Origin: an uncultured Oscillospiraceae bacterium | Lineage (GTDB): Bacteria; Bacillota; Clostridia; Oscillospirales; Oscillospiraceae | DNA length: 64,000 bases | Assembly: GCA_944387115.1 (NCBI GenBank) | Contig: CALXDR010000004.1 | Span: 699-64,698 of the forward strand | Reading direction: 5' to 3' | Position numbers and translations under genes: made by a program | The notes under the pieces: model-generated | Told to the model about the DNA's origin: nothing | Database searches by the model: none | Seen by the model: the letters and a program-made list of their open reading frames with translations, nothing else | Shown here: positions 1 to 64,000 of the stretch, one piece after another | Position numbering within the stretch: position 1 is the stretch's first letter | Layout of the letters: each line of letters starts with the position of its first letter

Positions 1-1
1 T

Positions 2-1423
2 GAGATTTCCGAGCTGATGAGCAAGCTGCTCACCCGGGCAGGCATCCCCCACAATGTGCTCAACGCCAAGAACCACGAGCGGGAGGCGGAAATCATTGCC
101 CAGGCGGGCAAGCTGGGCGCAGTCACCGTGGCCACCAATATGGCCGGACGAGGCACCGACATCCTGCTGGGCGGCAACGCTGAGTACATGGCAAAGGCGG
201 AGCTGCGCAAGAAGGGTATGAGCGAGGTGCAGCTGGCGGAGTGCGACGGGCACGCCGATACCGACAATGAGGAGATTTTGGAGGCCCGCCGGGCGTTTGC
301 CGAGGCGGAGGCCCGCTACAAAGAGGCCATCCGGGAGGAGGCTGAGCAGGTGCGTCAGGCGGGTGGCCTGTACATCCTGGGCACCGAGCGCCATGAGTCC
401 CGCCGCATTGACAACCAGCTGCGTGGCCGTGCCGGCCGTCAGGGCGACCCCGGTGAGAGCCGCTTCTTCCTCTCGTTGGAGGATGACATCCTCCGTCTGT
501 TCGGCTCTGAGCGCATTCAGAGCATGATGGAGAGCCTGGGCGTGGACGAGGATACCCCCCTGGACCAGAAGATGCTCTCCAGCGCCATTGAGTCCGCCCA
601 AAAGCGGGTGGAGTCCCGCAACTTCCAGACCCGCAAGACGGTGCTGGAGTATGACGACGTGATGAATACCCAGCGTGAGGTCATCTATGAGCAGCGCCGC
701 AAGGTGCTCGACGGCGAGGATGTCCACGCCGCTGTGGAGAATATGCTCACCGGTGTGGTGAGCAATACCCTGGCCGGACACGCCGGGGAGCAGGGCGTGT
801 TCACCCGTGAGGGCTTCCGTGCCGCCGCTGCCACGCTGATGCCCCTGTATACCCAGGAGCAGATGGAGCAGTTCCAGGCCCAGGCCGAGCAGCTGCCTGT
901 GGCGCAGCTGACCCAGCAGATGCTGGAGCAGGCCCAGGCCAACTACGACCAGCGTGAGCACCAGATTGACGAACAGATGGCCCAGCTGGCCCAGGCCACC
1001 GGCAAGAGCCCCATGCGGGAGCTGGAGCGGGTGATTATGCTGCGGGTGGTGGATGAGTACTGGATGGACCACATCGACGCCATGCAGGAGCTGCGCCAGG
1101 GCATTGGTCTGCGGGCCTATGGTCAGTCCGACCCGGTGGTGGAGTACAAGCGTGAGGGCTTTGATATGTTCGAGCAGATGATCGCTGCCATCCAGGAGGA
1201 GACGGTGCGCCGTCTGTTCACCGTGCGGGTGCGCACCAACGAGGAAATCAAGCGGGAGCGGGTGGCCAAGGTCACCGGCGAGTCCGGGGGCAGTGAGACC
1301 CCTGTGAAGAAGGCCCCGGTGAAGCACGCTGTGAAAATCGGCCGCAACGACCCCTGTCCCTGCGGCAGCGGACTGAAGTGGAAGAAGTGTACTTGTAAGG
1401 AGTATCATAGTGGGGAAAATTAA
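2..1423 (+). CDS. secA: Preprotein translocase subunit SecA, C-terminal part (gene starts upstream of window)
   Basis: Motifs VTVATNMAGRGTDI, GTERHESRRIDNQLRGRAGRQGDPG and C-terminal SEC-C GRNDPCPCGSG; frame open from base 2. Confidence 0.98.
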   Translation, partial: EISELMSKLLTRAGIPHNVLNAKNHEREAEIIAQAGKLGAVTVATNMAGRGTDILLGGNAEYMAKAELRKKGMSEVQLAECDGHADTDNEEILEARRAFAEAEARYKEAIREEAEQVRQAGGLYILGTERHESRRIDNQLRGRAGRQGDPGESRFFLSLEDDILRLFGSERIQSMMESLGVDEDTPLDQKMLSSAIESAQKRVESRNFQTRKTVLEYDDVMNTQREVIYEQRRKVLDGEDVHAAVENMLTGVVSNTLAGHAGEQGVFTREGFRAAAATLMPLYTQEQMEQFQAQAEQLPVAQLTQQMLEQAQANYDQREHQIDEQMAQLAQATGKSPMRELERVIMLRVVDEYWMDHIDAMQELRQGIGLRAYGQSDPVVEYKREGFDMFEQMIAAIQEETVRRLFTVRVRTNEEIKRERVAKVTGESGGSETPVKKAPVKHAVKIGRNDPCPCGSGLKWKKCTCKEYHSGEN

Positions 1424-2107
1424 GCGTCCGAGCCCCCGGAGCAGCTTGACTGGACCGCAGCGAGGAATAAATTTCAGGGCGGGCTATGCCCGGCCAAATT
1501 TGTTCCGAGACGGAGGGAAGTCAAGCGTTGCGGAGGGGAGCGAGGCGTGATAATGAAGAAGTGAACAGCCCCGGTCGCAGCCTGGTTGGACCGCAGTGAG
1601 GAATAAAACCCAGGGGGGCGGAGCCACCCGGTTTTGTTCCGAATCGGAGCGAAGCCAGCCGTTGCGAACGCTCTCACAAAAGTCCAAGGACTTTTGTGAG
1701 GGGGATGCAGGGGGAATAGGGTTCGATTCCTGCGGAATTGTCGCCCTATTTCCCCCGAGCAGAGTGTTTTCTTCAGGCGCATGTCCCCGGAAAACACGGG
1801 CCTTGGATTTTATTTCTCCGCCTGCGGGCGGAGAAACTCGGTGAGACACGAAGCGTCCGAGCCGTCGTGAGCAGGCTGGATGGAGCGGAGTGAGGAATAA
1901 AACCCAGGGGGGGCGGAGCCACCCGGTTTTGTTCCGAATCGGAGGGAAGCCAGCCGTTGCGAACGCTCTCACAAAAGTCCAAGGACTTTTGTGAGGGGGA
2001 TGCAGGGGGAATAGGGTTCGATTCCTGCGGAATTGTCGCCCTATTTCCCCTGAGCAGAGTGTTTTCTCCAGGCGCATATCCCCGGAAAACACCAGATTGG
2101 ATTTTCT
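1422..2107 (+). repeat. Mosaic palindromic repeat array 1 (3 scaffold units + 2 T modules)
   Basis: Units start (G/T)AAGCGTCCGAGCC; 1596-1797 and 1890-2092 are near-identical ~200 bp copies; modules recur in five other arrays. Confidence 0.93.
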
Positions 2108-2198
2108 TCGGGGGCATAGCCCCACACGCTGGGCACCACCGGAATACTTTTGTTTATGCAACCGTTTAAGCCATGGATTTTATGGCGGAAAGGGCAAT

Positions 2199-3020
2199 AT
2201 GAACATCATTGAGAAACAACATCAGGGCGTCACCTTCCTGGCGGCAGACGAGCTTTCTGCCGCCGGCGGGGTGGCCCACGGCTTTTCCACCCGTCTGGGC
2301 GGGGTTTCCCAGGGGATGTGGAGCTCCCTCAACCTGGGGGTGAGCCGGGGGGATGACCCCGACCATGTGCGGGAGAACTACCGGCGGTTTTTATCCGCCG
2401 TTGGCGCTGCCGGGGGGCGGCTGGCGATGGCCAATCAGGTGCATGGGGGCGAGGTGCGCACAGTGACCTCCGCCGACTGGAAGCAGGACCCTTACGGCAA
2501 GGTGTGTTTTGAGGCCGACGGCCTGATGACCGACATTCCCGGAGTGGCGCTGTGCGTGTTTACCGCCGACTGCATTCCCGTGCTTTTCTACGACCCGGTG
2601 CGCCGGGTGGTGGCCGCCGTCCACGCCGGGTGGCGGGGCACCGCCGCAGGCATCGCCGCCCGGGCGGTGGAGCGGATGGGCCAGGTGTACGGCAGCCGGC
2701 CTGAGGATATTTTGGCTGCCATCGGCCCGGGCATCGGCCCGTGCTGCTTCGACACCCATGAGGATGTGCCCAACGCCATGATGGCCTCCCTGTCCACCGC
2801 CGCCCTGGCGTATATCCAGAGCCTGGAGAACGGCAAATATTCCGTGGATTTAAAGGGCATCAATGCCCGGCAGCTGGAGCAGGCGGGGGTGCTTGGGGAG
2901 CACATCGCCGTGTGCCAGGCGTGTACTGCCTGCGACACGGAGACCTTCTGGAGCCACCGGCGGATGGGCATCAACCGGGGCTCTATGGCGTCGGTGATTG
3001 CACTGCAATGCACAGACTGA
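2199..3020 (+). CDS. pgeF: Peptidoglycan editing factor PgeF (YfiH/YlmD laccase-like domain)
   Basis: Motifs FSTRLGGVS, NQVHG, TADCIPVL, HAGWRG, IGPGIGPCCF; start placed at ATG 2199. Confidence 0.93.
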   Translation: MNIIEKQHQGVTFLAADELSAAGGVAHGFSTRLGGVSQGMWSSLNLGVSRGDDPDHVRENYRRFLSAVGAAGGRLAMANQVHGGEVRTVTSADWKQDPYGKVCFEADGLMTDIPGVALCVFTADCIPVLFYDPVRRVVAAVHAGWRGTAAGIAARAVERMGQVYGSRPEDILAAIGPGIGPCCFDTHEDVPNAMMASLSTAALAYIQSLENGKYSVDLKGINARQLEQAGVLGEHIAVCQACTACDTETFWSHRRMGINRGSMASVIALQCTD

Positions 3021-4537
3021 CCGCTTTGGCCCTGGCCCTGTGCCTGGTATTGACGGGGTGCGCAGGGCAGGCACAGCCCAGTGCCGAGCCTACATCCACT
3101 CCGGCGCCCACCCCCACGGCCACCCCTGCGGCGGCCAGCCAGCCCTTTGCCCTAAGCTATGACCCGGGGGCCACCCTCCATCCCATCACCGGCACCAGCC
3201 AGGTGAATCTGGACCTGGCCCCCCTGGTGTATCAGGGACTGTACGCCCTGGACAATGCCTTTGTCCCCCAGCCGGTGCTGGCGCAGAGTGCGCAGGTCAG
3301 CGAGGACGGGCGGGTGTGGACCATCACCCTGGCCCAGGGCGTGACCTTTTCCGACGGCACACCCCTCACCGCCGGGCACGTGGTAAGCTCCCTCAACACT
3401 GCCGCCGCCAGCACCTTGTATGCCAGCCGTCTGGCAGGGGTGAGCGGGGTGCAGGCGGGGGACGGACAGGTGATGATTACCCTGTCTGTGCCCAATGGGA
3501 ATTTACCCGCCCTGCTGGACATCCCAATCGTGCTGGAGCAGGGGAGCGGTGCGCCGCTGGGCACGGGGCGCTATCGCTTTGCGGACACTGGGGAGGGGCT
3601 GGAATTGCAGGCCAATGGGGCCTATGCAGACCGCCTGCCCTACCAGAGCATCCCCCTGCACCCCACCGCCACGGCGGATGAGCGCATTGCCGCCTTTGAC
3701 AGCGGCGAGGTGACGGCGGTGACCACCGACTTTTCCTCTCCCTATGCCCTGGGCTATTCCAGCAGCTATGAGACTTACGACTACCCCACCACCAATCTGC
3801 TCTATGTGGGGTTTCGCACCACCGGGGGCGTGTGTCAGAGTGCCCAGGTGCGTCAGGCCTTCTCCCAGGTGTTTGACCGCAATTCTGTGGTGCGCTCCCT
3901 GCTGTCGGGACACGGGGAGGCCGCCTGCCTGCCCATCTTCCCCCGCCACGCCGACTACCCTGCTGCGGCGGCGGAGAAGCTGGATTACGACGTACAGGCG
4001 GCGGCGCAGCTGCTGGAGGGCAGCGGCTTTTCCAAGGGAGAGGACGGGCTGTTTTACCAGGGGGGCAGCCCGGTGTCTGTCAAGCTCATTGTCAACAGCG
4101 ACAACACGGCCCGGCAGAACATTGCAGACTTTCTGGCCCGCAGCCTCACCTCGCTGGGCGTGCAGGTGGAGGTGCGCAAGCTGGCCTGGGAGGACTACAA
4201 CAATGCACTGCTGTCCGGGCAGTATGACTTATATCTGGGTGAGGTGCGCATGACGGCGGACTTCGACCCCACCGCCCTGCTGGCGGGAAATCTCAACTAC
4301 GGCGGCTATGCCAGCCAGCAGCTTCCCACGCTGCTGGGGCAGTGGAAGGCCGCCCAGGGCGAGGCACGCAACCAGGCGGCCCAGGCCCTGTATGACCTGT
4401 TTGCCCAGGAAGTGCCCATCGCACCGCTGTGCTTTCACAATGAATCCATGCTGGTGCGCTGGGGGATGGTGACAAACCTGATACCTACCCGGGGAGATCC
4501 CTATTGGAACATGGAGGCGTGGCAGCACACCTCTTGA
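3008..4537 (+). CDS. ABC transporter substrate-binding lipoprotein, family 5 (peptide/nickel type)
   Basis: Signal peptide with lipobox LTGC, Pro/Thr linker, LVYQGLY, FSDGTPLTA, VRQAFSQVFDR; overlaps pgeF end. Confidence 0.85.
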   Translation: MHRLTALALALCLVLTGCAGQAQPSAEPTSTPAPTPTATPAAASQPFALSYDPGATLHPITGTSQVNLDLAPLVYQGLYALDNAFVPQPVLAQSAQVSEDGRVWTITLAQGVTFSDGTPLTAGHVVSSLNTAAASTLYASRLAGVSGVQAGDGQVMITLSVPNGNLPALLDIPIVLEQGSGAPLGTGRYRFADTGEGLELQANGAYADRLPYQSIPLHPTATADERIAAFDSGEVTAVTTDFSSPYALGYSSSYETYDYPTTNLLYVGFRTTGGVCQSAQVRQAFSQVFDRNSVVRSLLSGHGEAACLPIFPRHADYPAAAAEKLDYDVQAAAQLLEGSGFSKGEDGLFYQGGSPVSVKLIVNSDNTARQNIADFLARSLTSLGVQVEVRKLAWEDYNNALLSGQYDLYLGEVRMTADFDPTALLAGNLNYGGYASQQLPTLLGQWKAAQGEARNQAAQALYDLFAQEVPIAPLCFHNESMLVRWGMVTNLIPTRGDPYWNMEAWQHTS

Positions 4538-4604
4538 TGTGATAAATAGACTTGGCAAGGCTCTGACGTATGGGGGGCCGACGGCAAAAGGGAGAGATCT
4601 TGGA

Positions 4605-7600
4605 ATGAGTCATGTATTTCGGTGTTATGTGGAAAAGCGGCCCGGCTTTGATGTGGAGGCGGGCAGCACCCTGCGGGAGCTGCGCAATCAGCTGGGCATT
4701 GCAGGGCTGAGGGGTGTGCGGCTGTTCAACCGCTATGACGTGGAGGGGGTGGATGCGGCGGTTTATCAGGCCGCCCAGTCCACCGTATTCTCAGAGCCTC
4801 AGTGCGACCTGCTCTACGAGGAGCATCTGCCCGCCCTGGGGGAGGAGGTGCGCCTGTTGGCGGTGGAGGCTCTGCCCGGTCAGTATGACCAGCGGGCAGA
4901 CTCCTGCGAGCAGTGCATCATGCTCCTGGCGGGGGTGGAGCGCCCCAGGGTGGTCAACGCCCGGGTGTATGCGCTGGAGGGGGTGCTCACCGAGCAGGAG
5001 CTGGAGCGGGTGAAGGGCTATCTCATCAACCCGGTGGAGTGCCGGGAGGCCTCCATGGACAAGCCGGACACCCTGGAGCGCACCTACCAGACGCCAAGTC
5101 AGGTGCCCGTGCTCACCGGCTTTACCACCCTGGACCGGCAGGGACTGGAGGGACTGCTGGAGGAATACGGCCTTGCCATGGATTTGGCGGACTTGACCTT
5201 CCTCCAGGGGTATTTTCGGGATGAGGAGGGGCGTGACCCCACCATCACCGAGGTGCGGGTGGTGGATACTTACTGGTCTGACCACTGCCGCCACACCACC
5301 TTTTCCACCCACATTGACCGGGTGGAAATCCTTGACCCCCAGGTGGCCGCCGCCTACCAGAGGTACCTGGACGCCCGGGTGGAGGTGTATGGAGAGGCAC
5401 GGGCGGCCCAGCGGCCTCAGACGCTGATGGACATTGCCACCATTGCCGCCAAGACCCTCAAGCAGCGGGGCCTGCTGGCCAATCTGGATGAGAGTGAGGA
5501 AATCAACGCCTGCTCCATCCATGTCACCGCCACGGTGGACGGGGAGGCCCAGGACTGGCTGCTCATGTTCAAAAATGAGACCCACAACCACCCCACCGAG
5601 ATTGAGCCTTTTGGCGGGGCGGCCACCTGCATTGGCGGCTGCATCCGCGACCCCCTGTCCGGTCGGGCCTATGTGTACCAGGCCATGCGTCTGACCGGCG
5701 GCGGCGACCCCACCGTGCCCATGAGCCAGACCCTGCCGGGCAAGCTGCCCCAGCGCAAGCTGGCCCAGACTGCGGCGGCGGGCTATTCCTCCTACGGCAA
5801 CCAGATTGGACTTGCAACCGGGCTGGTGCACGAGGTATACCACCCCGGCTACATCGCCAAGCACCTGGAGGTGGGGGCTGTGGTGGGGGCCGCCCCCGCC
5901 CACCATGTGGTGCGGGAGCGCCCTGCGCCCGGAGATGTGGTCATCCTGCTGGGCGGCCGCACCGGCCGGGACGGCATTGGTGGGGCCACCGGCTCCTCCA
6001 AGAGCCACAACCAAAGCTCGCTGTCCACCATGGCAAGCGAGGTGCAGAAGGGCAACGCCCCCGAGGAGCGCAAGCTCCAGCGGCTGTTCCGTGACCCCGC
6101 TGTCACCACCCTCATCAAGCGGTGCAACGACTTCGGCGCCGGCGGGGTATGCGTGGCCATTGGCGAGCTGGCTGACGGGCTGTCCATTGACCTGGATGCT
6201 GTGCGCAAGAAGTACGACGGGCTGGATGGCACGGAGCTGGCCATCTCCGAGTCTCAGGAGCGCATGGCGGTGGTGGTGGCCCCTGAGCACGAGGCCGCCT
6301 TCCTGGCCGCTGCCCAGCGGGAGAACTTGGAGGCCTATCGGGTGGCGTTGGTCACCCAGCAGGCCCGGATGGTGCTGACCTGGAAGGGACAGACCATTGC
6401 AGACCTCTCCCGCAGCTTCCTCAACACCAACGGCGCAGACAAGCACACCACTGTGACGGTGCCCCGGCGCACCGGCGCACGCCCGGCCCCCTATACCAGC
6501 CTGCGGGAGGTGGCCTCCTGCCTGGCCTGCGCCTCGAGAAAGGGTCTGACCGAGCGGTTTGACGGCTCCATTGGCGCCGCCTCGGTGCTCATGCCCTTTG
6601 GGGGCATCACCCAGCGCACCCCCACCCAGGTCATGGCCGCCACCCTCCCTGTGGAGCCGGGCAAGACCACGGAGGCCTGCTCGGTGATGAGCTGGGGCTT
6701 TGACCCCCACTGGATGTCCGCCGACCCCTATGCCGGGGCGTCTGCGTCGGTGGTGCTCTCCATGGCCAAGCTGGTGGCGGCAGGGTGCGACCCCAGGGCC
6801 GCCTACCTCACCTTCCAGGAGTATTTTGAAAAGCTGCGGGAGGACCCCAGCCGCTGGGGCAAGCCCTTTGCCGCACTGCTGGGCACTGTGGAGGCGCAGC
6901 TGGGGCTGGAGGTGGCCGCCATTGGCGGAAAGGACTCTATGTCCGGGTCCTTCCTCGACTTGGATGTGCCCCCCACCCTCATTTCCTTTGCCGTGGCCCC
7001 TGCGCAGGCCAGCCAGGTGCTCTCCCCTGAGTTCAAGGCCGCAGGCCACCCGGTGGTGCTCTTCCCCGCCCCGGATGGGCAGGATTACGCCGCCCTGCGC
7101 ACCCTGTGGCAGCAGGTACACCAGCTGGCCCAGGCGGGCAGGCTGCGGGCCGCCTGGGCGGTGGAGGGCGGCGGCGTGGCGGAGGCTGTGATGAAGATGG
7201 CCTTCGGCAACGTCATTGGCTTTGCCGCCCAGCCCGGCGTAGAGGCGCCCTGGTACGGGCATATGCCCGGGGCCATTGTGGCGGAGCTGGCGGATGACCA
7301 GATTCCCCAGGGGGCAGTGCTCCTGGGCCATACCACCCAGGAGGGTGTGATTGCCCTGGAAGGGGACAGCGCCGGTGTGGAGGAGCTGTGCGCCCTGTGG
7401 GAAGGGGTGCTGGAGGGAGTATATCCCACCGATCCGGGTACGCAGGATGAGCCGGTGCCGGTGATTTCCTGGCAGGGACGCTCTCCCGCTGTGTTCACCC
7501 AGCAGGTGGGCCAGCCCCGGGCCATTATCCCCGTGTTCCCCGGCACCAACTGCGAGTATGACACCGCCGCCGCCTGCCGCAAGGCGGGCATCCAGCCTGA

Positions 7601-8312
7601 AATCCTGGTGGTGCGCAACCTGACCCCCCAGGCGCTGCGGGAGTCTGCCGACGCCCTGGCTCAGGCCATTGGGCGCAGCCAGATGATGATTCTCCCCGGC
7701 GGCTTCTCCGGCGGCGACGAGCCGGATGGCTCGGCCAAGTTCATCGTTTCCTTCCTGCGCAACCCCAAGCTCACCGACAGTGTCCACGACCTGCTCCGCC
7801 GGCGGGACGGTCTGATGCTGGGCATTTGCAACGGCTTCCAGGCGCTGATTAAGCTGGGGCTGGTGCCGTTTGGGGAGATTCGTCCCACGGACGACAGCTG
7901 TCCCACCCTCACCTTCAACCTCATCGGACGGCACCAGAGCCGCTATGTGGCCACCCGGGTGGCCTCGGTGAACTCCCCCTGGATGCTGCGCAGCCAGGTG
8001 GGGGACATCCACCAAATCGCCATTTCCCACGGCGAGGGCCGCTTTGTGGCACCCCAGGAGGTGGTGGAACAGCTCATCGCCAACGGTCAGGTGGCAACCC
8101 AGTATGTGGATCCCTGCACTGAGAAGCCGTCTATGGGCATTCACTGCAACCCCAACGGCTCCATGGCCTGCATTGAGGGGTTGTTCTCCCCCGACGGCCG
8201 GGTGTTCGGCAAGATGGGCCACACCGAGCGGGAAGGGGCCTTTGTGGGCAAAAACATCCCGGGCAACAAGTATCAGCCCATTTTTGAGAGCGGCGCATAC
8301 TACTTCCGCTGA
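4605..8312 (+). CDS. purL: Phosphoribosylformylglycinamidine synthase (large fused PurL)
   Basis: WSDHCRH, KNETHNHPT, ESQERMA, glutaminase GICNGFQ and KMGHTER; ~1235 aa. Confidence 0.97.
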   Translation: MSHVFRCYVEKRPGFDVEAGSTLRELRNQLGIAGLRGVRLFNRYDVEGVDAAVYQAAQSTVFSEPQCDLLYEEHLPALGEEVRLLAVEALPGQYDQRADSCEQCIMLLAGVERPRVVNARVYALEGVLTEQELERVKGYLINPVECREASMDKPDTLERTYQTPSQVPVLTGFTTLDRQGLEGLLEEYGLAMDLADLTFLQGYFRDEEGRDPTITEVRVVDTYWSDHCRHTTFSTHIDRVEILDPQVAAAYQRYLDARVEVYGEARAAQRPQTLMDIATIAAKTLKQRGLLANLDESEEINACSIHVTATVDGEAQDWLLMFKNETHNHPTEIEPFGGAATCIGGCIRDPLSGRAYVYQAMRLTGGGDPTVPMSQTLPGKLPQRKLAQTAAAGYSSYGNQIGLATGLVHEVYHPGYIAKHLEVGAVVGAAPAHHVVRERPAPGDVVILLGGRTGRDGIGGATGSSKSHNQSSLSTMASEVQKGNAPEERKLQRLFRDPAVTTLIKRCNDFGAGGVCVAIGELADGLSIDLDAVRKKYDGLDGTELAISESQERMAVVVAPEHEAAFLAAAQRENLEAYRVALVTQQARMVLTWKGQTIADLSRSFLNTNGADKHTTVTVPRRTGARPAPYTSLREVASCLACASRKGLTERFDGSIGAASVLMPFGGITQRTPTQVMAATLPVEPGKTTEACSVMSWGFDPHWMSADPYAGASASVVLSMAKLVAAGCDPRAAYLTFQEYFEKLREDPSRWGKPFAALLGTVEAQLGLEVAAIGGKDSMSGSFLDLDVPPTLISFAVAPAQASQVLSPEFKAAGHPVVLFPAPDGQDYAALRTLWQQVHQLAQAGRLRAAWAVEGGGVAEAVMKMAFGNVIGFAAQPGVEAPWYGHMPGAIVAELADDQIPQGAVLLGHTTQEGVIALEGDSAGVEELCALWEGVLEGVYPTDPGTQDEPVPVISWQGRSPAVFTQQVGQPRAIIPVFPGTNCEYDTAAACRKAGIQPEILVVRNLTPQALRESADALAQAIGRSQMMILPGGFSGGDEPDGSAKFIVSFLRNPKLTDSVHDLLRRRDGLMLGICNGFQALIKLGLVPFGEIRPTDDSCPTLTFNLIGRHQSRYVATRVASVNSPWMLRSQVGDIHQIAISHGEGRFVAPQEVVEQLIANGQVATQYVDPCTEKPSMGIHCNPNGSMACIEGLFSPDGRVFGKMGHTEREGAFVGKNIPGNKYQPIFESGAYYFR

Positions 8313-8355
8313 GTAGGCCCCGCAGCCTCCATTCCAGAGGTCTTTGAACGTGAAC

Positions 8356-8393
8356 AAGCCCCCGCCTGCACTCCATTGCGCAGGCGGGGGCTT
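8356..8393. terminator. Hairpin terminator between convergent purL and GNAT genes
   Basis: AAGCCCCCGCCTGC...GCAGGCGGGGGCTT inverted repeat. Confidence 0.75.
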
Positions 8394-8413
8394 ATATGCT
8401 GTGTGGCGCTGGC

Positions 8414-9121
8414 TCAGTGGGAGGAGCCGTCCTGCCGCCCCAGGGCGCACACGGTGTCCTGGGAGACGGTCATGCCCATCTTCGCCTGAAGGGCCAGGGA
8501 GGGGGCGTTGTCCGTCAGAACTTCCGCAAAGGGCGTGCGCCCCTGGGCGAGATAGCGGTTGATGGTGAAGTTGTGCAGCTGGGTGGCCAGTCCAAGGCGG
8601 CGGTAAGGGGGGAAAACCTCCAGCATCCCCATGGAGCCCTCCCAGTGCTCCCCCACAAAGCCGGCCAGATTGTCCTCCACAAAGATGCCGTACATCACCC
8701 CGGCCTCAATCCGCTGGGTAATATACTCCGGGTCATGAAACAGATGGTAATGGTCTAAAATGGCCTGGTGATACGCCAGCCCCAGGGGGCGGATGTCCGC
8801 CCGCACCGGACGGGGCGTTTTGGAGCAGTAGACGGACTGATAGCACTCCCACAAAATGGACAGTCCAAGGGCCTGGGCCACCTGACGGGCCCGCTGTGCT
8901 CCGGCCACCTGCACCACACCGTCCCAGTGGGCGGGGACGAGGGAGAGGGCGGCGGGGGCGTCATCGGCAGAGAGCAGAAGGCGGCTGCCCATCTGAAGGG
9001 CCACGCCCTGGGGGGTGACGGACAGCGGGGAGGCCCTGCCTGTGCGCAGAGCCTCCAGCATGGCCACGCAGAGCACGCCATCCCGCTCCAGGTAGTCCAG
9101 AGCGGCCTGGCGGAGGGTCAT
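8414..9121 (-). CDS. GNAT family N-acetyltransferase
   Basis: C-terminal GSMGMLEVFPPYRRLGLA acetyl-CoA binding motif, NAPSLALQAKMG. Confidence 0.85.
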   Translation of the reverse strand: MTLRQAALDYLERDGVLCVAMLEALRTGRASPLSVTPQGVALQMGSRLLLSADDAPAALSLVPAHWDGVVQVAGAQRARQVAQALGLSILWECYQSVYCSKTPRPVRADIRPLGLAYHQAILDHYHLFHDPEYITQRIEAGVMYGIFVEDNLAGFVGEHWEGSMGMLEVFPPYRRLGLATQLHNFTINRYLAQGRTPFAEVLTDNAPSLALQAKMGMTVSQDTVCALGRQDGSSH

Positions 9122-9429
9122 GCCGTCTCCTCCGTTTCTTCCTTACCCTTGCGGCGGGCAATCATGCGGGGGAAGCCGCCGGTTCCGTAAGAGAGCGCCC
9201 GGTTGACCCGGCTGATGGTGGCCGAGCTGGCCCCCGTCTGCTCCAAAATTTCGGTGTACACCATGCCGTCGTCCAGCAGCAGGGCCACATCAAACCGCTG
9301 CTCCATGGCCCGCAGCTCCCCAATGGTGCACAGGTCGTCGAAAAAGGCGCAGCACTCCTCTACGCTCTTGAGCTGGAGAATGGTTTCATACAGGGCCATG
9401 CTCCGCTCCTTATTAGATACCCTGGGCAT
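9118..9429 (-). CDS. YerC/YecD family TrpR-like repressor
   Basis: ECCAFFDDLCTIGELRAMEQR and GASSATISRVNRAL signature; AGGAGG RBS before ATG 9429. Confidence 0.92.
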   Translation of the reverse strand: MPRVSNKERSMALYETILQLKSVEECCAFFDDLCTIGELRAMEQRFDVALLLDDGMVYTEILEQTGASSATISRVNRALSYGTGGFPRMIARRKGKEETEETA

Positions 9430-9602
9430 AGGTCTCCTCCTTAGTGGTGGTTTAATATTGCTTCTGTATTCTAGCAAATCAAGGCGATAAAGTAAACACG
9501 CATTTGAAAAACTTCTCCTCTTTGGGGGTGTGATGGAGCAGTGCTCTTTGGGGAGCGGGCACCCAAAGGCTGGTTTAGGCAGGAGAGGAAACGCTCCTCC
9601 AC

Positions 9603-9631
9603 TTCTCAAGGACGAGAAAGTATGGTATAAT
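9603..9631 (+). promoter_or_regulatory. SigA-type promoter with extended -10 upstream of phosphoesterase operon
   Basis: TTCTCA-17bp-TATAAT with TG at 9623-9624. Confidence 0.6.
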
Positions 9632-9793
9632 ACCCAAAGACGCTGCGCAAAAGGCAGCTGCACCTGGGGCGCACGGGTATATGCCGTGGAAAGCCAGGTG
9701 GGGTGACAGCGGGGGCGTCGCTGCATCTAGCTTGCCTGGCAGGGGAGTGCTCCCCACAGGGAGCGGGGGTGCAGCCTTACAGGGAGAGGAAGT

Positions 9794-10924
9794 ATGAACA
9801 TGAGTGAGCGGTTGGCAGTGGTGGTGAGGCCGGATATCGCACCAGGCCAGCGTGTGCTGGCAATCAGCGACATCCACGGCAATCTGCCCTTTCTCCGGGG
9901 GGTGCTGGACAAGGCACGCTTTACCCCGGAGGATGTGCTGGTGCTGGTGGGGGATTTGATTGAGAAGGGGGAGGACAGCCTAGGGGTGCTGCGCTATGTG
10001 ATGCAATTGCAGCGCACCCACAAGGTGTATCCCCTGTGTGGAAACTGCGACCGCTGGACGGTGCGTTTCCTGCGGGGAGAGGAGGGGACGGAGGATAAGC
10101 TTCTGCCCTACTTCCAGTTCCGCAGGGCGCGTGCGCTGGCCATTCAGATGGGGCGGGAGTTGGGGCTGGATGTCCCGGAAACCAAGGAGGATATGGTGCG
10201 GCTGCGCCAGGCGCTGTGGGAGCATATGCCCCGGGAGTGCCAGTTCCTGCTGGATATGCCCCAGGTGCTGGAGGCAGGCAACTTCATCTTCGCCCACGGC
10301 GGCGTGATGCGGGATGAGAACCTGGATACGCTGCCCGCAGATGGGTGCATGGGCTGGGACAACTTCCTGGGGGAGGGATTGTCCTTCCGCAAGTGGGTGG
10401 TGGTGGGACACTGGCCTGTCACCCTCTACAATCCCAGGGTACCCACCGCACGCCCCCTGATTTTGCCCCAACGGCACATTGCGTCCATTGACGGCGGGTG
10501 TGTGCTCAAGGTGGACGGGCAGCTCAACGCCCTCATCATCCCCGATGTGTACGGGGAGGCGCTGGACTATGTGGCCTATGACGGGCTGCCTGTGGTGGTG
10601 GCAGAAGAGGACCAGGCCCCTTCTCAGGACTCCATCAACATCCGCTGGAGCGACAGGACTGTGGAGATCCTCCGGGAGGAGGGGGACGGCTGCTGGTGCC
10701 GCCATGTGAGCAGCGGGCGGGAAGTGTGGATTTTGCGGGAGTACCTCTACTTCCAAAAGGATGGAACCGTCCACTGTGAGGACAGCACCGACTATCTGCT
10801 GCCCGTCACCGCTGGAGAGCGGCTGTCCCTGGTGCGCCGGTGCAGCCGGGGTATTCTGGCCAAAAAGGATGGCGTCACCGGGTGGTACCGGGGAAAATTT
10901 CGTGAGATTACCGACGACAAGTAA
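9794..10924 (+). CDS. Calcineurin-like metallophosphoesterase with C-terminal extension
   Basis: DIHG, GDLIEKG, GNCD (GNH[D/E] variant), FAHGG, VVGHWP, IDGGC motifs. Confidence 0.88.
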   Translation: MNMSERLAVVVRPDIAPGQRVLAISDIHGNLPFLRGVLDKARFTPEDVLVLVGDLIEKGEDSLGVLRYVMQLQRTHKVYPLCGNCDRWTVRFLRGEEGTEDKLLPYFQFRRARALAIQMGRELGLDVPETKEDMVRLRQALWEHMPRECQFLLDMPQVLEAGNFIFAHGGVMRDENLDTLPADGCMGWDNFLGEGLSFRKWVVVGHWPVTLYNPRVPTARPLILPQRHIASIDGGCVLKVDGQLNALIIPDVYGEALDYVAYDGLPVVVAEEDQAPSQDSINIRWSDRTVEILREEGDGCWCRHVSSGREVWILREYLYFQKDGTVHCEDSTDYLLPVTAGERLSLVRRCSRGILAKKDGVTGWYRGKFREITDDK

Positions 10925-10935
10925 GGAGAACGAGC

Positions 10936-12342
10936 ATGAGCAACAAGTTTGATGTGATGGTTTTGGGCACTGGCGAGGCGGGCATCTTTGCCGCCTACGA
11001 GCTGGCCCTCAAAGCGCCGGGAGCCAAGGTGCTGGTGGTGGACCAGGGTGCGGATATTTACCACCGCAGCTGTCCCATTGTGGCAGGCAAGGTGAAAAAC
11101 TGCATCCAGTGCAAGGTGTGCGACACCATGTGCGGCTTTGGCGGCGCAGGTGCGTTCTCCGATGGCAAATACAACTTCACCACTGCATTCGGCGGCTGGC
11201 TCACCGACTTTTTGGACGAGCGGGAAGTGATGGAGCTGATTGACTATGTGGACGAGCTGAATGTGAAGCACGGGGCCACCACCGAGGTCTATTCCACTGC
11301 CACCCCCGCCGCCCGCGCCCTGGAGAAGCAGGCGCTGCAGCATGACCTGCATCTGCTCCAGGCTCGATGCAAGCACCTGGGCACGGAGAACAATCTGCGC
11401 ATCCTCACCAACATCTATGAGCACATTCGGGACAAGCACACCTTCCTCTTCCACACCGCTGTGGAGGAGATTCTCACCGACAACGAGGGGCACTACACCC
11501 TGGTGACCAGCAAGGGTGAGCGCTACACGGCTCCCTATCTCATTGCCGGGCCCGGCCGCTCCGGTGCGGAGTGGTTTGCCAACCAGTGCAAGAAGCTGGG
11601 GCTGGAGCTGCTCAACAACCAGGTGGATGTGGGCGTGCGTGTGGAGCTGCCCGCCACCGTGTTCGAGCACATCACCGATGTGGTGTACGAGTCCAAGCTG
11701 GTCTACCGCACCAAGCAGTACGGCGACCACGTGCGCACCTTCTGCATGAACCCCTATGGTCACGTGGTGGCGGAGAACGTGGAGGGCATCAACACTGTCA
11801 ACGGGCACTCCTATTCCGACCCCGCTCTGCGCAGCCAGAACACCAACTTTGCCCTGCTGGTGTCCAACCGCTTTACCTCCCCCTTCAATGAGCCCTATCG
11901 CTACGGCAAGCATATTGCCTCTCTGAGCAATATGCTGGCTGGCGGCGTACTGGTGCAGCGCTTTGGGGATCTTGTCAGCGGCATCCGCACCAATGAGCAC
12001 CGTTTGAGCAAGTCCTTCACCCGGCCCACTCTCACCGCCGCTGTGCCCGGTGACTTGTCCCTGGCCCTGCCCAAGCGCCAGCTGGATGACATCATTGAGA
12101 TGATTTATGCCCTGGACAAGCTGGCTCCCGGCACTGCCAACTACGACACGCTGCTCTATGGCGCTGAAGTGAAGTTCTACTCGGCCCGCATCAGCCTGTC
12201 CAACCAGCTGGAGACTGCCCTGCCCGGCTTCTTCGCTGTGGGTGACGGTGCTGGCGTCACCCGTGGCCTGGCTCAGGCAGGCGCTTCCGGCGTCAAGGCC
12301 GCCCGTGTGGTGGCTGAGCGCATGAATGGCGCAGGGGTGTAA
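10936..12342 (+). CDS. NAD(P)/FAD-dependent oxidoreductase (uncharacterised FAD-dependent dehydrogenase family)
   Basis: N-terminal GxGxxG variant GTGEAG, GFGGAGAFSDGK, TFCMNPYG, VGDGAGVTRGL. Confidence 0.88.
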   Translation: MSNKFDVMVLGTGEAGIFAAYELALKAPGAKVLVVDQGADIYHRSCPIVAGKVKNCIQCKVCDTMCGFGGAGAFSDGKYNFTTAFGGWLTDFLDEREVMELIDYVDELNVKHGATTEVYSTATPAARALEKQALQHDLHLLQARCKHLGTENNLRILTNIYEHIRDKHTFLFHTAVEEILTDNEGHYTLVTSKGERYTAPYLIAGPGRSGAEWFANQCKKLGLELLNNQVDVGVRVELPATVFEHITDVVYESKLVYRTKQYGDHVRTFCMNPYGHVVAENVEGINTVNGHSYSDPALRSQNTNFALLVSNRFTSPFNEPYRYGKHIASLSNMLAGGVLVQRFGDLVSGIRTNEHRLSKSFTRPTLTAAVPGDLSLALPKRQLDDIIEMIYALDKLAPGTANYDTLLYGAEVKFYSARISLSNQLETALPGFFAVGDGAGVTRGLAQAGASGVKAARVVAERMNGAGV

Positions 12343-12357
12343 GCCCTGATGGATTGA

Positions 12358-12391
12358 AAACTGCCCGCCCCCGTGAGGGGGCGGGCAGTTT
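12358..12391 (+). terminator. Intrinsic terminator after oxidoreductase
   Basis: AAACTGCCCGCCCCC-GTGA-GGGGGCGGGCAGTTT. Confidence 0.85.
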
Positions 12392-12434
12392 GTGCGTGGA
12401 GGGGTAAATTTCAATGGAAGTAAGGGCTGGTGCG

Positions 12435-12668
12435 CCTGCATCCTATTAAAAAAGGCCTTGGGGGTTTGGGATGGCTCGGACGCTTCTAAGATGTCACGCC
12501 TCGCCTGCTCACGACGCTCGGCTTCCCTCCGATTCGGGACACAAACAGGCCGGCCGTGCCGTCCTTGGTTTGTATCCCTCACTTCGGTCCATCCGAGCTG
12601 TTCGCAACGGCTCGGACGCTTCTAAGATGTCACGCCTCGCCTGCTCGCGACGGCTCGGGCGCTTCTAA
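12435..12668 (-). repeat. Mosaic palindromic repeat array 2
   Basis: Reverse strand reads GAAGCGCCCGAGCC...GAAGCGTCCGAGCCGTTGCGAAC...GAAGCGTCCGAGCC followed by a degenerate T-module start. Confidence 0.88.
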
Positions 12669-13005
12669 TCAAACATATGCTCTAGGTTCCGATAATCCGG
12701 CGTTGTGGAAGTTGGGGGGATGAAGTGTATCGAAGTTTGGCGCATTTTTGGAGAAAAAGCGATATTTTTTCTCCAAAAAGCGTACTTCAACAACTTCAAC
12801 ATAGTTTTCAACAAACAAAGATAGGATGTGGAACCTGAGGGAGGTAGACATAACAAAAATCACGCAAGGAGAATGCTGGGAGATTTTTGGGGATATTGGA
12901 GGTCGAAACGGGGGATTTCTCCACAGCAGCGCACTTTTCCATGGGGGAGAGAGGGCTGGGGGGTGAGGCGGTGGAGAGGGGGTGTCTTTGTGGAAGGCGG
13001 AAACG

Positions 13006-13040
13006 AACAGCCCTGGGCCACAGCTTGGCCCAGGGCTGTT
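13006..13040 (-). terminator. Terminator downstream of pepF
   Basis: AACAGCCCTGGGCCA...TGGCCCAGGGCTGTT inverted repeat. Confidence 0.75.
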
Positions 13041-13097
13041 ATTGCAGCAATCAGAGCATGGGAGGGGATGGGGCTGAGGGTACGCCGGAGGGACAGA

Positions 13098-14906
13098 TTA
13101 CTCTGCCAGCAGGTGCTCCATCTCGTCCAGCAGGGTGTCGAACAGATTCAGGGCGTTCTGAATGGGCTGGGCGCTGGTCATGTCCACCCCTGCGCCCTTG
13201 AGCAGGTCGATGGGGTCCTTGGAGCAGCCGCCGGAGAGGAATGCCAGATAATCCTTCACCGCCTGCTCCCCTTCGGTCAGGATGCGCTGGGACAGGGCGA
13301 TGGCGGCAGAGTAGCCGGTGGCGTACTGGTACACGTAGTAGTTGTAGTAGAAGTGGGGGATGCGGGACCACTCCAGGGCAATCTCCGGGTCGCACACCAC
13401 ATCGGGGCCGTAGTACTTCTCGTTGAGGGCCTTGTACTCCCGGCTGAGCACGTCGGCGGTGAGGGGCTCGCCCTGGGCGGTGAGCTGGTTCATGCGCAGC
13501 TCAAACTCCGCAAACTGGGTCTGGCGGTACAAAGTGCCCTTAAACTGGTCCAGGAAGTGGTTGATGAGATAGATGCGGGAGGCTTTGTCCGTGGTATTGG
13601 CCAGCAGGTACTGCATGAGCAGTGCCTCGTTGCAGGTGGAGGCAACCTCCGCCACGAAAATCACATAGCTGCGGTAGGCGGGGTGCTGGCCCTGGGTGGA
13701 CAGGTAGGAGTGGAGGGCGTGACCCATCTCGTGGGCCAGGGTGAACATACTGTCCAGGGTGTCCTTGTGGTTGAGCAGCACATAGGGGTGGGGGAGACAG
13801 AAGCCGGAGGAGTAGGCGCCAGAGCGCTTGCCCACATTCTCGTAGACATCAATCCAGCGGTTGTCAAAGGCCTCCTTCAAAATGGCCCGGTACCCCTCAC
13901 CCAGGGGGGCAAGGGCCTGGTACACCGTCTCCTTGGCCTGTTCATAGGGGATGACCTGATCGGCATCTGCCACCATGGGGACGGCCAGGTCGTACATATG
14001 CATCTCATCCAGACCCAGAACCTGCTTGCGCAGCTTCATGTACCGGTGGAGCTTGTCCAGGTTGGCGTTCACCGTGTCAATCAGGGTGTGATACACCGAC
14101 TCGGGCACCCGGGTGCTGCTCAATGCGGCGCTGAGGGTATTGGGATAGTTTCGGGCCTGTGCGAAGAACTTCAGCTTCTGCATCTGGCCGGACAGGGAGG
14201 CCGCCAGCGTGTTTTTCATGCCGCCATAGGTTTGATACATGGTCTGGAAGGCGGACTGGCGCAGGGCACGGTCGCTGCTCTCCAGCAGAGGGATGTAGGC
14301 GCCGTTGCTCATGGGATGGGGGCGGCCCTCGCCGTCCAGGGCATCGGGGAAGGTGAGGTCGGCGTTGGACAGCTTGGAAAACACTTCGGTGGGCACATTG
14401 CACACCTGGCTGGCGGCAGCCAGCAGCTGTTCCTCCCGGTCAGAGAGGATGTGCGCCCGCTTGTCCCGCTGGCGGGTAAACATCAGGCGGTAAACCTCCA
14501 GGCGGGGTTCCTGGGCATAGAAGCCCTCCAAGGTCTCATCGGAAATGCCCAGCAGCTCCGGAGTGGAGAAGGCGGTGGCGCTGCTGGCCTGAGAGAGCAG
14601 GGAGAAGGCCTTGCTGGACATGGCCTGATACTCGGGCACCCGGGTGTCCTGGTCATACTTGCGCTGGGCGTAGTTGTACAGCTGGGACAGGGCGGTGTTT
14701 ACCTCCGTGTACAGCTCGGTGAAGGCCAAAAGGGTGGCGGCATCCTGGCCCAGACGGCCTTTGTACGCCTCCAGCTGGGGCAGAAGGTGCAGGGTCTTGT
14801 CGTACTCCGCCTGCCAGACCTCGTCAGAGGCAAACATATGGGTGGTATCCCAGGTGTGCTCCTGGGGGATTTGACTGCGCTCGGGCACAGTGTTGCGTTC
14901 TGCCAT
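13098..14906 (-). CDS. pepF: Oligoendopeptidase F (M3B)
   Basis: KRSGAYS, zincin HEMGH, FVAEVASTCNE, WSRIPHFY; start MAERNTVPERSQIP. Confidence 0.96.
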   Translation of the reverse strand: MAERNTVPERSQIPQEHTWDTTHMFASDEVWQAEYDKTLHLLPQLEAYKGRLGQDAATLLAFTELYTEVNTALSQLYNYAQRKYDQDTRVPEYQAMSSKAFSLLSQASSATAFSTPELLGISDETLEGFYAQEPRLEVYRLMFTRQRDKRAHILSDREEQLLAAASQVCNVPTEVFSKLSNADLTFPDALDGEGRPHPMSNGAYIPLLESSDRALRQSAFQTMYQTYGGMKNTLAASLSGQMQKLKFFAQARNYPNTLSAALSSTRVPESVYHTLIDTVNANLDKLHRYMKLRKQVLGLDEMHMYDLAVPMVADADQVIPYEQAKETVYQALAPLGEGYRAILKEAFDNRWIDVYENVGKRSGAYSSGFCLPHPYVLLNHKDTLDSMFTLAHEMGHALHSYLSTQGQHPAYRSYVIFVAEVASTCNEALLMQYLLANTTDKASRIYLINHFLDQFKGTLYRQTQFAEFELRMNQLTAQGEPLTADVLSREYKALNEKYYGPDVVCDPEIALEWSRIPHFYYNYYVYQYATGYSAAIALSQRILTEGEQAVKDYLAFLSGGCSKDPIDLLKGAGVDMTSAQPIQNALNLFDTLLDEMEHLLAE

Positions 14907-15004
14907 GGGTTGTTCCTCCAAAGTTAGATTTGTTGCGGCTGACTTTAGCATATCACACCAGCAGAGAATATGCAATAAAAAGTCGGGGGGAGGCGGGGGA
15001 GGCG

Positions 15005-15832
15005 TTACCCCTCCCGGGCAAACAGGTGCACCCGAAAATCCATGGTCACATCCAGGCCCTCCAGGGCGGACAGCCGCTCCACCCCCTCCTTTGGGGTTTT
15101 CCAGGCGTAGGGGGTCATGCGGAACAGGTCCATCAAGGTCTGCCGATCCCTAATGTGCATGGTCTGGGTGACGGGGAGAATGTCCAGATAGGAAAATCCG
15201 GGATAGGTCACTGCCTCCTCTGGATTGCGGTAGGGCTGGGGGTAGAGCACCTGCTTGAGCTCCATCAGGTGGTCAGGTGCGGGGACCACGTAGAGAAACA
15301 CCCCGCCGGGGCGCACCACCCGCCGGTATTCCTCCGCCGCCAGAGGGGCAAAGCAGTCCACCAGCACATCCACGGCGCTGTCCGCAACAGGCAAGTGATA
15401 CACCGAGGCCACGGCAAACTCCCCCTGGGGGGCGCGCCGGGCAGCCTTTTTCAGGGCGAATTTGGACAGGTCAATCCCCGCCACCCGGGCCTGCCGTCCG
15501 GCCCGCTCCAGGGTCTGGTACAGTCCCTGGGTGTAGTACCCCTCCCCGCATCCGGCGTCCAGCACGGCGCACTGGTGCGGTGTGTGCTCCAGGGTCAGGC
15601 GGCACAGGGTGTCCCGCAGGGGGGCGTACCAGCCGCCGTCCAGAAAGCGGGTGCGGGCGGCAGCCATCTCCCTGTCGTCGCCGGGGTTGGCAGAGTGCTT
15701 TTTGTTGGCGGGGAGCAGGTGAACATATCCCTCACGGGCCATGTCGTAGCAGTGGCCCTGGCTGCATCGGTAGGTACGCCCATCCCGCTGGAGGGGATGG
15801 GCGCAGATGGGGCAGGAAAATAAGCTTGTCAT
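15005..15832 (-). CDS. rlmA: RlmA-like 23S rRNA (guanine-N1)-methyltransferase
   Basis: Zn ribbon CPIC...C...H, AREGYVHLL, SAM motif LDAGCGEGYY. Confidence 0.85.
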   Translation of the reverse strand: MTSLFSCPICAHPLQRDGRTYRCSQGHCYDMAREGYVHLLPANKKHSANPGDDREMAAARTRFLDGGWYAPLRDTLCRLTLEHTPHQCAVLDAGCGEGYYTQGLYQTLERAGRQARVAGIDLSKFALKKAARRAPQGEFAVASVYHLPVADSAVDVLVDCFAPLAAEEYRRVVRPGGVFLYVVPAPDHLMELKQVLYPQPYRNPEEAVTYPGFSYLDILPVTQTMHIRDRQTLMDLFRMTPYAWKTPKEGVERLSALEGLDVTMDFRVHLFAREG

Positions 15833-15845
15833 GGGAATACCTCAA

Positions 15846-17498
15846 TTATTTTACACGGAAGGTTTTGGGGGAGCGGCACCACACCAGGGTAAAGATCACC
15901 ACGCTGTACACCACGGTGATGGCCAGCAGGGTGACGGTAATCAAGGTGGTATGGGACGCCACATCAATCCAATCGGATAGCCGGAGGGGCAGATAGCAGA
16001 ACAGGTACATGAGCACGCTGGACAGGGTAAAGAAGGGGTTTTGGCGCTCCAAAGTGCTGGTGTAGGGCTGAAGCAGGTAGTACATACCCAGACAGTGTAC
16101 GGAGAAAAACACGGAGAGCACCATCAAAGAGGCGTAAAACAGGCCGAAGGACACCCAATCGGCCTGCGCACCGCTGACCAGCACAAAGACGGTGAACATC
16201 CCGCACAGGGAGAGGGAGAGGGAGCCGGTGAGCAGGCACAGCTTTTTCAGGCGCAGGAGAAAGCTGCGCAATATGGCCTGGGGGTGGCGGTACCAGTTGT
16301 AGCGCAGCAGAGACAGGTCGCAGTTGTGGAACATGGCCCGGCAGGCCCGTGCGCACAGGTTGTCATCCACAGCGTAGAGCAGGAACATACACACGGGCAG
16401 GGAGCTGGGCAGCAGGCGGATAACTTCCGTCAATTCGGGGATGGGGAAGAGGGCGATGAACACACTTCCCAACACCGTGAGGACGCCCACCGCTGCCATT
16501 GTGAGGAGGAATGGGCGGTAGACAATGCGGCGGTGACGGTGGAAGAACAGCTCCTGCAAATAGGCCCAGCCCTCCAGATGGTCAAAACGGGACGGGAGGG
16601 TGAGGGTGGCGTGCAAATCCGCCTCAGACAGCTTCACCTGGGAGAAGTTGGCCTCTTCCCCGGAGACACGGCGCAGGGCCTCAGCCTGCTTGGCGTAGCA
16701 CTGGATGGTCAGCCGGAAATAGCGGGGGAAGCGCAGCAGAACGGCCACGCTCCCCAGCCCTGCTGCGGCAAACAGTGCAGCGCACAGCGGGTGCGTCAGG
16801 ATGGTGTGGATGGGGAAGAGGTTTTCTGCTATCAGCGGGGGGAACAGGGAGAGCGCCAGACAGCCCCCGATGCTGATGGCGAGATACCACATGGAGTGGT
16901 TGATCAGCACGCCCGTCCAGCGGTAGATACTCAGGTGAAAGACCTCGCCTGCCAGGCGGGCGCACAGCAGCTCTGCGGCCAGGACGGCGCCCATCCACAC
17001 AGGCAGCTCCATCAGCAGGCAGGCGCCCATCAGGCAGGGGAAAAAGGCCAGTGCGGTGGTGACGTGCTCGAGGAGGATGTTGGCGATTTGGCAGCGGCGG
17101 GCATCCATGCCCATCATGCGCACCAGGGTGTACTTCAGCTCCACATTTTGGGTGAAGGAGGGGAGGGTGATGCTCCCCATCAGCAGAGAAAAGCCGGAAA
17201 AAATCCAGAAAAAGCGGGGCTGCGCATAGGCCAGGGTGAACTGCGGCAGTTCCATGGATTCGGCAAAAAAGAGGATGGGGATAAAGCAGGCCAGAAAGAG
17301 ATAGGTTCCCTTTTTGACCACGCTCACAAGGGCATTGAGCAGGCTGAGCAGAAGAAACACCAGGCGTTTGGAGTCCACCGAGCGGTAGAGCTGATCCAGT
17401 CCCAGGCGCTTGAGGAGGGGGAGACGGGCGGTGAAGTGAATCAGGCTGTTGAGTGCCAGCGTGGATTTCAGCTGGGCAATGAGCAATGCGTCAGACAT
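15846..17498 (-). CDS. Multi-pass membrane protein, putative ABC transporter permease
   Basis: ~550 aa with many hydrophobic segments; overlaps upstream ABC ATPase. Confidence 0.7.
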   Translation of the reverse strand: MSDALLIAQLKSTLALNSLIHFTARLPLLKRLGLDQLYRSVDSKRLVFLLLSLLNALVSVVKKGTYLFLACFIPILFFAESMELPQFTLAYAQPRFFWIFSGFSLLMGSITLPSFTQNVELKYTLVRMMGMDARRCQIANILLEHVTTALAFFPCLMGACLLMELPVWMGAVLAAELLCARLAGEVFHLSIYRWTGVLINHSMWYLAISIGGCLALSLFPPLIAENLFPIHTILTHPLCAALFAAAGLGSVAVLLRFPRYFRLTIQCYAKQAEALRRVSGEEANFSQVKLSEADLHATLTLPSRFDHLEGWAYLQELFFHRHRRIVYRPFLLTMAAVGVLTVLGSVFIALFPIPELTEVIRLLPSSLPVCMFLLYAVDDNLCARACRAMFHNCDLSLLRYNWYRHPQAILRSFLLRLKKLCLLTGSLSLSLCGMFTVFVLVSGAQADWVSFGLFYASLMVLSVFFSVHCLGMYYLLQPYTSTLERQNPFFTLSSVLMYLFCYLPLRLSDWIDVASHTTLITVTLLAITVVYSVVIFTLVWCRSPKTFRVK

Positions 17499-18204
17499 GG
17501 TCGGGTTCCTCCGGCGCATCCTGAAGGATTTCCACGATTTTAGACTCAAACTCCGGGTCATGGATGAGGGAGGGGGACACCTCCTCCAGCAGGCCATGGT
17601 TGAGCACCACAATGTGGTCGCACAGGTCTGTGGCCAGCTGGAGAATATGGGTGGAGAGGATGAGGATGTGCTCATGGCGCATTTCCCACAGCAGGCGCTT
17701 CATCTCCAGGGAAGCCACCACATCCAGGGAGGTGAGGGGCTCATCCAGCAAAATCACAGGGGGACGCTGTATGAGCAGACAGAGCATCTGGATTTTGTTC
17801 TTCATGCCGTGGGAATAATCCCCCAGCAGGCGGTGGCGGTCCTCTTCGGGAATGCCCACCAGCTCCAGCCATTGGTCGGGGGTGCGGGTCTGAGCGGGCT
17901 TTACAATGCGCAGAAAGAACTTGACGAATTCATAGCCGGTGAGAAAGTCGGGCACCACCGGCGTGGAGAGCACATAGCCCACGTCCTGCTGGGTGAGGGG
18001 GCGTGCGCCCTTGCTGTCCTCCAGGAGGATGGTGCCGCTGTCCGGGGGGAATTCGTCAGAAAGACAGTTGAACAGGGTGGTTTTTCCTGAGCCGTTGCGG
18101 CCCAGCAGGGCGTATACGCCCCCCTGCTGAAAGGTGAAGCTGGCGCCCTTGAGCACCTGCTTGGTGCCAAAGCTCTTGGTGATGTCACGAATGGTCAGTT
18201 GCAT
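17491..18204 (-). CDS. ABC transporter ATP-binding protein
   Basis: Walker A GRNGSGKTT, signature YSHGMK, Walker B ILLDEP, STH. Confidence 0.93.
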   Translation of the reverse strand: MQLTIRDITKSFGTKQVLKGASFTFQQGGVYALLGRNGSGKTTLFNCLSDEFPPDSGTILLEDSKGARPLTQQDVGYVLSTPVVPDFLTGYEFVKFFLRIVKPAQTRTPDQWLELVGIPEEDRHRLLGDYSHGMKNKIQMLCLLIQRPPVILLDEPLTSLDVVASLEMKRLLWEMRHEHILILSTHILQLATDLCDHIVVLNHGLLEEVSPSLIHDPEFESKIVEILQDAPEEPDHV

Positions 18205-18254
18205 GGGTTGGTTCCTTTCTCTCTTCTCTTTTTATAGGGGTTGGGAGATGGTTT

Positions 18255-18412
18255 ATTCGGGGGGGCTGCGCACTTCTTTGTTGTCACGCCTCGCCTGTTC
18301 GCGACGGCTGGCTTCGCTCCGATTCGGAACAAAACCGGGTGGCTACGCCCCCCTGGGTTTTATTCCTCGCTTCGCTCCATCCAGCCTGCTCACGACGGCT
18401 CGGACGCTTCTA
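18255..18412 (-). repeat. Mosaic palindromic repeat array 3 (single unit)
   Basis: Begins in the TAG stop of the upstream permease (TAGAAGCGTCCGAGCC); close match to unit at 1850-1966. Confidence 0.9.
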
Positions 18413-19600
18413 TCTTTGAAACATCACCCGTTCACTATGGAACATCCGGGTGAGCACCCATACCCCCAGGGCGGTATAGCACAGGTTGGACGCCGCTGCC
18501 AGGGCCAGCAGATGGGGCTGAAGCTGGCCGGTGAAAATGCCGGAAATGCACTGCACGCTGTTGTAGAAGGGGATGAGGTATACCCACACCTGGGTGCTGG
18601 CTCCATCGCCAAACATGGCGGTCATACCCACCACCATCACCACCATCATCAGGGGGGTGACATAGGTCTGCGCCTCTTTCACCGTCTTTGCGAAGGCGGA
18701 CAGCAGGGACACGCAGGCCACAATGAGCAGCACAGTGACCAGCACCACCACAGCCAGGGCGGCATAGTGGGCCGGGGTGTAGGACAGGCTGATGCTCACT
18801 TCCCCTGTATCGGGTATCAGGTTGGGGATGGACAGCAGGGTGCCCAGGGTACTGGACAAGCCGGAGAGCAGGGCAATCAGGGACAGGGCCAAAATCTTGC
18901 CCAGGGCCAGATGGCTGCGCTTGACAGGGGTGATGAGCATGGTGGCGATGGTGCCCCGTTCTTTCTCACCGGCAATGGACTCAGGGGCCACCGCCATAGA
19001 GCCGGAGAAGAGGAAGATGAGCAGCAGCATGGGGAGCAAGGAGGAGAGGAAGGAGGCTCCCGCCTCATCTTCATTGGACAGGTCATACATTTCGCCGCCA
19101 TCCTGGTCGGAATTGACGTCAAACTTGTTGGCCAGGGTGGATTCGTACCCATCCAGCAGCTGGGCAACCATGGAATAGGCCGTCTGGGACTCGGTGCGGG
19201 CAGAGCAGTAATAGAGGGCCACAGCCGGGGCACGCTCCCCGGAGGCGGGGGTGTAGGCTGCCACGGCCTGGTCAAAGCCGTCGGGGAACACCGCCAGCAC
19301 ATCCAGCTCCTCGCCAGTCACCTGGGCCTTGCCCTGCTCTGCATCGGTCACGGGGACAAGCTCCAGGGGGAGTGCGCCCCCCTCTGCCAGCTGATTCAGC
19401 GAGTCGGGCAGATCCACCACGCCCACCTTGGGGATGAAGTCCTCATCCACAGTAAACTGGTTGGTCAGGGCGCTGCCCATAAAAGTATACATGACGAAAA
19501 TGAGCAGACCGGGCAGGAGGATGGTGCCCACCACCATCCGCTTATCCCCGAAAAAGCGAGCCAATTCCTTACGGAAAATTGTCCAAAGTCCAGATTTCAC
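18410..19600 (-). CDS. ABC-2 type permease, NatB-like
   Basis: IFRKEL start, IAGEKERGTIATMLITPVKR motif; GTG start. Confidence 0.88.
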   Translation of the reverse strand: MKSGLWTIFRKELARFFGDKRMVVGTILLPGLLIFVMYTFMGSALTNQFTVDEDFIPKVGVVDLPDSLNQLAEGGALPLELVPVTDAEQGKAQVTGEELDVLAVFPDGFDQAVAAYTPASGERAPAVALYYCSARTESQTAYSMVAQLLDGYESTLANKFDVNSDQDGGEMYDLSNEDEAGASFLSSLLPMLLLIFLFSGSMAVAPESIAGEKERGTIATMLITPVKRSHLALGKILALSLIALLSGLSSTLGTLLSIPNLIPDTGEVSISLSYTPAHYAALAVVVLVTVLLIVACVSLLSAFAKTVKEAQTYVTPLMMVVMVVGMTAMFGDGASTQVWVYLIPFYNSVQCISGIFTGQLQPHLLALAAASNLCYTALGVWVLTRMFHSERVMFQR

Positions 19601-20373
19601 AGGGTATTCCCCCTTTCTTCGTACAGGGCAAAGAAGGTGTCTTCCAGGGTGCGGCCCTGGCACACATCCTCCAGGGTGCCGCAGCGCACCATGGCGCCGT
19701 CAATCAAAATGCCCACCCGGTCGCACAGACTTTCCACCAGAGAGAAAATGTGGGTGGAGAGAATCACCGTCTTGCCCTGGGCGCGCAAATCCTTGAGGAA
19801 GTTGGTGACCACCCGGGCGGTGATGACGTCCAGGCCATTGGTAGGCTCGTCAAAGATGACGATTTCCGGGTCATGGACAATGGAGATGACCAGAGAGAGC
19901 TTTTGCTTCATACCTGTGGACAGGTTGGCCACCTTCACCTCGGCAAACTTGTGAATATCAAAGCGGGTGAACAGCTCCTCCTTGCGCCGGGCCCGTATTT
20001 GGTCGGGCACCTGGTGCAGGTCTGCGAAAAAGTCGAAGAGGAAGTTGGGGGTAAAGCACTCCTCCAGCTTCAGCTCGCTGGTGAGAAAGCCGATGCGGGA
20101 GCGCACCTGCTCGGGCTGGGTGCGGATGCTGGCCCCCGCCACAATGGCATCCCCGCTGTCCGGCTCAAGCAGGGTGGCGAGCATACGCAGGGTGGTGGTC
20201 TTGCCTGCGCCGTTGGGGCCGAGCAGGCCGAACATCTCGCCCCGCTGGGCGGTGAAGGAAAGGTGATCCACCGCCTTTTTCACCCGGTCGGGGGAATGGG
20301 TCAGCTTTTGCTGACGGGCGGACAGGCGGAAGTGCTTGCACAGGTCTTGCACCTCCAAAATGGTTTCAGACAT
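19597..20373 (-). CDS. ABC transporter ATP-binding protein, NatA-like
   Basis: GPNGAGKTT, LSTGMKQK, IFDEPTNGLD. Confidence 0.92.
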   Translation of the reverse strand: MSETILEVQDLCKHFRLSARQQKLTHSPDRVKKAVDHLSFTAQRGEMFGLLGPNGAGKTTTLRMLATLLEPDSGDAIVAGASIRTQPEQVRSRIGFLTSELKLEECFTPNFLFDFFADLHQVPDQIRARRKEELFTRFDIHKFAEVKVANLSTGMKQKLSLVISIVHDPEIVIFDEPTNGLDVITARVVTNFLKDLRAQGKTVILSTHIFSLVESLCDRVGILIDGAMVRCGTLEDVCQGRTLEDTFFALYEERGNTL

Positions 20374-20415
20374 GGGGGGAACCTCCTTATTCAGTGATTA
20401 CAGAGTGCGGATGCC

Positions 20416-21273
20416 TCACAGGGGGGCGGAATGGTTCAGGCGGGCAGAGGCCTGGCGTACAGCGGGGCGCAGGATGAGGGCGGCGGCAGCGCCCACCACC
20501 ACCAGGCTGCCCAGGAGCGCCAGCTGGGCATTGGGGTTTTGCTGGAGCAGGGTGGTGAGCTGTCCAATGGTGTTGAACACGATGTGACAGGCCATAGCGG
20601 GGAGGATGGAGCGGGAGCGGAGGGTGAGGGCGCCGAAGGTCAGACCCAGCACGAAGGCGTAGCCAACCCAGACGGCCTGGCCATGGCACAGCCCAAACAC
20701 CAGAGCGGAGAGCACCACAGCCAGCCAGCCGGGCATGACCCGGTTGAGGCGGGTGAGAATGAGGCCGCGGAACACCACCTCTTCCACAATGGGGGCGGCC
20801 AGGGCGGTGGCCAGGAAGGCCATCACGCCGGTGCTGTCCAGTCCTACGGTGGCCTGGTCGTAGGCCTCTACCCAGGCCTCAGGCAGGAGGGAGAGGGCCA
20901 CAACCACCACGAGGTAGAGCATGGGGGCAATGGCGGCGCCTATGAGTACAACGGCGGGGTGGACGGGGCGCAGCGTCACAGAGGTGAGGGGATTGCGCCG
21001 CAGAATGGCAAACAGGATGGCCAGCACCACCAGGGTGAGCAGGGCGGAGAAGAGGGTGATGTGGGGGGTGTAGGCCAGCAGCTGCTCCATCAGCGCCTCC
21101 ATCATCCCATCCGGGTCGGCGGGGAGTGTGTCCTGGCCCGCCATGGAAAGGGAGATGGAGATGGTGGCAATCATGGAGAGCACCATCTGGGAGGAGAGAA
21201 AGAGGAGTAGGTAGCACAGGGCCTTGCCCAGGTTGGTGAGCACTTGGAGGAGGGTAGGACGGGATGGGTTCAT
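20416..21273 (-). CDS. CPBP (CAAX/Abi) intramembrane glutamic endopeptidase
   Basis: EEVVFRG, FGLCH, HIVFN motifs; AAGGAG RBS before ATG 21273. Confidence 0.9.
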   Translation of the reverse strand: MNPSRPTLLQVLTNLGKALCYLLLFLSSQMVLSMIATISISLSMAGQDTLPADPDGMMEALMEQLLAYTPHITLFSALLTLVVLAILFAILRRNPLTSVTLRPVHPAVVLIGAAIAPMLYLVVVVALSLLPEAWVEAYDQATVGLDSTGVMAFLATALAAPIVEEVVFRGLILTRLNRVMPGWLAVVLSALVFGLCHGQAVWVGYAFVLGLTFGALTLRSRSILPAMACHIVFNTIGQLTTLLQQNPNAQLALLGSLVVVGAAAALILRPAVRQASARLNHSAPL

Positions 21274-21304
21274 GAAATACACTCCTTTACGTTGTACAGG
21301 GGGA

Positions 21305-22105
21305 TTAACCCTGGCGGGAAAGGCGGTTGAACTGGAGGCACCAGTAGAGATATACGCCCTGATTCACACCCCACAAAAGGGTGACAATCAGTACGGGGAG
21401 CAGTCCGGTTTGCAAGAGTACGGCGGACAGGGTGGTGAGCAGCCAGAGCACCGGGCACACAAGGGAGGTGGCCTGGAAGGCCTTGACGGCGCACTGCCCG
21501 ATGAGGGCCTGCTCGGCCTCGTCGCACCCCTCCATCCAGCGCTCTTTGAAGTGGGGGTCAAACACGGAGCCGTGCTTTTCCGGCATCAGGTACTTCATCA
21601 GGTTGACGGTGCGCTGCTGGAGCAGTGTGCATTCCGCCATACCCGCAATGAGAAAGAACAGGACCATGGCGGTGGTGTGGGCACGGGCTGTGATGGACGA
21701 CTGCCCGGCGGACAAGCTGGCGGAGAAGAGAAAGGTGACGGCCAGGATTTGTATGCTGGAGATAATCAGCACCACGCTCATCATGCGGTCAATGCGCTGG
21801 TAGGCGTCCTCATCCTCCCCGTCCCAGAGCAGGGCGGCAGACTTGGCCCGGCGGTAGAGGAGCAGGGCGCACAGGGGGAGGAGGGTGACAAAGGGCACCA
21901 TCAGCCAGGGGGCAACCTGCTCGCTGAACACCAGTGCCCAGGACTGGAGTAGCTGGGGGAGGGTCTGCGGGGTGGCATCCGCCAGCAGCCAGCCCAGGAC
22001 GCCTCCCGCCAGGGTGGATACAGCCAGAACGATGAAAAAGCGGGGGAGGGCACGGCGATCCTCCCTGGTGGTGCTGGGGGGTGGGGTGGGGTCAGGTTTA
22101 TTCAT
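21305..22105 (-). CDS. DUF3169-like membrane protein
   Basis: Hydrophobic segments, WMEGCDEAEQ pattern typical of DUF3169; coupled to upstream XRE gene. Confidence 0.65.
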   Translation of the reverse strand: MNKPDPTPPPSTTREDRRALPRFFIVLAVSTLAGGVLGWLLADATPQTLPQLLQSWALVFSEQVAPWLMVPFVTLLPLCALLLYRRAKSAALLWDGEDEDAYQRIDRMMSVVLIISSIQILAVTFLFSASLSAGQSSITARAHTTAMVLFFLIAGMAECTLLQQRTVNLMKYLMPEKHGSVFDPHFKERWMEGCDEAEQALIGQCAVKAFQATSLVCPVLWLLTTLSAVLLQTGLLPVLIVTLLWGVNQGVYLYWCLQFNRLSRQG

Positions 22106-22313
22106 GGGGATCATCCTCCTCGTATTGGAAAATTGCCTCTACCGGAACTTGGAACAGCCGGGCCAATTTGAGGGCCAGGGTGACGGAGGGGGAATAATCT
22201 CCCCGCTCAATCAAGCTGATGGTCTGGCGGGATACCCCAACCAGCCGCCCCAGCTCCTGCTGGTTCACGCCCAGGGCTGCACGGTGCTCTTTGAGTCGGT
22301 TGGTCAGTGGCAT
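22098..22313 (-). CDS. XRE/Cro-C1 family helix-turn-helix regulator
   Basis: NRLKEHRAALGVNQQELGRLVGVSRQTISLIERGDYSPS. Confidence 0.92.
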   Translation of the reverse strand: MPLTNRLKEHRAALGVNQQELGRLVGVSRQTISLIERGDYSPSVTLALKLARLFQVPVEAIFQYEEDDPHE

Positions 22314-22334
22314 ATTGGTACCTCCTTCCTTGCT

Positions 22335-22388
22335 ATGACAAGTATATTTGTCATAATGTAATATATCATTGTCAATTTTCCTTGTCAA
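22335..22388 (-). promoter_or_regulatory. Promoter and palindromic operator of XRE-DUF3169 operon
   Basis: TTGACA-17bp-TATATT on minus strand; ATGACAA-GTATAT-TTGTCAT inverted repeat at 22335-22354. Confidence 0.6.
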
Positions 22389-22572
22389 GAGGGTGATATA
22401 GAAAGATGTGGAATCCAAAAGAGGGATGGTGGGGCGCACCAGAGGGGGGCGTGGGCAAACAGATACCCCCTGCACCGGCGGGTGTTTCCGGTACAGGGGG
22501 TTAAATCATGGGTGCTCTTTGGGATGGGTGTGGGCAGGGGGCAGCGGATACAGGCTGCGGTGCGGGCAAGGG

Positions 22573-23346
22573 TTACTCCAAATCCTCCCCGCCATAGCAG
22601 GCGGTGGGGAGAATTTGGCTCAGGCCCACCAGGGCGTGGTCGAATCCGCCGCTGTGCCACACACGCTCTGGGGAGGCCAGGGTGCCGGTGGGCATTTGAA
22701 TGCGCTGGGGCAGGGTGGCAACCAGGGTGTATGTGCCCTGGCGGCTCTGCTCCTCCACCATGGAACCGCCGTGGAGCTGCACAATGCGCAGGGCCATGGG
22801 GATGTTCCAGCTGGAAAAGGCCTCGTTGGGTTCAAATACGACTCCTGCCCCCCGTGGGAGTACATCCGCACCCTGGGTGCGCATGGTCAGGCGGACATAC
22901 CCCTCTCTGGCTTGCTCCAGGCTGAGGGAGAGGGTGCGGCTGTGCTGCCCGCCCTCCTCCACCATGGCCAGGAGGAGAAATTCCAGCTGCTCCACATCCA
23001 CATTTGCCATCAGGCCGGGAGTGGTGTGTACGGAAAGGGTGTAGCCGCCCCCCGCCAGCACGCCCTGAAGGTGTTCTCCCTCACGCTGGAACCACATACT
23101 CAGGTCGGTGAGCTGGGGAAAAGAGCGGACTTCATCCTCCTCGGTGAGCAGGTAGGCCAAATCCATCCGCCGCATCAGCCACTGGGCCTTGCATATGCTG
23201 TGGTTGAGAATGCCCAGGTAGGTCCGTTCCCGTCCACCGGAGGCTGTTCGCTCCAGCAGCTGCACCGCTGCTGTCATATGGGCCAGCTGCTCCCGCAGTT
23301 CCCCAAGTTGGCTGCCAATGACTGACTGCACGGTTTGTCGATTCAT
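22573..23346 (-). CDS. Degenerate histidine-kinase-like protein
   Basis: GELREQL in place of HELRTPL, DVEQLEFLLLAM in place of N box, RIVQLHGGSM retained. Confidence 0.55.
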   Translation of the reverse strand: MNRQTVQSVIGSQLGELREQLAHMTAAVQLLERTASGGRERTYLGILNHSICKAQWLMRRMDLAYLLTEEDEVRSFPQLTDLSMWFQREGEHLQGVLAGGGYTLSVHTTPGLMANVDVEQLEFLLLAMVEEGGQHSRTLSLSLEQAREGYVRLTMRTQGADVLPRGAGVVFEPNEAFSSWNIPMALRIVQLHGGSMVEEQSRQGTYTLVATLPQRIQMPTGTLASPERVWHSGGFDHALVGLSQILPTACYGGEDLE

Positions 23347-23523
23347 TCCCTTCGACCTCCCTCATCTGTCTGGTGTTGCCGGTATCCCGCTTCCACGGTA
23401 TCAGGTGCAAGAGGTAGACATTCACTCCCGGCTATTGTACCAGTTTTACTCTGAGTTCACAAGAGAGGGGGCGGGAATTCCATATGTAATTATTGCCGCC
23501 GATTGTTCCGGGAGCGTGGCAGC

Positions 23524-23552
23524 GCCGCACCCCGATGTTGCCGGGGTGCGGC
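23524..23552 (-). terminator. Hairpin downstream of mrp
   Basis: GCCGCACCCCG...CGGGGTGCGGC. Confidence 0.55.
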
Positions 23553-23673
23553 GGCAGCCGGTCAGACGATGCCCAGGGGAAGAGGGCGGCGCTTTCACCC
23601 CAATCGAGGGGGCGTTTCTCTGTATCCCGAAAAGGTTTGGAGTTTTGGGGGCGCTTGGGTGCAGCGGGGCTGC

Positions 23674-24489
23674 TCACAAGAGCTTTTCGGCCACCTCAGC
23701 CATGGGATTGGGCTGGTAGGACTCCACCTGTCCGGCGTCCACGGCCTGGGCCAGGGCGGGGTCCAGGGGCAGCTTTGCCAGCACAGGCAGGCCCAGCTGC
23801 TGGGCCAGCTGGTCAATGGTGCTCTCCCCGAAGATGGGGTGCGCCTTACCGCACTGGTCGCACTGGAAGTAACTGTAGTTCTCCACCAGGCCCAGCACAG
23901 GGATGCGCATCAGCTGGGCCATCTTCACCGCCTTGGTGACAATCATGCCCACCAGGCTCTGGGGGGCGGTGACCATCACCACGCCGTCCACGGGGAGGGA
24001 CTGGAATACGGTGAGGGGCACATCTCCCGTTCCGGGGGGCATATCCACAAAGAGATAGTCCAGCTCGCCCCAGATCACATCCGTCCAAAACTGCTCCACG
24101 GCGCTGGCGATGACGGGGCCACGCCACACCACCGGGTCAGTCTCCTCTTTGGTGAGCAGGTTGAGGCTCATCAGCTTGATGCCGCCCTGGGTGACAGCGG
24201 GGTAGATGCCATCCTCACTGCCCTGGGCCTGCTGATGGATGCCAAAGGCCTTGGGCACGGAGGGGCCGGTGATGTCTGCGTCCAGCACACCCACCTTTTT
24301 TCCCCGGGCGGCCATGGCGGCGGCCAGGGTACAGGTGACAGTGGACTTGCCCACGCCCCCCTTGCCGCTGACCACGGCAATCACCCGCTTGATGCGGGAG
24401 TGGGCATTGGCGGGCTTGCGCAAATCCTGGGGCTGCTGGCTGCCGCAGCCTGCACCGCAGGAGGAGCAATCATGGTTGCATTGACTCAT
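23674..24489 (-). CDS. mrp: Mrp/NBP35 family Fe-S cluster carrier ATPase
   Basis: N-terminal Cys cluster CNHDCSSC, SGKGGVGKST, DMPPGTGD, GLVENYSYFQCDQC. Confidence 0.93.
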   Translation of the reverse strand: MSQCNHDCSSCGAGCGSQQPQDLRKPANAHSRIKRVIAVVSGKGGVGKSTVTCTLAAAMAARGKKVGVLDADITGPSVPKAFGIHQQAQGSEDGIYPAVTQGGIKLMSLNLLTKEETDPVVWRGPVIASAVEQFWTDVIWGELDYLFVDMPPGTGDVPLTVFQSLPVDGVVMVTAPQSLVGMIVTKAVKMAQLMRIPVLGLVENYSYFQCDQCGKAHPIFGESTIDQLAQQLGLPVLAKLPLDPALAQAVDAGQVESYQPNPMAEVAEKLL

Positions 24490-24568
24490 GTTCTCATGTC
24501 CTTTCGTTGCACTGGGGCAGGACGCATGGGCCTGCCCCAATTTTTTGATAAAAGCACACCGATATACC

Positions 24569-24597
24569 TTGACAGGTGAGGTAGTGTGTGATACACT
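24569..24597 (+). promoter_or_regulatory. SigA promoter of PadR operon
   Basis: TTGACA-17bp-TACACT. Confidence 0.75.
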
Positions 24598-24656
24598 GTC
24601 CTTGTAGGATACCTCATATAGTGATGTATCTCATCTGACTGGAAGGAGGATGGCCT

Positions 24657-24992
24657 ATGTCCATCTCGGCAGACACCCTGCGGGGGCATACGGATATGAT
24701 TATCTTAGCACAATTGCTGGACGGGGACAACTACGGTTATGAAATCAACAAGCGCATTCAACAGCGCACAGGTGGGGCCTATGGCCTGAAGGAGGCCACC
24801 TTGTACACCGCCTTTAAGCGGCTGGAGCAAAACGGGCATATTCACTCCTATTGGGGAGCGGACGGCCCCGGCGCCCGCCGCCGCTATTACGCCATCACCC
24901 CGGAGGGGCGGGAATTTTACGCCCAGCGCCACCGGGAGTGGCGGGAGACCCGCCGGATGCTGGATGCGCTCACCAGCGCCGGAGAGGGATAA
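24657..24992 (+). CDS. PadR family transcriptional regulator
   Basis: LRGHTDMIIL, NYGYEI, LKEATLYTAFKRLE, RRYYAITPEG. Confidence 0.94.
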   Translation: MSISADTLRGHTDMIILAQLLDGDNYGYEINKRIQQRTGGAYGLKEATLYTAFKRLEQNGHIHSYWGADGPGARRRYYAITPEGREFYAQRHREWRETRRMLDALTSAGEG

Positions 24993-25071
24993 GTGCGTGT
25001 GCCAAGCATACGATTGAAAACGCAGAAACATGAGCCAGTACCCAAAGTAATTTCGCAAGGAGGAATCTTCT

Positions 25072-26727
25072 ATGGAAGCTGTTTATACGCAACTCACCCT
25101 TGCTGTGGCCGCCGCCCTGACCAACGCCCCTGACAGCCCCGCCAAAATGGAGCTGATTGAAGAGCTGACGGAGAACCTGCACCAGCGCTACCTGGACATG
25201 GTGGCCGAGGGGGCGGAGCCTCAGCAGGCCTATGCCCGCACGCTGGAGGAGCTGGGGGACACCGAGCAGCTGGTGGACTACCTCAAGCAGCTGCCTGCCG
25301 ACCAGCCCCTTCCCTGGCCGGAGCAGGGAGAAGTGCCCCCCAGCCAGACCCGCCTTCAGCTGGAGGCGATTGCCAAGAATCTGGAGGAGATGGCCCGGGG
25401 TGCGCTGGAGCAGGCCCGTCAGGCGCTGGAGCGCACCAATGTGGAGGAGAAGGTCAGCTCCGCCACCGCCCATGTGTGGCAGGCGCTGGAGCAGATGCGT
25501 CAGGCGGTGCACCGTGCCACTGCCGACCAGGAGGGCGGGGAGGGCCCCGGCGCTGACAGCACGCCTGAGGGCGCAAGCGGCCAGCCTGCTGCGGACGCAC
25601 CCTGCCAGGAGGATGGGCAGGAGGATGGGGCGGAGGACGCCCCGGAGCACGCCCCCCTCACCTATCCCAGCGGTGAGGCGGCCGAGGGCGTGATGCACGC
25701 CCTGCACACCCTGCGTGTGTCCATCCCCGGCAACCTCACCCTGCGCATGAATCAGCCGGAGGACGGGGATGTGGTGGTTGGCGGGGACAACAGCAAGCTG
25801 TGCGTATCCCGCTCCAAGGATGGGGTGCTGACCATCCGCTCTGCGGATACTGCCGTGACCTCCTTTCTCTTCCGCCGGGGCGTGGCGCTGGGAGATGTGG
25901 AGCTCTCCCTTCCCTGCCGTCCCTGGCGCAAGCTGGACTTGCAGGTGCAGGGGGATATTCATCTGGAGGGGGATGTTCCCGTGGAACAGCTTGCCCTCTC
26001 CTGCACCCGGGGGGATGCGTGGGCCAAACTGCCCCACTGCGACACCCTGGCCGCCGCTGCCCGGCACGGGGATTTGAGCCTGGAGATGGATGTGGGGAAG
26101 GCTGCCCTTTCCGTGCAGGGGGGCGATATGAAGCTGCGGGGCCGCCTGGACACGGTGAAGGCCAGCGTAGAGGCGGGGGATTTGCGTTTGGAAAGTCTGG
26201 CGCCCGCTCAGAACCTGGTGCTCTCCGCCCGTGCGGGCAACCTGTGGGTGGCCATGCCCCACTGCCAGACCCTCACCGCTGAAACCCATTGCAGCAGCCT
26301 GCACGTGGAGGGTGAGGTGGCAAAGGCGAACCTGGAGGCCGTGATGGGAGATGTGAAGGCCAAGGGGTGCTTTGGCAACCTGTCCGGAACGGCTGTCAAC
26401 GGCGATTTTCAACTGTCCGGCTATGTGGGAAAGGGCGCATTCCAAAGCACCAACGGGGATGTGTGCCTGGAGCTGACCGCACTCCCCGACAGTCTGGAGG
26501 TGGGCTCGGACGCTGGGGACTGCACCGTCAAGCTGCCCCTGGAGCAGGGGGCCTTCCAGATGGCTCTGTCCGCCCCGTCGGGCACGCTGGAGCTGGAGGA
26601 GTTCCCCTTCACCGGCAGCCATATGGGCATTTACACCTATGCCCCTGATGGACACAGCGCAGAGGGCAGACTGCCCTGCTACAAGGTGCGCACCCAAAGC
26701 GGAACGGTGACCGTCTCCGCCACCTGA
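25072..26727 (+). CDS. Permease-prefix-domain / DUF4097 beta-strand repeat protein
   Basis: N-terminal KMELIEELTENLHQRYLDMVAEG..LEELGD, acidic linker, C-terminal GD-spaced beta repeats. Confidence 0.75.
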   Translation: MEAVYTQLTLAVAAALTNAPDSPAKMELIEELTENLHQRYLDMVAEGAEPQQAYARTLEELGDTEQLVDYLKQLPADQPLPWPEQGEVPPSQTRLQLEAIAKNLEEMARGALEQARQALERTNVEEKVSSATAHVWQALEQMRQAVHRATADQEGGEGPGADSTPEGASGQPAADAPCQEDGQEDGAEDAPEHAPLTYPSGEAAEGVMHALHTLRVSIPGNLTLRMNQPEDGDVVVGGDNSKLCVSRSKDGVLTIRSADTAVTSFLFRRGVALGDVELSLPCRPWRKLDLQVQGDIHLEGDVPVEQLALSCTRGDAWAKLPHCDTLAAAARHGDLSLEMDVGKAALSVQGGDMKLRGRLDTVKASVEAGDLRLESLAPAQNLVLSARAGNLWVAMPHCQTLTAETHCSSLHVEGEVAKANLEAVMGDVKAKGCFGNLSGTAVNGDFQLSGYVGKGAFQSTNGDVCLELTALPDSLEVGSDAGDCTVKLPLEQGAFQMALSAPSGTLELEEFPFTGSHMGIYTYAPDGHSAEGRLPCYKVRTQSGTVTVSAT

Positions 26728-26737
26728 AGATGATGGA

Positions 26738-26813
26738 ACCGGGCCGCCCCAGGGGCGGCCCGGTCTGGCAAACGCACCCCCGGTTTTCTCCTAGGGAAAA
26801 CCGGGGGTGCGTT
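26738..26813. terminator. Two tandem hairpins between convergent genes
   Basis: ACCGGGCCGCCCC/GGGGCGGCCCGGT and AACGCACCCCCGGTTTTC/GAAAACCGGGGGTGCGTT. Confidence 0.75.
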
Positions 26814-26860
26814 CTGTTTTGCCCCTTTGCTCCATGCCGGGCACACCGGCACCGCTGACG

Positions 26861-27778
26861 CTAGCCGATAAACTCGTGCAGGAGGGAGGCGGGGGGGATG
26901 GTATCCGGCCGGATGGGGGCAAACTGGTCAAAGGCCCGCAGCACCGCATCCAGCTCATGGGCTTTCAGAATATGGGCGGGCAGGGCGGAGAGCATGGGGC
27001 GGGCATACTGGGCCATCACCGATACTTCATAGGGCAGGGTGGTGTCCAGGCGAATGTGTGCCGTGCGGCGGTAGGGGGTGATATACTGCCGCTCCCCCCG
27101 GCACACGTTGGCCCACATCTCCAGGGTATCCTCCACCCCAGTGCCACGGAAGTTGTAATCCCGCACCGTCCGGCGCACCAGACGCAGCCAGGTGCGCTTG
27201 AAGCACACCCGGGTGTGGTCCATCACATCGCTCTGGGTGGAGATGTACATCCGGGTGGCCTCGGGATGGTTGCCGGTAATCTGGGGGTTGAGGGCGTGGA
27301 TGCCCTCGAAAATAGCCACCTCATTGGGCTGCAGACGCAGCGCCCGGCCCTTGTGCCCGTCCCGTTGGCGGCGGGTGAAGTCGAAGTGGGGCACCGTCAC
27401 CTCCTCCCCCTTTGCCAGGCGGGTGAAGTGGTCGTCCAGCAGGGGAATGTCCAGCAGGAGGGGGGATTCAAAGTCCAGCGCTCCCTCTGGCGTGCGGGGA
27501 GCGCTGACGGGGTCGGGGTCGGTGTAGTAGTCATCCAGCGAGATGGTGTGGGTGCTTATGCCCCGCTTCTCCAGCTCCTGCTCCACCATCCCCGCTGTGG
27601 TGGTCTTGCCTGAGCCGGAGGGGCCGGAGAGGAGCACCACCGGACTGCGGGGTAGATTGCGCTGGATGTGGTCGGCGGCGTGGGCCACCTTGTGATGGAA
27701 AATCTGGTCGCACTGGGCCATATAGGCCGCCGGGTCACGGCGTACGGCTGCGTTGACTTGCTCCAGTTGATAGGCCAT
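26861..27778 (-). CDS. Nucleoside kinase (uridine kinase/PRK family)
   Basis: SGPSGSGKTT, ISLDDYY, IFEGIHALNP, LVRRTVRDYNFRG. Confidence 0.88.
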   Translation of the reverse strand: MAYQLEQVNAAVRRDPAAYMAQCDQIFHHKVAHAADHIQRNLPRSPVVLLSGPSGSGKTTTAGMVEQELEKRGISTHTISLDDYYTDPDPVSAPRTPEGALDFESPLLLDIPLLDDHFTRLAKGEEVTVPHFDFTRRQRDGHKGRALRLQPNEVAIFEGIHALNPQITGNHPEATRMYISTQSDVMDHTRVCFKRTWLRLVRRTVRDYNFRGTGVEDTLEMWANVCRGERQYITPYRRTAHIRLDTTLPYEVSVMAQYARPMLSALPAHILKAHELDAVLRAFDQFAPIRPDTIPPASLLHEFIG

Positions 27779-27844
27779 GGGAACCTCTCCTTCATGGGTG
27801 ATGTGGCCCGCCGGGCAATTGGGCGGGGCGGGCGTGCCGGTCTA

Positions 27845-30022
27845 TCAGGTGCGTTTGAACTGCTTTTCCAGCTGGGCACGGGTGAGCTGAATGGCCACAG
27901 GTCTTCCATGGGGACAGAAGCGCACCTGGCCGGAGAGCACCAGCTGGGCCACCCGCTCCAGCTCCTGGGGGTCATTGCGCTGTCCGCCCTTTACGGCGGC
28001 CTTGCAGGCCATGGTGTGGAGCAGGGTGTCCCGGGCGGCGGTGGGGTCGGCAGAGCCGGTGTCCCGGATGGAGCGGGCCAGCTCCAGCAGGGTGCCCTCC
28101 ACCTGGTCTGGGGCGAGATAGTCGGGCACTGCCCGCACCACCAGGGCGGTGGGGCCCAGCTCCTCCGCTGCAAAGCCAAAGCGCTCCAGCAGTGCTGCGT
28201 GGTCCAGCAATGTCTGCCGCTCCTCGGGGTCGGGGCGCAGGGTGATGGGCACCAGCAGCTCCTGCACCATGGGGCGGTAATCCTCTGCCTTGAGCCGGTC
28301 AAAGTTGGCCCGCTCATGGGCGGCGTGCTTGTCAATGAGGAGCACCTGATCCCCCTGCTCCACCAGCACATAGGTGTGGAACAGCTCCCCCCGCACCACC
28401 CAGGGCTCCTGGGGCGGGCAGATGGACTGGCCATCCGCCTCATCCGGGGCGTCCGGCGTGGGGGTGGGAGGGAGGGGGTGAGCCGGGGTGGGCTGGGAGC
28501 GCTGGGGCGATGGGGGCGCTTGGGACGGGCGGGGGGCAGGCTGAGCCGGCGCCGGCTGCACTTCGGAGGTGGGGGCGTGGGCAGCGCTGACAGGCTGCAT
28601 ATCGGAGGCGGACGGTTTTCCACCACTGGGGACAGGCGCTCCAGGCGTGGGGGAAGGCGCTGCCGGAGCGGCCTCCGCCGTCCCCGTGGCCATGGGCTGC
28701 CCACGCTGAGCGGGGCGTGCCGCCGGGACAGCGGGGCGCTGCTGTGGGGGGGTGAGGGCAGCTCCCCTAGGGGGCGTGTGCTGCCCTGTCCGCTGGGCGG
28801 GGGGAGGAGATGGGGGCAGGGGGTCCACCCGCCGGAAGGGATGGGCTCCATCCATGGTATGCACACGGGGGGAGGAGGTTTCCTGGGGGGCGGGTGCGGC
28901 GAAGGGATTTTGTCCCGGCCGGGCGGGGATTGGGGCGATGCCTGCCGCCCCGCTGTCCCGCAGGGTGAGGGGGAGCTGCTGGGCGGTGTGCTCCGGCGCA
29001 GATCCTCCGGGAAGCACCGCCTGGGGGCGGGTGCGGTCGCCCCCCAGGGCAGAGCGCACAGCGTGGTGGATGGCGGCAAAAATCTGCCCCTCGTTTTGGA
29101 ACTTCACCTCGGTTTTGGCGGGGTGAACATTCACATCCACCAGGTGCTTGCCCAGGGTGAGGTGGAGCACACAGCTGGGGAAGCGTCCCACCATCTTCTG
29201 GTTCTGGTAGGCCTCCTCCACAGCCGCCATCATCAGGCGGCTTTTCACATACCGCCCGTTGACGAAAAAGTGCTGATAGCTCCGGCTGCCCCGGCAGCAG
29301 GCGGGGCGGGAGACAAAGCCGGTGACCCCAATCCCCTGGTCAGCGGCGGATACAGGGAGCAGACCCAGGGCGATGTCCCGCCCCAGCACTGCGTATACGG
29401 CGCTTTTCAGCTGCCCGTCCCCGGGGGTGAGCAGTTCCTGCCGCCCGTCCCGCACAAATTTGACGGACAGCTCCGGGTGGGACAGGGCCACCCGCTGTAC
29501 CACGGCAAACACCGCAGCGCCCTCCGCAGAGTCCTTTTTCATAAACTTCTGGCGGGCTGGAGTGTTGAAAAACAGGTCGCGCACCACCATGGTGGTGCCC
29601 ATGGGGCAGCCGCCTTCCTCCTGCTCCACCAGCCGCCCGCCCTCCAGGAAGAGCACTGTGCCAAGGGCGTCCTGCTGGGGACGGGTGTGCAGCTCAATGC
29701 GGGACACGGCGGCAATGGCGGCAAGGGCCTCCCCCCGGAAGCCCAAGGTGCCGATGGACTCCAGGTCCCGGGCGGAGGAAATTTTGGAGGTGGCATGGCG
29801 GAGAAAGGCGGTGGCGGCCTGGTCGGCGGGAATGCCGCAGCCGTCGTCCGTCACCCGCATGAGGGCCATGCCGCCCCGGGCAATTTCAACGGTGATGGAC
29901 CCCGCGCCGGCGTCAATGGCGTTTTCCATCAGCTCCTTGACCACCGAGGCGGGGCGTTCCACCACCTCTCCGGCGGCGATGAGGTCGGCCACATGGGGGT
30001 CAAGCTGTCGAATGACCGCCAT
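27845..30022 (-). CDS. mutL: DNA mismatch repair endonuclease MutL
   Basis: IAAGEVVERPASVVKELMENAIDA, LGFRGEAL, DKHAAHER, ACKAAVK, CPHGRP. Confidence 0.97.
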   Translation of the reverse strand: MAVIRQLDPHVADLIAAGEVVERPASVVKELMENAIDAGAGSITVEIARGGMALMRVTDDGCGIPADQAATAFLRHATSKISSARDLESIGTLGFRGEALAAIAAVSRIELHTRPQQDALGTVLFLEGGRLVEQEEGGCPMGTTMVVRDLFFNTPARQKFMKKDSAEGAAVFAVVQRVALSHPELSVKFVRDGRQELLTPGDGQLKSAVYAVLGRDIALGLLPVSAADQGIGVTGFVSRPACCRGSRSYQHFFVNGRYVKSRLMMAAVEEAYQNQKMVGRFPSCVLHLTLGKHLVDVNVHPAKTEVKFQNEGQIFAAIHHAVRSALGGDRTRPQAVLPGGSAPEHTAQQLPLTLRDSGAAGIAPIPARPGQNPFAAPAPQETSSPRVHTMDGAHPFRRVDPLPPSPPPAQRTGQHTPPRGAALTPPQQRPAVPAARPAQRGQPMATGTAEAAPAAPSPTPGAPVPSGGKPSASDMQPVSAAHAPTSEVQPAPAQPAPRPSQAPPSPQRSQPTPAHPLPPTPTPDAPDEADGQSICPPQEPWVVRGELFHTYVLVEQGDQVLLIDKHAAHERANFDRLKAEDYRPMVQELLVPITLRPDPEERQTLLDHAALLERFGFAAEELGPTALVVRAVPDYLAPDQVEGTLLELARSIRDTGSADPTAARDTLLHTMACKAAVKGGQRNDPQELERVAQLVLSGQVRFCPHGRPVAIQLTRAQLEKQFKRT

Positions 30023-30024
30023 GG

Positions 30025-30465
30025 TTACACCTCCACATCCAGCAGGATGGTCACCGGGCCGTCGTTTTGGGAAAACACCTGCATATCCGCCCCGAATTCG
30101 CCGTGCTCCACCACAAATCCCCGCTGGCGGCACTGCTCCATAAACCGCTGGTAGAGGGGAATGGCGGTGTCTGGGCGGGCCGCCCCGGAGAACCCCGGAC
30201 GGCGGGACGAGGTGTCTGCATAGAGGGTGAACTGGCTGACCACCAGCAATGCCCCGCCCACAGAGGCCAGGTTGCGGTTCATCTTGCCCTGTTCGTCCTC
30301 AAATACCCGCAGGCCGCACACCTTATCCGCCATTTTGTCTGCGGTGGCCTGGGTGTCCTGGGGGCCGACCCCCAGCAGCACCAGAAAGCCCTGCTGGATG
30401 GCGCCGTTTACCCGTCCGTCAATTTCCACCCGGGCCTGCTTTACCCGGGTTACCACTGCTTTCAT
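30025..30465 (-). CDS. dtd: D-aminoacyl-tRNA deacylase
   Basis: MKAVVTRV, SQFTL, NDGPVT. Confidence 0.96.
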   Translation of the reverse strand: MKAVVTRVKQARVEIDGRVNGAIQQGFLVLLGVGPQDTQATADKMADKVCGLRVFEDEQGKMNRNLASVGGALLVVSQFTLYADTSSRRPGFSGAARPDTAIPLYQRFMEQCRQRGFVVEHGEFGADMQVFSQNDGPVTILLDVEV

Positions 30466-30494
30466 GGTTCAATCCTCCTGACTTTGTCTTGCCC

Positions 30495-31520
30495 TTACGA
30501 TGGGTTGGATGACAGCTGCTTGGCGCTGCGCCGGATATCGTCCCCGTAGAAGGTCAGCTCCTGGAACAGCCCCTCCAGCCGGGAGGCCACCTGGGGGGAG
30601 TAAAGCTCCGCCAGGCGGGGCATGGCCAGGTTGGTGGAGATGATGGTGCGCTTATCCCGCTGAATGCGCCCGTCCAGCACCTCATACAGGGCGGCCTTGA
30701 AGGGGGCGGTGGTGCTCTCGCTGCCCAGGTCGTCCAGCAGGAGCAGGTCGCAGTCCAGATAGCAGCGAATCAGCCCCTCCGCCTCCTGCACCTTCTCCTG
30801 ATCCCGGGAAAACTGGCGGTTGGAAAACACCTCTTGCATATGGATTGCCGAGTCATACACCACCGAGTACCCCCGGTCGGACACCTCCCGGGCGATACAG
30901 CCGGACAAAAAGGTTTTGCCCAGGCCGGTGCCGCCGGACAGGAGCAGATTTTTCAAGGGGTAGTTGGGAAACTGCTGGGCAAAGCCCTGGCACACCAGGA
31001 TTACCCGCTTCATATTCTCCCGGGGGGAGCGGCCATGCCCATCCCAGGGCTGGTCGCTGTAGACATCCAGGCGCAGCTGTGCAAAGGACTGCTCGGGGGT
31101 GAGGTGGAGCAGGGCGGTGAGCTGGCGCAGCTGCTCCTGAGCACACAGCTGGCGCAGGCACTGGCACATCTCCTGGCCCACCCATCCCGTGTCCCCGCAC
31201 AGGGAGCAGGCGGGGGTGTCGTCCAGGGCGTCGGGGGCATAGCCCAGGTTTTTGAGCAGCTGGGCCCGCTCCTCCTGTAAAGCCAGGTTGCGCCGGCGGA
31301 TGTCTCCAATCTCCGGCCCGTCCGCCGCCAGCGGCACTCCGGCGGTGAGCAGCTCTGCCAGCTCCAGCATGGTGCCGCGGATGGCGATGTCCAGGGTGCG
31401 CAGACGGGGCTGGCGGCGGTAGAGCTGCTGCTCCAAATCGTAGCGCTTGCGCTGGCGCATTTCCTTGCGCCGCTCCAGCCGTGCGGTGGCCTGCTGCACC
31501 ACCTTGCGTTCGTAGGCCAT
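30495..31520 (-). CDS. DnaC/IstB-like ATP-binding replication protein
   Basis: CSLCGDTG..CQC zinc site, GGTGLGKT, LLLLDDLGSE, TIISTNL; follows DnaD gene. Confidence 0.88.
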   Translation of the reverse strand: MAYERKVVQQATARLERRKEMRQRKRYDLEQQLYRRQPRLRTLDIAIRGTMLELAELLTAGVPLAADGPEIGDIRRRNLALQEERAQLLKNLGYAPDALDDTPACSLCGDTGWVGQEMCQCLRQLCAQEQLRQLTALLHLTPEQSFAQLRLDVYSDQPWDGHGRSPRENMKRVILVCQGFAQQFPNYPLKNLLLSGGTGLGKTFLSGCIAREVSDRGYSVVYDSAIHMQEVFSNRQFSRDQEKVQEAEGLIRCYLDCDLLLLDDLGSESTTAPFKAALYEVLDGRIQRDKRTIISTNLAMPRLAELYSPQVASRLEGLFQELTFYGDDIRRSAKQLSSNPS

Positions 31521-31523
31521 GGC

Positions 31524-32498
31524 CTATCCCTCCTTGCTTTGCTCTTCCAGGAAGCGGTCCAGCCAGTCGTTGTTCTGCTGGATGCGCTCGCTGGTGGGCT
31601 GGGTGCTTTGTGCGCCCGACCCTCTTTGGGGGGCGCTGCCCTGCCCCTGCCGGGCGGGTCTGTCCCCCTCCTGCACCTGCTGGGGGGTGGTAAAGCCCGC
31701 CTGGTGCCAGTTCTTCAGAATCTTGTTCATGTAAGGCCAGTTTCTGGCGCCCTTTTGGTATACGGTGCGCTGATAGGCCAGGGAAATGAGTTCATCGCTG
31801 AGGTTCATCTCCGCCCACTGCTCCAGATACTCCCGCTCCTTCTCCACAGCTGGGCGGCGCTCGGTGACGCCCACGGCGGCCAGCATACCCCATTCCCGGT
31901 GATCCACCCGCTGCTGCTGCTCCAGATACTGCTGGGCCGCCTGGGGGTTGTCTACTCCAAGGCGCTTCCACCGGAAGGCCTCCTGGGAAATCTGGGTCAT
32001 GCGCACCCGGCGGCCGGGGTGGAGACGGTGCTCCCGGTGGAGGGTGAAGGAGGTGAGGAGCAGCACCACTTCGGGAGACAGCCCCAGATAGTCATAGATG
32101 GTGTACAGCCCCTGAAGGTCCCGGTCGGTGAGGGTGGCGCCCAGCATCCGCTCCACCTCCTGGTACAGGCCCTGAAATTCCGGCTCCTTCTCCAGGGCGT
32201 CTGCCACATCGTCCCGGCTGTATTTGGGCAGGGGGGCACGCTCCTCACGAGGGGGGGCGGCGGGGGGCGGCAGGGGGGTGCTGCTCTGCACCAGCTCCAG
32301 CTGGGCCAGGCGGCGGTAGGCCTCCTCCAAGCGTGGCTCCGGCCAGCGCAGGCGGCGGCGTGCCCCCTCTATCTCGCCGCCGCAGTCCAGCAGGGCCAGG
32401 TAGAGCAGGGCCGCATCCCCCGCATCGGCCTGCACCAGCTTGCGGGCGGCCTGGGCGGGCAAAGAGAGAATTTCATTGGGCAAAAGCAGGACCGACAT
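31524..32498 (-). CDS. dnaD: DnaD domain protein
   Basis: Two DnaB_2-like segments; NWPYMNKILKNWHQAGFTT (YxxxILxxW motif). Confidence 0.85.
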   Translation of the reverse strand: MSVLLLPNEILSLPAQAARKLVQADAGDAALLYLALLDCGGEIEGARRRLRWPEPRLEEAYRRLAQLELVQSSTPLPPPAAPPREERAPLPKYSRDDVADALEKEPEFQGLYQEVERMLGATLTDRDLQGLYTIYDYLGLSPEVVLLLTSFTLHREHRLHPGRRVRMTQISQEAFRWKRLGVDNPQAAQQYLEQQQRVDHREWGMLAAVGVTERRPAVEKEREYLEQWAEMNLSDELISLAYQRTVYQKGARNWPYMNKILKNWHQAGFTTPQQVQEGDRPARQGQGSAPQRGSGAQSTQPTSERIQQNNDWLDRFLEEQSKEG

Positions 32499-32593
32499 GG
32501 CCCGCCCCCCTTTCTTTTGGTGAGTATAGGTGTCACTTCTGTTTGTCGTGGGAAAGCCCTGTGCGGGCGGGGTGTGGCTGGTATGGGAGTTGT

Positions 32594-32775
32594 CCTTCGG
32601 TCTAGCCCATCCGAGGGGCGGCGGGGTTCGGACGCTTCTAAGATGTCACGCCTCACAACCCGCCGCTGTCCCTCGGCTTCCCTCCGACTCAGGGCAAATC
32701 CGGTCGGGCTATGCCCGCCCTGGGTTTTGCCCTTCGCTCCGGTCCATCCGAGCTACTCCGGGGGTTCGGCACTTC
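32594..32775 (-). repeat. Mosaic palindromic repeat array 4
   Basis: One full unit close to 50675-50815 plus a truncated unit sharing CCGAACCCCGCCGCCCCTCGGATGG with 41279. Confidence 0.88.
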
Positions 32776-32840
32776 TTTATATTCTACATGATACGACGGG
32801 AAATAACAACTGGGAAATGGGGGTGGGGGGCAACGGCAAA

Positions 32841-32866
32841 AGGCCCCCCGGTATGGCGGGGGGCCT
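32841..32866 (-). terminator. Terminator after hydrolase gene
   Basis: AGGCCCCCC...GGGGGGCCT with T run on minus strand. Confidence 0.65.
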
Positions 32867-32893
32867 ATACCGAGGGGCGCTATGGTTACTTTT

Positions 32894-33688
32894 TTACCAG
32901 GGCTTATCCTTCTCCTCGGCGTACACAGAGGGGAGGATGGCGGCCAGGTTGCTGTACTCCTTGATGTTGTGGCCGTACAGGGCACGGGGCACAATCTCGG
33001 GGATGGACACGCCGTCGGGCACCAGCTTGACCAGCTGACCCTCCTGGTTGGGGCCGTAGCCCATCCAGAAGCGGGAGCAGAAGAGGATGCCCCCTTCGGC
33101 CTTGCGGGCGATGTGGGTCATCAGAGCGGGGGCGCTGCCCAGACCGTAGGCGCACACCATGGCCAGGCAGTCGTCGGTGCCGATGAGGGACTCGTCATAG
33201 CCCAGCTCGGAGGGACGGCGGAAGCAGAGCAGCAGGTCGTCTGCGCCCAGGCCGATGTCCTCCTTGATGGAGTGGTTCACACCCCAGGTCTTTTGGTTCA
33301 GGGGCACGTTGGGGTCCTTGACATACTCGGGCTTGTCGGCACGGGCATACCAGTGATCCTCCTTGTCCCACATCTTATAGCGCAGGTCGGAGGTGACGCT
33401 GTGCCAGCCGAACCACCAGTCAATCATCTCAGCGGTGACGCCGGGCATAAAGGTGGTGTTGGCCACAAAGCCGGTGCCGTTGGGGGCCACGGTGAAGCCG
33501 TCTTGCAGGCCGGGCACATCTGCCCTCTGGAACTTTGCACGATCCTCAAAGGCCAGGGCGGTGGAGGGGTCGGCCATGGGGCCTTGCCACACATCCAGCT
33601 TTTCCTGGGGAATAGCGGCAAGGGGCTGGTTGAAGTACTTGGCGTAGGAGAGCTGCGCCTCCTCTGGGGTCAGAACGGGACGATCCAT
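32894..33688 (-). CDS. phy: Phloretin hydrolase (PhlG/DAPG hydrolase family C-C hydrolase)
   Basis: MPGVTAEMIDWWFGWH, LRYKMWDKEDH, QKTWGVNHSIKEDIG, SRFWMGY, HNIKEYSNLAAILP; closely resembles my recollection of Eubacterium ramulus Phy (not aligned). Confidence 0.85.
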   Translation of the reverse strand: MDRPVLTPEEAQLSYAKYFNQPLAAIPQEKLDVWQGPMADPSTALAFEDRAKFQRADVPGLQDGFTVAPNGTGFVANTTFMPGVTAEMIDWWFGWHSVTSDLRYKMWDKEDHWYARADKPEYVKDPNVPLNQKTWGVNHSIKEDIGLGADDLLLCFRRPSELGYDESLIGTDDCLAMVCAYGLGSAPALMTHIARKAEGGILFCSRFWMGYGPNQEGQLVKLVPDGVSIPEIVPRALYGHNIKEYSNLAAILPSVYAEEKDKPW

Positions 33689-33809
33689 GTCAATTACCTC
33701 GCTTTCCAAAATTGGCTGGCCCACTCCATTGGCAGGCCAATTACATAACTTGTACAAAAATATGATACTAGATTCCAACCTGTTTGTGAAATATTCGTTT
33801 GGAAGGGGC

Positions 33810-34718
33810 CTATTCCGTGAGGGGATAGATGGTGTCCAGCACGGACAGGAGGCGGGGGATGCAGGGGTTTTCGTTGTTCTCCCGCCACAGTGCCACCAGG
33901 TCAAAGCTGTCGTCCTGGGGCTGTTCCTCGTCCGCCAGGGGAATCATCACCAGACCGGGGTGGCGGCGGTATTGAAATTTGCTCATCAGCCCAAAGCCAT
34001 CGTCGTGGAGCTGGAGCTGGAGGAGCATGGACTCATGGCTGGAGTGGGGGAGGGTCAGCTGGGGCTGAAATTGGTGCTGGGCAAAAAAGCGCATGATGCT
34101 CAGATACCCGTCGGGGGTCACATTGGGCTGCATGGAGTAGTAGGGCAGGCCCGCCAGGTCTGCCAGACGGAGCACCGGGCGATGGGCCAAAGGGCTGTAA
34201 GGGCTGAGGAGCACCTGCAGCCGCCCCCGCTCCAGGGTGCGCCGGCGCAGGTGGGGGCGTCCGGTACGGGCAAAGCCCATGGTGAAGGCCACATCCACCC
34301 CGCCGCTGTCCACCTGATGAATGAGCTGACCGAATTCAAACCAGTCCAGCTGGGTGCGCACCTGGGGATGGACCTGGCGGAAGGCACGCAGCACCGACAC
34401 GGCTTCGTCTGCCAGGACACTGAAGGCCCCCGCCCGCAGCCGTCCGACCTGTGCCTGGCGGGGGTGGCGCAGGGTGGTCACCGCCTCGTCCAGCTCCTCT
34501 AGAATCTGCACGCAGCTGTGATAAAAACGCTCGCCCTCCTGGGTGAGGCGCACCATGCGGGTATCCCGCAAAAACAGCTGTACGCCCAGCTCCTGCTCCA
34601 GCAGATTGATGTGCTTGCTCACCGCACTTTGGGCGATGTACCGCTCCTTGGCCGCCCCGGTAAAAGAGCTGTGGTTGGCCACAGCCACAAAGGTTTTCAG
34701 CAGCTTCAAGTCCACCAT
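33810..34718 (-). CDS. LysR family transcriptional regulator
   Basis: LKTFVAVANHSSFTGAAKERYIAQSAVSKHINLLEQELGVQLFLRDTRMVRLTQEG. Confidence 0.95.
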   Translation of the reverse strand: MVDLKLLKTFVAVANHSSFTGAAKERYIAQSAVSKHINLLEQELGVQLFLRDTRMVRLTQEGERFYHSCVQILEELDEAVTTLRHPRQAQVGRLRAGAFSVLADEAVSVLRAFRQVHPQVRTQLDWFEFGQLIHQVDSGGVDVAFTMGFARTGRPHLRRRTLERGRLQVLLSPYSPLAHRPVLRLADLAGLPYYSMQPNVTPDGYLSIMRFFAQHQFQPQLTLPHSSHESMLLQLQLHDDGFGLMSKFQYRRHPGLVMIPLADEEQPQDDSFDLVALWRENNENPCIPRLLSVLDTIYPLTE

Positions 34719-34864
34719 GACGCCCCCTCGATGTAGGATGAGAACAGCATACGACAGGATACCCGCCTCTGTCAATCCTCACCAGTCCCCTTCGGGGTAA
34801 AAAATGTCCCCTGCCTGCGCAGTGCAGACAGGGGACGGACAGGAATCGGATGTGAGGGACTGGC

Positions 34865-36307
34865 TTAGTAGGCCACGCCCCAATAGACCATATGCTTGGC
34901 GGGCTTGCCGCAGCAGGCGCACACATCGCCCAGGTGCTCCTGCTCCAGGGGGATGCAGCGGGAGGACACGCCGGCCTCCTCCTTCATGCGCATCTCGCAG
35001 GCCAAATCGCCGCACCACATGGTCTTGGCGAAGCCGCCCCGCTGGGCCATGCGCTCCTTGACCTCCTCCAGGGTGGCGCAGGGATAGGTGTTCTCCTCCA
35101 AATTGGCCTTGGCACGCTGATACAGGCCCTTCTGGATGTCCTCCAGCATCTGGGCCACGGTGTCCTCCAGGCCGTCCAGGGACACCACAGTCTTTTCGCC
35201 GCTGTCCCGCCGGGCCAGGACGCACTGGTTCTGCTCCATGTCCTTGGGGCCCAGCTCCAGGCGCAGGGGCACGCCCTTCATCTCGTACTCGGCAAACTTC
35301 CAGCCAGGGGTGTTGTCGCTCTCGTCCAGCTTCACCCGGACGCCGGCCTTCTGCAGCCGCTCCAGCAGGGCACGGTTGGCCTCCAGAACACCGGGCTTGT
35401 GCTGAGCCACGGGGATGATGACCACCTGGATGGGGGCCACCTTGGGGGGGAGCACCAGGCCGTTGTTGTCGCCGTGGGTCATAATCAGGCCGCCAATCAG
35501 ACGGGTGGACACGCCCCAGCTGGTCTGGAAGGGATGGTGGAGCTGGTTGTCCTTTCCGGCAAAGGTGATGTTGAAGGCCCGTGCAAAGCCGTCGCCGAAG
35601 TAGTGGCTGGTGCCCGCCTGGAGGGCTTTTTTATCGTGCATCATGCACTCCACGGTGTAGGTGGCCTCCGCCCCGGAGAACTTCTCCTTGTCCGTCTTGC
35701 GCCCCTTCACCACCGGCATGGCCAGGTAGTTTTCGCAGAAGTCGGCGTAGATGTTGAACATACGCTCGGTCTCCTCCTGGGCCTCCTGGGCAGTGGCGTG
35801 CATGGTGTGGCCCTCCTGCCACAAAAACTCCCGGTGGCGCAGGAAGGGGCGGCTGGTCTTCTCCCAGCGCAGTACAGAGCACCACTGGTTGTACAGCTTG
35901 GGCAAATCACGGTGGGACTGGATGATGTGGGCATAGTGCTCACAAAACAGGGTTTCGGAGGTGGGGCGGATGCAATAGCGCTCCTCCAGCTCCTCGCTGC
36001 CGCCGTAGGTCACCCAGGCGCACTCGGGGGCAAAGCCCTCCACGTGGTCCTTCTCCTTCTGGAGCAGGGACTCGGGGATGAGCATGGGCAGGTACACATT
36101 CTCGTGCCCGGTGGCCTTGAACATCCCGTCCAAAATCTTCTGGAAGTTCTCCCAGATGGCATAGCCATAGGGGCGGTAGATGAACACGCCCTTCAGGGAG
36201 GAGTAGTCAATCAGCTCAGCCTTGAGGCACACATCCGTAAACCACTGGGCGAAATCCGCCTCCATGTCGGTAATCTGGCTGACCTGCTTGCGTTTGTCTT
36301 GTGCCAT
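34865..36307 (-). CDS. proS: Proline-tRNA ligase (archaeal/eukaryote-like type)
   Basis: [42 protein letters not shown]-terminal zinc domain. Confidence 0.97.
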
Positions 36308-36363
36308 GTCAATCCGTCCTTTATCCTAGGTGCGGCGGGCGCACCAAAATTTCTGGAAAACCT

Positions 36364-36392
36364 ATTGTATTGGTCTGCGGGGAAAAAGTCAA
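36364..36392 (-). promoter_or_regulatory. SigA promoter of proS
   Basis: TTGACT-17bp-TACAAT on minus strand; short leader, no T-box. Confidence 0.7.
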
Positions 36393-37048
36393 GTGGTGCG
36401 CTGGGATGGCTGGAGGGCGCAGGTGAGGCAGTGCTCCATGCGCTGGGCGTTGGTTCGGATGGCGGCGCACACCTGCTCGGTATCGCCCGCCTCTACACCC
36501 TGGCACACCTGGGAGAAATCAGAGAAAATCTGCTCCATGTCCATGCCCTCCTGGGCATACAGGTTGCGCAGCAGCAGCTGCTGCCCCTGAATGGCCAGCA
36601 TACTCCGGTCCAACCGGCGGTTGCCGCAGTGGAGATAGAACACCTCGATGAGGTGGTGGATGACCTTCACCTGCTCCTGGGGGGTGCGGGCCTGCTCCAG
36701 CTTGGCCAGCAGGGCACGCAGCTGCTGCCCCATGGCATACCGGTCGCCCCGCTCCATGGCAAGGCGGGCAGCGGCGCAGTGGAGGGTGGTGGCCAAAAGC
36801 TGAATTTCCTCCACGTCCTGGGCGGTGAGGGTGAGCACATGGGCCCCCACATTGTTTTCGTAGGTAATCAGCCCTTCCTGCTGAAGGCGGTTGATGGCCT
36901 CGCGGATGGGGGTGCAGCTCACCCCCAGCACCTCCTGCAGCTCATTGACATTGACCTTGCTACCCAGGGGCATACGCAGGTGGATGATGTCCGCCCGCAA
37001 ACGCTCGTATACCTGGTCCACCAGGGATTGTTTTTTGATTGCCGCCAT
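36389..37048 (-). CDS. GntR family regulator (FCD domain)
   Basis: SLVDQVYERLRADII, ELQEVLGVSCTPIREAINRLQQEGLI. Confidence 0.92.
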   Translation of the reverse strand: MAAIKKQSLVDQVYERLRADIIHLRMPLGSKVNVNELQEVLGVSCTPIREAINRLQQEGLITYENNVGAHVLTLTAQDVEEIQLLATTLHCAAARLAMERGDRYAMGQQLRALLAKLEQARTPQEQVKVIHHLIEVFYLHCGNRRLDRSMLAIQGQQLLLRNLYAQEGMDMEQIFSDFSQVCQGVEAGDTEQVCAAIRTNAQRMEHCLTCALQPSQRTT

Positions 37049-37203
37049 GGGAGTCGCTCCTTCAACAGAGGGTTTCTGAACTATGTATACCGATATAATA
37101 TAACAGAAGCTGCCGGGAAATGCAAGGGGCGCACTGGGGGCGGTTTGTGGAAATCTACGGAGCGGAGGGGCGGATTTTGTGTAAAATCCCGGACAGGCTT
37201 TCC

Positions 37204-37253
37204 TTGACTTTTTGGGTGAGTGTGGTAAGATGATAATACTAATCTTGCAAGAT
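37204..37253 (+). promoter_or_regulatory. ptb-buk promoter with palindromic operator
   Basis: TTGACT-16bp-TGnTAAGAT; perfect palindrome ATCTTGCAAGAT at 37242-37253. Confidence 0.6.
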
Positions 37254-37304
37254 ATAGAATGCAAAGACAAACCGTCTTGCCACCTGGAGAGGAGAACGCC
37301 AACC

Positions 37305-38213
37305 ATGGTTTACAAAAGCTTTGATGAACTGATTGCCGCTGCCAAGAGCAAGCCCAGCACCGCCCGCATGGCGGTGGCCGCCGCCGGGGACCCCCACACC
37401 ATTGAAGCGGTGCTCAAGGCCCGTGAGGAGGGGATTGCCATCCCCGTGCTGGTGGGAGATAAGAAGCTGGTTGATGCGGCGCTGGCGGAGTTTGGCGCTG
37501 TGGTGCCCTAGGAGGACATCTACGATGTGCCCGACCTGGCAGAGGCTGCCCGCAAGGCGGTGTCCCTTGTGGTGGAGGGCAAGGCGGACTTTTTGATGAA
37601 GGGAAAGCTGGACACCTCTGTGCTCCTCAAGGCGGTGGTGAATAAGGAGTGCGGCCTGGGCCAGGGGCGCACCATGAGCCACTTTACCATGTTCCAGGTG
37701 CCCGGCTATCACAAGCTGCTGGTACCTGTGGACGGGGGGATGGTCACCTATCCCACCCTGGAGCAGAAGCGGGACATCATCTGCAACACCGTGGACACCC
37801 TGCGCTCCATGGGCTACGATATGCCCAAGGTGGGGGTGGTCACCTGTGTGGAGAAGGTCAACCCCAAGATGCCCGAGACGGTGGAGGCCGACCTGCTCAA
37901 GCAGATGAATGAGAACGGGGAGATTTCCGGCTGCATTGTGGAGGGGCCCATCTCCTATGACTGTGCTGTGAGCCGTGAAATTGCCGACTTCAAGGGCTTC
38001 CAGAGCCCCTGCGCCGGGGACTGCGACGTGCTGGTCGCCCCCAACATCCATGCCGGCAACATCATGGGCAAGATGCTGGCGGTCACCTGCGGGGCCAAGA
38101 TGGCAGGCTTCATTGTGGGCGCAAAGTGCCCCATTGTCATGACCAGCCGCGGCTCCAGCCCCGAGGAGAAGTATCTGTCCATCGTCATCAGCGCCGTGGC
38201 AGCTCAGAAGTAA
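37305..38213 (+). pseudogene. ptb: Phosphate butyryltransferase interrupted by in-frame TAG at 37509-37511
   Basis: Both ORF-track pieces are in the same frame; MKGKLDTS, DGGMVTYP, VEGPISYD, LVAPNIHAGN, LTSR-like MTSRG motifs intact. Confidence 0.85.
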
Positions 38214-38225
38214 GGAGGAATATCC

Positions 38226-39305
38226 ATGGAACGACTGCTCATTCTCAACCCCGGCTCCACATCCACCAAGCTGGCTGTGTTTGAGGGGGAGACCCCTTTG
38301 TTTGTAGAATCCGTGACCCACACCGCCCAGGAGCTGGAGGGATTTGACTGTGTGGCCGACCAGTACGGCTTCCGCCGGGATTTGGTGCTGGAGTGCCTCA
38401 AGGAACACGGCATTGGCCTGGACTCCCTCACCGCCATTGTCTCCCGGGGCGGCCTGCTCACCGCCATTGAGGCGGGCGCCTATGAGATCAACGACGATAT
38501 GGTCTGGCAGCTGCGCAACAAGCCCCGCAACGAGCACGCCTCCAATGTGGGGGCCATGATTGCCCTGGACATCGGCCGTCAGCTGGGCATTCCCGCCTTC
38601 ATCTACGACGGGGTGACGGTGGAGGAGCTGCTGCCCATCAACAAGGTCACCGGTCTGCCCACGATGCACCGCAAGGGCATGGGGCACAATCTGAATACCC
38701 GGGCCGCCGCACTGCGCTATGCCCGGGAGCAGGGAAAGCGCTACGAGGATGTTACGGTGATTGTGGCCCATCTGGGGGGCGGCATTTCGGTGAATCTCCA
38801 CCACAACGGCCGCATTGAGGACTTTATCAACGATGAGGAGGGCCCCTTCTCCGCCGAGCGGGCAGGCGGGCTGCCCATGTTTGATGTGATTGCCGCCTGC
38901 TTCCAGGAGGGCATGACCCAAAAGGAGATGATGAAGACCGTCAAGAGCCGCGGCGGTCTGATGGCCCACCTGGGCACCACCGACGGTCGAGAGGTGGAGC
39001 AGAGGATTGCCGGCGGCGACCAGCACGCCAAGCTGGTGTACGACGCCATGATTCTCAACATCGCCAAGAACATCGGCAAAATCGCCCCCGGCGTATGCGG
39101 CAAGGTGGACGCTATTCTCCTCACCGGCGGCGTGGCCTATTCCAGCTATGTCACCCAGGAGCTGACCCGGATGGTGTCCTTCATCGCCCCTGTGGTGGTG
39201 TACCCCGGCGAGGACGAGATGCGCGCGCTGGCCCTGGGCGGCCTGCGGGTGCTGCGGGGAGAGGAGCAGGCAAAGACCTACGTCAGCCCCGACCGTCCCC
39301 GCTAA
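38226..39305 (+). CDS. buk: Butyrate kinase
   Basis: ILNPGSTSTK, SRGGLL, HASNVGA, HNLNTRA, AHLGGGIS, EGPFSAERAG, YPGEDEM. Confidence 0.96.
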   Translation: MERLLILNPGSTSTKLAVFEGETPLFVESVTHTAQELEGFDCVADQYGFRRDLVLECLKEHGIGLDSLTAIVSRGGLLTAIEAGAYEINDDMVWQLRNKPRNEHASNVGAMIALDIGRQLGIPAFIYDGVTVEELLPINKVTGLPTMHRKGMGHNLNTRAAALRYAREQGKRYEDVTVIVAHLGGGISVNLHHNGRIEDFINDEEGPFSAERAGGLPMFDVIAACFQEGMTQKEMMKTVKSRGGLMAHLGTTDGREVEQRIAGGDQHAKLVYDAMILNIAKNIGKIAPGVCGKVDAILLTGGVAYSSYVTQELTRMVSFIAPVVVYPGEDEMRALALGGLRVLRGEEQAKTYVSPDRPR

Positions 39306-39518
39306 GCCGTCTCACCCTTTGTTGTCAGTGCCCCGCCCCCTTCCGGGGGCGAGGCTGACAGATACCTTCAAATGTTCGAGTTACGCACTGAGTGCAGGCC
39401 GGAGGGGAGCTACCCTCCGGCCTGCATTCATTTTGCGGGGCAATGGGGAGATGGGGCGGGGAGGGTGTATCCCCAGCGCCGGGTGGGGCATAGAGTGGGG
39501 CAGAGAGGAGGGGGAGGT

Positions 39519-40997
39519 ATGCGCCTATCCCAACTGCTGGCCCCGCTGGGGCTGGCGTGTACACAGGACACCGAGGTGACAGGGCTTGCCTGTGACTCCC
39601 GCCACGTCAAGCCGGGGATGCTCTTTGCAGCCCTGCCCGGCCAGCACCGCCGGGGGGAGGATTACATTGCCCAGGCGGTGGAGCGGGGGGCCTGCGCAGT
39701 GCTGCGGGGGGAGGAAGGCGGAGCAGCGGGCGTAGGGGTGCCCTGCATCACCGTGAAAAATCCCCGGCGCACCCTGGCGCTGCTGGCGGCGCAGTGGTAC
39801 CAGCACCCGGCCCAGTCCCTCACCCTGCTGGCGGTGACAGGCACCAAGGGCAAGACCACCACGGCCCATATGCTGCGGGACATCCTGCTGGAGGCGGGAT
39901 ACCGGACGGGGATGGTGGGCACGCTGGGCACCTTTTTGGGGCGGGAGCAGCTGGCTGTGCCGGACAACACCACCCCGGAGCCCATTACCCTCCAGGCACA
40001 GCTGCGCCAGCTGGCGGATGCGGGGTGTACCCATGTGGTGCTGGAGGTATCCTCCCAGGCCATGAAGCAGGAGCGGTTGGCGGGGGTCACGGTGGACGGG
40101 GCGCTGTTTCTCAACCTGTCCCCAGACCACATTGGGCCGGGAGAGCATGGCAGCTGGGAGGAGTACCAGGCGTGCAAGGCCCGGCTGTTTGCCCAGTGCC
40201 GCCTGGCGGTGGGCAATGGGGACGACCCCAGCTGGAGCGCCATGGCAAAGCGGATTCCCCCTGGCGTGGCGCAAAGCACCTTTGGCTTTGGCCCTGGGGT
40301 GAGCCTGCGGGGCAGTGGGGTGGAGCCTGCGGGGGATGGGCTGTCCACCCGGTTTTCTGTATCAGACTGCGACGCCCCCTATCAGGTGGCGCTGCCCGGG
40401 CAGTTCAACGCCGCCAATGCCCTGGCGGCAGTGGCGCTGTGCCGGGCTATGGGGGTGGAGGATGGAGCCATTCGAGGAGGGCTGGCGGGGGTAAAGGTGC
40501 CTGGACGCACCCAGCGGGTGGAGGGGGTGGAGCACCCCATGGTGCTCATCGACTATGCCCACAATGGGGAGAGCGTCCGTGCCCTCCTCTCTGCGCTGTC
40601 CGCATACCCCCACCGGCGGCTGATTGTGGTGTTTGGAGCGGGGGGCGACCGTCCCCCCATGCGGCGGCGGGATATGGCGCTGGCGGTGGCGGAATGGGCG
40701 GATTTGGCGGTGGTCACCGAGGACAATCCCCGGTGGGAGCGGGTGGAGGACATCTGCGCCCACATCACTGCCGCCCTGGGCAGCCGTATCCCCTGGCGGG
40801 TGGAGTACAACCGGGAGCGGGCCATCCGGTTGGCGCTGGAGCTGGCAGGGCCGGAGGATCTTGTGGCGCTGCTGGGCAAGGGGCATGAGCGATACATCGA
40901 GTGCCAGGGGGTGCGCCGTCCCCTGTGGGAGGAGGAAGTGGTTAGGGAAGCGTCCGAGCCGTTGCGAACAGCCCGGATGGAGCGAAGTGAGGAATAA
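39519..40997 (+). CDS. murE: MurE ligase paralogue 1 (DNPR motif, meso-DAP type)
   Basis: VTGTKGKTTT, TTPEP, EVSSQA, IDYAHN, GAGGDR, TEDNPR; last ~16 codons come from repeat array 5. Confidence 0.9.
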   Translation: MRLSQLLAPLGLACTQDTEVTGLACDSRHVKPGMLFAALPGQHRRGEDYIAQAVERGACAVLRGEEGGAAGVGVPCITVKNPRRTLALLAAQWYQHPAQSLTLLAVTGTKGKTTTAHMLRDILLEAGYRTGMVGTLGTFLGREQLAVPDNTTPEPITLQAQLRQLADAGCTHVVLEVSSQAMKQERLAGVTVDGALFLNLSPDHIGPGEHGSWEEYQACKARLFAQCRLAVGNGDDPSWSAMAKRIPPGVAQSTFGFGPGVSLRGSGVEPAGDGLSTRFSVSDCDAPYQVALPGQFNAANALAAVALCRAMGVEDGAIRGGLAGVKVPGRTQRVEGVEHPMVLIDYAHNGESVRALLSALSAYPHRRLIVVFGAGGDRPPMRRRDMALAVAEWADLAVVTEDNPRWERVEDICAHITAALGSRIPWRVEYNRERAIRLALELAGPEDLVALLGKGHERYIECQGVRRPLWEEEVVREASEPLRTARMERSEE

Positions 40998-41480
40998 AAC
41001 CCAGGGGGGCGAAGCCACCCGGTTTTGTTCCGAATCGGAGTGAAGCCGGGCGTCGTGAGCAGGCGAGGCGTGACATCATCGAAGCGCTGAGCGCTTCAAA
41101 AAAGTCCAAGGACTTTTTTGAGGGGATGCAGGGGGAATAGGGTTCGATTCCTTCGGAATTGTCACCCCATTCCCCCTGAGAAGAGTGTTTTCCGAGGCGC
41201 ATGTCCCCGGAAAACACAGGATTGGACTTTATTTCGCCGCCTGCGGGCGGCGAAACTCTGTGAGACAGAAGCGAAGCGTCCGAACCCCGCCGCCCCTCGG
41301 ATGGACTGGAGCGAAGGGCAAAGCCCAGGGAGGGCACAGCCCGGCCGGGTTTGCCCTGAGTCGGAGTGAAGCCGGGCGTCGTGAGCAGGCGAGGCGTGAC
41401 ATCATCGAAGCGCTGAGCGCTTCAAAAAAGTCCAAGGACTTTTTTGAGGGGATGCAGGGGGAATAGGGTTCGATTCCTGT
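40947..41480 (+). repeat. Mosaic palindromic repeat array 5 (2 units + 1 full and 1 partial T module)
   Basis: Starts inside murE 3' end; 41040-41150 duplicated at 41364-41478. Confidence 0.92.
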
Positions 41481-41505
41481 AGGAGCCTTCCACCCCCGCC
41501 AATGG

Positions 41506-41544
41506 AAACACCCCGTACTCCTGCAATGGGAGTACGGGGTGTTT
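41506..41544. terminator. Bidirectional terminator between the two murE genes
   Basis: AAACACCCCGTACTCC...GGAGTACGGGGTGTTT. Confidence 0.85.
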
Positions 41545-41567
41545 TGTCTGTTATCCGTTGGAGGGCT

Positions 41568-43127
41568 TCAGGCTCTGGCCTGATCTTCCGTATCTATCAG
41601 ATGCGCAATCTGGCGGGCCTCATACTCTTCCAGGAAGGTGCGCACATAGTCCACATCGGAGGGGGTTTCGATGTATTCCAGCCCCCGCTTTTGCCGGGTC
41701 TCTGCGCCCTTTCCGGTGATGAGGAGGACGGAGGGGGTTTTGCAGCCCAGCACCGCCTGGCGGATGGCCTCCCCTCGGTTGGGCTGAATGTCGTAGGGAC
41801 AGCCGGCGGCCTCCACATGGGCGGCAATTTCCCGGCAGATGTCCATGGTGTTCTCCTCCCCGGAGTCCTCCTCGGTGAGGATGACAAACTGGGAGTGCTT
41901 GCCCGATACCTCGCCCAAATCCCGGCGGCGGTCAAAGGCCTTTTTGCCGGGACAGCCAAAGACGGTGACAATGCGCCGCTTGGGGTACTCCTCCGCCACC
42001 GAGCGGAAGAGCGCCTCAAAGCTCATGCGGTTGTGGGCGTAGTCCACCACGGCCACCACCCGGCGGTCGGTGCTCTGGAATACCTCCATCCGGCCGGGCA
42101 CCTGGGCCTGCTCCAGACCCTGCTGCACCGCCCACTGGGGGATGTTCAGGGCCAGACAGATGGTGATGGCGGCCAGGGCATTTTCCACGTTGAACATACC
42201 CGGCATGGACAGCTGGTAGTGGCCGGAGAGATGTCCTGCCTCCACCTGGAGGGTGATGTGATTCCCCACCTTGCGCACCCGCCGGGCGAACACATCCGCC
42301 CACCGGTCACGGCGGGAGAAGGTGAGGGCTTTGGCGGCGCTGCGGTGGGCGGCGGAGAGGATCCGGGGGGCGTGGGCGGCGTCCAGGTTGACACAGGCCG
42401 TCTGTGTCTGGGCAAACAGCTTGAGCTTGGACTGGAAGTAGTCCTCGAAGTCGGTGTGCTCCACAGGAGAGATGTGATCCTCGCCGATGTTGAGGAAACA
42501 GCTGGCGGCAAAGTGGGTGCCTAGAGTGCGGTGATATTTCAGAGCCTGGGAGGATACCTCCATCACCATATAGCCCAGACCGGACTGGATGGCATTGGAA
42601 AAGTGGCGCTGCAGCTCGATGGGTTCCGGGGTGGTGAGGTGGGATTCAAACTGTTCCACGCCGTCGTAGGTGTCAATGGAGGAGATGACGCCGCAGGCGC
42701 TGTTGCGCTGGGCGAGGTAGGCGTCCAGAATATACTTCAGATAGTAGGTAGTGGTGGACTTGCCCTTGGTGCCGGTGATGCCGATGACGGGCAGGCGCTG
42801 AGAGGGGTCGTGGTAAAACTGCACCGCCAGCAGGGGGAGGGCACGGCGGATGTCTGTGACCTGAATGCAGGGCAAATCCACATCGGGGTAGGGGGTTTCG
42901 CTGACATAGGCAAGGGCGCCGCTTTGGGCGGCCTGCACCAGATACTCCGGCTTGAAGTGGGCGCCCTTGCACACAAATAGGGTGTTGGATATGACGTGCT
43001 GAGAGTTGTCGGAAACCGACCGTACCTCTTGAGACATGGGGAAGCTGCGCAGCGGGGGGACGGCAAGCAGGCCTTCCCGTTGGAGCAGGGCGCAGTACAC
43101 GCCCAGGGTGTCATAGTGTTGTTGCAT
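41568..43127 (-). CDS. murE: MurE ligase paralogue 2 (no DNPR motif; probable Lys/Orn type)
   Basis: ITGTKGKSTT, TTPEP, EVSSQA, VDYAHN, TEEDSGEE replacing TEDNPR. Confidence 0.85.
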   Translation of the reverse strand: MQQHYDTLGVYCALLQREGLLAVPPLRSFPMSQEVRSVSDNSQHVISNTLFVCKGAHFKPEYLVQAAQSGALAYVSETPYPDVDLPCIQVTDIRRALPLLAVQFYHDPSQRLPVIGITGTKGKSTTTYYLKYILDAYLAQRNSACGVISSIDTYDGVEQFESHLTTPEPIELQRHFSNAIQSGLGYMVMEVSSQALKYHRTLGTHFAASCFLNIGEDHISPVEHTDFEDYFQSKLKLFAQTQTACVNLDAAHAPRILSAAHRSAAKALTFSRRDRWADVFARRVRKVGNHITLQVEAGHLSGHYQLSMPGMFNVENALAAITICLALNIPQWAVQQGLEQAQVPGRMEVFQSTDRRVVAVVDYAHNRMSFEALFRSVAEEYPKRRIVTVFGCPGKKAFDRRRDLGEVSGKHSQFVILTEEDSGEENTMDICREIAAHVEAAGCPYDIQPNRGEAIRQAVLGCKTPSVLLITGKGAETRQKRGLEYIETPSDVDYVRTFLEEYEARQIAHLIDTEDQARA

Positions 43128-43148
43128 GGGGAGTACCTCAATCTTTCT

Positions 43149-43841
43149 TTAGATTTTGCCGCAGGCAGACAGTGCGCAGTCGGCCAGCACTGCCATGGCA
43201 TCCAGGTAGAAGGGGGGCAAGGGGTGGTGGGAGGCAAAGACGGACAGCTCTGTGCAGGCCAGAATGGCGCAGTCGCACCCGGCGGCACGAATGGCGGCGT
43301 CAATGGCAGCAAAGGTGTGGGGGCAGCCCCGCTGGCCCTGCTTAATCTGGTCATAGATGAGGGACATGACCAGGCGCTGGGTGTCCCCGTCCGGGGCCAC
43401 CGCCTCCAGGCCCAGGGCGGCACAGGCCTGCTGGTACAGCCCGGTGCGGATGGTGCCGTCGGTGGCCAAAATGCCGGGGCGGCGCAGCCCCTGCCGGGCC
43501 AGGGCGGCGGCGGTCTGCTCAATCATGTTGAGCACAGGCACCGGGGCTTCCTGCTGGAGCCGGGGCACAAAGTAATGGGAGGTGTTGCAGGGGATGGCAA
43601 TGGCAGTGCAGCCGCACTGGCACAGCTGGAGCACATCCGCCAGCAGGCGCTGATAGAGCGGTTCGGTGTGCCCGGATAGGATGGCGGCGGTGCGGTCGGG
43701 CATCCCCGTATCTGAGAGAATTACCGTGGGCAGGTGGTCCTGATCCCGGGCGGCAGGGGTGCGGTCCAAAATGTATTGGTAGAATAGCTGGGTGGCCTGG
43801 GGGCCCATGCCGCCCAAAATGCCTAATTTCCCGTCAAACAT
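43149..43841 (-). CDS. Aspartate/glutamate racemase family, probable aspartate racemase
   Basis: GILGGMGPQAT, both catalytic Cys (IPCNTSH, LACTELS), ILATDGT. Confidence 0.9.
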   Translation of the reverse strand: MFDGKLGILGGMGPQATQLFYQYILDRTPAARDQDHLPTVILSDTGMPDRTAAILSGHTEPLYQRLLADVLQLCQCGCTAIAIPCNTSHYFVPRLQQEAPVPVLNMIEQTAAALARQGLRRPGILATDGTIRTGLYQQACAALGLEAVAPDGDTQRLVMSLIYDQIKQGQRGCPHTFAAIDAAIRAAGCDCAILACTELSVFASHHPLPPFYLDAMAVLADCALSACGKI

Positions 43842-43852
43842 GGCGCTGCTCC

Positions 43853-45067
43853 TCACTTATTGGGCTTGGGGGTGTACTTGTAAAAGCGCACATAGGTCCC
43901 GATATGGTTTTTCAGAATGCGCAGCAGGCGGTGGGGGGTGTAGTCCCCGGCATACTCCATGGAGTGGTGGTCGGTGCCCCGTCGGAACAGCGCCTTCATC
44001 TGGCTGTGGTAGGCCTTGGGGATGAAGGTGTAGGCCAGGCGGCGGGGAATCATCCGCCAGATGGTGCGGTCCTGCACCACGGTCAGGGGCAAGTCCTTGT
44101 GCTCCAGCAGGTCTTCCACCAGATAGCGGGCGATGTTGTGTCCCGAGCCGGTGACATAGTAGTTGCTGCGGCCCTGGCGGCAGTTGATTTCAAAGGCCTT
44201 GTACTTGCCATCCCGGCTGTCGTACTTGATGTCCAGGTTGGAGAAGCCCACATAGCCCAAATCCTCCAGCATGACCTGCACCCGGCGGCACAAATCCTGG
44301 TCGTACTCGGTGATAATCACTGCATGGTTGCCGATGCCGTGGGGGGAGTGCTCCTCCAGCAGAACATGGCCCAGGCACATCAGCTTGACCTTGCCCGCCG
44401 TGTCGGAGTAGTTGGTGAGCACCCGCATATAGGTGTCGTCACCGGGGATGAATTCCTGGAGAATCATACTGCCGGGATATCCGGCGGCGTACACCTCGTC
44501 CAGCGCCTCCAGCAGCTCCTGCCGGCTCTGGCAGATGTACACCTTTTTCAGTTCGCTGTGCCCTGTGGCCCAGTAGGCCACCCCGTCAGAGGGCTTGGCG
44601 ATGTAAGGAGGGGCCCAGGGAAGGGTGAAGTCGTGACCCATCTCGGGGCGGTACACCACAGTGGCGGGATGGTCAATGCCATACCGGTCGCACAGGGCGT
44701 AAAATTGCTCTTTGTCGGTGAGCTGGTCCATCAGTGCGCCGGAGATGTAGTTGCAGCGCACATTGTCCGGGAACTGGGGCTTGAGGTGGGCGGCCAGCTT
44801 CACATAGTTGTCCCCGCACCCAACCAGCAGGATGGTCTTGTCGGGGTGCTCCTGGGCCACGGTGCACACGCTGCGCAGGAAGGTGGCCTCGTGATCGTTG
44901 TCGGGGCAGGGGCGATAGTCAATGATGGAGCTGTACGAGCAGGGGAAGGACACATATTTGCCGTAGACGATGCTCTTGACTCCATAGGCCTCGTGAAAGG
45001 CCCGGGCCATACTGTACACATTGATATCCCCTCCAAATAGGAGGGGCTGAAAGGCGGGGTTGGACAT
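43853..45067 (-). CDS. ATP-grasp carboxylate-amine ligase, D-aspartate ligase (Asl)-like
   Basis: GGDINVYSMARAFHE, ILQEFIPGDD, YVGFSNLDIKYD, FEINCRQGRSNYY. Confidence 0.82.
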   Translation of the reverse strand: MSNPAFQPLLFGGDINVYSMARAFHEAYGVKSIVYGKYVSFPCSYSSIIDYRPCPDNDHEATFLRSVCTVAQEHPDKTILLVGCGDNYVKLAAHLKPQFPDNVRCNYISGALMDQLTDKEQFYALCDRYGIDHPATVVYRPEMGHDFTLPWAPPYIAKPSDGVAYWATGHSELKKVYICQSRQELLEALDEVYAAGYPGSMILQEFIPGDDTYMRVLTNYSDTAGKVKLMCLGHVLLEEHSPHGIGNHAVIITEYDQDLCRRVQVMLEDLGYVGFSNLDIKYDSRDGKYKAFEINCRQGRSNYYVTGSGHNIARYLVEDLLEHKDLPLTVVQDRTIWRMIPRRLAYTFIPKAYHSQMKALFRRGTDHHSMEYAGDYTPHRLLRILKNHIGTYVRFYKYTPKPNK

Positions 45068-45169
45068 GAAACAATCAATCTCCTTACACGCTGTCCCGGA
45101 GGACAGTCGGACTGCGAAAAAGTGTTCTGTCCCGGCGGGACAGAGGGGGGTTAGGCATGGCAGAGCCGC

Positions 45170-47407
45170 TCACCCTGTGGCACGGCGCACCCCCAGCACG
45201 CCGGGAACCTGGGAGAGCTTGTTGATGATGCTGGTAAGCTCCTTCTGGTCTTTCACCACCAGGTCCAGGATGACCACGGCATAGCCGTCGGGCTGGGCCC
45301 GGGCGGACATATTGCTGAGCTTGGCTTTTTGGGCGGACAGCGCCATGGCCACATCCAGGGCCAGGCCATCCCGGTCCTTGGCGGACACCTCCAGGCTGGT
45401 GTGGTAGGAGGTCTGCTCGCCATCCACCCAGGACACCTCCACCCAGCGCCCTGCCTCTTCCGGTTTGCGGCGGGCGGGATCGGCGTTGGGGCAATCCTTG
45501 CGGTGGATGGACACGCCATAGCCCCGGGTGATAAAGCCCACCACCGGGTCGCCGGGGACGGGGGTGCAGCATTTAGAAAACTTCACCATGCAGTTGTCCA
45601 GCCCCTCCACAATGATTCCGCTCTCCGAGCGGCGGGGGCGGGGGGCGGAGGTCTGCTTGGCGGTGGCGGGGAACACCGTCTCCCCGGCGGACAGGGAGGC
45701 GTGCATGGCCTGGCGGTCGGCGTGCTGCCGCTCCAGACGGCCCAGGCGGGTCAGCTCCTCCTTCATCCGGCCCACCGCCTTAGCTGCGGACATACCGCCG
45801 TAGCCGATGGCGGCATACAGCTCCTCCAGGGCGCCGAAGCGCACCCGCTTGAGCAGGGTGTCCAGCAGCTCAGGGGAGGCGGTGATGGCGGACATGGTCA
45901 GTCCGGCGTGCTTCAGCTCCGCCTCGAAGGCGGCCCGTCCGGTGACGATATTCTCCTCCCGGCGCTCTTTCTTGAACCACTGGCGGATTTTGTTGCGGGC
46001 TTCGTTGGACTTGCAGATGTGCATCCAGTCCCGGCTGGGGCCTCGGGCAGACTTGGAGGTGAGAATCTCCACAATGTCCCCGTTTTTCAAGGGGGTATCA
46101 AAGGTGACAATGCGCCCGTTTACCCTGGCGCCCGTCATGGAGTTGCCCACGGCGGAGTGGATGGAATAGGCAAAGTCAATGGGGGTGGCTCCGGCGGGCA
46201 GGCTCTTCACATCCCCGTTGGGGGTAAAGACAAATACCTCGTCGGCGAACATATCCACCTTGAGGGTGCGCACAAACTCATCCGGGTCGGTGTCCTGCTG
46301 GCTCTCCAGCAGCTTGCGCACCCATTCAAACTCCTGCTCGGTGCCCAGGTTGCTGTTTGCCATGCCCTGCTTGTACTTCCAGTGGGCGGCCACGCCGTAT
46401 TCGGCGGTCTGGTGCATCTTCCAGGTGCGGATTTGCACCTCGAAGGGAATGCCCTCCCGCCCCACCACGGTGGTGTGGAGGGACTGGTACCCATTGGGCT
46501 TGGGGGTGCCAATGTAGTCTTTGAACCGGCCCAGCACGGGGTTGAACATATCGTGGATGGAGCCGAGGACATTGTAGCAGCTGGAGATGTCCTCCACAAT
46601 CACCCGCAGGGCATAGATGTCGAAAATCTCCCGCAGGGTCTTGCTCTGGGCGTACATCTTGCGGTAGATAGAGTAGATGTGCTTGAGCCGCCCGTACACC
46701 GTGCACTGGATGCCCTCTTTCTTGAGGCGCTGCTCAATTTGATCGCGCATCCGGGAGAGAAACTCGGAGTTTTGCTGGGTGAGGGCCTCCAGCTCCTGCT
46801 CCACCTCCTGGTAGCCCACCGGGTCCAGGTAGCGAAGGGACAGATCCTCTAGCTCCCACTTCAGCTTCTGCATACCCAGGCGGTGGGCGATGGGGGCGTA
46901 AATCTCCATGGTCTCCAGGGACTTTTCCTTCTGCTTGCGGGGGGTCTGGAACTGGAGGGTGCGCATATTGTGCAGCCGGTCGCACAGCTTGATGAGAATC
47001 ACCCGCACATCCTTGGCCATGGCCATGAACATCTTGCGCAGGTTTTCCATCTGCTCGTCCTCTTTGGAGGTGTACTGCATCCGGGTGAGCTTGGTCACCC
47101 CGTCCACCAGATTGGCTACCGTGTCCCCAAAAAGATGGGCAATATCCTCGTGGGTGGAGTCGGTGTCCTCAATGCAGTCGTGGAGCAGAGCGGCAATGAC
47201 CGAGTCGGTGTCCAAATCCAGCTCTGCCACAAGGACGGCCACGGCGATGGGGTGGGTGATGTATGGCTCGCCGCTTTTGCGCATCTGACTGCCGTGGTGT
47301 GCACGGGCATAGTCAAAGGCCTGGCGGAGGCGCTCCACGTTGGCCTCAGAATTGTTTTCAAGCACAATGTGCTCGAGGGACTGGTATTGGGTAAGGACAT
47401 GATCCAT
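45170..47407 (-). CDS. relA: Bifunctional (p)ppGpp synthetase/hydrolase (long RSH)
   Basis: RKSGEPYITHP, LHDCIED, DRLHNMRTL, KPNGYQSLHT, AEYGVAAHWKYK, TGS and ACT domains. Confidence 0.97.
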   Translation of the reverse strand: MDHVLTQYQSLEHIVLENNSEANVERLRQAFDYARAHHGSQMRKSGEPYITHPIAVAVLVAELDLDTDSVIAALLHDCIEDTDSTHEDIAHLFGDTVANLVDGVTKLTRMQYTSKEDEQMENLRKMFMAMAKDVRVILIKLCDRLHNMRTLQFQTPRKQKEKSLETMEIYAPIAHRLGMQKLKWELEDLSLRYLDPVGYQEVEQELEALTQQNSEFLSRMRDQIEQRLKKEGIQCTVYGRLKHIYSIYRKMYAQSKTLREIFDIYALRVIVEDISSCYNVLGSIHDMFNPVLGRFKDYIGTPKPNGYQSLHTTVVGREGIPFEVQIRTWKMHQTAEYGVAAHWKYKQGMANSNLGTEQEFEWVRKLLESQQDTDPDEFVRTLKVDMFADEVFVFTPNGDVKSLPAGATPIDFAYSIHSAVGNSMTGARVNGRIVTFDTPLKNGDIVEILTSKSARGPSRDWMHICKSNEARNKIRQWFKKERREENIVTGRAAFEAELKHAGLTMSAITASPELLDTLLKRVRFGALEELYAAIGYGGMSAAKAVGRMKEELTRLGRLERQHADRQAMHASLSAGETVFPATAKQTSAPRPRRSESGIIVEGLDNCMVKFSKCCTPVPGDPVVGFITRGYGVSIHRKDCPNADPARRKPEEAGRWVEVSWVDGEQTSYHTSLEVSAKDRDGLALDVAMALSAQKAKLSNMSARAQPDGYAVVILDLVVKDQKELTSIINKLSQVPGVLGVRRATG

Positions 47408-47536
47408 TACGATACCTCCTTGCTGGATTTGAGGAAGGGCCTTGCGGGCTGGGGCAAGGGCGCTGCAAGGCAAGGGGATGGGGGGCTTTCGGCAAAGGCC
47501 AGCCCGCCCGCCGTCAAAAGCGTGGGGGGTGCAGGC

Positions 47537-49612
47537 TCACTCCAGCATGGCGCGCAGCTGGCGCATCATGGGAGCCTGCTCCAAATCCGCCTTTGCGGCG
47601 GTGCGGTTGAGGCAGATGGTGGCGCTGTGGCCGGAGAGGGTGAAGCGGATGAGGTTGAGCTGCGCCATCACATGCAGGCCCACCAGGGCCTTCCCATAGG
47701 CGGCGCCGCCGCTGTGAGCCAGGGCGTGGCGGGCCAGCTGCTCCAGAGGCACCGCAGTGTCCGGCTGGGTACAGGTGCGGGCCAGATAGCGCCACAGCTG
47801 GGCGCAGTCGGGGCGCTGGGGGAGGAGCAGTCCCGCTTCCCACCGGGACAGGGCCTGTCCCGCCTGTAGGCGGTGGAACAGCTCCAGCTCCAGCTGGGGG
47901 CGGGGCGGGGCGGGACGCAAATCGCACAGCTGGAGCTGCGGGGTGCGGCTGCCCCGAAATTCGTTGATGTGGAGGGTGAAGGCCAAGTCCAGCCGGTCCC
48001 CCGGGGACACCTGACAGCTGGCGGTGTTGGCGGAGAAAAAGATGGCGTCCAGCACCTCCCCGTCCCGGCGCACCCGGAGCTTCAGGTGCCGCCCGCCGCC
48101 CACATCTCCGCAGCTGACCACATACATGGAGCGGGCGAGAAACACGGGGCGCTCGTTGCCGTGGCCTGTGGGCTCCAGCAGGTCCAGCTGATCGACGGCC
48201 TGGCAGGTGAGCTGACGGCAGCAGTCAATTTCCGCATCGATGTCCAGGGTGGATACCATGGGGGTGTGGCGGGTGTGCTCTGCAACCAAATCCCCCATGG
48301 CCTGGCGCAGGGCGGGGATTTGGTCGGCCTGAATGGTGAGCCCCGCCGCCTTGGCATGTCCCCCGAAGCCCTCCAGCAGGGGGGCGCACCGCTCCAGGGC
48401 GGCGAAGAGGTTGAATTCCCCATAGGAGCGGCAGGAGCCCTTTCCCTTGCCCTTCTCCCGGTCCAGGCTGATCATCAGGGTGGGGCGGCCGTACTGCTCT
48501 GCCAGCCGGGAGGCCACAATGCCAATGACCCCCTGGTGCCAATTCTCCCCCGCCAGCACCAGGGCCGGGCCGAGCAGCTGGGGATCTTGCTCCAGCATGG
48601 CCTGGCAGGAGTCTATGATTTCCTGCTCCATGGCCTGCCGCTCCCGGTTGAGCTCCCCCAGGGCGGAGGCCAGTTCTACCCCCCGCTCCTCCTCCCGGGT
48701 GAGGAGCAGCTCCAGGGCCAAGGAGGCGTGCTGAATGCGCCCGGAGGCGTTGAGCCGGGGGGCAATGCTGAATCCAATGGTGGCAGAGGTGGGCTGGCGT
48801 CCGTCCCGGCCCAGCACCTCCTGGAGCAGTGCGTGCAGACCGGGGCGCTGGGTGCAGGCGAGCAAATCCAGTCCGGTGCGCACCAGGGAGCGGTTTTCGT
48901 CCGCCAGCACCATCACATCTGCCACGGTGCCCACGGCGGCAAGCTCGCCATAGCGCTCCATCACCTCCTGCCGGGCCTCCGGCGGAGCCAGCGCCAGGGC
49001 CAGCTTGAGGGCCACCCCAACCCCTGCCAGCTCCTTGAAGGGGTAGGGGCAGTCCTCCCGCCGGGGGTCTACCACCGCCACCGCCTGAGGAAGGGTGTCC
49101 TTGCACTGGTGGTGGTCGGTGATGACCACATCCACCCCCAGACTGCGGGCGTATTCCACCTCGCCCACGGCGGTGATGCCGCAGTCCACGGTGATAATCA
49201 GCCCCACGCCCTGCCGGTGCAGGGCGGAGATGGCGGTGGGGTTGAGGCCATAGCCCTCCTCCATCCGGTCGGGGATGTAACTGACCACATCGCCCCCCAG
49301 CTCCCGCAGCCGCTCGGTGAGCAGGCAGGTGGAGGTGATGCCGTCTACATCATAGTCGCCGTATACCGCCATCTGCTCGCCGCTTGCCAGCGCCTGGGAG
49401 ATGCGGGCCACTGCCCGGTCCATATCCTTCAGGAGAAAGGGGTCACGGGCGTGAAAGGGGGTATCGGACAAAAAGGCCCTGGCCTTTTCCGGACTATCCA
49501 CCCCCCGGGCATACAGGACGCAGGCGCACAGCGGGGACAGCCCAAGCCCCTCCAGCGCCTGGAGCGCCCCTGTCGGTGCCGGAGGGCGCAGATTCCACTG
49601 TTTGTATTTCAT
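47537..49612 (-). CDS. recJ: Single-stranded DNA exonuclease RecJ
   Basis: DYDVDG, ITVDCG, TDHH, GTVADV, PRLNASGR, GSCRS, GGHAKAAG. Confidence 0.96.
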   Translation of the reverse strand: MKYKQWNLRPPAPTGALQALEGLGLSPLCACVLYARGVDSPEKARAFLSDTPFHARDPFLLKDMDRAVARISQALASGEQMAVYGDYDVDGITSTCLLTERLRELGGDVVSYIPDRMEEGYGLNPTAISALHRQGVGLIITVDCGITAVGEVEYARSLGVDVVITDHHQCKDTLPQAVAVVDPRREDCPYPFKELAGVGVALKLALALAPPEARQEVMERYGELAAVGTVADVMVLADENRSLVRTGLDLLACTQRPGLHALLQEVLGRDGRQPTSATIGFSIAPRLNASGRIQHASLALELLLTREEERGVELASALGELNRERQAMEQEIIDSCQAMLEQDPQLLGPALVLAGENWHQGVIGIVASRLAEQYGRPTLMISLDREKGKGKGSCRSYGEFNLFAALERCAPLLEGFGGHAKAAGLTIQADQIPALRQAMGDLVAEHTRHTPMVSTLDIDAEIDCCRQLTCQAVDQLDLLEPTGHGNERPVFLARSMYVVSCGDVGGGRHLKLRVRRDGEVLDAIFFSANTASCQVSPGDRLDLAFTLHINEFRGSRTPQLQLCDLRPAPPRPQLELELFHRLQAGQALSRWEAGLLLPQRPDCAQLWRYLARTCTQPDTAVPLEQLARHALAHSGGAAYGKALVGLHVMAQLNLIRFTLSGHSATICLNRTAAKADLEQAPMMRQLRAMLE

Positions 49613-49721
49613 GCTGTCAGTCCTCAAAGATAAAATTATCTTCTATTATAACAAACTCCGGTGATACTTGCAACTGGGGAAACCATCGGGAAAGGGGACA
49701 CTTTTTTCTCCTGTTGGAAGG

Positions 49722-49761
49722 CGAACGCTTGTTTGACAGCGCAGGTGGGATATGGTACACT
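49722..49761 (+). promoter_or_regulatory. lexA promoter with overlapping SOS (Cheo) box
   Basis: CGAACGCTTGTTTG at 49722-49735 overlaps TTGACA(49733)-17bp-TACACT(49756). Confidence 0.85.
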
Positions 49762-49797
49762 ACCCCCATAAGCGGTATTGGAAAGGAGCCAGCCCCT

Positions 49798-50400
49798 GTG
49801 AGCAGATTATCCCCCAAACAACAGCAAATCTATGACTATATCCTGGATTTTTCCCAGGAGCATGGCTATCCCCCCTCGGTGCGGGAAATCGCCCAGGCGG
49901 TACACCTGCGCTCCCCGTCCACAGTGCATTTCCACCTCAAGGGGCTGCGGGAGGCGGGGTTCATCAGCCAGGCGGAGGGGAAGACACGGGCCATCTCCAT
50001 CGCCGACGGCGCACACAACCGCCGGGACCAGGTGCCTGTGGTGGGGGCGGTGGCTGCCGGCGCCCCGATTCTGGCCCAGGAGTGTATTGACGAGTACCTC
50101 ACCTTTGACACCAACGGCCTGACGGGGGAGCACTTTGCCCTGCGGGTGCAGGGGGAGTCCATGCTGGATGCGGGGATTCTCCCGGGAGATCTGGTGGTGG
50201 TGCATCAGCAGCAGGACGCCCGCAACGGAGAAATTGTGGTGGCCCTGTTTGAAGATGAGGCCACGGTCAAGACCTACCGCCGGGGCAGTGATGGACACCT
50301 GTGGCTGCTGCCGGAAAACCGCAGCGGGGAGTACCAGCCCATTGACGGCACAGGCTGCACCATTTTGGGGAAGGTTGTGGCAGTGGTGCGGAGGTATTAA
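49798..50400 (+). CDS. lexA: SOS repressor LexA
   Basis: GYPPSVREI, VAAGAPI (Ala-Gly cleavage site), GESM, ATVK; GTG start after AAGGAG. Confidence 0.96.
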   Translation: MSRLSPKQQQIYDYILDFSQEHGYPPSVREIAQAVHLRSPSTVHFHLKGLREAGFISQAEGKTRAISIADGAHNRRDQVPVVGAVAAGAPILAQECIDEYLTFDTNGLTGEHFALRVQGESMLDAGILPGDLVVVHQQQDARNGEIVVALFEDEATVKTYRRGSDGHLWLLPENRSGEYQPIDGTGCTILGKVVAVVRRY

Positions 50401-50403
50401 ATA

Positions 50404-50945
50404 GAAGCGCTGAGCCGTCGCGAACAGCCCGGATGGACCGGAGCGAGGGATAACCATGTAAGGCAGGCGTAGCCTGCCATGGTTGTCCCGAGACGGAGGG
50501 AAGCCGGGCGTCGTGAGCAGGCGAGGCGTGACAACACAGAAGCGCTAAGCCGTCGTGAGCAGGCTGGATGGACCGAAGTGAGGAATAAAACCCAGGGGGG
50601 CGCAGCCCCCCGGTTTTGTCCCGAATCGGAGGGAAGCCAGCCGTTGCGAACAGGCGAAGCGTGACAGCGAAGAAGCGTCCGAGCCCCCGGAGCAGCTCGG
50701 ATGGACTGGAGCGAAGGGCAAAACCCAGGGCGGGCATAGCCCGGCCGGATTTGCCCTGAGTCGGAGGGAAGCCGAGCGTCAGCGGAGGGGAGAGAGGCGT
50801 GACAATGAAGAAGCGTCCGAGCCTTCTCAAAAAAGTCCAAGGACTTTTTTGAGGGGATGCAGGGGAAATAGGGTTCGATTCCTGTTGGAATTGTCACCCC
50901 ATTTCCCCTGAGTAGAGTGTTTCTCCAGGCGTATGTCCACGGGAA
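50404..50945 (+). repeat. Mosaic palindromic repeat array 6 (3 different units in tandem + T module)
   Basis: Starts 3 bp after lexA stop; three ~135-140 bp units with different central hairpins. Confidence 0.93.
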
Positions 50946-51080
50946 AGAAGAGCGTACACAATCTTACGCACCTGGGGCAAGGCGTTCAAACGCTGTAGGG
51001 CCGGGGGAAAACCGCCCCGGCTCCATCATTTCGTGGCGTTTTAGCGGGGCAGGCGCCCGGAGGAGAGAGGGGGTGGGGAG

Positions 51081-51449
51081 ATGTCCCACAATGAGCATCC
51101 AGCTGACGAGTGCTGCACAGAGCAGATTGTCCACCGGGATCGGGTGGAACAGGTGGCGCAGCATCTGCCGGAGGACGGGCAGCTGTACCAGCTGGCGGAG
51201 CTGTTCAAGGTATTTGGGGACGCAACCCGGATGAAGCTGCTGTACGCCCTGTTTGAGTCGGAGCTGTGTGTGTGCGACCTGGCGCAGCTGCTGGGGGTGA
51301 GCCAGTCGGCGGTGTCCCATCAGCTCAGAGTGCTGAAAAATGCCCGGCTGGTTCGCTTTCGCCGAGCGGGCAAGGTGGTGTTTTACACGCTGGCAGACCA
51401 CCATGTGCGTAAAATCATCGCCCAGGGTCTGGAGCATATTTGCGAATAG
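51081..51449 (+). CDS. ArsR/SmtB family metal-sensing repressor
   Basis: FKVFGDATRMKLL, ELCVCDLA, SQSAVSHQLRVL, alpha5 site DHHV...HICE. Confidence 0.93.
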   Translation: MSHNEHPADECCTEQIVHRDRVEQVAQHLPEDGQLYQLAELFKVFGDATRMKLLYALFESELCVCDLAQLLGVSQSAVSHQLRVLKNARLVRFRRAGKVVFYTLADHHVRKIIAQGLEHICE

Positions 51450-51499
51450 GGGCGGCGTGGCATCATCGAAGGGTTGCTCCCCGCAGCAGCCGGGTAAAC

Positions 51500-51542
51500 T
51501 ACAAGTCCGCTGTGCTTACGGCACAGCGGACTTGTAATTTTT
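51500..51542 (+). terminator. Intrinsic terminator after ArsR gene
   Basis: TACAAGTCCGCTGTGC...GCACAGCGGACTTGTA followed by T run. Confidence 0.85.
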
Positions 51543-51623
51543 TCGGCGGTGTAGTACCATATAGAGCGCAATAGACTGGGCAGTCCCAGCGTTTTTAGTA
51601 GGAGTTTAGTAGGAGGTGCTGCA

Positions 51624-54038
51624 ATGGAAACGCAGACCAAGCGCCAGACCCTCCAGGAGCTTGCCCCCGGGCAGTCGGGGGTCATCTGGTCGGTGGGCAA
51701 CCACCGAGGCGCAGTGAAGCGGCGGCTGGTGGACATGGGGCTTACCCCGGGCACCACCGTCACGGTAAAGAAAATCGCCCCCTTCGGCGACCCCATTGAG
51801 GTGAATCTGCGGGGGTATGAGCTGTCCCTGCGCAAGGAGGATGCCCGCCACATCCTGCTGTGCAGACACGGGGAGGAGCCCCATGGGAACAGTCCCCGGG
51901 TGGAAGAAGTGGAGCCTGAGTATCTGGCGCGCATGGCTGCGGCCCACGATCACCGCCGGCGGGAGCACGCAGGGGTGGCAGATTACGCAAACCACGATGT
52001 GCGGGAGATGAAAATTGCCCTGGTGGGCAACCCCAATTGCGGAAAGACCACGCTGTTCAACGCCCTGACCGGCTCCAATCAGTATGTGGGCAACTGGCCG
52101 GGGGTGACGGTGGAGAAGAAAGAGGGGCTGGCCCGGGTGGACAACCGGGATGTGACCATCGTAGACCTGCCGGGTATCTACTCCCTATCCCCCTACTCCA
52201 TGGAGGAGATTGTGGCCCGCAGCTTTGTGGTGGAGGAGCGCCCCGATGCCATCATCAACATCGTGGACGCCAGTAATCTGGAGCGGAATTTGTACCTCAC
52301 CGCCCAGCTGCTGGAGCTGGAGCGGCCCATGGTGGTTGCGTTGAACTTTATGGATGAGGTGGAAAAGCGGGGGGACGTGCTGGATGTGGCACGGATTTCC
52401 CAGGCGCTGGGGGTGCCGGTGGTGCCCATCACCGCCCGCACCGGGGAGAATGTGCAGGCCCTGCTGGAGCAGGCGCACCGGCAGATGCACACCGGGGTGA
52501 CGGTGGAGCCGGACGACCTGTACGACCAGTTCACCCACCTCATTCACCACCAGGTGGACGAGCTGATTCATGACCGGGCCTATGCCGCCCATCTCCCCGC
52601 CCACTGGGCCTCCATCAAGCTGGTGGAGGGGGATTCCCTGGTGGAGCAGGCTCTGGGGCTGGATGAGGCCACCCGCTGGAAGGTGGATGCCCTGGCCCAG
52701 CGCTATCAGGAGGCCTACCCACTGGGGGACCGGGAGACGCTCATTGCCGACGCCCGCTACCGCTTTATCCAGCGGGTGGTGAAGGTGTGCCTGCGCCGGG
52801 GGCGGCCTGTGGATGCGCCCACCGTATCGGACAAGATTGACGCCGTTGTGACCCACAAGTATCTGGCGGTCCCTGTGTTCCTGCTGCTGATGCTGGCCAT
52901 GTTCACCCTCACCTTTGGGCCGGGGCAGGTGCTCTCTGACGGTGTGGATTGGTTTTTCAACGACTGGCTTGCCACCCGGCTGGACTGGCTGCTCACCCAG
53001 AGCGGCGTGGCCCCCTGGGTCAACTCCCTGCTTCTGGAGGGTGTGCTTGGCGGCGTGGGGGGCGTGCTCACCTTCCTGCCGCAGATTGCCATTCTGTTCC
53101 TCTTCCTCTCCTTCCTGGAGGATTCGGGGTACATGGCCCGGGCCGCCTTTGTGATGGACCGGCTGCTGCGCCGCTTTGGCCTGAGCGGGAAGGCCTTTAT
53201 CCCCATGCTTATGGGCTTTGGCTGTACTGTGCCTGCCATTCTGGGTGCCCGCACCATGGAGAATGAGAAGGACAGGCGCATGACCATTATGCTGGTGCCC
53301 TTCCTGTCCTGCTCTGCCCGGCTGCCGGTGTACGGACTGCTTACGGCGGCCTTTTTCCCCGATTGCGCAGGGGTGGTCATCTTCTCGCTGTATATCCTGG
53401 GCTTGCTGTGCGCCATCCTGTCCGGCGTACTTCTGCGCAAGACCCTCTTTCAGGGGGAGCCTGCCGCCTTTGTGCTGGAGCTGCCCCCCTACCGTATGCC
53501 CACTGCCCGCAACTGTCTGCTCCATGTGTGGGAGCGGGTGCGGGGATTCCTGGTCAAGGCGGGCACCCTCATTCTGGCGATGAGCGTGGTGCTCTGGTTC
53601 CTGCAGTCCTTTGGCCTGTCCGGCGGCCTGCGCATGGTGGAGGAGCCGGGGGAATCCATTTTGGGGAGCATCGGCGCAGTGCTGGCCCCACTCTTTGCCC
53701 CCCTGGGCTTTGGCGTGTGGCAGGCGGCAGTGGCGCTGCTCACGGGGCTGATTGCCAAGGAGGCGGTGGTGTCCTCCCTGTGCCTGATGTACGGCTTTAC
53801 CACCCTGGACGGTGGGGCCACTGTGGCCGCAGCCCTCTCGGGCACCTTCCAGACCCCGGCGGCGGCCTATGCCTTCCTGGTGTTTATTCTGCTCTATGTA
53901 CCCTGTGTGGCCGCCGTGTCCACCCTGTACCGGGAGATGAACAGCCTGAAATGGACCCTCACCTCCATCGCCTGGCAAATGGGGGCGGCCTGGCTGGTGT
54001 CCTTCCTGGTGTTCCAGGTGGGCTCCCTGCTGTTTTAA
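51624..54038 (+). CDS. feoB: Ferrous iron transporter FeoB with fused N-terminal FeoA domain
   Basis: FeoA RRLVDMGLTPG...APFGDPI, then GNPNCGKTT, NWPGVTVE, DLPGIYSL, EDSGYMAR, MGFGC. Confidence 0.95.
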   Translation: METQTKRQTLQELAPGQSGVIWSVGNHRGAVKRRLVDMGLTPGTTVTVKKIAPFGDPIEVNLRGYELSLRKEDARHILLCRHGEEPHGNSPRVEEVEPEYLARMAAAHDHRRREHAGVADYANHDVREMKIALVGNPNCGKTTLFNALTGSNQYVGNWPGVTVEKKEGLARVDNRDVTIVDLPGIYSLSPYSMEEIVARSFVVEERPDAIINIVDASNLERNLYLTAQLLELERPMVVALNFMDEVEKRGDVLDVARISQALGVPVVPITARTGENVQALLEQAHRQMHTGVTVEPDDLYDQFTHLIHHQVDELIHDRAYAAHLPAHWASIKLVEGDSLVEQALGLDEATRWKVDALAQRYQEAYPLGDRETLIADARYRFIQRVVKVCLRRGRPVDAPTVSDKIDAVVTHKYLAVPVFLLLMLAMFTLTFGPGQVLSDGVDWFFNDWLATRLDWLLTQSGVAPWVNSLLLEGVLGGVGGVLTFLPQIAILFLFLSFLEDSGYMARAAFVMDRLLRRFGLSGKAFIPMLMGFGCTVPAILGARTMENEKDRRMTIMLVPFLSCSARLPVYGLLTAAFFPDCAGVVIFSLYILGLLCAILSGVLLRKTLFQGEPAAFVLELPPYRMPTARNCLLHVWERVRGFLVKAGTLILAMSVVLWFLQSFGLSGGLRMVEEPGESILGSIGAVLAPLFAPLGFGVWQAAVALLTGLIAKEAVVSSLCLMYGFTTLDGGATVAAALSGTFQTPAAAYAFLVFILLYVPCVAAVSTLYREMNSLKWTLTSIAWQMGAAWLVSFLVFQVGSLLF

Positions 54039-54050
54039 GGGGGGACAGGG

Positions 54051-54224
54051 ATGAAGTATGTGATTTATCTGCTCCTGGCTGCCCTGGCAGTGTGGTCCGT
54101 GTGGTATCTGGCCAGGGCCATCCGCCGCCAGGTGCGGGGGGAGTGCAATTGCGGCTGCTCCGGCGGCTGCGGCAGCTGCGGCGGCTGTCACCAGGACAAA
54201 GGCTGCAAGAGACCGAGGCGCTGA
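54051..54224 (+). CDS. FeoB-associated Cys-rich membrane protein (57 aa; not in ORF track)
   Basis: MKYVIYLLLAALAVWSVWYLARAIRRQVRGECNCGCSGGCGSCGGCHQDKGCKRPRR. Confidence 0.85.
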   Translation: MKYVIYLLLAALAVWSVWYLARAIRRQVRGECNCGCSGGCGSCGGCHQDKGCKRPRR

Positions 54225-54288
54225 GGGGAAGCGCCCAAGGGGGCGCCTGCCCCTGTCCCCATAGCCTGTACGGAGAGGAAGCGTGCCC

Positions 54289-55875
54289 ATGAATCGGAAT
54301 GTGCATCTGCCTGGCCGCACCTGGGGGCGTGTGGAGTGGTATGTTCTGCTCCTGGTGCTCCTGGGAGTGGCGGTGCGTGTGGCCCAGTGGGGGAGTGTCC
54401 CCGCTGGACTCAACCAGGATGAGGCCTTTGCCGGGTACGAGGCCTATTCCCTGCTCCACTATGGGGTGGATTCCATGGGATACCGCAACCCCTGTTACTT
54501 TGTCTCCTGGGGCAGCGGGATGAATGTGATGGAGAGCTACCTTGCCATCCCCGCCATGATGGTGCTGGGCTGTACCGTAGCGGCGCTGCGCCTGCCCCAG
54601 CTCCTGTGCGCCTGTGTGTCCCTGCCGGTGTTCTATCTGCTGCTGCGGCGGATGTTCGGCACCAGGGTGGCGGTGCTGGGGCTGGGGGTGCTTGCCATCT
54701 CTCCCTGGCACATAATGCTCAGCCGGTGGGGTCTGGAGTCCAACCTGGCCCCCGCCTTTTTGCTCTTCGGGCTGTACTGCTTTGTTCTGGGGGTGGAGAA
54801 GCACGGCGCGTGGCTGGTGGCCTCGGCGGCGCTGTACGGTCTGGCGCTGTATGCCTATGCCATCACCTGGGCGGTGGTGCCTCTGGTGCTGGTGCTCAGC
54901 GTGGGCTGTGTGCTCCAGGGCGGACGCCGTCTGCCCTGGAAGTGGGCGGTGGCAGCGGCAGTGGTTCTGGGCCTTTTGGCGCTGCCCCTGTTGCTGTTTT
55001 TATTGGTCAACCGGGGGATTTTGCCCGAAATCCGCACGCCCTTCCTGTCCGTGCCCAGACTGCTGTATATGCGGGAGGGGGAGTTCTCCCCGGAAAACCT
55101 CCTCAAGCTGGAGTCTTATCAGCGGTTTTTGGAGGTGTTTGCGGGTCAAAATGACAATCTCCCCTGGAACTCCACCCCGGAGTTTGGGCTGTACTACCCC
55201 TTCAGCCTGCCGCTGATGCTCCTGGGCGGGTCAGCCCTGGCGGGGCGGGCCTGGGCGGGGTGGAAGGCCCGCACCTTCACTTGGGCGGGGGGTGTGGCCG
55301 TGCAGACGGTGGCGGTCACCCTGGTGTGCCTGATGCTGGGTGAGCTGCTCAATGTCAACAAGGGCAACAGCCTGCACTTTCTTCTCCTCATCCTGCTGGC
55401 CCTGGGGCTGGATCAGGTGTGGAGCCTGTGCCGCAATCATCCGCCAGTGCCAGGCGGTGTGGCGGCGGGATACGCCCTAGCTTTTGCGGGCTTTGTGTGC
55501 CTGTACTTTGGCGGCTGGAACGAGCAGATTGGCGGCTATTTTCACGCCGGACTGGAGCAGGCGGTGGCCTATGTCAAGGCCCAGGGGTTTACCGACGTGT
55601 GCGTGGATGACCAGGTGACCCACGCCCAGATCCTCTTCTTTGACCAGACGCCCCAGCCGGAGTATGCCGCCACGGTGGAGTATGCCAACTACCCGGCGGC
55701 CTACCTCCGGGTCACAAGGTTTGGCAGGTACACCTTTGCCGACCCCCTGTCCAGCCTGGGGGAGCACCAGGCCTATATTGCGCCGGCAGGCGAGGGCGAG
55801 GCGTTTGCCGCCCAGGGGTATGCGGTGGAGGTGTTTGACGGGTACGCCGTGGCTTATCTGGATACCGGGGCATAA
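54289..55875 (+). CDS. GT-C fold glycosyltransferase (family 39/PMT_2-like)
   Basis: GLNQDEAFAGYEAYSLL, SPWHIMLSRWGLESNL, many TM segments. Confidence 0.8.
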   Translation: MNRNVHLPGRTWGRVEWYVLLLVLLGVAVRVAQWGSVPAGLNQDEAFAGYEAYSLLHYGVDSMGYRNPCYFVSWGSGMNVMESYLAIPAMMVLGCTVAALRLPQLLCACVSLPVFYLLLRRMFGTRVAVLGLGVLAISPWHIMLSRWGLESNLAPAFLLFGLYCFVLGVEKHGAWLVASAALYGLALYAYAITWAVVPLVLVLSVGCVLQGGRRLPWKWAVAAAVVLGLLALPLLLFLLVNRGILPEIRTPFLSVPRLLYMREGEFSPENLLKLESYQRFLEVFAGQNDNLPWNSTPEFGLYYPFSLPLMLLGGSALAGRAWAGWKARTFTWAGGVAVQTVAVTLVCLMLGELLNVNKGNSLHFLLLILLALGLDQVWSLCRNHPPVPGGVAAGYALAFAGFVCLYFGGWNEQIGGYFHAGLEQAVAYVKAQGFTDVCVDDQVTHAQILFFDQTPQPEYAATVEYANYPAAYLRVTRFGRYTFADPLSSLGEHQAYIAPAGEGEAFAAQGYAVEVFDGYAVAYLDTGA

Positions 55876-55921
55876 AAATCCCCCTGGAAGCCCAATTGGA
55901 CTTGGGCTTCCAGGGGGATTT
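55876..55921. terminator. Bidirectional terminator
   Basis: AAATCCCCCTGGAAGCCCAA...TTGGGCTTCCAGGGGGATTT. Confidence 0.85.
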
Positions 55922-55924
55922 GCT

Positions 55925-57370
55925 TTATTCGGCGCCCCGTCCGGTGAAGACCACCAGCACGGTTTTCAGCAGGATTTTCACATCCAGCCACAGGCTCCAG
56001 TTGTCAATGTAGGTGGTGTCCAGCCGCACCACTTCCTCAAACTCCTGGATGTCGCTGCGCCCGGATACCTGCCACAGCCCGGTGATCCCCGGCTTCATTG
56101 CCAGGCGGCGCTTGTGGTGGCTCTCGTACTGGCGGTACTCATCCATGGTGGGGGGACGGGTGCCCACCAGAGACATATGGCCCACCAGCACATCGAGGAA
56201 CTGGGGCAGCTCGTCGATGCTGGTCTTGCGGATGAACTTGCCCACCTTGGTGATGCGGGGGTCGTCGTCCATTTTGAACATCAGGCCGTTCATCTTGTTC
56301 TGGGCCATCAGCTCCTTTTTGCGCTCCTCGGCATCCACATACATACTGCGCAGCTTGTGGATGTAGAACACACGCCCGTTGCGCCCTACCCGCTTCTGCT
56401 TGAAGAAGAGGGGGCCGGGGCTCTCCAGCTTGAGGGGGATGGCGGTGATGGCAATGATGGGCACGGAAATCACCAGGCCCACCAGCGCACCGGCGATGTC
56501 CATCAGCCGCTTGCAGGCCAGCTGGAGGAAGCTGTGCTGATTGGGGGTGAGGGTGACGAAGGGGACGCCGCCCCGCTGCCCCAGGGTGCGCTCCACCGTG
56601 GGCATCCAGGCCAGCTCCTGCTGGCGGCACATATAGGGCTCCAAAATCGGGATGTTCAGGTGGACGGCGGGGCCCATGCTCTCAATCTCCTCCAGGTAGG
56701 GGCGCATGGAATTGCCGGTGTCATAGGGCAGATTGATATACACCTCGTCCAACGACTCGTGGCGGAGCCAGTCCATAAATCCCTGGTAATCGGCCACAAC
56801 GGGCACGCCCTCCACGGCGGCGGGGCCGTCTCCAAAGGTGTCCAGCAGGGCAATGCCCTGAATGTTGACGGTCCAGTCGCTGCCCAGGTCGCGCACAATG
56901 GCGGCGGCCCGGTCGGTGGTGGTGATAATCCCCACCAGAGTGGCCATTCCCGTTTTGCGGAAGTACAGGTTGAGGAAGCGCTTCAGGCCCTGGCGTACAA
57001 GAAACTGCACCACGGTGTTGCCGCAAACCACCGCCACAAACATATGGCGGGAGTCCACCATGCCCGCCTTTACCATCAGCAGGCAGATGGCAAGCCCTGC
57101 CGCCAGGCTCAGGTTGAACTGGATTACCACCAGAAGCTCCCGCTTCCAGGTGCGTTTTGCAAAGCTTTCCGGGTGGGAGAACCACAGAAAGACCACGACG
57201 AATACGCACAGGAGGATGAGCCCGAATTGCAGAAACTCCCCGGCGGTATAGGGGGTGACCGCCTGCAAGCCATACTTCAGGATCAGCCAGGAGAAGACTG
57301 TGCTGAACAGCAGACTGAACAAATCCGTGCCCAGCAGCAGCAATAGCTTGAGATTCGCTTTCTTTTCCAC
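55925..57370 (-). CDS. Polyprenyl-phosphate glycosylphosphotransferase (WcaJ/CpsE-like sugar transferase)
   Basis: KRLMDI, FFKQKRVG, KLRSM, DDPRITKVGKFIRKTSIDELPQ, GHMSLVGTRP, KPGITGLWQVSGRS; GTG start. Confidence 0.93.
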   Translation of the reverse strand: MEKKANLKLLLLLGTDLFSLLFSTVFSWLILKYGLQAVTPYTAGEFLQFGLILLCVFVVVFLWFSHPESFAKRTWKRELLVVIQFNLSLAAGLAICLLMVKAGMVDSRHMFVAVVCGNTVVQFLVRQGLKRFLNLYFRKTGMATLVGIITTTDRAAAIVRDLGSDWTVNIQGIALLDTFGDGPAAVEGVPVVADYQGFMDWLRHESLDEVYINLPYDTGNSMRPYLEEIESMGPAVHLNIPILEPYMCRQQELAWMPTVERTLGQRGGVPFVTLTPNQHSFLQLACKRLMDIAGALVGLVISVPIIAITAIPLKLESPGPLFFKQKRVGRNGRVFYIHKLRSMYVDAEERKKELMAQNKMNGLMFKMDDDPRITKVGKFIRKTSIDELPQFLDVLVGHMSLVGTRPPTMDEYRQYESHHKRRLAMKPGITGLWQVSGRSDIQEFEEVVRLDTTYIDNWSLWLDVKILLKTVLVVFTGRGAE

Positions 57371-57775
57371 GTGTCTTGTTCGCTCTCTTTCTCTCTCGAA
57401 GTGTATACCGCCCTGGCATCCCGCCAGCCAGAGGAAAAACGGTGCTGCTGGGGGCGGCAGGGCAGGTACAGACTTGTTTATTATAGCAGATAATCGAAAA
57501 ATGTCCAGAGAAAAAACGCATGAATTAGTTGTATTTCCCTTGAGATAAACTGACACCCCCGGGGAAAGCACCGGGGGAGAATCCTACCCATTGTAACACA
57601 GGCGGCGGCAAAAATCAAAGGAATGGGGCGGGGGACTTGCATCCATTCCACTGCAATGGGGCAGGGCGGGACGGCGTGATTGGCAGGCGGAGTGGGGGAG
57701 AAGGGGAGTGGGCTGCAAGGACGATCCCCGCGCCCTGGCAGGGGCATAGGGGTGCATAGGATGGAATATGCGGGC

Positions 57776-58315
57776 TTATCCCTGCCGCTCCAGGTGGGGA
57801 TGGGGCGGGGGCAAGCGGCTGGGAGGCACCCACACAATTTCACCGGGGGCGGGGCCGTGACAGCACACAGCAGCCCACCAGTCCCCGCCGTGATAGGCCT
57901 CATGGGGGCAGTGGGGGGGCATTACCGCCCGGCGGGGCGGATAGAGGGGGCTGTCCTCCCGCTTGCACCAGCTCTCCTTCAGCGTCCACAGCCGGGTGAA
58001 GGAGGACCAGGTGCCGTCGAACTGGGCCAATTCCTCCGGGGCCAGGGCGTAGCGGGGGAGGGAGGGCCGGTGGGGGCGCACAAGCTCCACATCTACCCCA
58101 ACAGGGCCGCAGTCGGACAGGGCGCAAACGGCCAGCCCCCCGCTGTGGGACAGGGAGAGCCACCGGCCCGGCTGGGCAAACAGGGGCTTGCCCCGGGGGC
58201 TGTAAGTGAGGGGCTGGGAGGGGACTGCCCCCCACAGATGGGTGCAGGCATAGGTGAGCAGGGCACGGGTCAGGGTGCGTCCCTCCTGCCCGGCCACCCC
58301 GTAGACAGCCGTCAT
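57776..58315 (-). CDS. 4'-phosphopantetheinyl transferase (short Sfp-like)
   Basis: PRGKP, LSLSHSG, VGVDVE, LWTLKES. Confidence 0.85.
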   Translation of the reverse strand: MTAVYGVAGQEGRTLTRALLTYACTHLWGAVPSQPLTYSPRGKPLFAQPGRWLSLSHSGGLAVCALSDCGPVGVDVELVRPHRPSLPRYALAPEELAQFDGTWSSFTRLWTLKESWCKREDSPLYPPRRAVMPPHCPHEAYHGGDWWAAVCCHGPAPGEIVWVPPSRLPPPHPHLERQG

Positions 58316-58345
58316 GCCCCAACCTCCCCGGCTGGGGCGGCCCAA

Positions 58346-58798
58346 TCAGCCCCTGGGCTTGTAGTCGCGAATTTCATGCTCGGGCACATCATAGTTTTCC
58401 ATGACATCACGGAGGGCCTGCATATACTTCTCCGACTTGTGCACCACAAAGGCATCCGGATCGATGGGCATATTCAGTGCGTCCATGCGGCGGATTGCCC
58501 AGATATACATGGCGTCCAGGGCGGGCATGAGCTGCTTGCCCGCCTCGGTGAGCTCATAGGATACCTTGGGGGGCGCTACATCGTAGGCAATGCGGTTGAC
58601 CAGGCCGTCCTCCACCAGCTCCTTGAGCTGCTGGCTGAGTACCTTTTCCGACAGGGGAAAGACTCGCACGGCGTAGTTGAAGCGGATGGAGCCAAAGGTG
58701 TAAATTTCGTGCAGAATGGTCATCTTCCACTTCCCGCCGATGCATTGGCGGATGTAGTGGTAGGGGTTGATGGGTTGCTTGTCGTCGGCAGCGCCCAT
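58346..58798 (-). CDS. HxlR family winged-helix regulator
   Basis: IGGKWKMTIL, SEKVLSQQLKELVEDGLVNR, PPKVSYELT. Confidence 0.92.
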   Translation of the reverse strand: MGAADDKQPINPYHYIRQCIGGKWKMTILHEIYTFGSIRFNYAVRVFPLSEKVLSQQLKELVEDGLVNRIAYDVAPPKVSYELTEAGKQLMPALDAMYIWAIRRMDALNMPIDPDAFVVHKSEKYMQALRDVMENYDVPEHEIRDYKPRG

Positions 58799-59097
58799 GG
58801 CGGAATGTCACCCTTTCTCTGTAAGTATAGAAATCCAGGGGATAGAGGAACAAAAACCCCCATTCTGAGCATTCAGTATACCATAGCTTTGGGGCACTTG
58901 CAAGACGGCGGCGGGGGGCGGGCGGTGCGTGTTGCTGATTTCGGTAGAAAAACTCTGCGTGTTTTCATACAAAGTACACAGAAAAGCGGGGGGAATTCAC
59001 CAAAAAGCATTGTTAAAGTTTGGACACTTTCGACGAAAAGAAGGGGCACAGCGACTTGGACAAAAAAATTTTCGAGAACCTTACCAAATTGTCAGTA

Positions 59098-59125
59098 TTG
59101 TCAATGGGAGAAAAAATCCTATAAT
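59098..59125 (+). promoter_or_regulatory. Putative SigA promoter of catabolic operon
   Basis: TTGTCA-16bp-TATAAT in AT-rich intergenic region. Confidence 0.55.
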
Positions 59126-59200
59126 AGTTCTTATAGAGTAGAACCTGGCTTGAACGACAGGACAGGCGGACTGAGCGCAAGCAAGAAAGGAAGATGCATC

Positions 59201-59551
59201 ATGATTAAGAGAACCTATGAAGAGCTGGAGCCCTATTTCCCCGCCGGTCACTTCGGCGTGACCTGCAAGCGCTACCACGGCAAGGACGAGACCGGCGCCA
59301 GCAAGTTCTGGATTGGCGTATCTGAGTTTGAACCCGGCGGCGGCGCAGACTGGGCCTATGACGACAACCCCCTGGAGAAGGTGTACTATGTGCTGGAAGG
59401 GGAGATGACCGTCACCGACAAGGACGGCAACAAGTATGTGATTCATGCCAACGAGTCCATCAGCTTCCCCCCCAACGAGGGCCGGGGTCTGAAGAATGAG
59501 TCCGATCAGCCCGCCAAGATGCTGGTGATTATCAACTACCCTGAGGCATAA
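59201..59551 (+). CDS. Cupin domain protein (116 aa)
   Basis: [31 protein letters not shown] cupin pattern; AAGGAA RBS. Confidence 0.85.
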
Positions 59552-59616
59552 ATAGCGCCGGGCCGCGCAACAAAGCCGGGCGCAAAACACCCACTACATA
59601 CAAGGAGGAAGCTATC

Positions 59617-60411
59617 ATGGTCCCCATTCAGAAGAGTTTTGTACAGAATATGTTCTCCGTGGAGGGCAAGGTTGCCCTGGTCACCGGCGCCACCGGTGCG
59701 CTGGGCTGCGTGCTGGCCAAGGCCTACGGCTATGCCGGCGCCAAGGTATTCATGACCGGGCGCAACGAGGCCAAGCTCAAGGCCCTGGAGGAGGAGTTCC
59801 AGGCTGAGGGCATCGACTGCGGCTACTTCGTGGCCGACCCCGCCGTGGAGGAGGACGTGGACGGGCTGGTCAAGGCCTGTGTGGCCAAGTACGGCGAGGT
59901 GAACATCCTGGCTGTGGCCCACGGCTACAACAAGCCCCAGAATGTGCTGGAGCAGTCTGTGGCCGACTGGCAGAAGATTATGGACGCCGACTGTAAGTCT
60001 GTGTACATCGTCACCAAGTATGTGGCCCACCAGATGGTGGCGCAGGGCAAGGGCGGCAAGATGGTGGTGGTCACCTCCCAGCGCTCCAAGCGGGGCATGG
60101 CCAACTACACCGGCTACTGCACCTCCAAGGGCGGCGCTGACCTGATGGTGTCCTGCCTGGCCTGCGACCTGACCGCCAAGTACGGCATCAACGTCAACTC
60201 CATCTGCCCCACTGTGTTCCGCTCCGATCTGACCGAGTGGATGTTCGACCCCGAGTCCGCCGTGTACAAGAACTTCCTGGCCCGTGAGCCCATCGGCCGC
60301 CTGGGCGAGCCTGAGGACTTTGTGGGCTACTGCCTGTTCCTCTCCTCCGACGCCTCCAACTTCATCACCGGCAGCAACTGTGACTGCTCCGGCGGCTACC
60401 TGACCGTGTAA
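59617..60411 (+). CDS. SDR oxidoreductase, probable phloroglucinol reductase
   Basis: [11 protein letters not shown] (basic residue typical of NADP-dependent SDRs), YCTSK; closely resembles my recollection of the characterised clostridial phloroglucinol reductase (not aligned). Confidence 0.8.
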
Positions 60412-60436
60412 GCCCGGCCGGGTAAGGAGAGCAGCA

Positions 60437-61369
60437 ATGGATATCAAGCGCATTCTCATTGTGGGTGCGGGCATGATGGGCAAGAACATTGCCTTCGTCA
60501 TGACTGCCAACCCCGCCTATACCGTGGGTGTGTACGACCTGTATGAAACGGATTTGGCCGCCGGCATCCGTGCCAACACCCAGCAGCTGGTGGACAAGGG
60601 CATACTCACCGCCCAGGAGCTGGAGGAGCGCCTGGAGCGGGTGGCGTTTACCACCGACCTGGAAAGTCCTCTGGTCAGCCAGGCCGACCTGGTGATTGAG
60701 GCCGTATTCGAGGATATGCAGGTCAAGCGGGAGACCTTTGCCAAGCTGGAGGCCCGCTGCCGCCCCGACACCATCTTCTGCACCAACTCTTCGGTGATGA
60801 GCCCCAGCGAGATTTCCGCCCAGCTCACCCACCGTGAGCGCTTCGTGGGCACCCACTTCTGGAACCCCGGGCACCTGATTCCCCTGGTGGAGGTCATCAA
60901 GTCGGACGCCTCCAGCGATGCGGTGGCGCAGACGGTGCTGGACGTGCTCACCAGCGTAGGCAAGAAGGCGGTGCTGTGCAAGAAGGATGTGCCCGGCTTC
61001 ATCGCCAACCGCCTGCAGCACGCCCTCTGGCGTGAGGCCTTCTACATGGTGGAAAACGGCATTGCCGACGCCAAGACTGTGGACGATGCGTGTAAGTACG
61101 GTCCCGGTCTGCGCTGGCCCATTATGGGGCCCATGGAGAACTCCGACCTGGTGAGCATCACCCTCACCAAGAACATCCACGACTATATTCTCCCCTCCCT
61201 GGCGGACAATCACGAGCCCTCCAAGTGTCTGGCGGAGATGCTGGAGCGGGGAGAGGACGGCTTTAAGACCGGAAAGGGCTGGCAGTCCTGGACACCGGAG
61301 CAGATGCAGGCCTCCAACGACGGCCTGCGGGCATATCTGATTGACTACCTGGCCCGTCAGCAGCAGTAA
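60437..61369 (+). CDS. 3-hydroxyacyl-CoA dehydrogenase family protein
   Basis: GAGMMG, EAVFED, TNSS, GTHFWNPGHLIPLVEV, PGFIANRLQ. Confidence 0.9.
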   Translation: MDIKRILIVGAGMMGKNIAFVMTANPAYTVGVYDLYETDLAAGIRANTQQLVDKGILTAQELEERLERVAFTTDLESPLVSQADLVIEAVFEDMQVKRETFAKLEARCRPDTIFCTNSSVMSPSEISAQLTHRERFVGTHFWNPGHLIPLVEVIKSDASSDAVAQTVLDVLTSVGKKAVLCKKDVPGFIANRLQHALWREAFYMVENGIADAKTVDDACKYGPGLRWPIMGPMENSDLVSITLTKNIHDYILPSLADNHEPSKCLAEMLERGEDGFKTGKGWQSWTPEQMQASNDGLRAYLIDYLARQQQ

Positions 61370-61438
61370 TCTGCCGCTGGCCCCAAGGGCAAGGAGCAAA
61401 ACCATAGTACATTTCATTTTTTACTGGAGGTAATAAAC

Positions 61439-62452
61439 ATGGGTAAGAAAGTTTTTGTTGACCTGACGCACCCCTTCGGCGCGGAGATTCCCCGCTGGCC
61501 GTACTTTGACAAGCCCACCATCGACAACACCCACACCATGGCCAAGGGCGGCGTGCTCACCCAGAAGATCACCTGCACCATGCACACCGGCACCCACTGC
61601 GATGCGCCCCGCCACGTGATGGAGTATGAGTTTGACGGCCGCCGTGCCCGCTACACCCACGAGATGCCCATCGACGCCTACACCGGCGAGGCCGTGGTGC
61701 TCAAGGTGGACATCGAGCCCTGGGGCCTGATCACCGACAAGCACCTGGATGCAGCCTGCCAGGCCTGCGGCATCAACCCCGCCGACCTGAAGGACAAGGT
61801 GGTGTGCCTGAACACCGGTATGCACCGCCTGTTCGACGACTCCAAGGCCTACTATCACTATGCCAGCGGCACCGGCGTGGAGGCCGGCAAGTGGTTTGTG
61901 AAGCACGGCGTGAAGTGCGTGGCCATGGACGGCCAGGCGCTGGATCACCCCCTGCACACCGCTATGGGCAACAACGGCATGACCCGCATGAACCTGCTGG
62001 GCGCCACCGGCAAGCCCATCACCGAGGAGTACAAGGAGCTGTTTGGCGAGGAGGCCTATGCCGAGTTCGACAAGTTCGAGTACATCCGTCTCCACGGTCA
62101 GGCCGCCTACGACGAGAAGTTCGGCGACCTGGAGAACCTGGGCCTGTGGGGCACCTGGGAGCCCTGCCACAAGCAGATGCTGGGCCACGGCATTGTGGGC
62201 GTGGAGAACCTGGGCGGCGACCTGGACAAGATTCCCGCCGGCAAGGTGTTCCAGTTCTACTGCTTCCCCCTGCGCTGGTACATGGGCGACGGCTCCATGG
62301 CCCGCTGCGTGGCTCAGATTGACGAGGACGACCTGGTGCCCGGCGTGCCCGACCGCACCTACACCTACGGCGGCACCGGCTATGCCGACGAGTCCGGCAA
62401 CGGCGGCAGCGGCCTGGAGTATATGCAGAAGCTGTTCAACCGCAATAAGTAA
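61439..62452 (+). CDS. Cyclase family (kynurenine formamidase-like) metal-dependent hydrolase, probable dihydrophloroglucinol cyclohydrolase
   Basis: HTGTHCDAPRH (HxGTHxDxPxH), GVENL, GDGSMARCVA; context. Confidence 0.78.
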   Translation: MGKKVFVDLTHPFGAEIPRWPYFDKPTIDNTHTMAKGGVLTQKITCTMHTGTHCDAPRHVMEYEFDGRRARYTHEMPIDAYTGEAVVLKVDIEPWGLITDKHLDAACQACGINPADLKDKVVCLNTGMHRLFDDSKAYYHYASGTGVEAGKWFVKHGVKCVAMDGQALDHPLHTAMGNNGMTRMNLLGATGKPITEEYKELFGEEAYAEFDKFEYIRLHGQAAYDEKFGDLENLGLWGTWEPCHKQMLGHGIVGVENLGGDLDKIPAGKVFQFYCFPLRWYMGDGSMARCVAQIDEDDLVPGVPDRTYTYGGTGYADESGNGGSGLEYMQKLFNRNK

Positions 62453-62616
62453 CACCACATCAGACCGATTGGTGAGGTGTTCCACCGGCGGGCGGGGGTT
62501 GTCCCGTCCGCCGGTTTGTCACCTGCGGCTGCACACCCTGGCGGCGTGCAGCGGCGATTTCCCGCTATTCCCCTCGCATTTCCCCCAAAACCCTGTGGAA
62601 AGAGAGTGCGCAACTT

Positions 62617-63954
62617 ATGGAGAAGAAGGTAAATTCCCTGCCGGATGGCAATAAAGGTTCTATTTTTCGCTTTGGTGCATGGGGATGGCTGACCATCCTG
62701 TATTGCCTGCTGATGTTCTTCCTGTATGTGGGTATGTGCAACGACGGCTCCAACATCACAGCCCCCGCCGTGGCGGAGGCGCTGGAGGTCAACCGGGGCG
62801 TCATTATGAACATAAACTCCGCTGCCGGTCTGGTGGGCGTGGTGTTCTTTATCATTGTGGGCCAGGTCAACCGCCGCATTGGCGCCCGCATGACCTCCGG
62901 CATCTGCAACATTGTGGCTGGCGTGGCCTACATTGCCGCCTGCAATGCCCCCAATGTCATTTTGTACGGTATAGCCATGTGCTTTGTGTACGGCGGGATT
63001 ATGTCTGCCGGTTATGTAGCCGGCGGCACCCTGGTGGCCGAGTGGTTCCCCAAGAAGAAGGGCATCGTGATGGGTTATACCACCATGGGGCACAACTTTG
63101 CCTCTGCCTTCTATGTGCAGCTGGTGTCCATTCTGGTGGCCCCCACGGTGCTGGGCAACATCGGCGCGGCTGTGGTGCCCATCGGCGTGGCCGCCATTGT
63201 GCTGGGCATTCTGGGCATGGTGCTCATCCGCAACACCCCCCAGGAGCGGGGGCTGAACCCGGACAACGTGTCCGACAAGGTGTACGCCGAGGAGTATGAC
63301 ACGGTGGATTCCATCTCCGACGGCGGCTGGACCACCGGAAAGCTGCTGCGCACCAAGGAGCTGTGGCTGGCGGCCATTACCACCGGTATGTACCAGATCT
63401 GCTCGGTGGGCGTTATGAGCCAGCTGGTGCTGCGCAACGAGGAGCTGGGGATGGACACCCAGACCGCCTTGAACATCATGACCATTCTGGCCCTGGGCGG
63501 TGTGTTTGGCTCCTGGTTGGTGGGCGTCATCGACGAGAAGTGGGGCACCAAAAAGACCATGATTCTCTTCGGTGTGTGGTACTGCGTGGCGCTGCTGTGC
63601 AACTTCACCGCTGTGGACTCTGTGACGCCTATGGTGTACATCTCCCTGTTTATGATTGCCATGGGCATTGGCGGCTCTGCCAACTTCACCACCTCTCTGC
63701 CCACCTCCATCTTTGGCCGCCATGGCTTTGACCAGGTCAATGCGGTGATCTTCCCCATTCAGGGCGCTGTCACGGCCTTGTGCTTTGCCGTCAACGGCGT
63801 GGTGCAGCTGATGACCGGCGGCCAGATTCGTATGGCCTACCTGGTGTTTGCCGGGGTGGCTGTGGTCACTGCGCTGATGGTGTGCGCCATTGACGAGCAC
63901 AAGTATAACCGGGACTGGAAGGCCGCCCACGACCACGAGCACGCCAAGGTCTAA
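62617..63954 (+). CDS. MFS transporter
   Basis: About 12 TM segments, RRIGAR and DEKWGTK loop motifs, EWFPKKKGIVMG. Confidence 0.92.
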   Translation: MEKKVNSLPDGNKGSIFRFGAWGWLTILYCLLMFFLYVGMCNDGSNITAPAVAEALEVNRGVIMNINSAAGLVGVVFFIIVGQVNRRIGARMTSGICNIVAGVAYIAACNAPNVILYGIAMCFVYGGIMSAGYVAGGTLVAEWFPKKKGIVMGYTTMGHNFASAFYVQLVSILVAPTVLGNIGAAVVPIGVAAIVLGILGMVLIRNTPQERGLNPDNVSDKVYAEEYDTVDSISDGGWTTGKLLRTKELWLAAITTGMYQICSVGVMSQLVLRNEELGMDTQTALNIMTILALGGVFGSWLVGVIDEKWGTKKTMILFGVWYCVALLCNFTAVDSVTPMVYISLFMIAMGIGGSANFTTSLPTSIFGRHGFDQVNAVIFPIQGAVTALCFAVNGVVQLMTGGQIRMAYLVFAGVAVVTALMVCAIDEHKYNRDWKAAHDHEHAKV

Positions 63955-64000
63955 GACTGGGGCGCAACTTGCCCCTGTTGTGCCTATAAAAACCTGCATT

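Follow-up and report, generated by a model that had tools for sequence, protein, structure and literature searches.

Architecture of the repeat arrays

Repeated intergenic units in a 64,000-nucleotide stretch of an uncultured Oscillospiraceae genome (hereafter the window) raise the question of whether their folded form is maintained as RNA or as single-stranded DNA, and what such units do beside the genes that they accompany. The six arrays predicted at 1422-2107(+), 12435-12668(-), 18255-18412(-), 32594-32775(-), 40947-41480(+) and 50404-50945(+) all hold in coordinates and strand, and they occupy six housekeeping loci. A covariance model built from the full units, here termed A units, recovers exactly the 11 that had been claimed in the window (99-150 bits, E 3e-24 to 2e-37), and it also matches a single hairpin-less 'empty' unit. 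Neighboring A units are separated by 6-nt linkers.

The A unit is typically ~128-130 nt long (lengths 123-134) and folds on the sense strand as one 42-bp rod. The conserved head GAAGCGTCCGAGCC pairs with the conserved tail GGCGAGGCGTGAC to form the base, and because these ends pair too, the whole unit constitutes a single rod. GTCGYGARCAG segments flank the core, one on either side, and pair with each other; the core itself comprises three covarying stems with the invariant purine-rich internal loops AUGGA/GAAG and GNAG/GA between them, and the apex is the variable part. The pairing variants described in the original prediction were recovered throughout, including four outer-stem forms (GGCTGG/CCAGCC, GCCCGG/CCGGGC, GCTCGG/CCGAGC and GCTTGA/TCAAGC, with perfect outer-stem pairing in 8 of 11 units in the alignment of window units), three middle-stem forms (GGAA/TTCC, GGGA/TCCC and GGGCA/TGCCC) and four inner stems (AACCATG/CATGGTT, AAAACC/GGTTTT, CAAAC/GTTTG and AAATTT/AAATTT).

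A second structured module, termed B (~180 nt), is distinct from the A unit and occurs in five copies in the window; its copy 1 folds into four hairpins (-89.1 kcal/mol, z -6.9), and a 20-mer of the module occurs five times against 0.00 expected from shuffles. The GGGTTCGATTCC motif of this module, which prompted a comparison with tRNA, is located within a long hairpin, and a scan of the window with ARAGORN detected neither tRNA nor tmRNA, so that a tRNA or tRNA-like identity was rejected. The B module, head-tail pairing, abutment on stop codons and constant sense orientation are observations beyond those of the original prediction.

In array 1, the first three bases of the first A unit (1421..1551, +, 125 bits) are TAA, the stop codon of secA (ORF end 1423), and other strains have TGA in the same place. 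The second unit (1558..1670, +, 99.5 bits and alignment) carries a B module in place of its own tail, namely copy 1 (1671..1849, +, delineated by repeat families D3, D7 and D10 and by alignment). The third A unit (1850..1964, +, 125 bits) lies within a 295-nt A+B duplication (direct repeat D5, 295-nt spacing) that is missing from other strains, and the array closes with B copy 2, which lacks the last hairpin (1965..2107, +, repeats and alignment). Array 2 consists of the empty unit, a head-GTCGCGAGCAG-tail sequence without the central hairpin (12629..12665, -, 29.9 bits, E 7e-6), an A unit (12493..12622, -, 136.5 bits) flanked by convergent FAD-protein and pepF genes (Pfam), and an array end (12435..12486, -) comprising a lone head (12473-12486, 0 mismatches to the head) and a degenerate remnant, ..AAGGCCTTTTTTAATAGGATGCAGG.., likened by eye to the start of the B module. 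Array 3 is intra-operon, with an ABC-2 permease gene on one side and an ABC ATPase gene on the other (Pfam). Its A unit (18283..18410, -, 148 bits; fold -58.4 kcal/mol, z -4.4) shares its first base, 18410, with the permease stop TAG (18410-18412), and of the 10 strain contigs in which the locus was read, 8 retain the array's lone terminal head GAAGTGCGCAGCC (18264..18276, -).

Array 4 lies 3' of the terminator of a DAPG-hydrolase-like gene and 5' of a dnaD-like gene, and contains an A unit (32645..32775, -, 118 bits) and a truncated second unit made of head and body start (32594..32638, -). In array 5, a Mur-ligase ORF (39372..40997) runs 51 nt into the first A unit (40947..41074, +, 149.7 bits), whose TGA (40995-40997) serves as its stop. 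A partial head and B copy 3 follow (41081..41267, +), then a second A unit (41273..41400, +, 115.7 bits and alignment), a chimera that takes the 5' half of its outer stem from one unit type and the 3' half from another, and finally a partial head with the truncated B copy 4 (41407..41480, +). Array 6 begins 4 nt past the stop of lexA (assigned by Pfam match) and contains three A units (50404..50532, +, 132 bits; 50539..50665, +, 139.6 bits, with a terminator-like apex; 50672..50803, +, 129 bits), followed by a lone head (50810-50823) and B copy 5 (together 50810..50945, +).

Such arrays could conceivably encode small repeated peptides or be artifacts of assembly or annotation, given that long ORFs span them (the minus-strand ORF 50267..50830 being one), that one array-crossing ORF is called a gene in a public annotation, and that in some units the ATG of GGATGGA and the TGA of GGCGTGAC could delimit an ORF of 31 aa. 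However, the ATG-to-TGA frames are evenly distributed (34:32:27), which refutes the peptide-coding reading; many units contain internal stops, unit lengths show no 3-nt periodicity, the ORFs fail the codon model, and Pfam gives no match to the annotated one. The same arrays also recur in many independent assemblies and species, and we give peptides and artifacts together almost no credence.

Covariation and strand asymmetry

Selection on structure, as originally proposed, is strongly supported by pairing and compensatory changes in two locus sets, which were retrieved with different patterns and have some genomes in common. Within the 11 window units, RNAalifold identified compensatory double changes in 14 of 31 pairs. 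When the larger alignments called for by the original prediction were made, compensatory changes were present in 25 of the 26 core pairs in each set, the pair counts being taken from alignments fitted to the model. In the first set, which comprises 66 distinct sequences and about 30 other species, core-helix cells were paired in 91.8% of cases, compared with 35-48% when the partners were slid, and in the second set the corresponding value was 89.3% under the same slid-control comparison. For these core helices, none of 500 shuffles attained the observed pairing or covariation score. The head-tail helix was paired in 92.3% of cells versus 19-44% in slid controls.

The basal 45 nt at each unit end were compared in 21 pairs of orthologous loci, where identity spanned 0.72-1.00 and reached 0.86-1.00 in 18 pairs, whereas upstream coding DNA in the same comparison showed 0.59-0.92 identity in 16 of 21 pairs (at least 200 nt aligned, not near-identical). 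Head, tail and loops are nearly identical from one genus to another, which implies a putative conserved trans-acting partner.

The original prediction left open whether the units are a structured ncRNA or an ssDNA-folded mobile element, and the evidence leans toward RNA. Among A-unit pairs, G·U outnumbers A·C by 218 to 28, and by 104 to 28 once positions with fixed G·U are removed. The sense strand is more stable than the antisense strand in 61 of 62 units, with mean MFE values of -59.3 and -49.3 kcal/mol, respectively. However, a strand-specific DNA enzyme could give the same asymmetry, because the G·T wobble is the mismatch best tolerated in single-stranded DNA hairpins.

Orientation, position and transcription

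Over both sets, 78 arrays lie between co-directional genes, and 74 of these have the sense orientation (38/40 in the first and 36/38 in the replication set), with genes at other loci called by our own crude codon-model caller and the Pfam check confined to the window. The window arrays run +,-,-,-,+,+, matching the local gene strands and thus sense in every case; since the orientation switches within 64 kb (counted as three switches), a single replication direction is not the explanation. Units within every array stand head to tail on one strand. Among the 74 sense arrays, 51 start no more than 10 nt past the stop codon of the preceding gene, where uniform placement would predict 10.6, and about 30-40% of arrays lie away from stop codons; the spacer to the next gene has a median of 81 nt. 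The head is fused with the stop codon as TAAGCG, TGAGCG or ATAGCG, or else the TGA within GTCGTGA terminates the ORF.

Head-to-tail placement behind the stop codon in the direction of transcription indicates that the units are present in the 3' UTR or intercistronic mRNA of the upstream gene, and units inside operons must be transcribed, as exemplified by the ABC permease-ATPase pair in the window and, in other species, by loci taken to be rpsG-fusA and rpsN-rpsH. The RNA evidence consists of assembled metatranscriptome contigs, among which a lexA contig extends into the first unit and an arsR contig begins within B. Over the untranscribed recJ/lexA promoter gap, depth is 0 in RNA runs, whereas DNA runs cover it. 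Depth over the repeats reaches 130-355x that of the flank in RNA runs and 57-120x in DNA runs, an elevation due mostly to copy number, which the DNA depth ratio places at roughly 60-120.

The same position directly 3' of stop codons is the usual site of transcription terminators, and the units might act mainly as terminators or attenuators, with the apex as an intrinsic terminator and the scaffold tuning read-through between cistrons. A scan for terminators picks out the apex of unit 50539-50665 on each strand, and in 7 of the 11 window units, and in 33 of the 86 distinct units overall, at least 5 of the 7 bases directly past the apical stem are T, corresponding to the intrinsic-terminator pattern of a GC-rich stem-loop with a U-tract. 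However, the large apex class GGGCGAGCG..GCAGACCAGCCC is entirely without a U-tract, and a transcript ended at the apex would lack the 3' arm, although this arm covaries with the 5' arm. Moreover, intra-operon units precede genes that presumably need to be expressed (read as fusA, rpsH and ABC ATPase). Termination or attenuation as the main role therefore appears decidedly improbable.

Distribution and strain variation

The A-unit family, which is carried by many Oscillospiraceae of the gut, is real and previously undescribed. In agreement with the initial view that it belongs to no named family, searches of Rfam 15 and the literature gave no match; no Rfam hit reached the gathering score in the window or in 10 carrier loci, and array 1 searched against Rfam 15 at E up to 10 gave nothing above noise (MIR8001 and ar14, among others). 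The A-unit covariance model (R1) found 70 matches in 43 loci and 79 in 80 further loci, nearly all of the matching loci being assigned to Oscillospiraceae, with hosts including Flavonifractor, Pseudoflavonifractor, Lawsonibacter, Intestinimonas, Enterenecus and others.

Units are gained, lost and swapped within arrays, which differ greatly in unit number and type among strains of one species. An optional lone head of 13-36 nt occurs at the 3' end of arrays only.

Such variability is also what a selfish, non-autonomous DNA element would display, whether REP/RAYT-like, IS200/IS605-derived or MITE-like, with the hairpin serving as the ssDNA target of a strand-specific transposase or recombinase and with sense bias and stop-codon position merely reflecting where insertions are tolerated. 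Expansion in a single lineage accords with such an origin (11 units in the 64-kb window, whereas the secA loci of 80 related species, 472 kb in total, gave 2 weak matches and none 3' of secA), as do the nesting of one unit within another, the high variability of arrays among strains, and the far greater conservation of head, tail and loops than of adjacent genes, which across genera resembles that of a transposase or recombinase recognition site. However, gene-strand orientation in 74 of 78 arrays, with flips inside 64 kb, does not fit lagging-strand targeting; there is no fixed-length target-site duplication and no GTAG-type 5' motif, and the units stand head to tail, unlike inverted BIMEs. 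A scan of window genes spanning the whole of 0-37 kb and, further on, the flanks of the arrays turned up no transposase; no family copies were found on viral contigs, phages or plasmids, and inspection of the first set of loci revealed no gene with inverted units on either side. Selection against antisense copies would, in addition, itself operate at the RNA level. We consider a selfish DNA element unlikely, though deserving of some weight.

Comparison with known repeat families

The suggestion that the units are REP/BIME/BOX-like stands as a description of their mode of working and fails as a statement of membership. Among the closest counterparts are the ERIC/IRU elements of Enterobacteriaceae and Vibrio, imperfect palindromes of about 127 nt in transcribed intergenic regions that are thought to affect mRNA stability or processing. 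Like these, A units are ~127-nt imperfect palindromes in transcribed intergenic DNA and within operons, nearly equal in length, and the whole element forms one long imperfect hairpin. However, ERICs belong to another phylum and are not known to be related to A units in sequence; they occur in either orientation and as single copies, whereas A units are about 95% sense, often tandem and stop-abutting, and combine a highly conserved base with an apex that varies.

The REPs of E. coli and Pseudomonas, which protect mRNA 3' ends, measure 20-40 nt, bear a conserved GTAG-type motif at the 5' end, take alternating orientations in BIMEs and are linked to RAYT transposases. A units resemble REPs and BIMEs as high-copy extragenic hairpins that are clustered, co-transcribed and often near stop codons. 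Liang, Rudd and Deutscher are said to have described in 2015 an effect of REPs within 15 nt of stops on translation of the upstream gene. A units were rejected as REPs by length (123-134 nt) and motif (5' end GAAGCG or a stop-codon variant), and as BIMEs by the single-strand, head-to-tail order of every array.

The BOX elements of Streptococcus pneumoniae have the arrangement boxA-boxB(n)-boxC. A/B arrays are likewise a Firmicute modular mosaic with a variable number of middle modules and a predicted stable RNA, situated intergenically near genes. However, BOX has other modules and sequences and no known tie to stop codons, and the B module is a separate ~180-nt structured piece unlike BOX modules; to our knowledge, no rod with conserved purine loops has been reported for BOX. 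The MIRUs of mycobacteria are 46-101 bp long, with small in-frame ORFs thought to couple translation. A-unit arrays share their tandem, intercistronic and gene-oriented placement, overlap with the upstream stop and strain-variable number, but A units were rejected as MIRUs because they are long, non-coding hairpins (frames 34:32:27).

Assignment to MITEs was also rejected, since head and tail are imperfectly complementary, the flanks carry no fixed duplication, and an optional 3' lone head is present instead. In the NIME/dRS3 arrays of Neisseria and the attC (VCR) arrays of integrons, as here, a short conserved sequence bounds the units and closes the array, and strains exchange units in a cassette-like manner. 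The attC/VCR sites are strand-specific hairpins of ~60-140 nt whose structure is conserved. However, A-unit arrays occur at many loci and are oriented with transcription, and their heads are direct repeats, whereas dRS3 repeats are inverted. An integron attC/VCR identity was rejected, as there are no gene cassettes, no integrase nearby and no GTTRRRY core, and the linkers are 6 nt long.

Proposed function and evolution of the arrays

Collectively, we favor, with a reasonable but far from complete degree of confidence, the view that the arrays are a co-transcribed 3'-UTR/intercistronic RNA structure whose DNA is remodeled through recombination at the conserved head. Unit exchange would proceed by recombination at the head and GTCGYGARCAG repeats, which, if so, explains both the lone-head array ends and the differences among strains.

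By analogy with REP, ERIC and BOX elements, the RNA rod would be the selected object and would work in cis. Given that the rod base lies so near the stop codon, the head-tail helix would have to be melted by the terminating ribosome, and units whose apex hairpin combines an A-tract, a GC stem and a U-tract may double as leaky terminators. The rod may form a stable barrier against 3' exonucleases and/or a double-strand processing site, and could thereby set the relative levels of neighboring cistrons. The family is a Firmicute counterpart of REP/ERIC/BOX-type intergenic repeats and most likely acts as RNA.

Structure and novelty of the repeat family

The original prediction described six arrays built from one scaffold, at window positions 1422-2107 (+), 12435-12668 (-), 18255-18412 (-), 32594-32775 (-), 40947-41480 (+) and 50404-50945 (+), and both direct reading and a repeat finder located the same scaffold at all of these coordinates and strands. 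A covariance model (R1), built from the alignment (A1) of the 11 full hairpin-bearing A units, recovered exactly these units when searched against the window (99-150 bits, E 3e-24 to 2e-37), together with a hairpin-less 'empty' unit of 37 nt at 12629-12665 (-) that consists of a head, GTCGCGAGCAG and a tail. The alignment bears out the predicted stem variants: all four outer-stem forms are present, the outer stem pairs perfectly in 8 of the 11 units, and the three middle-stem and four inner-stem forms match the sequence. The proposed compensatory change is likewise seen, with double changes in 14 of 31 pairs (RNAalifold, 11 units).

The fold of the A unit (123-134 nt) extends beyond the three nested stems originally proposed. 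Head (GAAGCGTCCGAGCC) and tail (GGCGAGGCGTGAC) pair, as do the two quasi-palindromic GTCGYGARCAG segments flanking the core, so the predicted structure is a single 42-bp rod (-58.4 kcal/mol, z -4.4). The helices are separated by invariant loops rich in purines (5'-AUGGA/5'-GAAG, GNAG/GA and a GAA bulge), and the apex varies; compared by hand, the AUGGA/GAAG loop gave no clean fit to the K-turn, the loop E/sarcin-ricin motif or the 11-nt receptor. Units are joined by A-rich linkers of ~6 nt, and many arrays close with a solitary head, 13-36 nt long and often incomplete.

The same arrays contain a second element, the B module, which spans about 180 nt and folds into four hairpins (-89 kcal/mol, z -6.9). 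All five copies are on the sense strand, each downstream of an A unit, and the module was seen solely in contigs of the same species; an exact B 20-mer had no matches in species-representative genomes, and a tRNA-like identity was rejected as ARAGORN finds nothing. The first B hairpin is a perfect palindrome, AAAAAAGTCC-AA-GGACTTTTTT, whose loop at window positions 50836-50837 reads TT in another strain (L169, at ~88); judged from the two sequences, this probably is the signature of a palindrome-centre inversion, a DNA-level event.

As the original prediction had it, the repeat belongs to no named family: no Rfam family matches, including at the gathering score, and nothing relevant appeared up to E 10 (window at gathering, array 1 at E up to 10, and carrier loci). 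Searches by sequence, taxon and keywords retrieved no description of it in the searchable literature, and viral contigs, phage records and plasmid records yielded no copies. The A-unit repeats are a real new family of the REP/ERIC/BOX/MIRU kind.

Taxonomic spread and covariation

Searching species-representative genomes with a gapped pattern of the conserved loops retrieved 43 loci, almost entirely from Oscillospiraceae (Flavonifractor, Lawsonibacter, Muriventricola, Enterenecus and Galloscillospira). Scanning with a 20-mer of the tail retrieved another 80 loci, which bring in Pseudoflavonifractor, Intestinimonas and Limivicinus along with a few chance matches in other phyla, none of which has a unit; the 118 matches of a head 14-mer in unrelated phyla were all chance, again with no unit in any. 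In the first set (66 distinct sequences), 91.8% of cells are paired across 26 core pairs, compared with 35-48% in slid controls, and in the second set the corresponding values are 89.3% and at most 47%. Compensatory changes occur in 25 of the 26 pairs in the first set and again in 25 of 26 in the second, and in each set 0 of 500 shuffles matched the observed covariation score. The 16 added head-tail pairs are paired in 92.3% of cells (19-44% in slid controls).

Position at stop codons

Sense arrays are concentrated directly behind genes: 51 of 74 begin within 10 nt after the upstream stop codon or overlap it, where uniform placement in the free spacer predicts 10.6, and the spacer before the next gene has a median length of 81 nt. 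The initial bases of the head differ from site to site in ways that preserve a stop codon. At the secA site the stop lies within the repeat head (window 1421-1423) and is TAA (TAAGCG) in the window and TGA (TGAGCG) in four strains (L342, L343, L346 and L351) in which the yfiH-like protein is identical; TGAGCG and ATAGCG are head-stop junctions in other species. At the ABC locus (array 3), strains differ by a single base at the junction, which reads TAA+GAAGTG or TA+GAAGCG. In some genes the ORF continues for some 20 nt into the unit and ends at the TGA of GTCGTGA, and the Mur-ligase ORF at 39372-40997 (+) takes its last 17 codons and stop from an A unit, with the TGA 51 nt inside. This gene and its paralogue at 41568-43127 (-) converge on array 5.

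A fixed insertion target sequence was rejected, since all that the upstream flanks have in common is the stop codon and a bias towards A. Two recurrent flanks, the first of them conserved, were observed elsewhere: ..TTTTAGCAGTTGAATATGGNAGC, directly 5' of an A unit and about 96-115 nt past a gene (L256, L272, L281 and L303), and ..GCGCAAAAAA (L261, L266, L313 and L320). Such flanks may mark orthologous sites, or else targets other than stop codons that are preferred.

Evidence for a sense-strand transcript

Four results point to a sense-strand transcript, namely G·U asymmetry, the sense fold, orientation and position. Across 51 distinct full units taken from other species, G·U outnumbers A·C at paired positions by 218 to 28, and by 104 to 28 once fixed-G·U positions are dropped. 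Much of the outer-helix variation is C/U opposite G or A/G opposite U, changes that are neutral in the sense RNA and disruptive in its complement. Folding favours the sense over the antisense strand in 61 of 62 units (means -59.3 vs -49.3 kcal/mol).

With gene calls from our own codon-model caller, which was checked in the window against Pfam calls, arrays flanked by co-directional genes have the sense orientation in 38 of 40 cases in the first set and, for the replication set, in 36 of 38 (p = 5e-9), or 74 of 78 combined. The window arrays (+, -, -, -, +, +) match the local gene strands exactly, and because they switch with the local genes, a single replication direction cannot account for their orientation, ruling out replication strand as the cause. 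Their position behind stop codons and inside operons means that transcription is forced. Intra-operon examples include the ABC permease-ATPase array in the window and, in other species, arrays between genes presumed to be rpsG and fusA and just upstream of a presumed rpsH.

Among metatranscriptome contigs, a lexA contig extends into the first unit and an arsR contig starts within B, and the recJ/lexA promoter gap has a depth of 0 in RNA runs and is covered in DNA runs. These contigs agree with transcription and are supportive, not decisive, because assembled contigs are strand-less and repeat depth is mostly copy number, which also confounds RNA abundance derived from Logan contigs. Peptide coding was rejected as a reading of the arrays, the frames being distributed 34:32:27 and the lengths lacking 3-nt periodicity. 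A public 187-aa gene call without a Pfam match (L163:2187-2750 (-), corresponding to window 50267-50830 (-)) lies wholly antisense to the array and is almost certainly spurious. From this evidence, we infer that the family acts as RNA.

Transcription termination could account for part of the family. The apex resembles a bidirectional intrinsic terminator (A-tract, GC-rich stem-loop and U-tract) in 7 of the 11 window units and in 33 of 86 distinct units overall. A large apex class, GGGCGAGCG..GCAGACCAGCCC, has no U-tract, and termination is therefore at most a function of a subset of units; covariation of the 3' arm of the A unit in turn requires read-through transcripts.

Array dynamics and evolution

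Within the species of the window, contigs with identical flanking proteins carry widely different arrays. Across strains the ABC locus holds one, two, three or four units with differing apexes, and in some strains a B-like module or a unit nested in another at a head-like GAAGCCGAGC site; the terminal head GAAGTGCGCAGCC is kept in 8 of 10 strain contigs. Contigs of the lexA locus differ by a deletion of 173 nt between GTCGYGARCAG repeats and by additional copies of one unit, and at the secA locus the 295-nt A+B duplication of the window is missing in other strains, one of which has an A1/A2 fusion. These differences suggest that arrays are remodelled by head-mediated recombination. Recombination between heads, through unequal exchange or through excision and re-insertion of unit-length pieces, would yield the arrangement of n units followed by a head that closes the array. 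A scan of window genes, covering all of 0-37 kb and the array flanks beyond, detected no transposase; the genes scanned are housekeeping genes (secA, purL, pepF, mutL, dtd, dnaD/dnaI-like, proS, Mur ligases, lexA and feoB).

The closest SecA in representative genomes, that of Candidatus Enterenecus stercoripullorum, is 78% identical, and the species of the window is therefore not represented in that genome set. Runs containing the window sequence are mostly chicken gut or faeces metagenomes, and the organism is a chicken-gut Oscillospiraceae species that seems to be missing from the species-representative set. In DNA runs the repeat-to-flank depth ratio is 57-120, and copy number in this organism is on the order of 100. 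In relatives, secA and its yfiH-like neighbor are syntenic with spacers of 13-190 nt that hold no unit, and R1 gave two weak matches only across 80 secA loci of relatives (472 kb). Array 1 is therefore a lineage-specific insertion at the stop codon, in a family that has expanded in the window organism. At a secA locus of Pseudoflavonifractor intestinihominis (L186:3820-4060), the last ~43 nt of the gene, including TAA, recur about 130 nt downstream, on the far side of an insert that is GC-rich and full of hairpins, which looks like a different insertion at a gene 3' end with a long target duplication.

Other sites are occupied in several species, namely behind a presumed rpsO, ahead of rpsH, and between genes for an ACT-domain protein and a UPF0210 protein. 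At these shared sites the basal 45 nt at each end of the unit have identities of 0.86-1.00 in 18 of the 21 locus pairs (range over all pairs 0.72-1.00), identity of the upstream coding DNA is 0.59-0.92 in the 16 of 21 pairs in which at least 200 nt of it aligned and it is not near-identical, and apex identity is 0.5-0.98 in all pairs but one. The conserved base reflects either sequence-specific constraint or exchange between copies. Between genes that we take to be rpsN (S14) and rpsH (S8), a conserved non-coding stretch of ~165 nt ending ..GATACCTTKCCGYCTGTACCGA (L144:5750-5912; also in L125, L148, L151 and L159) has an A unit directly behind it; it has no Rfam match and may be an undescribed ribosomal-protein leader.

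Possible functions and implications

As RNA, the rods could protect or process mRNA 3' ends or interact with terminating ribosomes at the stop codon, a subset of units could act as leaky terminators, and a conserved partner might read the loops. A more speculative and rather improbable proposal is that the rods, rather than being passive hairpins, are the cis part of a dedicated Oscillospiraceae system, in which a conserved protein or RNP would read the invariant purine-rich loops of the RNA at stop codons and thereby control termination, ribosome recycling or operon polarity. The head would double as a recombination site at which pieces one unit long are cut out and put back (Campbell-type), making the arrays cassette-like and variable between strains.

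The non-coding genome of Oscillospiraceae, which are abundant commensals of the gut, has hardly been explored, and this repeat family sits inside their housekeeping operons in many genera; ribosomal-protein operons look to be among the array sites in other species. The arrays break short-read assemblies, most contigs at these loci terminating within them, and give rise to spurious ORF calls. Being hypervariable, they could serve as strain markers, like MIRU-VNTR in mycobacteria. The family combines a defined structure, broad taxonomic spread and strain-level variability with clear covariation and a sense-favouring G·U asymmetry, as expected for RNA, and with strict sense orientation and stop-codon adjacency; these last four properties make it a good system for studying the effects of hairpins at stop codons. 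It opens the questions of how stop-adjacent hairpins affect translation termination and operon stoichiometry, and makes possible a search for the factor that keeps stretches of 25-45 nt near-identical across genera.

Follow-up and report, generated by a model that had tools for sequence, protein, structure and literature searches.

Two murE paralogues lie side by side in the genome of an uncultured Oscillospiraceae bacterium from the chicken gut, next to genes for a predicted aspartate racemase and a predicted D-aspartate ligase. This raises the question of whether one organism can build two kinds of peptidoglycan, and whether it does so at different stages of its life. An initial annotation of the same DNA had proposed that it can, with L-Lys/Orn-D-Asx and meso-DAP peptidoglycan possibly exchanged in the course of development. 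Throughout, the window is the whole stretch of DNA analysed, 64 kb in length.

Organization of the murE1-murE2 locus

All four genes are where the initial annotation had placed them. The murE1 gene (39519-40997, plus strand, 492 aa) and the murE2 gene (41568-43127, minus strand, 519 aa) are convergent and separated by a spacer of 570 nt. As had been claimed, murE2 ends an operon with an Asl-like ligase and a two-cysteine racemase: recJ (47537-49627), relA/spoT (45170-47473), asl (43853-45067), racD (43149-43856) and murE2 are tightly packed on the minus strand, with the two housekeeping genes leading the co-directional run (45170..49627), a 4-nt overlap between the asl stop and racD start, and 21 nt from the racD stop to the murE2 start. 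Chance resemblance was set aside because the genes are full-length and strongly scoring.

A structured intergenic repeat, present in two tandem copies (40947..41518, unstranded), fills the spacer and also supplies the final 16 codons of murE1. Short-read contigs break inside this repeat-filled region (40975-41450), so the join between murE1 and murE2 depends on the window's own assembly. Gene order at the locus agrees with that of relatives; murE1 is inverted relative to 21 of them, in which the two murE genes are tandem neighbours. A perfect hairpin of 16-19 bp with T-runs on both strands (41505..41545, unstranded) serves as the murE2 operon terminator, and RNA contigs stop at about 41547. 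A second hairpin, with 21-nt arms followed by TTTT (39389..39430, plus strand), lies between buk and murE1. It is likely the terminator of buk, and murE1 is therefore not simply read through from ptb-buk. Sporulation genes were not found within the 64-kb window.

MurE1 carries a meso-DAP signature

Both proteins have the P-loop GTxGKT, the DH motif, the carbamylated Lys and the TIGR01085 score of a MurE (377 bits for MurE1 and 306 bits for MurE2; cut-off 257), and the claim that the paralogues differ in their specificity signatures held: MurE1 has GGDR, DNPR and GKGHE, whereas MurE2 has EDSG. The features of a meso-DAP-adding MurE are all present in MurE1, namely Arg389 in GGDR (GAGGDRP, 40635-40655), DNPR (aa 402-405, nt 40722-40733) and Glu468 in GKGHE (40875-40889). 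In the E. coli MurE structure, Arg389 has a role in DAP binding. MurE1 also scores narrowly above the cut-off of the DAP-ligase equivalog NF001126 (376.7 vs 373), and DNPR is invariant across 21 murE1 orthologues. The roles of DNPR and Glu468 in DAP binding have been described (PMC3829189).

In GGDR, DNPR, GKGHE and its NF001126 score, MurE1 is like canonical DAP-type MurE proteins (E. coli 1E8C, M. tuberculosis 2WTZ, Bacillus and Listeria). Unlike them, it has GTKGKT, DYAHN and a DH motif lengthened by two residues (DHIGPGEH), which are otherwise restricted to Lys/Orn-type enzymes among the MurE sequences sampled, and its gene lies outside any dcw cluster. MurE1 is thus predicted, from its motifs, to be a DAP ligase on a Lys/Orn-type scaffold.

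MurE2 is a predicted L-ornithine or L-lysine ligase

MurE2 scores below every equivalog cut-off. Its TEEDSGEE aligns with TDDNPRDE of M. tuberculosis MurE, placing EDSG (aa 420-423, nt 41859-41870) at the DNPR position. The residues that bind the DAP carboxylate are replaced (R389 to K, N414 to D and R416 to G), and an acidic pair is retained, consisting of E420, the first residue of EDSG, and the Glu of GKGAE; the roles of the replaced and kept residues are described in PMC3829189. MurE2 was also considered as a meso-DAP-adding enzyme and rejected, as it departs from that type in all three elements (K, EDSG and GKGAE). EDSG is kept in about 65 other species, and the asl-racD-murE2 synteny is kept across about 65 Oscillospiraceae species.

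The initial annotation had MurE2 adding either L-Lys or L-Orn. The non-DAP signature agrees with this, and the choice can be narrowed toward L-ornithine. An L-lysine-adding MurE2 within the same architecture would yield an A4-alpha, Lys-D-Asp wall such as that of E. faecium, Lactococcus and most lactobacilli, and we consider this a serious but clearly less probable alternative. The Asl/RacD pair is best known in Lys-D-Asp organisms (PMC4155827), GTKGKT, DHIxPxEH and DYAHN of MurE2 recur in the L-Lys-adding enzymes of E. faecalis (35-37% identity) and L. curvatus, and the L-Lys ligase model NF010628 is among the top three matches of MurE2. The NF010628 score, however, is 330.5 against a cut-off of 536, and EDSG departs from the Lys-type D(D/N)P(A/G/N) in its first residue, which occupies the amine-binding position: E. 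faecalis has DDPA, L. curvatus DDPG and S. aureus DNPA.

Two further observations favour ornithine over lysine. In at least 23 of 66 related loci, MurE2 is fused in frame to ArgB, the acetylglutamate kinase of ornithine synthesis. The fused domain scores 228.7 bits against TIGR00761 (cut-off 151.3), far higher as ArgB than as LysZ, and PF00696 is present in about half of the top 120 MurE2 homologues. Among cultured relatives with the operon, Flintibacter faecis and Muriventricola aceti have the ArgB-fused form, whereas murE2 of Pseudoflavonifractor phocaeensis and P. capillosus is either unfused or cut off by a contig end. The window MurE2 is itself unfused, ending at 519 aa, and no ArgB match was found anywhere in the 64-kb window, which is a point for lysine. 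The second observation comes from a search of PLSDB records, in which the match closest to MurE2 from outside the Oscillospiraceae was the MurE of Collinsella aerofaciens (39% identity; 44.5% in the central domain). Its motif begins with Glu, as in MurE2, but ends in Pro-Ala rather than Ser-Gly (EDPA vs EDSG), and its gene neighbours are asnB and murI, with no linkage to asl or racD in the fragment examined, unlike murE2. C. aerofaciens is reportedly of the A4-beta, L-Orn-D-Asp type. Indirect backing for this Orn-D-Asp chemotype in Collinsella comes from PMC11382707. Because of the ArgB fusions in relatives and Collinsella being the closest outside relative, L-ornithine appears to be the likelier substrate of MurE2.

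The asl-racD pair

The proposed pairing of an Asl-type ligase with an aspartate racemase proved genuine, as judged by homology to L. curvatus, catalytic cysteines and predicted fold. Asl, an ATP-grasp carboxylate-amine ligase, matches a Latilactobacillus curvatus 'carboxylate-amine ligase' with 34% identity over 97% coverage (E 8e-83). The L. curvatus gene is flanked on one side by an amino-acid racemase gene, whose product has 40% identity to the window RacD, and on the other by aspS / an aspartate-metabolism gene. Comparable matches were found in L. fermentum and L. crispatus, and two Asl homologues are labelled 'D-aspartate ligase' by JGI. The AF2 model of Asl (pLDDT 85.5) has an ATP-grasp fold, with L-amino-acid ligase 3VOT, PylC 4FFL, biotin carboxylase and PurK as the best Foldseek matches (E ~1e-13 to 1e-15). 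Fold, homology and racemase linkage, the last at about 65 Oscillospiraceae loci, lead us to predict that Asl is a D-aspartate ligase (EC 6.3.1.12).

RacD is a predicted PLP-independent two-cysteine aspartate racemase, scoring 188 bits against TIGR00035 (cut-off 93). Its nearest solved relative is the Pyrococcus horikoshii aspartate racemase 1JFL (E 3e-43), with whose Cys82 and Cys194 RacD Cys90 (CNT, 43587-43589) and Cys201 (CTE, 43254-43256) align. RacD also scores just over the cut-off of the CuyB cysteate-racemase equivalog NF052483 (198.9 vs 190), and the profile search found no Pfam or NCBIfam family specific to Asl. Both facts would suit an asl-rac-murE2 product other than a D-Asp cross-bridge, such as a D-cysteate-containing or other non-peptidoglycan product. 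Such a product is hardly to be expected, given that the racemase's neighbours are peptidoglycan genes and not cuy genes, that its closest structure is that of an aspartate racemase, and that MurE2 is a full three-domain MurE by TIGR01085 and the sole well-expressed MurE at the locus. The ligase-racemase pair is also shared by Lys-D-Asp lactobacilli, where it stands beside aspS, and alr lies immediately upstream of asl in one relative.

murE1 RNA levels and a conserved upstream box

RNA was assessed in seven gut or faecal metatranscriptomes from three studies as contig word depth, which is a poor measure of expression. Depth across murE2-asl was about 10-88 in six of the seven runs, the exception being X42, where it was lower and patchy. 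RNA contigs were unbroken from relA into racD. For murE1, depth was zero in four runs and 0-6 in the other three. The neighbouring operon was detected in all four murE1-zero runs, at 10-29 in three of them, and DNA depth was equal for murE1 and murE2 (four DNA runs).

The murE1 ATG is preceded by GGAGGGGGAGG. Among murE1 orthologues a conserved box, AC-N17-CATAGAnTGGG, lies 34-41 nt before the ATG; in the form AC-N17-CATA(G/C)AnT it occurs at this distance in 20 of 21 aligned loci. The 'AC' is exactly 17 nt upstream of CATA in 17 of the 20 boxed loci, and locus L091 is also boxed. A regular expression for the box, run over about 1.6 Mb on each strand (3.15 Mb in all), gave 22 matches, 20 of which were murE1 orthologues. 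Judged by its likeness to Bacillus consensus sequences, the box resembles a sigma-K/sigma-E-type mother-cell promoter, and in Vescimonas an identical -10 (CATAGGATG) stands before spoIIID, paired with a -35 of textbook sigma-E form. A scan of the murE1 upstream region gave no sigma-70-like site. The window retains a -10-like element, the CATAGAGTGGG box (39489..39499, plus strand), 30 nt before the start codon of murE1, and has 'TC' in place of the -35 'AC' of its relatives. Because this 'AC' is gone and the gene is inverted relative to relatives, regulation of the window murE1 may differ.

A sporulation-specific DAP ligase of the L. sphaericus type would be expressed from a mother-cell sigma promoter during sporulation of a spore former. 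Orthologues have the sigma-K-like box and vegetative RNA is low, but the window copy lacks the 'AC'. The developmental switch of the initial annotation gains from this box and from unequal RNA at equal DNA depth, and loses from the altered -35 and inverted orientation of the window copy. Alternatively, murE1 may be a low-level or conditional vegetative enzyme, used for example when Orn or Lys is scarce, so that a single wall would contain both DAP and Orn stems. Its RNA is low but non-zero in three runs, the -35 'AC' is missing from the window copy, and the selectivity of S. aureus MurE is partly set by substrate pools (PMC3829189). We regard such a role as unlikely, since the spacing and sequence of the box are of a mother-cell sigma type and not sigma-70, and four runs with RNA from the neighbouring operon gave none from murE1.

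The relaxed constraint on murE1 also argues against such a vegetative role. Orthologue identity is 56-62% for murE1 compared to 64-69% for MurE2 and 74-82% for Asl, and dN/dS in ten species pairs is 0.14-0.41 for murE1 and 0.07-0.24 for murE2. Selection on murE1 is purifying but relaxed, as would suit a gene that some generations can do without. Its faster evolution, together with the inversion, the repeat-derived C-terminal tail, the missing -35 and the near-zero RNA, might instead mark murE1 as a decaying duplicate with no current role. This is very improbable considering the intact reading frame with all catalytic and DAP-binding motifs, the dN/dS values above, and the retention of DNPR and the promoter box in about 21 species.

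A proposed two-wall arrangement

The reading we prefer, with confidence slightly above even, is a vegetative L-Orn (or L-Lys)-D-Asp wall combined with a DAP ligase used at sporulation. We infer the substrate assignments, the acting sigma factor and the cortex role. In this scheme the constitutive recJ-relA-asl-racD-murE2 run would supply the vegetative wall, in which the third-position residue would most likely be L-ornithine and less likely L-lysine. RacD would convert L-Asp to D-Asp, and Asl would activate D-Asp by forming an acyl phosphate at its beta-carboxyl, which would then be ligated to the side-chain amine of the third-position residue, yielding an A4-type (Orn/Lys-D-Asp) cross-bridge. 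As a separate transcription unit nearly silent in growing gut populations, murE1 would encode the meso-DAP-adding MurE, be driven by a sigma-K-like mother-cell-type promoter, and provide DAP-containing precursors for the spore cortex. The dual chemistry of the initial annotation is partly supported, by gene identities, motifs, synteny, unequal RNA, purifying selection and the conserved promoter box, with L-Orn favoured over L-Lys in its vegetative part.

A fuller version is held more tentatively, as falling somewhat short of an even chance: MurE2 would be an L-ornithine ligase, the ancestral ArgB fusion a built-in ornithine supply, the Orn-D-Asp wall clade-wide, and DAP confined to the cortex. 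If so, the ArgB fusion would feed ornithine into wall synthesis, possibly out of reach of arginine feedback, and a gut clade that is both large and abundant (Flavonifractor, Lawsonibacter, Pseudoflavonifractor, Flintibacter and Enterenecus) would have an A4-beta Orn-D-Asp vegetative wall. Speculatively, this wall would not contain the DAP ligand of NOD1, and in murE1-carrying Enterenecus-like members DAP peptidoglycan would be made only in the spore cortex, by a distinct DAP ligase.

We found no description of a two-wall arrangement in gut clostridia. A precedent is Lysinibacillus (Bacillus) sphaericus, which has a Lys-D-Asp vegetative wall, a meso-DAP spore cortex and a sporulation-induced DAP-adding enzyme. 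The window locus is alike in having two predicted third-position ligases, the non-DAP one active in growth, and the DAP one low in growth with a putative sporulation-type promoter in front. It differs in that the ligase genes adjoin (as a tandem pair in relatives), the DAP enzyme is built on a Lys-type scaffold, the host is an anaerobic gut bacterium, and the system is known from genomic and transcriptomic data alone.

The asl-racD pair likewise has counterparts in Aslfm/Racfm of Enterococcus faecium and AslA/RacD of Lactococcus lactis, where an ATP-grasp ligase stands beside a two-Cys Asp racemase in one operon; aslA-racD is an operon in L. lactis, and L-Orn occurs in L. fermentum (PMC4155827). 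The window Asl is likened to Aslfm and AslA through its full-length lactobacillar homologue (34% identity). Unlike these pairs, that of the window is operonic with its own MurE as well as relA and recJ, and its host belongs to a high-GC anaerobic clostridial lineage in which Orn is the probable acceptor. An asl-rac pair is also present in Subdoligranulum variabile, yet the sole MurE seen there is of the DNPR type, and Asl-type ligases may therefore need no Lys/Orn stem.

Organization of the locus

The initial annotation described four intact genes, and all of them (murE1, murE2, the racemase gene racD and the ATP-grasp protein gene asl) are positioned exactly as it claimed. murE1 (39519-40997, + strand) begins with an ATG behind a GGAGG-rich ribosome-binding site. 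Upstream of it, on the same strand, are ptb and buk, followed by a hairpin with 21-nt arms and a T-run (39389-39430). On the - strand, recJ (47537-49627) is the first gene of one co-directional run that continues through relA/spoT (45170-47473), asl (43853-45067), racD (43149-43856) and murE2 (41568-43127). The last three genes are tightly packed, with a 4-nt overlap between asl and racD and a 21-nt gap between racD and murE2. murE1 and murE2 are convergent, and the 570-nt spacer between them holds two copies of a repeat element and a perfect bidirectional terminator hairpin (41505-41545). Two CTGTCC...GGGACAG hairpins lie in the relA-asl spacer (45068-45169), with a T-run after the first; they may terminate or attenuate transcription in part, but RNA contigs continue across them. 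The host is an uncultured Oscillospiraceae bacterium of 62% G+C from the guts of chicken and other animals, and among named taxa it is closest to Candidatus Enterenecus and Pseudoflavonifractor.

Substrate motifs of MurE1 and MurE2

Both proteins pass the general murE model TIGR01085, and the P-loop, DH motif and carbamylated lysine are present in each. In the E. coli enzyme, the meso-DAP distal centre is bound by the Arg of GGDR, by DNPR and by the Glu of GKGHE, and MurE1 contains all three (the Arg within GAGGDRP); the roles of DNPR and the GKGHE Glu in DAP binding have been described (PMC3829189). In MurE2, K replaces the GGDR Arg and EDSG replaces DNPR, and the Glu is retained (GKGAE). The MurE2 pocket is therefore predicted to be still acidic but to have lost its carboxylate binders, in keeping with how Lys/Orn enzymes work. 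Chance does not explain either motif: the murE2 of about 65 species has EDSG or one of its near variants (EDPG, EDAG, DDSG), and DNPR is invariant across 21 murE1 orthologues. MurE2 was also considered as a cyanophycin-synthetase-like or other non-peptidoglycan Mur ligase, and this was rejected on account of its end-to-end alignment to MurE models and of its being the only well-expressed MurE at the locus.

The DAP-type signatures of MurE1 and its orthologues (GGDR, DNPR, GKGHE) are located in the C-terminal domain, and the central domain has signatures common to the Lys/Orn group, namely GTKGKT, DYAHN and a DH motif lengthened by two residues (DHIGPGEH). The five canonical DAP enzymes compared (E. 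coli, Bacillus, Listeria, Subdoligranulum and Monoglobus) have GTNGKT, DHLD--YH and DYAHT. These mixed signatures thus suggest a DAP-type pocket on a Lys/Orn-type scaffold rather than a typical clostridial DAP ligase. On the question of a chimera, domain-wise identities were all about 26-39% and pointed neither way. Enzymes of the murE1 type may have branched off early within the Lys-type clade as DAP-specific forms, or may have regained DAP specificity. In Vescimonas, the murE motif is DDPD, and the gene lies after secA-pgeF-SBP, outside any dcw cluster.

A predicted D-aspartate ligase and racemase pair

Pfam and PDB sequence searches with the ATP-grasp protein yielded neither a Pfam family nor, by sequence, a relative of solved structure, and NCBIfam gave weak CPSase-like matches only. 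The assignment as Asl comes from tblastn against PLSDB, where lactobacillus chromosome fragments are filed as plasmids, and from a fold search. A Latilactobacillus curvatus homologue was matched at 34% identity and 97% coverage (E 8e-83), and an L. fermentum homologue with equal similarity; L. fermentum is an Orn organism (PMC4155827). The L. curvatus gene is next to aspS and is flanked by aspartate-metabolism genes and an ‘amino acid racemase’ that is 40% identical to the window racemase. L. lactis has its racD and aslA arranged in this same way (PMC4155827). An AlphaFold model of Asl (26 homologues, pLDDT 85.5) is that of an ATP-grasp enzyme, and in structure it most resembles an L-amino-acid ligase and PylC, the enzyme that couples D-ornithine to the lysine epsilon-amine.

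Among solved structures, Pyrococcus aspartate racemase 1JFL is the nearest to the window racemase, in which the two catalytic cysteines are retained. It also scores just above the equivalog cut-off of NCBIfam ‘cysteate racemase CuyB’ (198.9 vs 190); given the peptidoglycan context, we regard this match as probably an annotation hazard and not a real alternative, and annotation pipelines are likely to misname the protein ‘cysteate racemase’. Subdoligranulum variabile (L083:7974-9965 and L090:5893-7425, L-numbers denoting loci from other genomes) has an asl-rac pair with 44% and 48% identity and no adjacent murE2-type gene, and the only MurE seen for this species is of the DNPR type. S. variabile might attach D-Asp to a DAP stem, or might have a murE2-type gene on an unsampled fragment; the pairing of asl-rac with a DNPR MurE therefore suggests that Asl-type ligases may serve DAP stems too.

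Conservation of asl-racD-murE2

A conservation scan using one genome per species recovered at least 483 relatives of the ligase, and the best 80 were all from Oscillospiraceae. Essentially all loci with sufficient flank, including those of Pseudoflavonifractor, Flavonifractor, Lawsonibacter, Flintibacter and Muriventricola, have asl, racD and murE2 in synteny. Among cultured bacteria, the operon occurs in Pseudoflavonifractor phocaeensis, P. capillosus, Flintibacter faecis, Muriventricola aceti and Flavonifractor sp. An100. Intestinimonas (L077-L079) keeps recJ-relA-asl, and the 3-9 kb available downstream showed neither a racemase nor a murE2-type gene. One relative (L093:6853-12367, GCA_020025425.1) has alr directly upstream of asl-racD-murE2::argB, a cluster that gathers three D-amino-acid/peptidoglycan precursor functions.

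Fusion of MurE2 to ArgB

The MurE2 ORF has an in-frame C-terminal extension of about 270 residues in at least 23 of the 66 informative loci (L017:11950-14334; also L018, L019, L021, L025-27, L030, L032, L048-52, L055, L057, L061-64, L066, L070 and L080). This extension scores 228.7 bits against the acetylglutamate kinase model TIGR00761 (cut-off 151.3) and retains the kinase motifs; its score as LysZ is far lower. The fused proteins are 788-794 aa long (e.g., the homologues P0247, P0257 and P0260), and independent gene callers report 788-789-aa proteins with PF00696 and Mur ligase domains in about half of the 120 closest homologues. Some lineages have a truncated ArgB remnant on MurE2. The domain is absent from the window's lineage, whose MurE2 would have lost it entirely.

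ArgB is the committed kinase of ornithine synthesis. Because MurE2 is fused to ArgB and the extension scores poorly as LysZ, we argue that the partner ligase consumes ornithine, and the fusion links ornithine supply to wall synthesis in Rosetta-stone fashion. Literature that could be searched held no description of a MurE-ArgB fusion. Among the PLSDB records searched, the best MurE2 match beyond its own family was the MurE of Collinsella aerofaciens (39% identity), whose EDPA motif, like the EDSG of MurE2, has an unusual Glu at the amine-binding first position. Collinsella peptidoglycan is of the A4-beta type (L-Orn-D-Asp). Since relatives have the ArgB fusion and the best outside match is from Collinsella, L-Orn is the favoured substrate prediction for MurE2, and L-Lys is a less likely one. 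A review of gut peptidoglycan cites the Collinsella paper under A4-beta for ‘Eubacterium’ (PMC11382707). The C. aerofaciens murE (L084:5904-11413) is flanked by asnB and murI, and this asparagine synthase is possibly the enzyme amidating D-Asp.

Position and inversion of murE1

In 21 related species, murE2 is directly followed, after 95-770 nt, by a co-oriented murE1 orthologue, and where the flank is long enough (L017, L030) buk and ptb come next on the opposite strand. The window's copy is inverted relative to these 21 relatives (39430-40997 vs L001-L032, L071, L073, L091 and L094) and thus lies behind buk on a shared strand; the buk-to-murE1 junction was confirmed by independent contigs from further samples. 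Only about 30-40 nt of upstream sequence were kept in the inversion, and the flanks of murE1 showed no convincing inverted repeat to explain it. The last 16 codons of the gene (ASEPLRTARMERSEE plus the preceding E; 40947-40997) are encoded by a repeat element starting at 40947, and the orthologues stop about 10 residues earlier with an unrelated tail. The link between murE1 and murE2 rests on the window's assembly, because short-read assemblies break in repeats; the gene order of this region is that of the relatives.

Composite, hairpin-rich intergenic repeats of one family occur at 1434-2108, 12483-12685, 18273-18412, 32672-32779, 40947-41518 and 50403-50965. Their units are about 60-190 nt long with an RNA fold z-score of -7.7. 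DNA runs show them at a k-mer depth about 45-50x that of single-copy sequence, RNA runs at a very high depth, and assemblies break at them. At the gathering threshold, no Rfam family matches anything in the window, the repeats included, and in the spacer the search gave sub-threshold noise only.

Promoter-like box, expression and selection of murE1

By eye, and then by anchored alignment, a CATA(G/C)AnTGGG box was found 34-41 nt 5’ of the murE1 ATG in 20 of 21 aligned relatives, within surrounding sequence that has diverged. An ‘AC’ lies exactly 17 nt upstream of the CATA box in 17 of the 20 (GC in two, shifted by one base in one). L091 has AC-N17-CATACATTG as well. In the window, the conserved -10 box survives at 39489-39499, and the -35 position reads TC. 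A regular expression for the box gave 22 hits with a downstream ORF (~1.6 Mb, both strands, 3.15 Mb scanned), 20 of which were murE1 orthologues. The Bacillus sigma-K consensus is AC-N16/17-CATAnnnTA. The murE1 box matches this consensus, the sigma-factor assignment being by resemblance only. Strict Bacillus sigma-E/F/G/K consensus expressions gave no match, and a sigma-70 scan near murE1 gave no sites. spoIIID of Vescimonas fastidiosa, also a member of the Oscillospiraceae, shares the -10 of murE1; its promoter (L087:9040-9125) pairs this element with a textbook sigma-E -35 (TCATATT-N14-CATAGGAT) and is a useful reference for sporulation promoters of this family. In the regular-expression scan, the only other locus hit by the AC-N17-CATAGAnTG box is L023:20619-20646, before a P-loop protein (MPNIQYFLGGNTPAGFYSLY...GGPGSGKST) cut by the locus end, and this gene might be another member of the same regulon.

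Expression was assessed as contig depth in seven metatranscriptomes from three studies. The recJ-to-murE2 run showed near-uniform depth of about 10-88 in six of the seven, and was lower and patchy (0-9) in run X42. Single RNA contigs cover relA-asl-racD and racD-murE2, ending at the terminator. For murE1, RNA depth was 0 in four runs and 0-6 in three. DNA depth was alike for the two genes in four runs (31.7 vs 31.3; 156 vs 164; 13-21 vs 22; 10-12 vs 14), and the RNA contrast between murE2 and murE1 is therefore not due to DNA carry-over. The dN/dS of murE1 was 0.14-0.41 in ten species pairs, indicating purifying selection. Its constraint is about twice as relaxed as that of murE2 or asl, as one expects for a gene dispensable in some generations. 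Position, box, expression and selection together indicate that murE1 is probably a conditional, sporulation gene. The 64-kb window contains no sporulation gene.

A two-wall model

The simplest model has two parts: the constitutive operon would make a vegetative A4-type wall (Orn, or Lys, with D-Asp bridges), and the murE1 DAP ligase would be reserved for the spore cortex. Lysinibacillus sphaericus has a DAP ligase for the spore cortex beside an A4-type vegetative wall; the two-wall logic predicted here would be the same. Each component and the two-wall logic are already known. The clade-wide prediction, the MurE-ArgB fusion and the DAP ligase on a hybrid scaffold, with its conserved promoter of sporulation type, appear to be undescribed. 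The third stem residue determines whether released muropeptides can stimulate NOD1, and the altered NOD1 sensing that the initial annotation had proposed would follow logically, as a corollary of the model.

The asl-racD-murE2 cassette predicts a non-DAP growth wall across a whole abundant clade of butyrate-producing gut bacteria, and the murE1 promoter box provides a simple handle on how the wall chemistry of an anaerobe may change with stage. Most gut Oscillospiraceae have no characterised peptidoglycan type: a 2024 review table leaves it blank for Oscillibacter and most Ruminococcaceae (PMC11382707), and literature searches for Flavonifractor, Pseudoflavonifractor, Intestinimonas, Lawsonibacter, Flintibacter and ‘capillosus’ gave no such data. 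MurE2 homologues are annotated as ‘Mur ligase family protein’ or, probably wrongly, as ‘2,6-diaminopimelate ligase’.

Follow-up and report, generated by a model that had tools for sequence, protein, structure and literature searches.

Organization of the repeat arrays

The window, a 64,000-nucleotide stretch of contig CALXDR010000004.1 from an uncultured Oscillospiraceae bacterium, carries 11 full copies and one partial copy (a 5' fragment) of a repeat unit. Motif search and manual alignment placed them in six arrays starting at about 1421 (+), 12665 (-), 18410 (-), 32775 (-), 40947 (+) and 50404 (+). The sixth array is located between lexA (stop codon TAA at 50398-50400) and an ArsR-family gene (51081-51449). 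It comprises, at 50404-50825, three head-to-tail units of approximately 130 nt and a solo 14-nt head, followed by a second repeat designated module B. The features of the window are as follows.

50404..50533 (+): array 6 unit 1; core beginning GGGATAACCATG; loop GC-GTA-GC; head GAAGCG 3 nt past the lexA stop
50539..50666 (+): array 6 unit 2; core beginning GGAATAAAACCC; loop GC-GCA-GC
50672..50804 (+): array 6 unit 3; core beginning GGGCAAAACCC; loop GC-ATA-GC
50810..50823 (+): solo head GAAGCGTCCGAGCC, the terminus of array 6
50826-50946 (+): module B
51450..51476 (+): decayed tail-plus-head remnant GGGCGGCGTGGCATCATCGAAGGG, directly past the stop of the ArsR-family gene
1421..1556 (+): array 1 unit a; head overlapped by the secA stop TAA (1421-1423)
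1557..1669 (+): array 1 unit b; 3'-truncated after AGCCGTTGCGAAC and joined to module B
1666-1848: module B
1850..1964 (+): array 1 unit c; 3'-truncated and joined to module B
1961-2108: module B
12623..12665 (-): array 2 coreless mini-unit consisting of head, b motif and tail
12492..12622 (-): array 2 full unit; loop GC-ACG-GC; solo head beyond it at 12473-12486
18282..18410 (-): array 3, a single unit between an ABC-2 permease gene and an ABC ATPase gene; solo head at 18264-18276
32644..32775 (-): array 4 full unit; loop GC-ATA-GC; between DAPG-hydrolase-like and DnaD-like genes
32590..32638 (-): array 4 5' unit fragment, from the head to GGATGGGCTAGACCGAAGG
40947..41075 (+): array 5 unit a, entered by a Mur-ligase ORF
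41088-41270: module B
41273..41401 (+): array 5 unit b; loop GC-ACA-GC
41414-41478: module B

In array 3, the permease stop TAG (18410-18412) has its G in common with the unit head. The murE-like Mur-ligase ORF (39372-40997) extends for about 16 codons inside unit a of array 5 and ends at an internal TAA (40995-40997). As this ORF has no stop before the repeat, the insertion has altered the C-terminus of the protein.

The original prediction, made from the letters of the window, described a uniform apical loop, a short motif shared by the units and three different cassettes in array 6. All three descriptions agree with our alignment. The apical loop reads GC-NNN-GC in 11/11 units, with GGA (twice), GTA (twice), GAA, GCA, ATA (twice), TAT, ACA and ACG at the variable positions. 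The motif AGCSGTYGYGARC has 11 exact matches in the window against 0.02 expected, all in unit orientation, and the three units of array 6 carry three different cores.

Module B opens with a terminator-like hairpin (CTCAAAAAAGTCC/GGACTTTTTTGAG), continues with GGGGAATAGGGTTCGATTCC, and is always found 3' of an array of the hairpin repeat (module A). It was seen only in contigs of the window's species and is absent from the 110 sampled loci of other species, so it is not part of the hairpin repeat family. Module B also includes a tRNA T-arm-like segment, GGTTCGATTCC. Between the ArsR-family gene and a FeoB-like gene, an inverted repeat at 51489-51547 with 27-nt arms (85% complementary) and a 5-nt loop is followed by a T-run; this structure probably represents an intrinsic terminator or attenuator and does not belong to the repeat family.

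Covariation supports a single closed hairpin

The units are approximately 115-135 nt long. RNAalifold analysis of the 11 window units yielded 26 pairs, 13 of them with compensatory changes. A covariance model built from these units found 129 copies in the window and 80 other-genome loci, and 43 further copies in 30 additional loci. In the 129-copy alignment, 91.8% of the cells are paired, compared with 70.5% in column shuffles, and 26/26 pairs have changed on both sides. When the pairing partners were slid by 1-3 columns as a control, only 31-68% of the cells remained paired. Because this alignment had been fitted to the model, 64 full-length units were aligned independently with MAFFT and analysed anew. 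RNAalifold recovered the helices once more and also gave a closed hairpin, in which the outer pairs join head GCGY to tail RGCGU and GCC to GGC. These outer pairs show 15-18 compensatory changes, and a G.U in the head:tail pairing is conserved in 60/64 units. As head and tail are complementary, each unit is predicted to fold as a single closed hairpin, supported by covariation. In a second subfamily, the outer arms read from the sequences are entirely different yet complementary.

The b and b' motifs hold the palindromic core TCGCGA/TCGTGA and pair together in 77.7% of the cells, compared with 29-39% when slid. The original prediction stated that the units lack terminal inverted repeats and carry direct terminal motifs. 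This is true only superficially, since the unit ends are complementary and the "direct" motifs pair with each other, which makes the statement misleading.

From the outside in, the predicted fold consists of the outer helices head:tail and b:b', a helix c:c', a purine-rich internal region, a long variable helix, and a triloop with a C:G closing pair. The internal region reads 5' AUGGA-CC-GRAG-C-GA / 3' GA-GU-CGGA-GG-GAAG and is split by two 2-bp helices. Between the covarying helices, the purine-rich loops hardly vary across genera (98-100% conservation): AUGGA, GRAG and GA on the 5' arm, and GA, CGGA and GAAG on the 3' arm. No K-turn, loop-E or CsrA-site identity is claimed for these loops. 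The fold is strand-specific. There are 213 G.U/U.G cells versus 48 A.C/C.A cells, folding with RNA parameters gave -70.4 kcal/mol for the sense strand versus -57.9 kcal/mol for the antisense strand (z -5.6 versus -3.4), and DNA parameters likewise favoured sense over antisense.

The apical loop is less uniform outside this genome. Among 122 copies from other species, a 3-nt loop is present in 111/122 (91%) and the closing C:G pair in approximately 94%. The GC..GC frame occurs in 68/122 of these copies and GNA in 50/111 of their triloops. The GC-NNN-GC loop, which had been called invariant, is thus invariant only among this genome's copies, and the d(GCGNAGC)-like cap emphasized in the original prediction is not conserved family-wide.

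Arrays abut the stop codons of co-oriented genes

Genes were called with a GC3-based caller and checked against Pfam and the gene calls of related contigs. The upstream gene is co-oriented with the array in 81/98 cases. The beginning of the array lies -4 to +7 nt from the stop of the upstream gene in 41/92 arrays, compared with 3.06 expected under a null of uniform intergenic placement and random orientation (0/20000 simulations reached 41). The stop codon lies inside the unit in 10 more arrays, and manual inspection added 4 cases. At the 5' end, the junction is ragged, reading [TGA]GAAGCG, [TAA]GAAGCG, [TAG]AAGCG, [TAA]GCG or [TAG]CG, or with the TGA within GTCG[TGA]GC. TAG is enriched among the abutting stops (13/57, versus 10% genome-wide). 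One site has TAG followed by AAGCG in the window and TAA followed by GAAGTG in another strain, which indicates that the first base of the element sometimes completes the stop codon. Where a comparison can be made, native C-termini are intact: LexA ends in RRY with and without a unit, and ribosomal protein S10 ends in IEIKL.

The 3' end of the units, GCGTGACA, is constant. In many cases, the Shine-Dalgarno sequence and ATG of the next gene, or else an intrinsic terminator, come within the next 10-30 nt; some units sit 3' of a terminator T-run, not 5' of it. Within arrays, units are always head-to-tail and never inverted, and about one third of the arrays finish with either an additional solo head or a mini-unit (head-b-tail) that lacks a core. 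Units were found directly past the stop of S10 (rpsJ, ending in DIEIKL) at L066:271-387, L082:7672-7792 and L111:805-919, so labelled by sampled locus. The rpsJ-rplC spacer carries units in three species, and in L111 the unit is followed by rplC, i.e., it resides within the essential S10 operon.

Approximately 12-17% of the arrays are antisense to their neighbours or located in leaders, T-box leaders in both orientations included. Four units lie beside a T-box-like AGGGTGGAACCGTGG (L018:2897-3036, L036:2676-2813, L084:5104-5242 and L089:722-860), one in sense and three, orthologous to each other, in antisense orientation. Insertion is therefore not confined to stop codons or to one orientation.

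A widespread, high-copy family in Oscillospiraceae

An exact-pattern scan of one genome per species detected the family in at least 63 Oscillospiraceae species-level assemblies and at least 110 stretches. The named carriers are all Oscillospiraceae (Flavonifractor, Pseudoflavonifractor, Intestinimonas, Lawsonibacter, Flintibacter and Ca. Enterenecus), and the others include many gut MAGs from human, mouse, chicken, rabbit and yak. A metagenome scan returned at least 120 stretches, of which the labelled ones are gut samples. In DNA runs containing the window's organism, the k-mer depth of the units is approximately 80-200x that of flanking single-copy genes, which points to copy numbers of the order of 100 per genome or higher.

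Searching the whole window against Rfam 15 gave 0 matches at the gathering threshold, and the region 50300-51100 gave only chance-level matches (E >= 0.5, listed up to E 10). A blastn search with a unit had no match in phage and plasmid collections, and a literature search found no description of this repeat family. The stop-codon-abutting hairpin repeats are a new, widespread, high-copy Oscillospiraceae family.

Arrays vary between strains and species

The lexA site was compared in contigs from other samples that encode an identical LexA. Some have three units at the site, some have two that are fused, and some have a single chimeric one; the breakpoints lie within several different conserved segments. 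At the ABC-transporter site of array 3, where the window has a single unit, other strains carry either two to four units of different types or an additional module B. Strains whose LexA or ABC ATPase is identical thus differ in unit types and in unit number (1-4), which bears out the original proposal of a dispersed, non-coding, non-autonomous family with DNA-level dynamics. Array 4 was unchanged across nine contigs. Window units at unrelated loci reach 92% identity among themselves, compared with no more than 82% to any sampled unit of another species. These observations suggest that the family has been amplified within lineages at the DNA level and that arrays are quickly remodelled by recombination or slippage between short conserved segments.

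Positions shared between species, which the original prediction had named as speaking against itself, do occur. Sites common to several species are lexA (window and L054), an arsR-like gene (L032 and L081) and rpsJ (L066, L082 and L111). In the arsR-like orthologues of L032 and L081, an intact unit lies exactly between the stop and the Shine-Dalgarno sequence of the next, cadA-like gene. Two candidate empty sites were rejected: at lexA in L114 the unit is absent but the downstream synteny differs, and the arsR site of the window (51450-51476) contains the decayed remnant instead.

A stretch of Pseudoflavonifractor sp. AF19-9AC (L102:2660-3424) holds six tandem units at 130-nt spacing, five with equal score; these five are apparently identical, which suggests recent local amplification. 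A metagenome contig (L122:650-1500) encodes the identical ABC ATPase and carries an array, but an ECF-transporter gene on the other strand lies upstream and the permease is missing, suggesting a rearrangement with an endpoint at the array. Many metagenome contigs (L001-L010, L126-L131) end inside or at the edge of arrays, and in the assembly graphs of runs X18, X19, X32 and X33 the arrays appear only as fragments of about 60-90 nt.

Apparent transcription of the units

Metatranscriptome contigs run from lexA into unit 1 of array 6. The repeat-to-flank depth, estimated from k-mers on unstranded assembler contigs, was 25-400x in RNA libraries, which may contain DNA, and 80-200x in DNA. In one same-study comparison (X2 versus X33), the RNA excess over unit 2 was at most 4-6-fold. 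The RNA and DNA ratios are similar and thus do not point to strong accumulation of a processed RNA; transcription of the units appears to be at the level of an ordinary mRNA.

Search for a mobilizing transposase

According to the original prediction, the units are REPIN-like elements mobilized in trans by an HUH enzyme, with no obvious target-site duplication and no transposase in the window. Both negative observations were reproduced. None of 50 outer array boundaries has a target-site duplication: the longest words shared by the flanks match the shuffled null, and tests at fixed offsets were equal to the null. No Y1 transposase was found among the window ORFs.

The Y1 search was performed by phmmer --max on six-frame ORFs of the window, 120 genome loci and 120 metagenome loci with four verified queries: E. 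coli RayT (NC_000913), IS608 TnpA (checked against PDB 2a6m), Sulfolobus TnpA and ISDra2 TnpA. In approximately 1.75 Mb around approximately 250 arrays, it gave no Y1_Tnp homologue better than E=0.3, although a single-sequence phmmer search may miss divergent RAYT groups. A Y1/HUH candidate picked by regular expression (L083:2951-3652) was discarded, having no Pfam match. If units flanked a RAYT, a few matches would be anticipated under rough assumptions on copy number and detection sensitivity, so that their absence near arrays is suggestive, not decisive. The mobile-type DNA dynamics and the lack of target-site duplications in the original prediction are retained, and its HUH/REPIN mechanism is unsupported.

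Comparison with known repeat families

By analogy, the family seems to work most like REP/BIME, BOX and MIRU elements, and it fails the defining tests for REPINs, IS200/IS605 derivatives and attC cassettes. REP/BIME/REPIN elements of Proteobacteria are likewise high-copy extragenic hairpin repeats, often clustered, at gene 3' ends or between cistrons; they are transcribed with the mRNA, lack target-site duplications and are amplified in a lineage-specific way. In E. coli, REPs located close to a stop can influence both translation and the decay of the mRNA. With REPINs in particular, the units share high copy number, intergenic location, lineage specificity and the absence of target-site duplications. 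In contrast, REPs are 20-40 nt long and alternating or inverted, whereas the Oscillospiraceae units measure 115-135 nt and are head-to-tail, and the GTAG-type 5' tetranucleotide of REPs is not apparent in the unit consensus. The arm motifs of the unit are direct, purine-rich and non-complementary (internal loops without a stem), so that a unit differs from an inverted pair of REPs.

BOX elements of Streptococcus pneumoniae are also modular Firmicute repeats with a variable number of internal modules, a likeness that is architectural only. They differ in host clade and unit architecture; we know of no sequence relationship between the units and BOX, and to our knowledge BOX elements have not been reported to abut stop codons. 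BOX follows the layout boxA-boxB(n)-boxC, is transcribed, has a predicted RNA structure and an uncertain mobilizing enzyme (PMC3184786). MIRUs resemble the units as intercistronic direct tandem repeats that are co-oriented with the operon, overlap flanking codons with their ends and vary in copy number between strains; their insertion is believed to be tolerated because the neighbouring gene continues to be expressed (PMC12548453, PMC3184786). MIRUs are 40-100 bp long, contain small ORFs coupled to the downstream start and have tetranucleotide direct repeats at filled sites. Unlike MIRUs, the units have no conserved ORF and no target-site duplication, and they abut the upstream stop codon.

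IS200/IS605-derived PATEs share with the units the lack of terminal inverted repeats and target-site duplications, strand-specific folded ends and possibly a short left-flank target. In PATEs, two separate hairpins lie subterminally and the left junction is precise, whereas each unit has one closed hairpin and a ragged 5' junction. IS200/IS605 elements insert precisely 3' of a fixed tetra- or pentanucleotide, whereas the units show only a loose T-R-R enrichment, and neither TnpA nor TnpB was found near the units in approximately 1.75 Mb around approximately 250 arrays. In integrons, the R''/L''-L'/R' sites of attC flank cassette ORFs beside an integrase; the units lack cassette ORFs.

Alternative explanations

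A RAYT or IS200/IS605-type TnpA encoded elsewhere could recognize the folded strand and move the units in trans without target-site duplication. We regard this as possible but unlikely. The strand-specific, G.T-tolerating fold, the absence of target-site duplications, the similar motifs in direct orientation near both unit ends and the lineage-specific amplification all favour it. Moreover, a T-R-R triplet lies just 5' of the head in approximately 40-50% of cases versus 12% background, non-stop sites and internal junctions included, and might serve as a short target on the left flank, as for IS608. Clostridia do contain group 1 RAYTs and IS200-type TnpA (PMC5581495, PMC6006769), and selection of a single-stranded DNA hairpin for transposition competence would equally lead to the covariation and the G.T asymmetry. 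On the other side, RAYTs are usually flanked by their own repeats (PMC5581495), and the search of approximately 1.75 Mb around approximately 250 arrays gave no Y1_Tnp homologue. The arrays are direct, a unit is no inverted doublet of REPs, its direct motifs pair with one another, the GCGNAGC-type loop varies across the family, and the ragged 5' junction is unlike a precise cleavage site. HUH targeting also does not predict a position tied to the stops of co-oriented genes. An IS200/IS605-type element would be expected to keep one orientation relative to the replication fork. The GC skew of the window is positive throughout, yet three arrays lie on the plus and three on the minus strand, following the gene strand; across loci, array orientation relative to local GC skew is confounded with gene strand.

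The exact abutment of stop codons, the covariation of all helices and the 98-100% invariance of the loops across genera are also what would be seen if the unit were a host cis-acting RNA module. Its purine-rich loops would bind a specific protein or the terminating ribosome and so regulate mRNA decay, termination, or ribosome recycling or coupling; the spread to many copies would be secondary. The loops do contain SD-like GGAGG and tandem G.A motifs, and units are kept at the same gene ends across species (rpsJ-rplC spacer, lexA and the arsR-like gene). Against such a module, unit number and type vary freely between strains at one site, sites are empty or decayed in relatives (lexA in L114, the arsR remnant in the window), antisense copies exist, RNA does not over-accumulate, and no partner protein or phenotype is known. 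We consider it decidedly unlikely. Coupling to translation termination could take either of two forms, a mobile element that targets stop codons and sometimes rebuilds them (TA+G) or an RNA module whose GGAGG/G.A loops engage the ribosome or a recycling or decay factor; this idea is speculative and, in our estimation, quite improbable. A tyrosine recombinase acting at the repeated head of attC- or dif-like cassettes would explain the head-(body-tail-head)n layout, the extra solo head of about one third of the arrays and the chaining of differing unit types at one site. This is highly improbable, as no integrase or recombinase gene recurs beside arrays in the gene lists examined, no cassette ORFs lie between units, breakpoints fall in several conserved segments and not at one crossover site, and the flanks are housekeeping genes (secA, lexA, murE-like, rpsJ). 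Finally, co-oriented direct tandem arrays in intercistronic spacers that overlap the upstream stop, together with the conserved ATG in GGATGGA, recall MIRU-like mini-ORF repeats encoding small peptides translationally coupled to the flanking genes. Here, start codons and the upstream stop do not overlap, the frames opened by the ATG, as read from the unit sequences, end differently among unit types, and the variation is covariation of paired helices. We give this reading hardly any credence.

A proposed co-transcribed structured repeat family

On balance, we lean towards a new family of co-transcribed structured repeats, REP/BIME-, BOX- or MIRU-like, dispersed to new loci by some mobilizing enzyme. 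The hairpin would form on only one of the two strands, namely the one sense to the upstream gene. Units would typically start at or over the stop codon of a co-oriented gene, end just before a terminator or the Shine-Dalgarno site of the next cistron, and thus ride on mRNAs as 3'-UTR or intercistronic stem-loops. We infer that the units spread by a DNA-level process and act, or are at least tolerated, as such RNA stem-loops. As RNA, the hairpin may constitute a 3'-end barrier or a processing site. A closed hairpin would keep the stop and the downstream start close together and leave the ORF and operon expression intact, and could therefore be tolerated at stop codons. The similar RNA and DNA depth ratios, the antisense arrays (12-17%, with T-box leaders in both orientations) and the units past terminator T-runs stand against this preferred reading.

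Flavonifractor, Intestinimonas, Lawsonibacter and related genera are abundant gut commensals whose genomes each harbour roughly a hundred copies of the unit or more. In these genomes, the repeats break metagenome assemblies, confound annotation and alter protein C-termini, as in the murE-like ORF. Because the arrays are hypervariable between strains, they may serve as strain markers. The combination of stop-codon abutment on the sense strand, near-invariant loops and strong covariation offers a tractable system for studying how structured repeats are tolerated or exploited in operons, and it serves a second question, how REP-like elements spread without an obvious transposase. If true, coupling to translation termination, in either form, would represent a new class of stop-codon-anchored element in many gut Oscillospiraceae.

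Follow-up and report, generated by a model that had tools for sequence, protein, structure and literature searches.

A chicken-gut Oscillospiraceae locus very probably orthologous to the anaerobic phloroglucinol degradation cluster and headed by a widely conserved cupin gene

Phloroglucinol is a common ring fragment from the degradation of flavonoids and tannins by gut and soil anaerobes. Does the group of genes at the end of one contig from an uncultured bacterium encode the breakdown of this compound, and does the group hold anything beyond the published pathway? The DNA analyzed here (the window) is a stretch of 64,000 nucleotides, C4:699-64698. It comes from an uncultured Oscillospiraceae bacterium of the chicken gut, a close relative of Candidatus Enterenecus. 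The original prediction read the last genes of the window as an anaerobic phloroglucinol degradation operon with a divergent HxlR regulator. Very probably, the locus is indeed orthologous to the gene cluster for anaerobic phloroglucinol degradation described by Zhou et al. (2023, mBio), as each enzyme matches its characterized counterpart by sequence at a level beyond family membership. The predicted gene set (divergent HxlR regulator, cupin, SDR, 3-hydroxyacyl-CoA dehydrogenase-like enzyme, cyclase and MFS) is present, and all six genes from HxlR to MFS are intact open reading frames at or near the positions first assigned to them. The features of the locus, and of a second one upstream in the same window, are:

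32894-33694, minus strand: predicted phloretin hydrolase (DAPG_hydrolase family; PF18089, E 5e-67)
33810-34775, minus strand: LysR regulator with the phloretin hydrolase (PF00126/PF03466)
58346-58798, minus strand: HxlR-family (DUF24/MarR-type) regulator (PF01638, E 3e-24), divergent from the operon
58799-59200, no strand: AT-rich divergent control region (GC 0.46-0.50)
59201-59551, plus strand: single-domain cupin of 116 aa, operon gene 1 (PF07883, E 7e-16)
59617-60411, plus strand: predicted phloroglucinol reductase (PGR), an NADPH-dependent SDR (223/263 identity to 5G4K/5G4L; TGRN at 47-50)
60437-61369, plus strand: predicted (S)-3-hydroxy-5-oxohexanoate dehydrogenase (TfD), 3-hydroxyacyl-CoA dehydrogenase family (PF02737 and PF00725)
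61439-62452, plus strand: predicted dihydrophloroglucinol cyclohydrolase (DPGC), Mn-dependent cyclase family (PF04199, E 9e-30)
62485-62520, plus strand: GC-rich hairpin with a 14-bp stem, then TTTGTC, in the gap between DPGC and MFS (from sequence and fold)
62617-63954, plus strand: MFS transporter, oxalate/formate-antiporter-like (PF07690)
63955-64000, plus strand: spacer before the TAL (BKACE) gene, whose ATG lies at window-equivalent 64023

The five plus-strand genes are separated by gaps of 25-164 nt, and PGR, TfD, DPGC and TAL lie on one strand within a span of 5.3 kb. This layout suggests an operon read as a single transcript. A search of RNA runs turned up none that contains the locus. 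A terminator scan of the plus strand across the operon returned no terminator-like site; the hairpin at 62485-62520, in the 164-nt gap between DPGC and MFS, was missed by the scan because its T tract is weak. It may serve to terminate transcription in part or to stabilize the mRNA. By blastn, this gap has no similarity to a family of hairpin repeats present elsewhere in the window.

The assignment of the enzymes rests on close sequence identity and on signature residues. PGR is 84.8% identical (223/263, E 8e-152) to the protein in PDB entries 5G4K and 5G4L, whose title, "Phloroglucinol reductase from Clostridium sp.", was confirmed via a fold search; a search of searchable papers for the term "5G4K" gave no match. 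We take these entries to be the PGR of Clostridium sp. ATCC BAA-442 (Conradt et al., 2016). The NADPH motif and the catalytic Tyr/Lys (here an NADP-type TGRN at 47-50 and Y167xxxK171) are common to the two proteins, which differ, across species, by 40 substitutions. The PGR, DPGC, TfD and TAL steps have been shown with enzymes of Clostridium scatologenes (Zhou et al., 2023; PMC10470551). Each of these characterized enzymes has tryptic peptides that align with the proteins encoded here: one 16-residue CsPGR peptide is matched exactly in PGR, and the CsTfD and CsDPGC peptides align closely to TfD and DPGC. DPGC has Trp20 and Tyr22 at the positions of CsDPGC, where isatin hydrolase has Ile/Leu (PMC10470551), and a metal motif HTGTHCDAPRH at 49-59. 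It is 83-92% identical to orthologues from 80 species and 88% identical to the DPGC of Flavonifractor plautii, itself 84% identical to CsDPGC. A search for a solved structure of DPGC found none, the best matches being kynurenine formamidases (E 4e-6). Comparison with characterized PGR and DPGC, proposed in the original prediction as a check, thus came out in its favor, PGR through its identity to 5G4K/5G4L and DPGC through the signature residues of CsDPGC.

The triad of TfD (Ser119/His140/Asn191) corresponds to Ser122/His143/Asn194 of CsTfD. TfD enzymes have been described as keeping this Ser/His/Asn set but lacking Lys56 and Asn221, with which true 3-hydroxybutyryl-CoA dehydrogenases bind CoA (PMC10470551). 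The protein encoded here reaches only about 70% identity to the TfD of the Flavonifractor cluster, itself 52-55% identical to CsTfD, and the assignment of its substrate therefore draws on context. The MFS protein has weak NCBIfam matches to the OFA/lactate MFS group. Many related clusters have a counterpart of its gene (59-81% identity), and an MFS gene has been mentioned for the C. scatologenes cluster (PMC10470551). It is a probable phloroglucinol importer.

A BKACE/triacetate lyase gene had been predicted to lie beyond position 64000, and its start was found there. The ATG of TAL is 68 nt past the MFS stop codon, at C4:64721, and a PF05853 match covers C4:64751-64828. The open reading frame reads MADIKELKNRCIITVATTGAWPKKENNPNVPMTPAE, with only 36 codons assembled. 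These N-terminal 36 residues include TGAW, the counterpart of the Glu14-to-Trp16 change by which TAL is recognized, with Trp in place of the amine-binding Glu14 of Kce (PMC10470551). The rest of TAL, where the Zn ligands would lie, is missing from the assembly: across the 1.68-Mb bin, Pfam matched just two N-terminal pieces of 27 residues, each at the end of a contig. The ends of C4 and of a second contig, C48, carry an identical 77-nt tail, a hallmark of an assembly graph that forks at a k-mer. C48 was considered as the continuation of C4 and rejected, since the upstream sequences that lead into this common k-mer differ between the two contigs and the GC content of C48 is 53%, against 62.6% for the window. 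Other assemblies of the same sequence were located by exact-protein look-up of the MFS gene. Four independent assemblies, as four contigs with the same stop point, end within the first 21-36 codons of TAL or just before it.

Could the locus be something other than a working phloroglucinol cluster? The assembly break raises the thought that the cluster is a non-functional remnant with a truncated or missing lyase gene, since TAL runs out on the contig after 36 codons and the bin is without another BKACE body. Such decay is very unlikely: the tail common to C4 and C48 bears the mark of a k-mer fork, the break recurs in four independent assemblies, all the other genes are intact, and related loci have a full-length TAL. 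The pairing of a BKACE with a dehydrogenase of the 3-hydroxyacyl-CoA dehydrogenase family is also typical of lysine-fermentation or carnitine-type beta-keto-acid cleavage, which acts on amino or quaternary-amine acids, and TfD has weak NCBIfam matches to carnitine dehydrogenase. Membership in a cluster of that type is nonetheless scarcely credible, as the BKACE here has Trp at the position of the amine-binding Glu of Kce, and PGR and DPGC have no role in those pathways.

The same enzyme families might instead act on a substituted phloroglucinol, a resorcinol-type compound or another cyclic 1,3-dione. Distant relatives of the cupin do occur in clusters that clearly handle other aromatics. The identity of PGR to an enzyme crystallized and named as phloroglucinol reductase speaks against a different substrate, as do the conservation of DPGC at 83-92% across known phloroglucinol degraders (Flavonifractor, Coprococcus) and its Trp20/Tyr22 substrate-pocket signature, and we consider this explanation very improbable.

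How does the locus compare with known clusters? About 80 species-representative loci share the order HxlR (minus strand), cupin, PGR, (TfD), DPGC, (MFS), TAL, and carriers include Flavonifractor, Coprococcus, Fusobacterium and the model organism C. scatologenes. Because this gene order is shared by so many species, the locus is a member of the system of Zhou et al. (2023) and not a new pathway. The comparison with C. scatologenes (CSCA_1081-1091) was made via published peptides and the identity table of the paper (PMC10470551). In both loci the same four enzyme families are predicted, with the signature residues described above, beside an MFS gene and a regulator. Going by the Flavonifractor orthologues, the individual enzymes would be roughly 50-85% identical to those of C. 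scatologenes. In C. scatologenes, cupin, PGR and DPGC are CSCA_1081, CSCA_1082 and CSCA_1083, and the cupin gene is immediately upstream of PGR in both organisms; in the locus described here, PGR and DPGC are separated by TfD, and DPGC and TAL by MFS. The present host also differs in being a high-GC uncultured Oscillospiraceae bacterium with a small genome, and its TAL is partly assembled.

The phloroglucinol cluster has been noted as conserved in Flavonifractor (PMC10470551). In F. plautii and other Flavonifractor spp. the layout is HxlR (minus strand), cupin, PGR, TfD, DPGC, TAL, MFS, whereas MFS precedes TAL here. Identity to Flavonifractor is 88% for PGR, 70% for TfD, 88% for DPGC and 72% for MFS, and a promoter-proximal block is common to both. 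Cupin, HxlR and DPGC are closest to those of Ca. Enterenecus (95%, 87% and 92%), yet TfD is only 62% identical to its counterpart there. The pattern of identity within the cluster is mosaic. DPGC is carried by 11 of 37 species of the genus and is thus a patchy trait.

In the pathway proposed for the locus, phloroglucinol derived from the cleavage of flavonoids or dihydrochalcones would be imported, probably via the MFS transporter. PGR would then reduce it with NADPH to dihydrophloroglucinol, whose ring would be opened by the Mn-dependent DPGC through a retro-Claisen hydrolysis to give (S)-3-hydroxy-5-oxohexanoate. Oxidation by TfD would yield triacetate (3,5-dioxohexanoate), and the BKACE enzyme TAL would convert this with acetyl-CoA to acetoacetate and acetoacetyl-CoA. 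A thiolase and CoA-transferase A/B, encoded elsewhere in the genome (C2:31309-33962), could carry these products to acetyl-CoA. A source of phloroglucinol may also be encoded nearby. The phloretin hydrolase gene lies 25 kb upstream of the operon in the same window, and in Fusobacterium simiae a DAPG_hydrolase gene adjoins the phloroglucinol cluster. The phloretin hydrolase likely supplies phloroglucinol and would in this way be functionally linked to the operon.

How might the operon be controlled? The region between the HxlR and cupin genes (58799-59200) had been described as an AT-rich promoter region, and its GC content of 0.46-0.50 against flanks of about 0.62 agrees with that description. 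Within it, at 59098-59125, is a near-consensus promoter, TTGTCA-16-TATAAT (11 of 12 positions agree with the consensus), whose -35 hexamer is overlapped by a conserved block, CTTACCAAATTGTCAGTATTGTCA (59080-59103). The pattern T[TA]AC..TTG..[AT]TTG occurs in 13 of 39 related intergenic regions, where shuffled sequences would be expected to give 0.6, and it lies 111-140 nt from the cupin start except in one locus (453 nt). The block is a candidate HxlR operator, although its recurrence may reflect mere common ancestry. The HxlR protein has a PF01638 winged-helix domain (85 bits against a cut-off of 20.8); Cys19 is retained in 44 of 50 orthologues and a C-terminal extension (105-130) is conserved. 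In 44 of 60 related loci, a divergent HxlR gene lies in the 2 kb ahead of PGR. This association points to a phloroglucinol-responsive regulator, which would most likely control the single promoter ahead of the cupin gene.

The published pathway leaves one gene of the operon to be explained. The four-enzyme scheme for phloroglucinol is without a cupin (PMC10470551), and a literature search for a cupin with phloroglucinol reductase or BKACE returned nothing relevant. Nonetheless, the association of the cupin with PGR and DPGC is conserved. In 50 of 64 loci the cupin gene is the one immediately before PGR; this position is also seen in Fusobacterium and Collinsella, and in C. scatologenes, where CSCA_1081 lies beside CsPGR, the cupin has been detected in phloroglucinol-grown cells. 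An AF2 model of the protein has a pLDDT of 93. The nearest folds, each a single-domain barrel, are the Thermotoga maritima Mn cupin TM1459 and the cupin polyketide cyclase RemF (PDB 3HT1), with a TM-score of 0.82 at about 25% identity. A search for a close relative with a solved structure found none, TM1112 and TM1459 being the best matches. TM1459 has four His metal ligands and the cupin has none of them, as they align to D54, N56, K60 and R95. Its barrel motifs contain no conserved His; the only conserved ones are H17 and H26, in the N-terminal extension. H17, Y62 and R95 are near-invariant across the family. With all four His ligands replaced, the cupin is probably metal-free, with a cationic pocket.

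The best named NCBIfam match of the cupin is NF050094 (Rv1717-type, named beta-D-galactosidase), with nearly the whole profile covered. The cupin scores 72.4 bits against a cut-off of 175 and so is not a member. The neighboring genes are not discussed in the Rv1717 paper (PMC7873859), and Mycobacterium tuberculosis is among the carriers of the phloroglucinol cluster according to Zhou et al. (PMC10470551). The contexts of eight distant relatives of the cupin were examined, and four long contigs were informative. There, the cupin genes adjoin cyclase and SDR genes, in clusters with genes for two cyclases, SnoaL, FAA hydrolase or intradiol dioxygenase. In one actinobacterial relative the cupin gene overlaps the cyclase gene, a hint that the two proteins may form a complex. 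On the four short contigs (at most 2.8 kb), the neighbors were instead GFO/IDH/MocA, CoA-transferase, IclR and aldolase genes.

What could a cupin contribute? The leading guess is a metal-free helper that acts on ring-stage intermediates. That it is an unrecognized fifth working part of phloroglucinol catabolism, acting at the ring stage with PGR and DPGC, is a tentative proposal that we rate as possible but rather unlikely. In its most specific version, the cupin would be a metal-free keto-enol tautomerase or isomerase. The Lys60/Arg95 pocket would hold a phenolate or enolate, and the protein would supply PGR with phloroglucinol as its keto tautomer, or DPGC with diketo dihydrophloroglucinol. 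PGR has been reported to act on the keto tautomer, and DPGC is the slowest of the enzymes in vitro (about 1 s-1; PMC10470551); both observations fit a tautomerase.

To conclude, the pathway has already been published and the locus therefore brings no new biochemistry; it is ordinary apart from the small, widely conserved cupin gene at the head of the operon. This cupin, conserved across phyla beside PGR and DPGC, is the one part of the operon that the published scheme does not account for. The beta-galactosidase label of its nearest named family may be a misleading name that is spreading. If the cupin is a fifth part of the pathway, the published four-enzyme scheme would be incomplete in vivo. 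The locus also adds an abundant uncultured chicken-gut Oscillospiraceae bacterium with a small genome to the potential fermenters of phloroglucinol.

Anaerobic phloroglucinol degradation and its gene cluster have been described by Zhou et al. (2023; PMC10470551). The original prediction placed an operon for this pathway, with a divergent HxlR regulator, at 58346-63954, and its gene list was reproduced when genes were assigned from an ORF list with Pfam and NCBIfam scans of the window.

Genes of the phloroglucinol locus and the adjoining transferase gene (window coordinates)
57776-58345, minus strand, 4'-phosphopantetheinyl transferase (ACPS family)
58346-58798, minus strand, HxlR-family regulator (PF01638)
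59201-59551, plus strand, cupin of 116 aa (PF07883)
59617-60411, plus strand, short-chain dehydrogenase/reductase, SDR (adh_short)
60437-61369, plus strand, 3-hydroxyacyl-CoA-dehydrogenase-family protein (PF02737, PF00725)
61439-62452, plus strand, cyclase-family protein (PF04199)
62617-63954, plus strand, MFS transporter (PF07690)

The SDR is assigned as phloroglucinol reductase (PGR) by comparison with the characterised enzyme, PDB 5G4K/5G4L, which it matches at E 8e-152 (223 identical residues out of 263). A fold search listed both of these entries, an apo and an NADPH-bound form, under the title 'Phloroglucinol reductase from Clostridium sp.'. The window SDR carries Y167xxxK171 and, as TGRN at residues 47-50, the TR(S/N) motif that has been linked to NADPH specificity (PMC10470551). 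The cyclase is likewise assigned as dihydrophloroglucinol cyclohydrolase (DPGC) by Trp20 and Tyr22 at the exact numbering of the Clostridium scatologenes enzyme (CsDPGC), by the HxGTHxDxPxH metal motif and by 83-92% identity to orthologues in 80 species. The orthologue of F. plautii has been reported to share 84% identity with CsDPGC (cblaster table, PMC10470551). In the 3-hydroxyacyl-CoA-dehydrogenase-family protein, the predicted (S)-3-hydroxy-5-oxohexanoate dehydrogenase (TfD), the triad Ser119/His140/Asn191 corresponds to Ser122/His143/Asn194 of CsTfD. The proteomics file of the same paper lists tryptic peptides for all four C. scatologenes enzymes, and these align directly with the window proteins. 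A 16-residue CsPGR peptide is matched exactly in the window PGR, and the peptides VYVDLTHPFSADIPR, IVGTHFWNPPYLIPLVEVVK and TIITVAPTGAWPK have close counterparts in proteins of this locus. The interpretation of the operon as one for anaerobic phloroglucinol degradation is supported, and the locus adds a new member to an already published system.

The gaps between the plus-strand genes, from the cupin through the MFS gene, are 65, 25, 69 and 164 nt, and a search of the operon's plus strand revealed no terminator-like site; a single transcription unit of five genes is plausible. The 164-nt DPGC-MFS gap contains a strong GC hairpin with a 14-bp stem followed by TTTGTC (62485-62520), with a possible role in attenuating or stabilising the transcript; the hairpin repeat family at 50.4 kb is not related to it. 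The HxlR and phosphopantetheinyl transferase genes are probably co-transcribed, since the transferase start immediately follows the HxlR stop codon. The transferase has no evident tie to the pathway; in three related loci (L061, L064 and L066) a homologue is encoded close to the cluster.

The final lyase, triacetate acetoacetate-lyase (TAL, of the BKACE family), had been predicted beyond the window end, and a PF05853 match was indeed found there, starting at C4:64721 on the window's contig, 23 nt beyond the window, which spans C4:699-64698, and 68 nt after the MFS stop. The ORF (MADIKELKNRCIITVATTGAWPKKENNPNVPMTPAE) runs off the contig, which ends at 64830. In TAL, Trp has been reported to replace the amine-binding Glu14 of the lysine-pathway enzyme Kce (Zhou et al., 2023); the TGAW of the partial ORF fits this TAL-type Trp. 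Contig C48 of the same bin begins with 77 nt that, once reverse-complemented, are identical to the final 77 nt of C4. The break within the TAL gene is an assembly artefact, because a fork in a k=77 graph leaves a shared end of this kind. An identical MFS protein occurs in four independent assemblies, all ending within the first 21-36 codons of TAL or just before it, and the body of the gene is absent from the 1.68-Mb bin.

Contig C48 (53% GC; locus L004, C48:1-4671) holds a second, different module.

Genes of the C48 module
3-83, minus strand, BKACE start
117-2087, minus strand, sodium:solute symporter with a C-terminal wHTH-like tail, preceding the BKACE start
2106-2918, minus strand, cyclase-family protein of 270 aa, preceding the BKACE start
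3286-4671, plus strand, sigma-54 activator with a PAS domain, beside these genes

This module resembles the second TAL/TfD/DPGC-like cluster of F. plautii, with 38% DPGC identity (cblaster table, PMC10470551). Alternatively, C48 may be a mis-binned contig of another organism.

The HxlR-cupin intergenic region spans 402 nt, in which GC falls to 46-50% against a background of 62%, and contains a near-consensus promoter, TTGTCA-16-TATAAT (59098-59125). A divergent HxlR gene was present in 44 of the 60 loci with enough upstream sequence; its orthologues retain Cys19 (44/50) and a conserved C-terminal extension past the Pfam domain. The -35 hexamer is overlapped by a block, T[TA]AC..TTG..[AT]TTG, here CTTACCAAATTGTCAGTATTGTCA (59080-59103), that recurred in 13 of 39 related intergenic regions (0.6 expected in shuffles), at 111-140 nt from the cupin start save for one locus at 453 nt. 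The block is a candidate operator; the loci are related, and conservation alone is no proof of function.

Synteny was mapped by tblastn over 80 species-representative loci, including Flavonifractor, Lawsonibacter, Pseudoflavonifractor, Coprococcus catus, Emergencia, Aminicella and many uncultured Oscillospiraceae and Lachnospiraceae. The recurring layout is HxlR (minus strand), cupin, PGR, (TfD), DPGC, (MFS), TAL, (TfD). In Fusobacterium simiae (L085), a 755-aa multidomain Fe-S flavoprotein (11329-13596; NAD_binding_1, DHODB_Fe-S_bind, Fer4_20 and Pyr_redox_2) lies between TAL and MFS, and a small 62-aa ORF follows TAL; both are absent from the window. The nearest relative is a Candidatus Enterenecus MAG (cupin 95%, DPGC 92%, HxlR 87% and PGR 86% identity). 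TfD, however, is 62% identical to that of this MAG and about 70% to Flavonifractor-type TfDs, and the MFS protein is closest (79-81%) to clusters of another gene order, DPGC-MFS-TAL-TfD. As the nearest relatives of TfD and MFS differ from those of cupin, DPGC and HxlR, the cluster looks mosaic, and these identities suggest recombination between cluster variants. DPGC was carried by 11 of 37 species of the genus and was absent from all 24 further families that were sampled within the order, which fits an accessory, transferred trait. The window sequence was nearly complete in many chicken-gut metagenomes.

The cupin is not mentioned in the main text of Zhou et al. (2023), and a literature search found no paper tying a cupin to the phloroglucinol pathway. 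The supplementary proteomics of that study lists CSCA_1081, a 113-aa Cupin_2 protein, with three peptides detected in bands from cells grown on phloroglucinol. CSCA_1082 and CSCA_1083 are CsPGR and CsDPGC; the cupin-PGR-DPGC order is therefore common to C. scatologenes and the window. Among 64 loci, the cupin lay immediately 5' of PGR in 50 (mostly with a 10-66 nt gap), a different cupin took this position in three and none did in 11. Cupins of >70% identity in Fusobacterium simiae and a Collinsella sit within the same module. Clustering at 50% identity gives a small family of 377 clusters (E below 1e-3). For distant cupins (33-41% identity), PF04199 cyclases were nearby on all four long contigs, three of which also had SDR, 3HCDH or BKACE genes, and one cupin stop overlaps the cyclase start; four other contigs, too short to judge, had different neighbours.

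The AF2 model of the cupin is confident (pLDDT 93); its nearest folds are TM1459, a Mn cupin, and RemF, a cupin polyketide cyclase (TM-score 0.82). D54, N56, K60 and R95 take the places of the four TM1459 His ligands in the HMMER alignment. K60 and R95 are invariant in close orthologues, and R95, H17, Y62 and N99 are near-invariant over the whole family. Because the ligands are replaced and K60/R95 conserved, the cupin is unlikely to contain a metal site and likely to have a cationic pocket that would take a phenolate, an enolate or a carboxylate. The nearest named family is NF050094, the cupins of the M. tuberculosis Rv1717 type, annotated as 'beta-D-galactosidase'; with 72 bits, below the family cut-off of 175, the cupin is not a member. 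Carriers of the phloroglucinol cluster have been reported to include M. tuberculosis and M. bovis (PMC10470551). The genes around Rv1717 are not discussed in the paper on that protein; should Rv1717 sit in such a cluster, the galactosidase name may mislead.

PGR has been reported to reduce a keto tautomer of phloroglucinol. At neutral pH the substrate of DPGC is mostly enolate, and the enzyme has to attack one of its carbonyls. In vitro, DPGC is the slowest enzyme (kcat about 1 s-1, versus 22 s-1 for PGR and 78-395 s-1 for TfD; PMC10470551). A metal-free cupin with Arg/Lys and His/Tyr in its pocket might be a tautomerase or substrate-handling partner for the PGR or DPGC step. Alternatively, it could be a ligand-binding protein without a catalytic role, act on a by-product, for example triacetic acid lactone, or produce phloroglucinol from a precursor. 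Whichever its role, the cupin is not essential, since the four-enzyme pathway functions in vitro without it (PMC10470551) and the 11 loci noted lack one before PGR. It is the sole part of the locus worth experimental effort.

At 32.9-34.8 kb, the window also encodes a phloretin hydrolase of the DAPG_hydrolase family (family assignment confirmed) together with a LysR regulator. Away from the operon, a thiolase gene is directly followed by CoA-transferase subunits A and B (contig C2:31309-33962 of the bin), which would provide the post-TAL steps of acetoacetyl-CoA/acetoacetate handling. Taken together, the phloretin hydrolase, the cluster and the thiolase/CoA-transferase genes make it plausible that the organism would release phloroglucinol from dihydrochalcones, open its ring and ferment the products.
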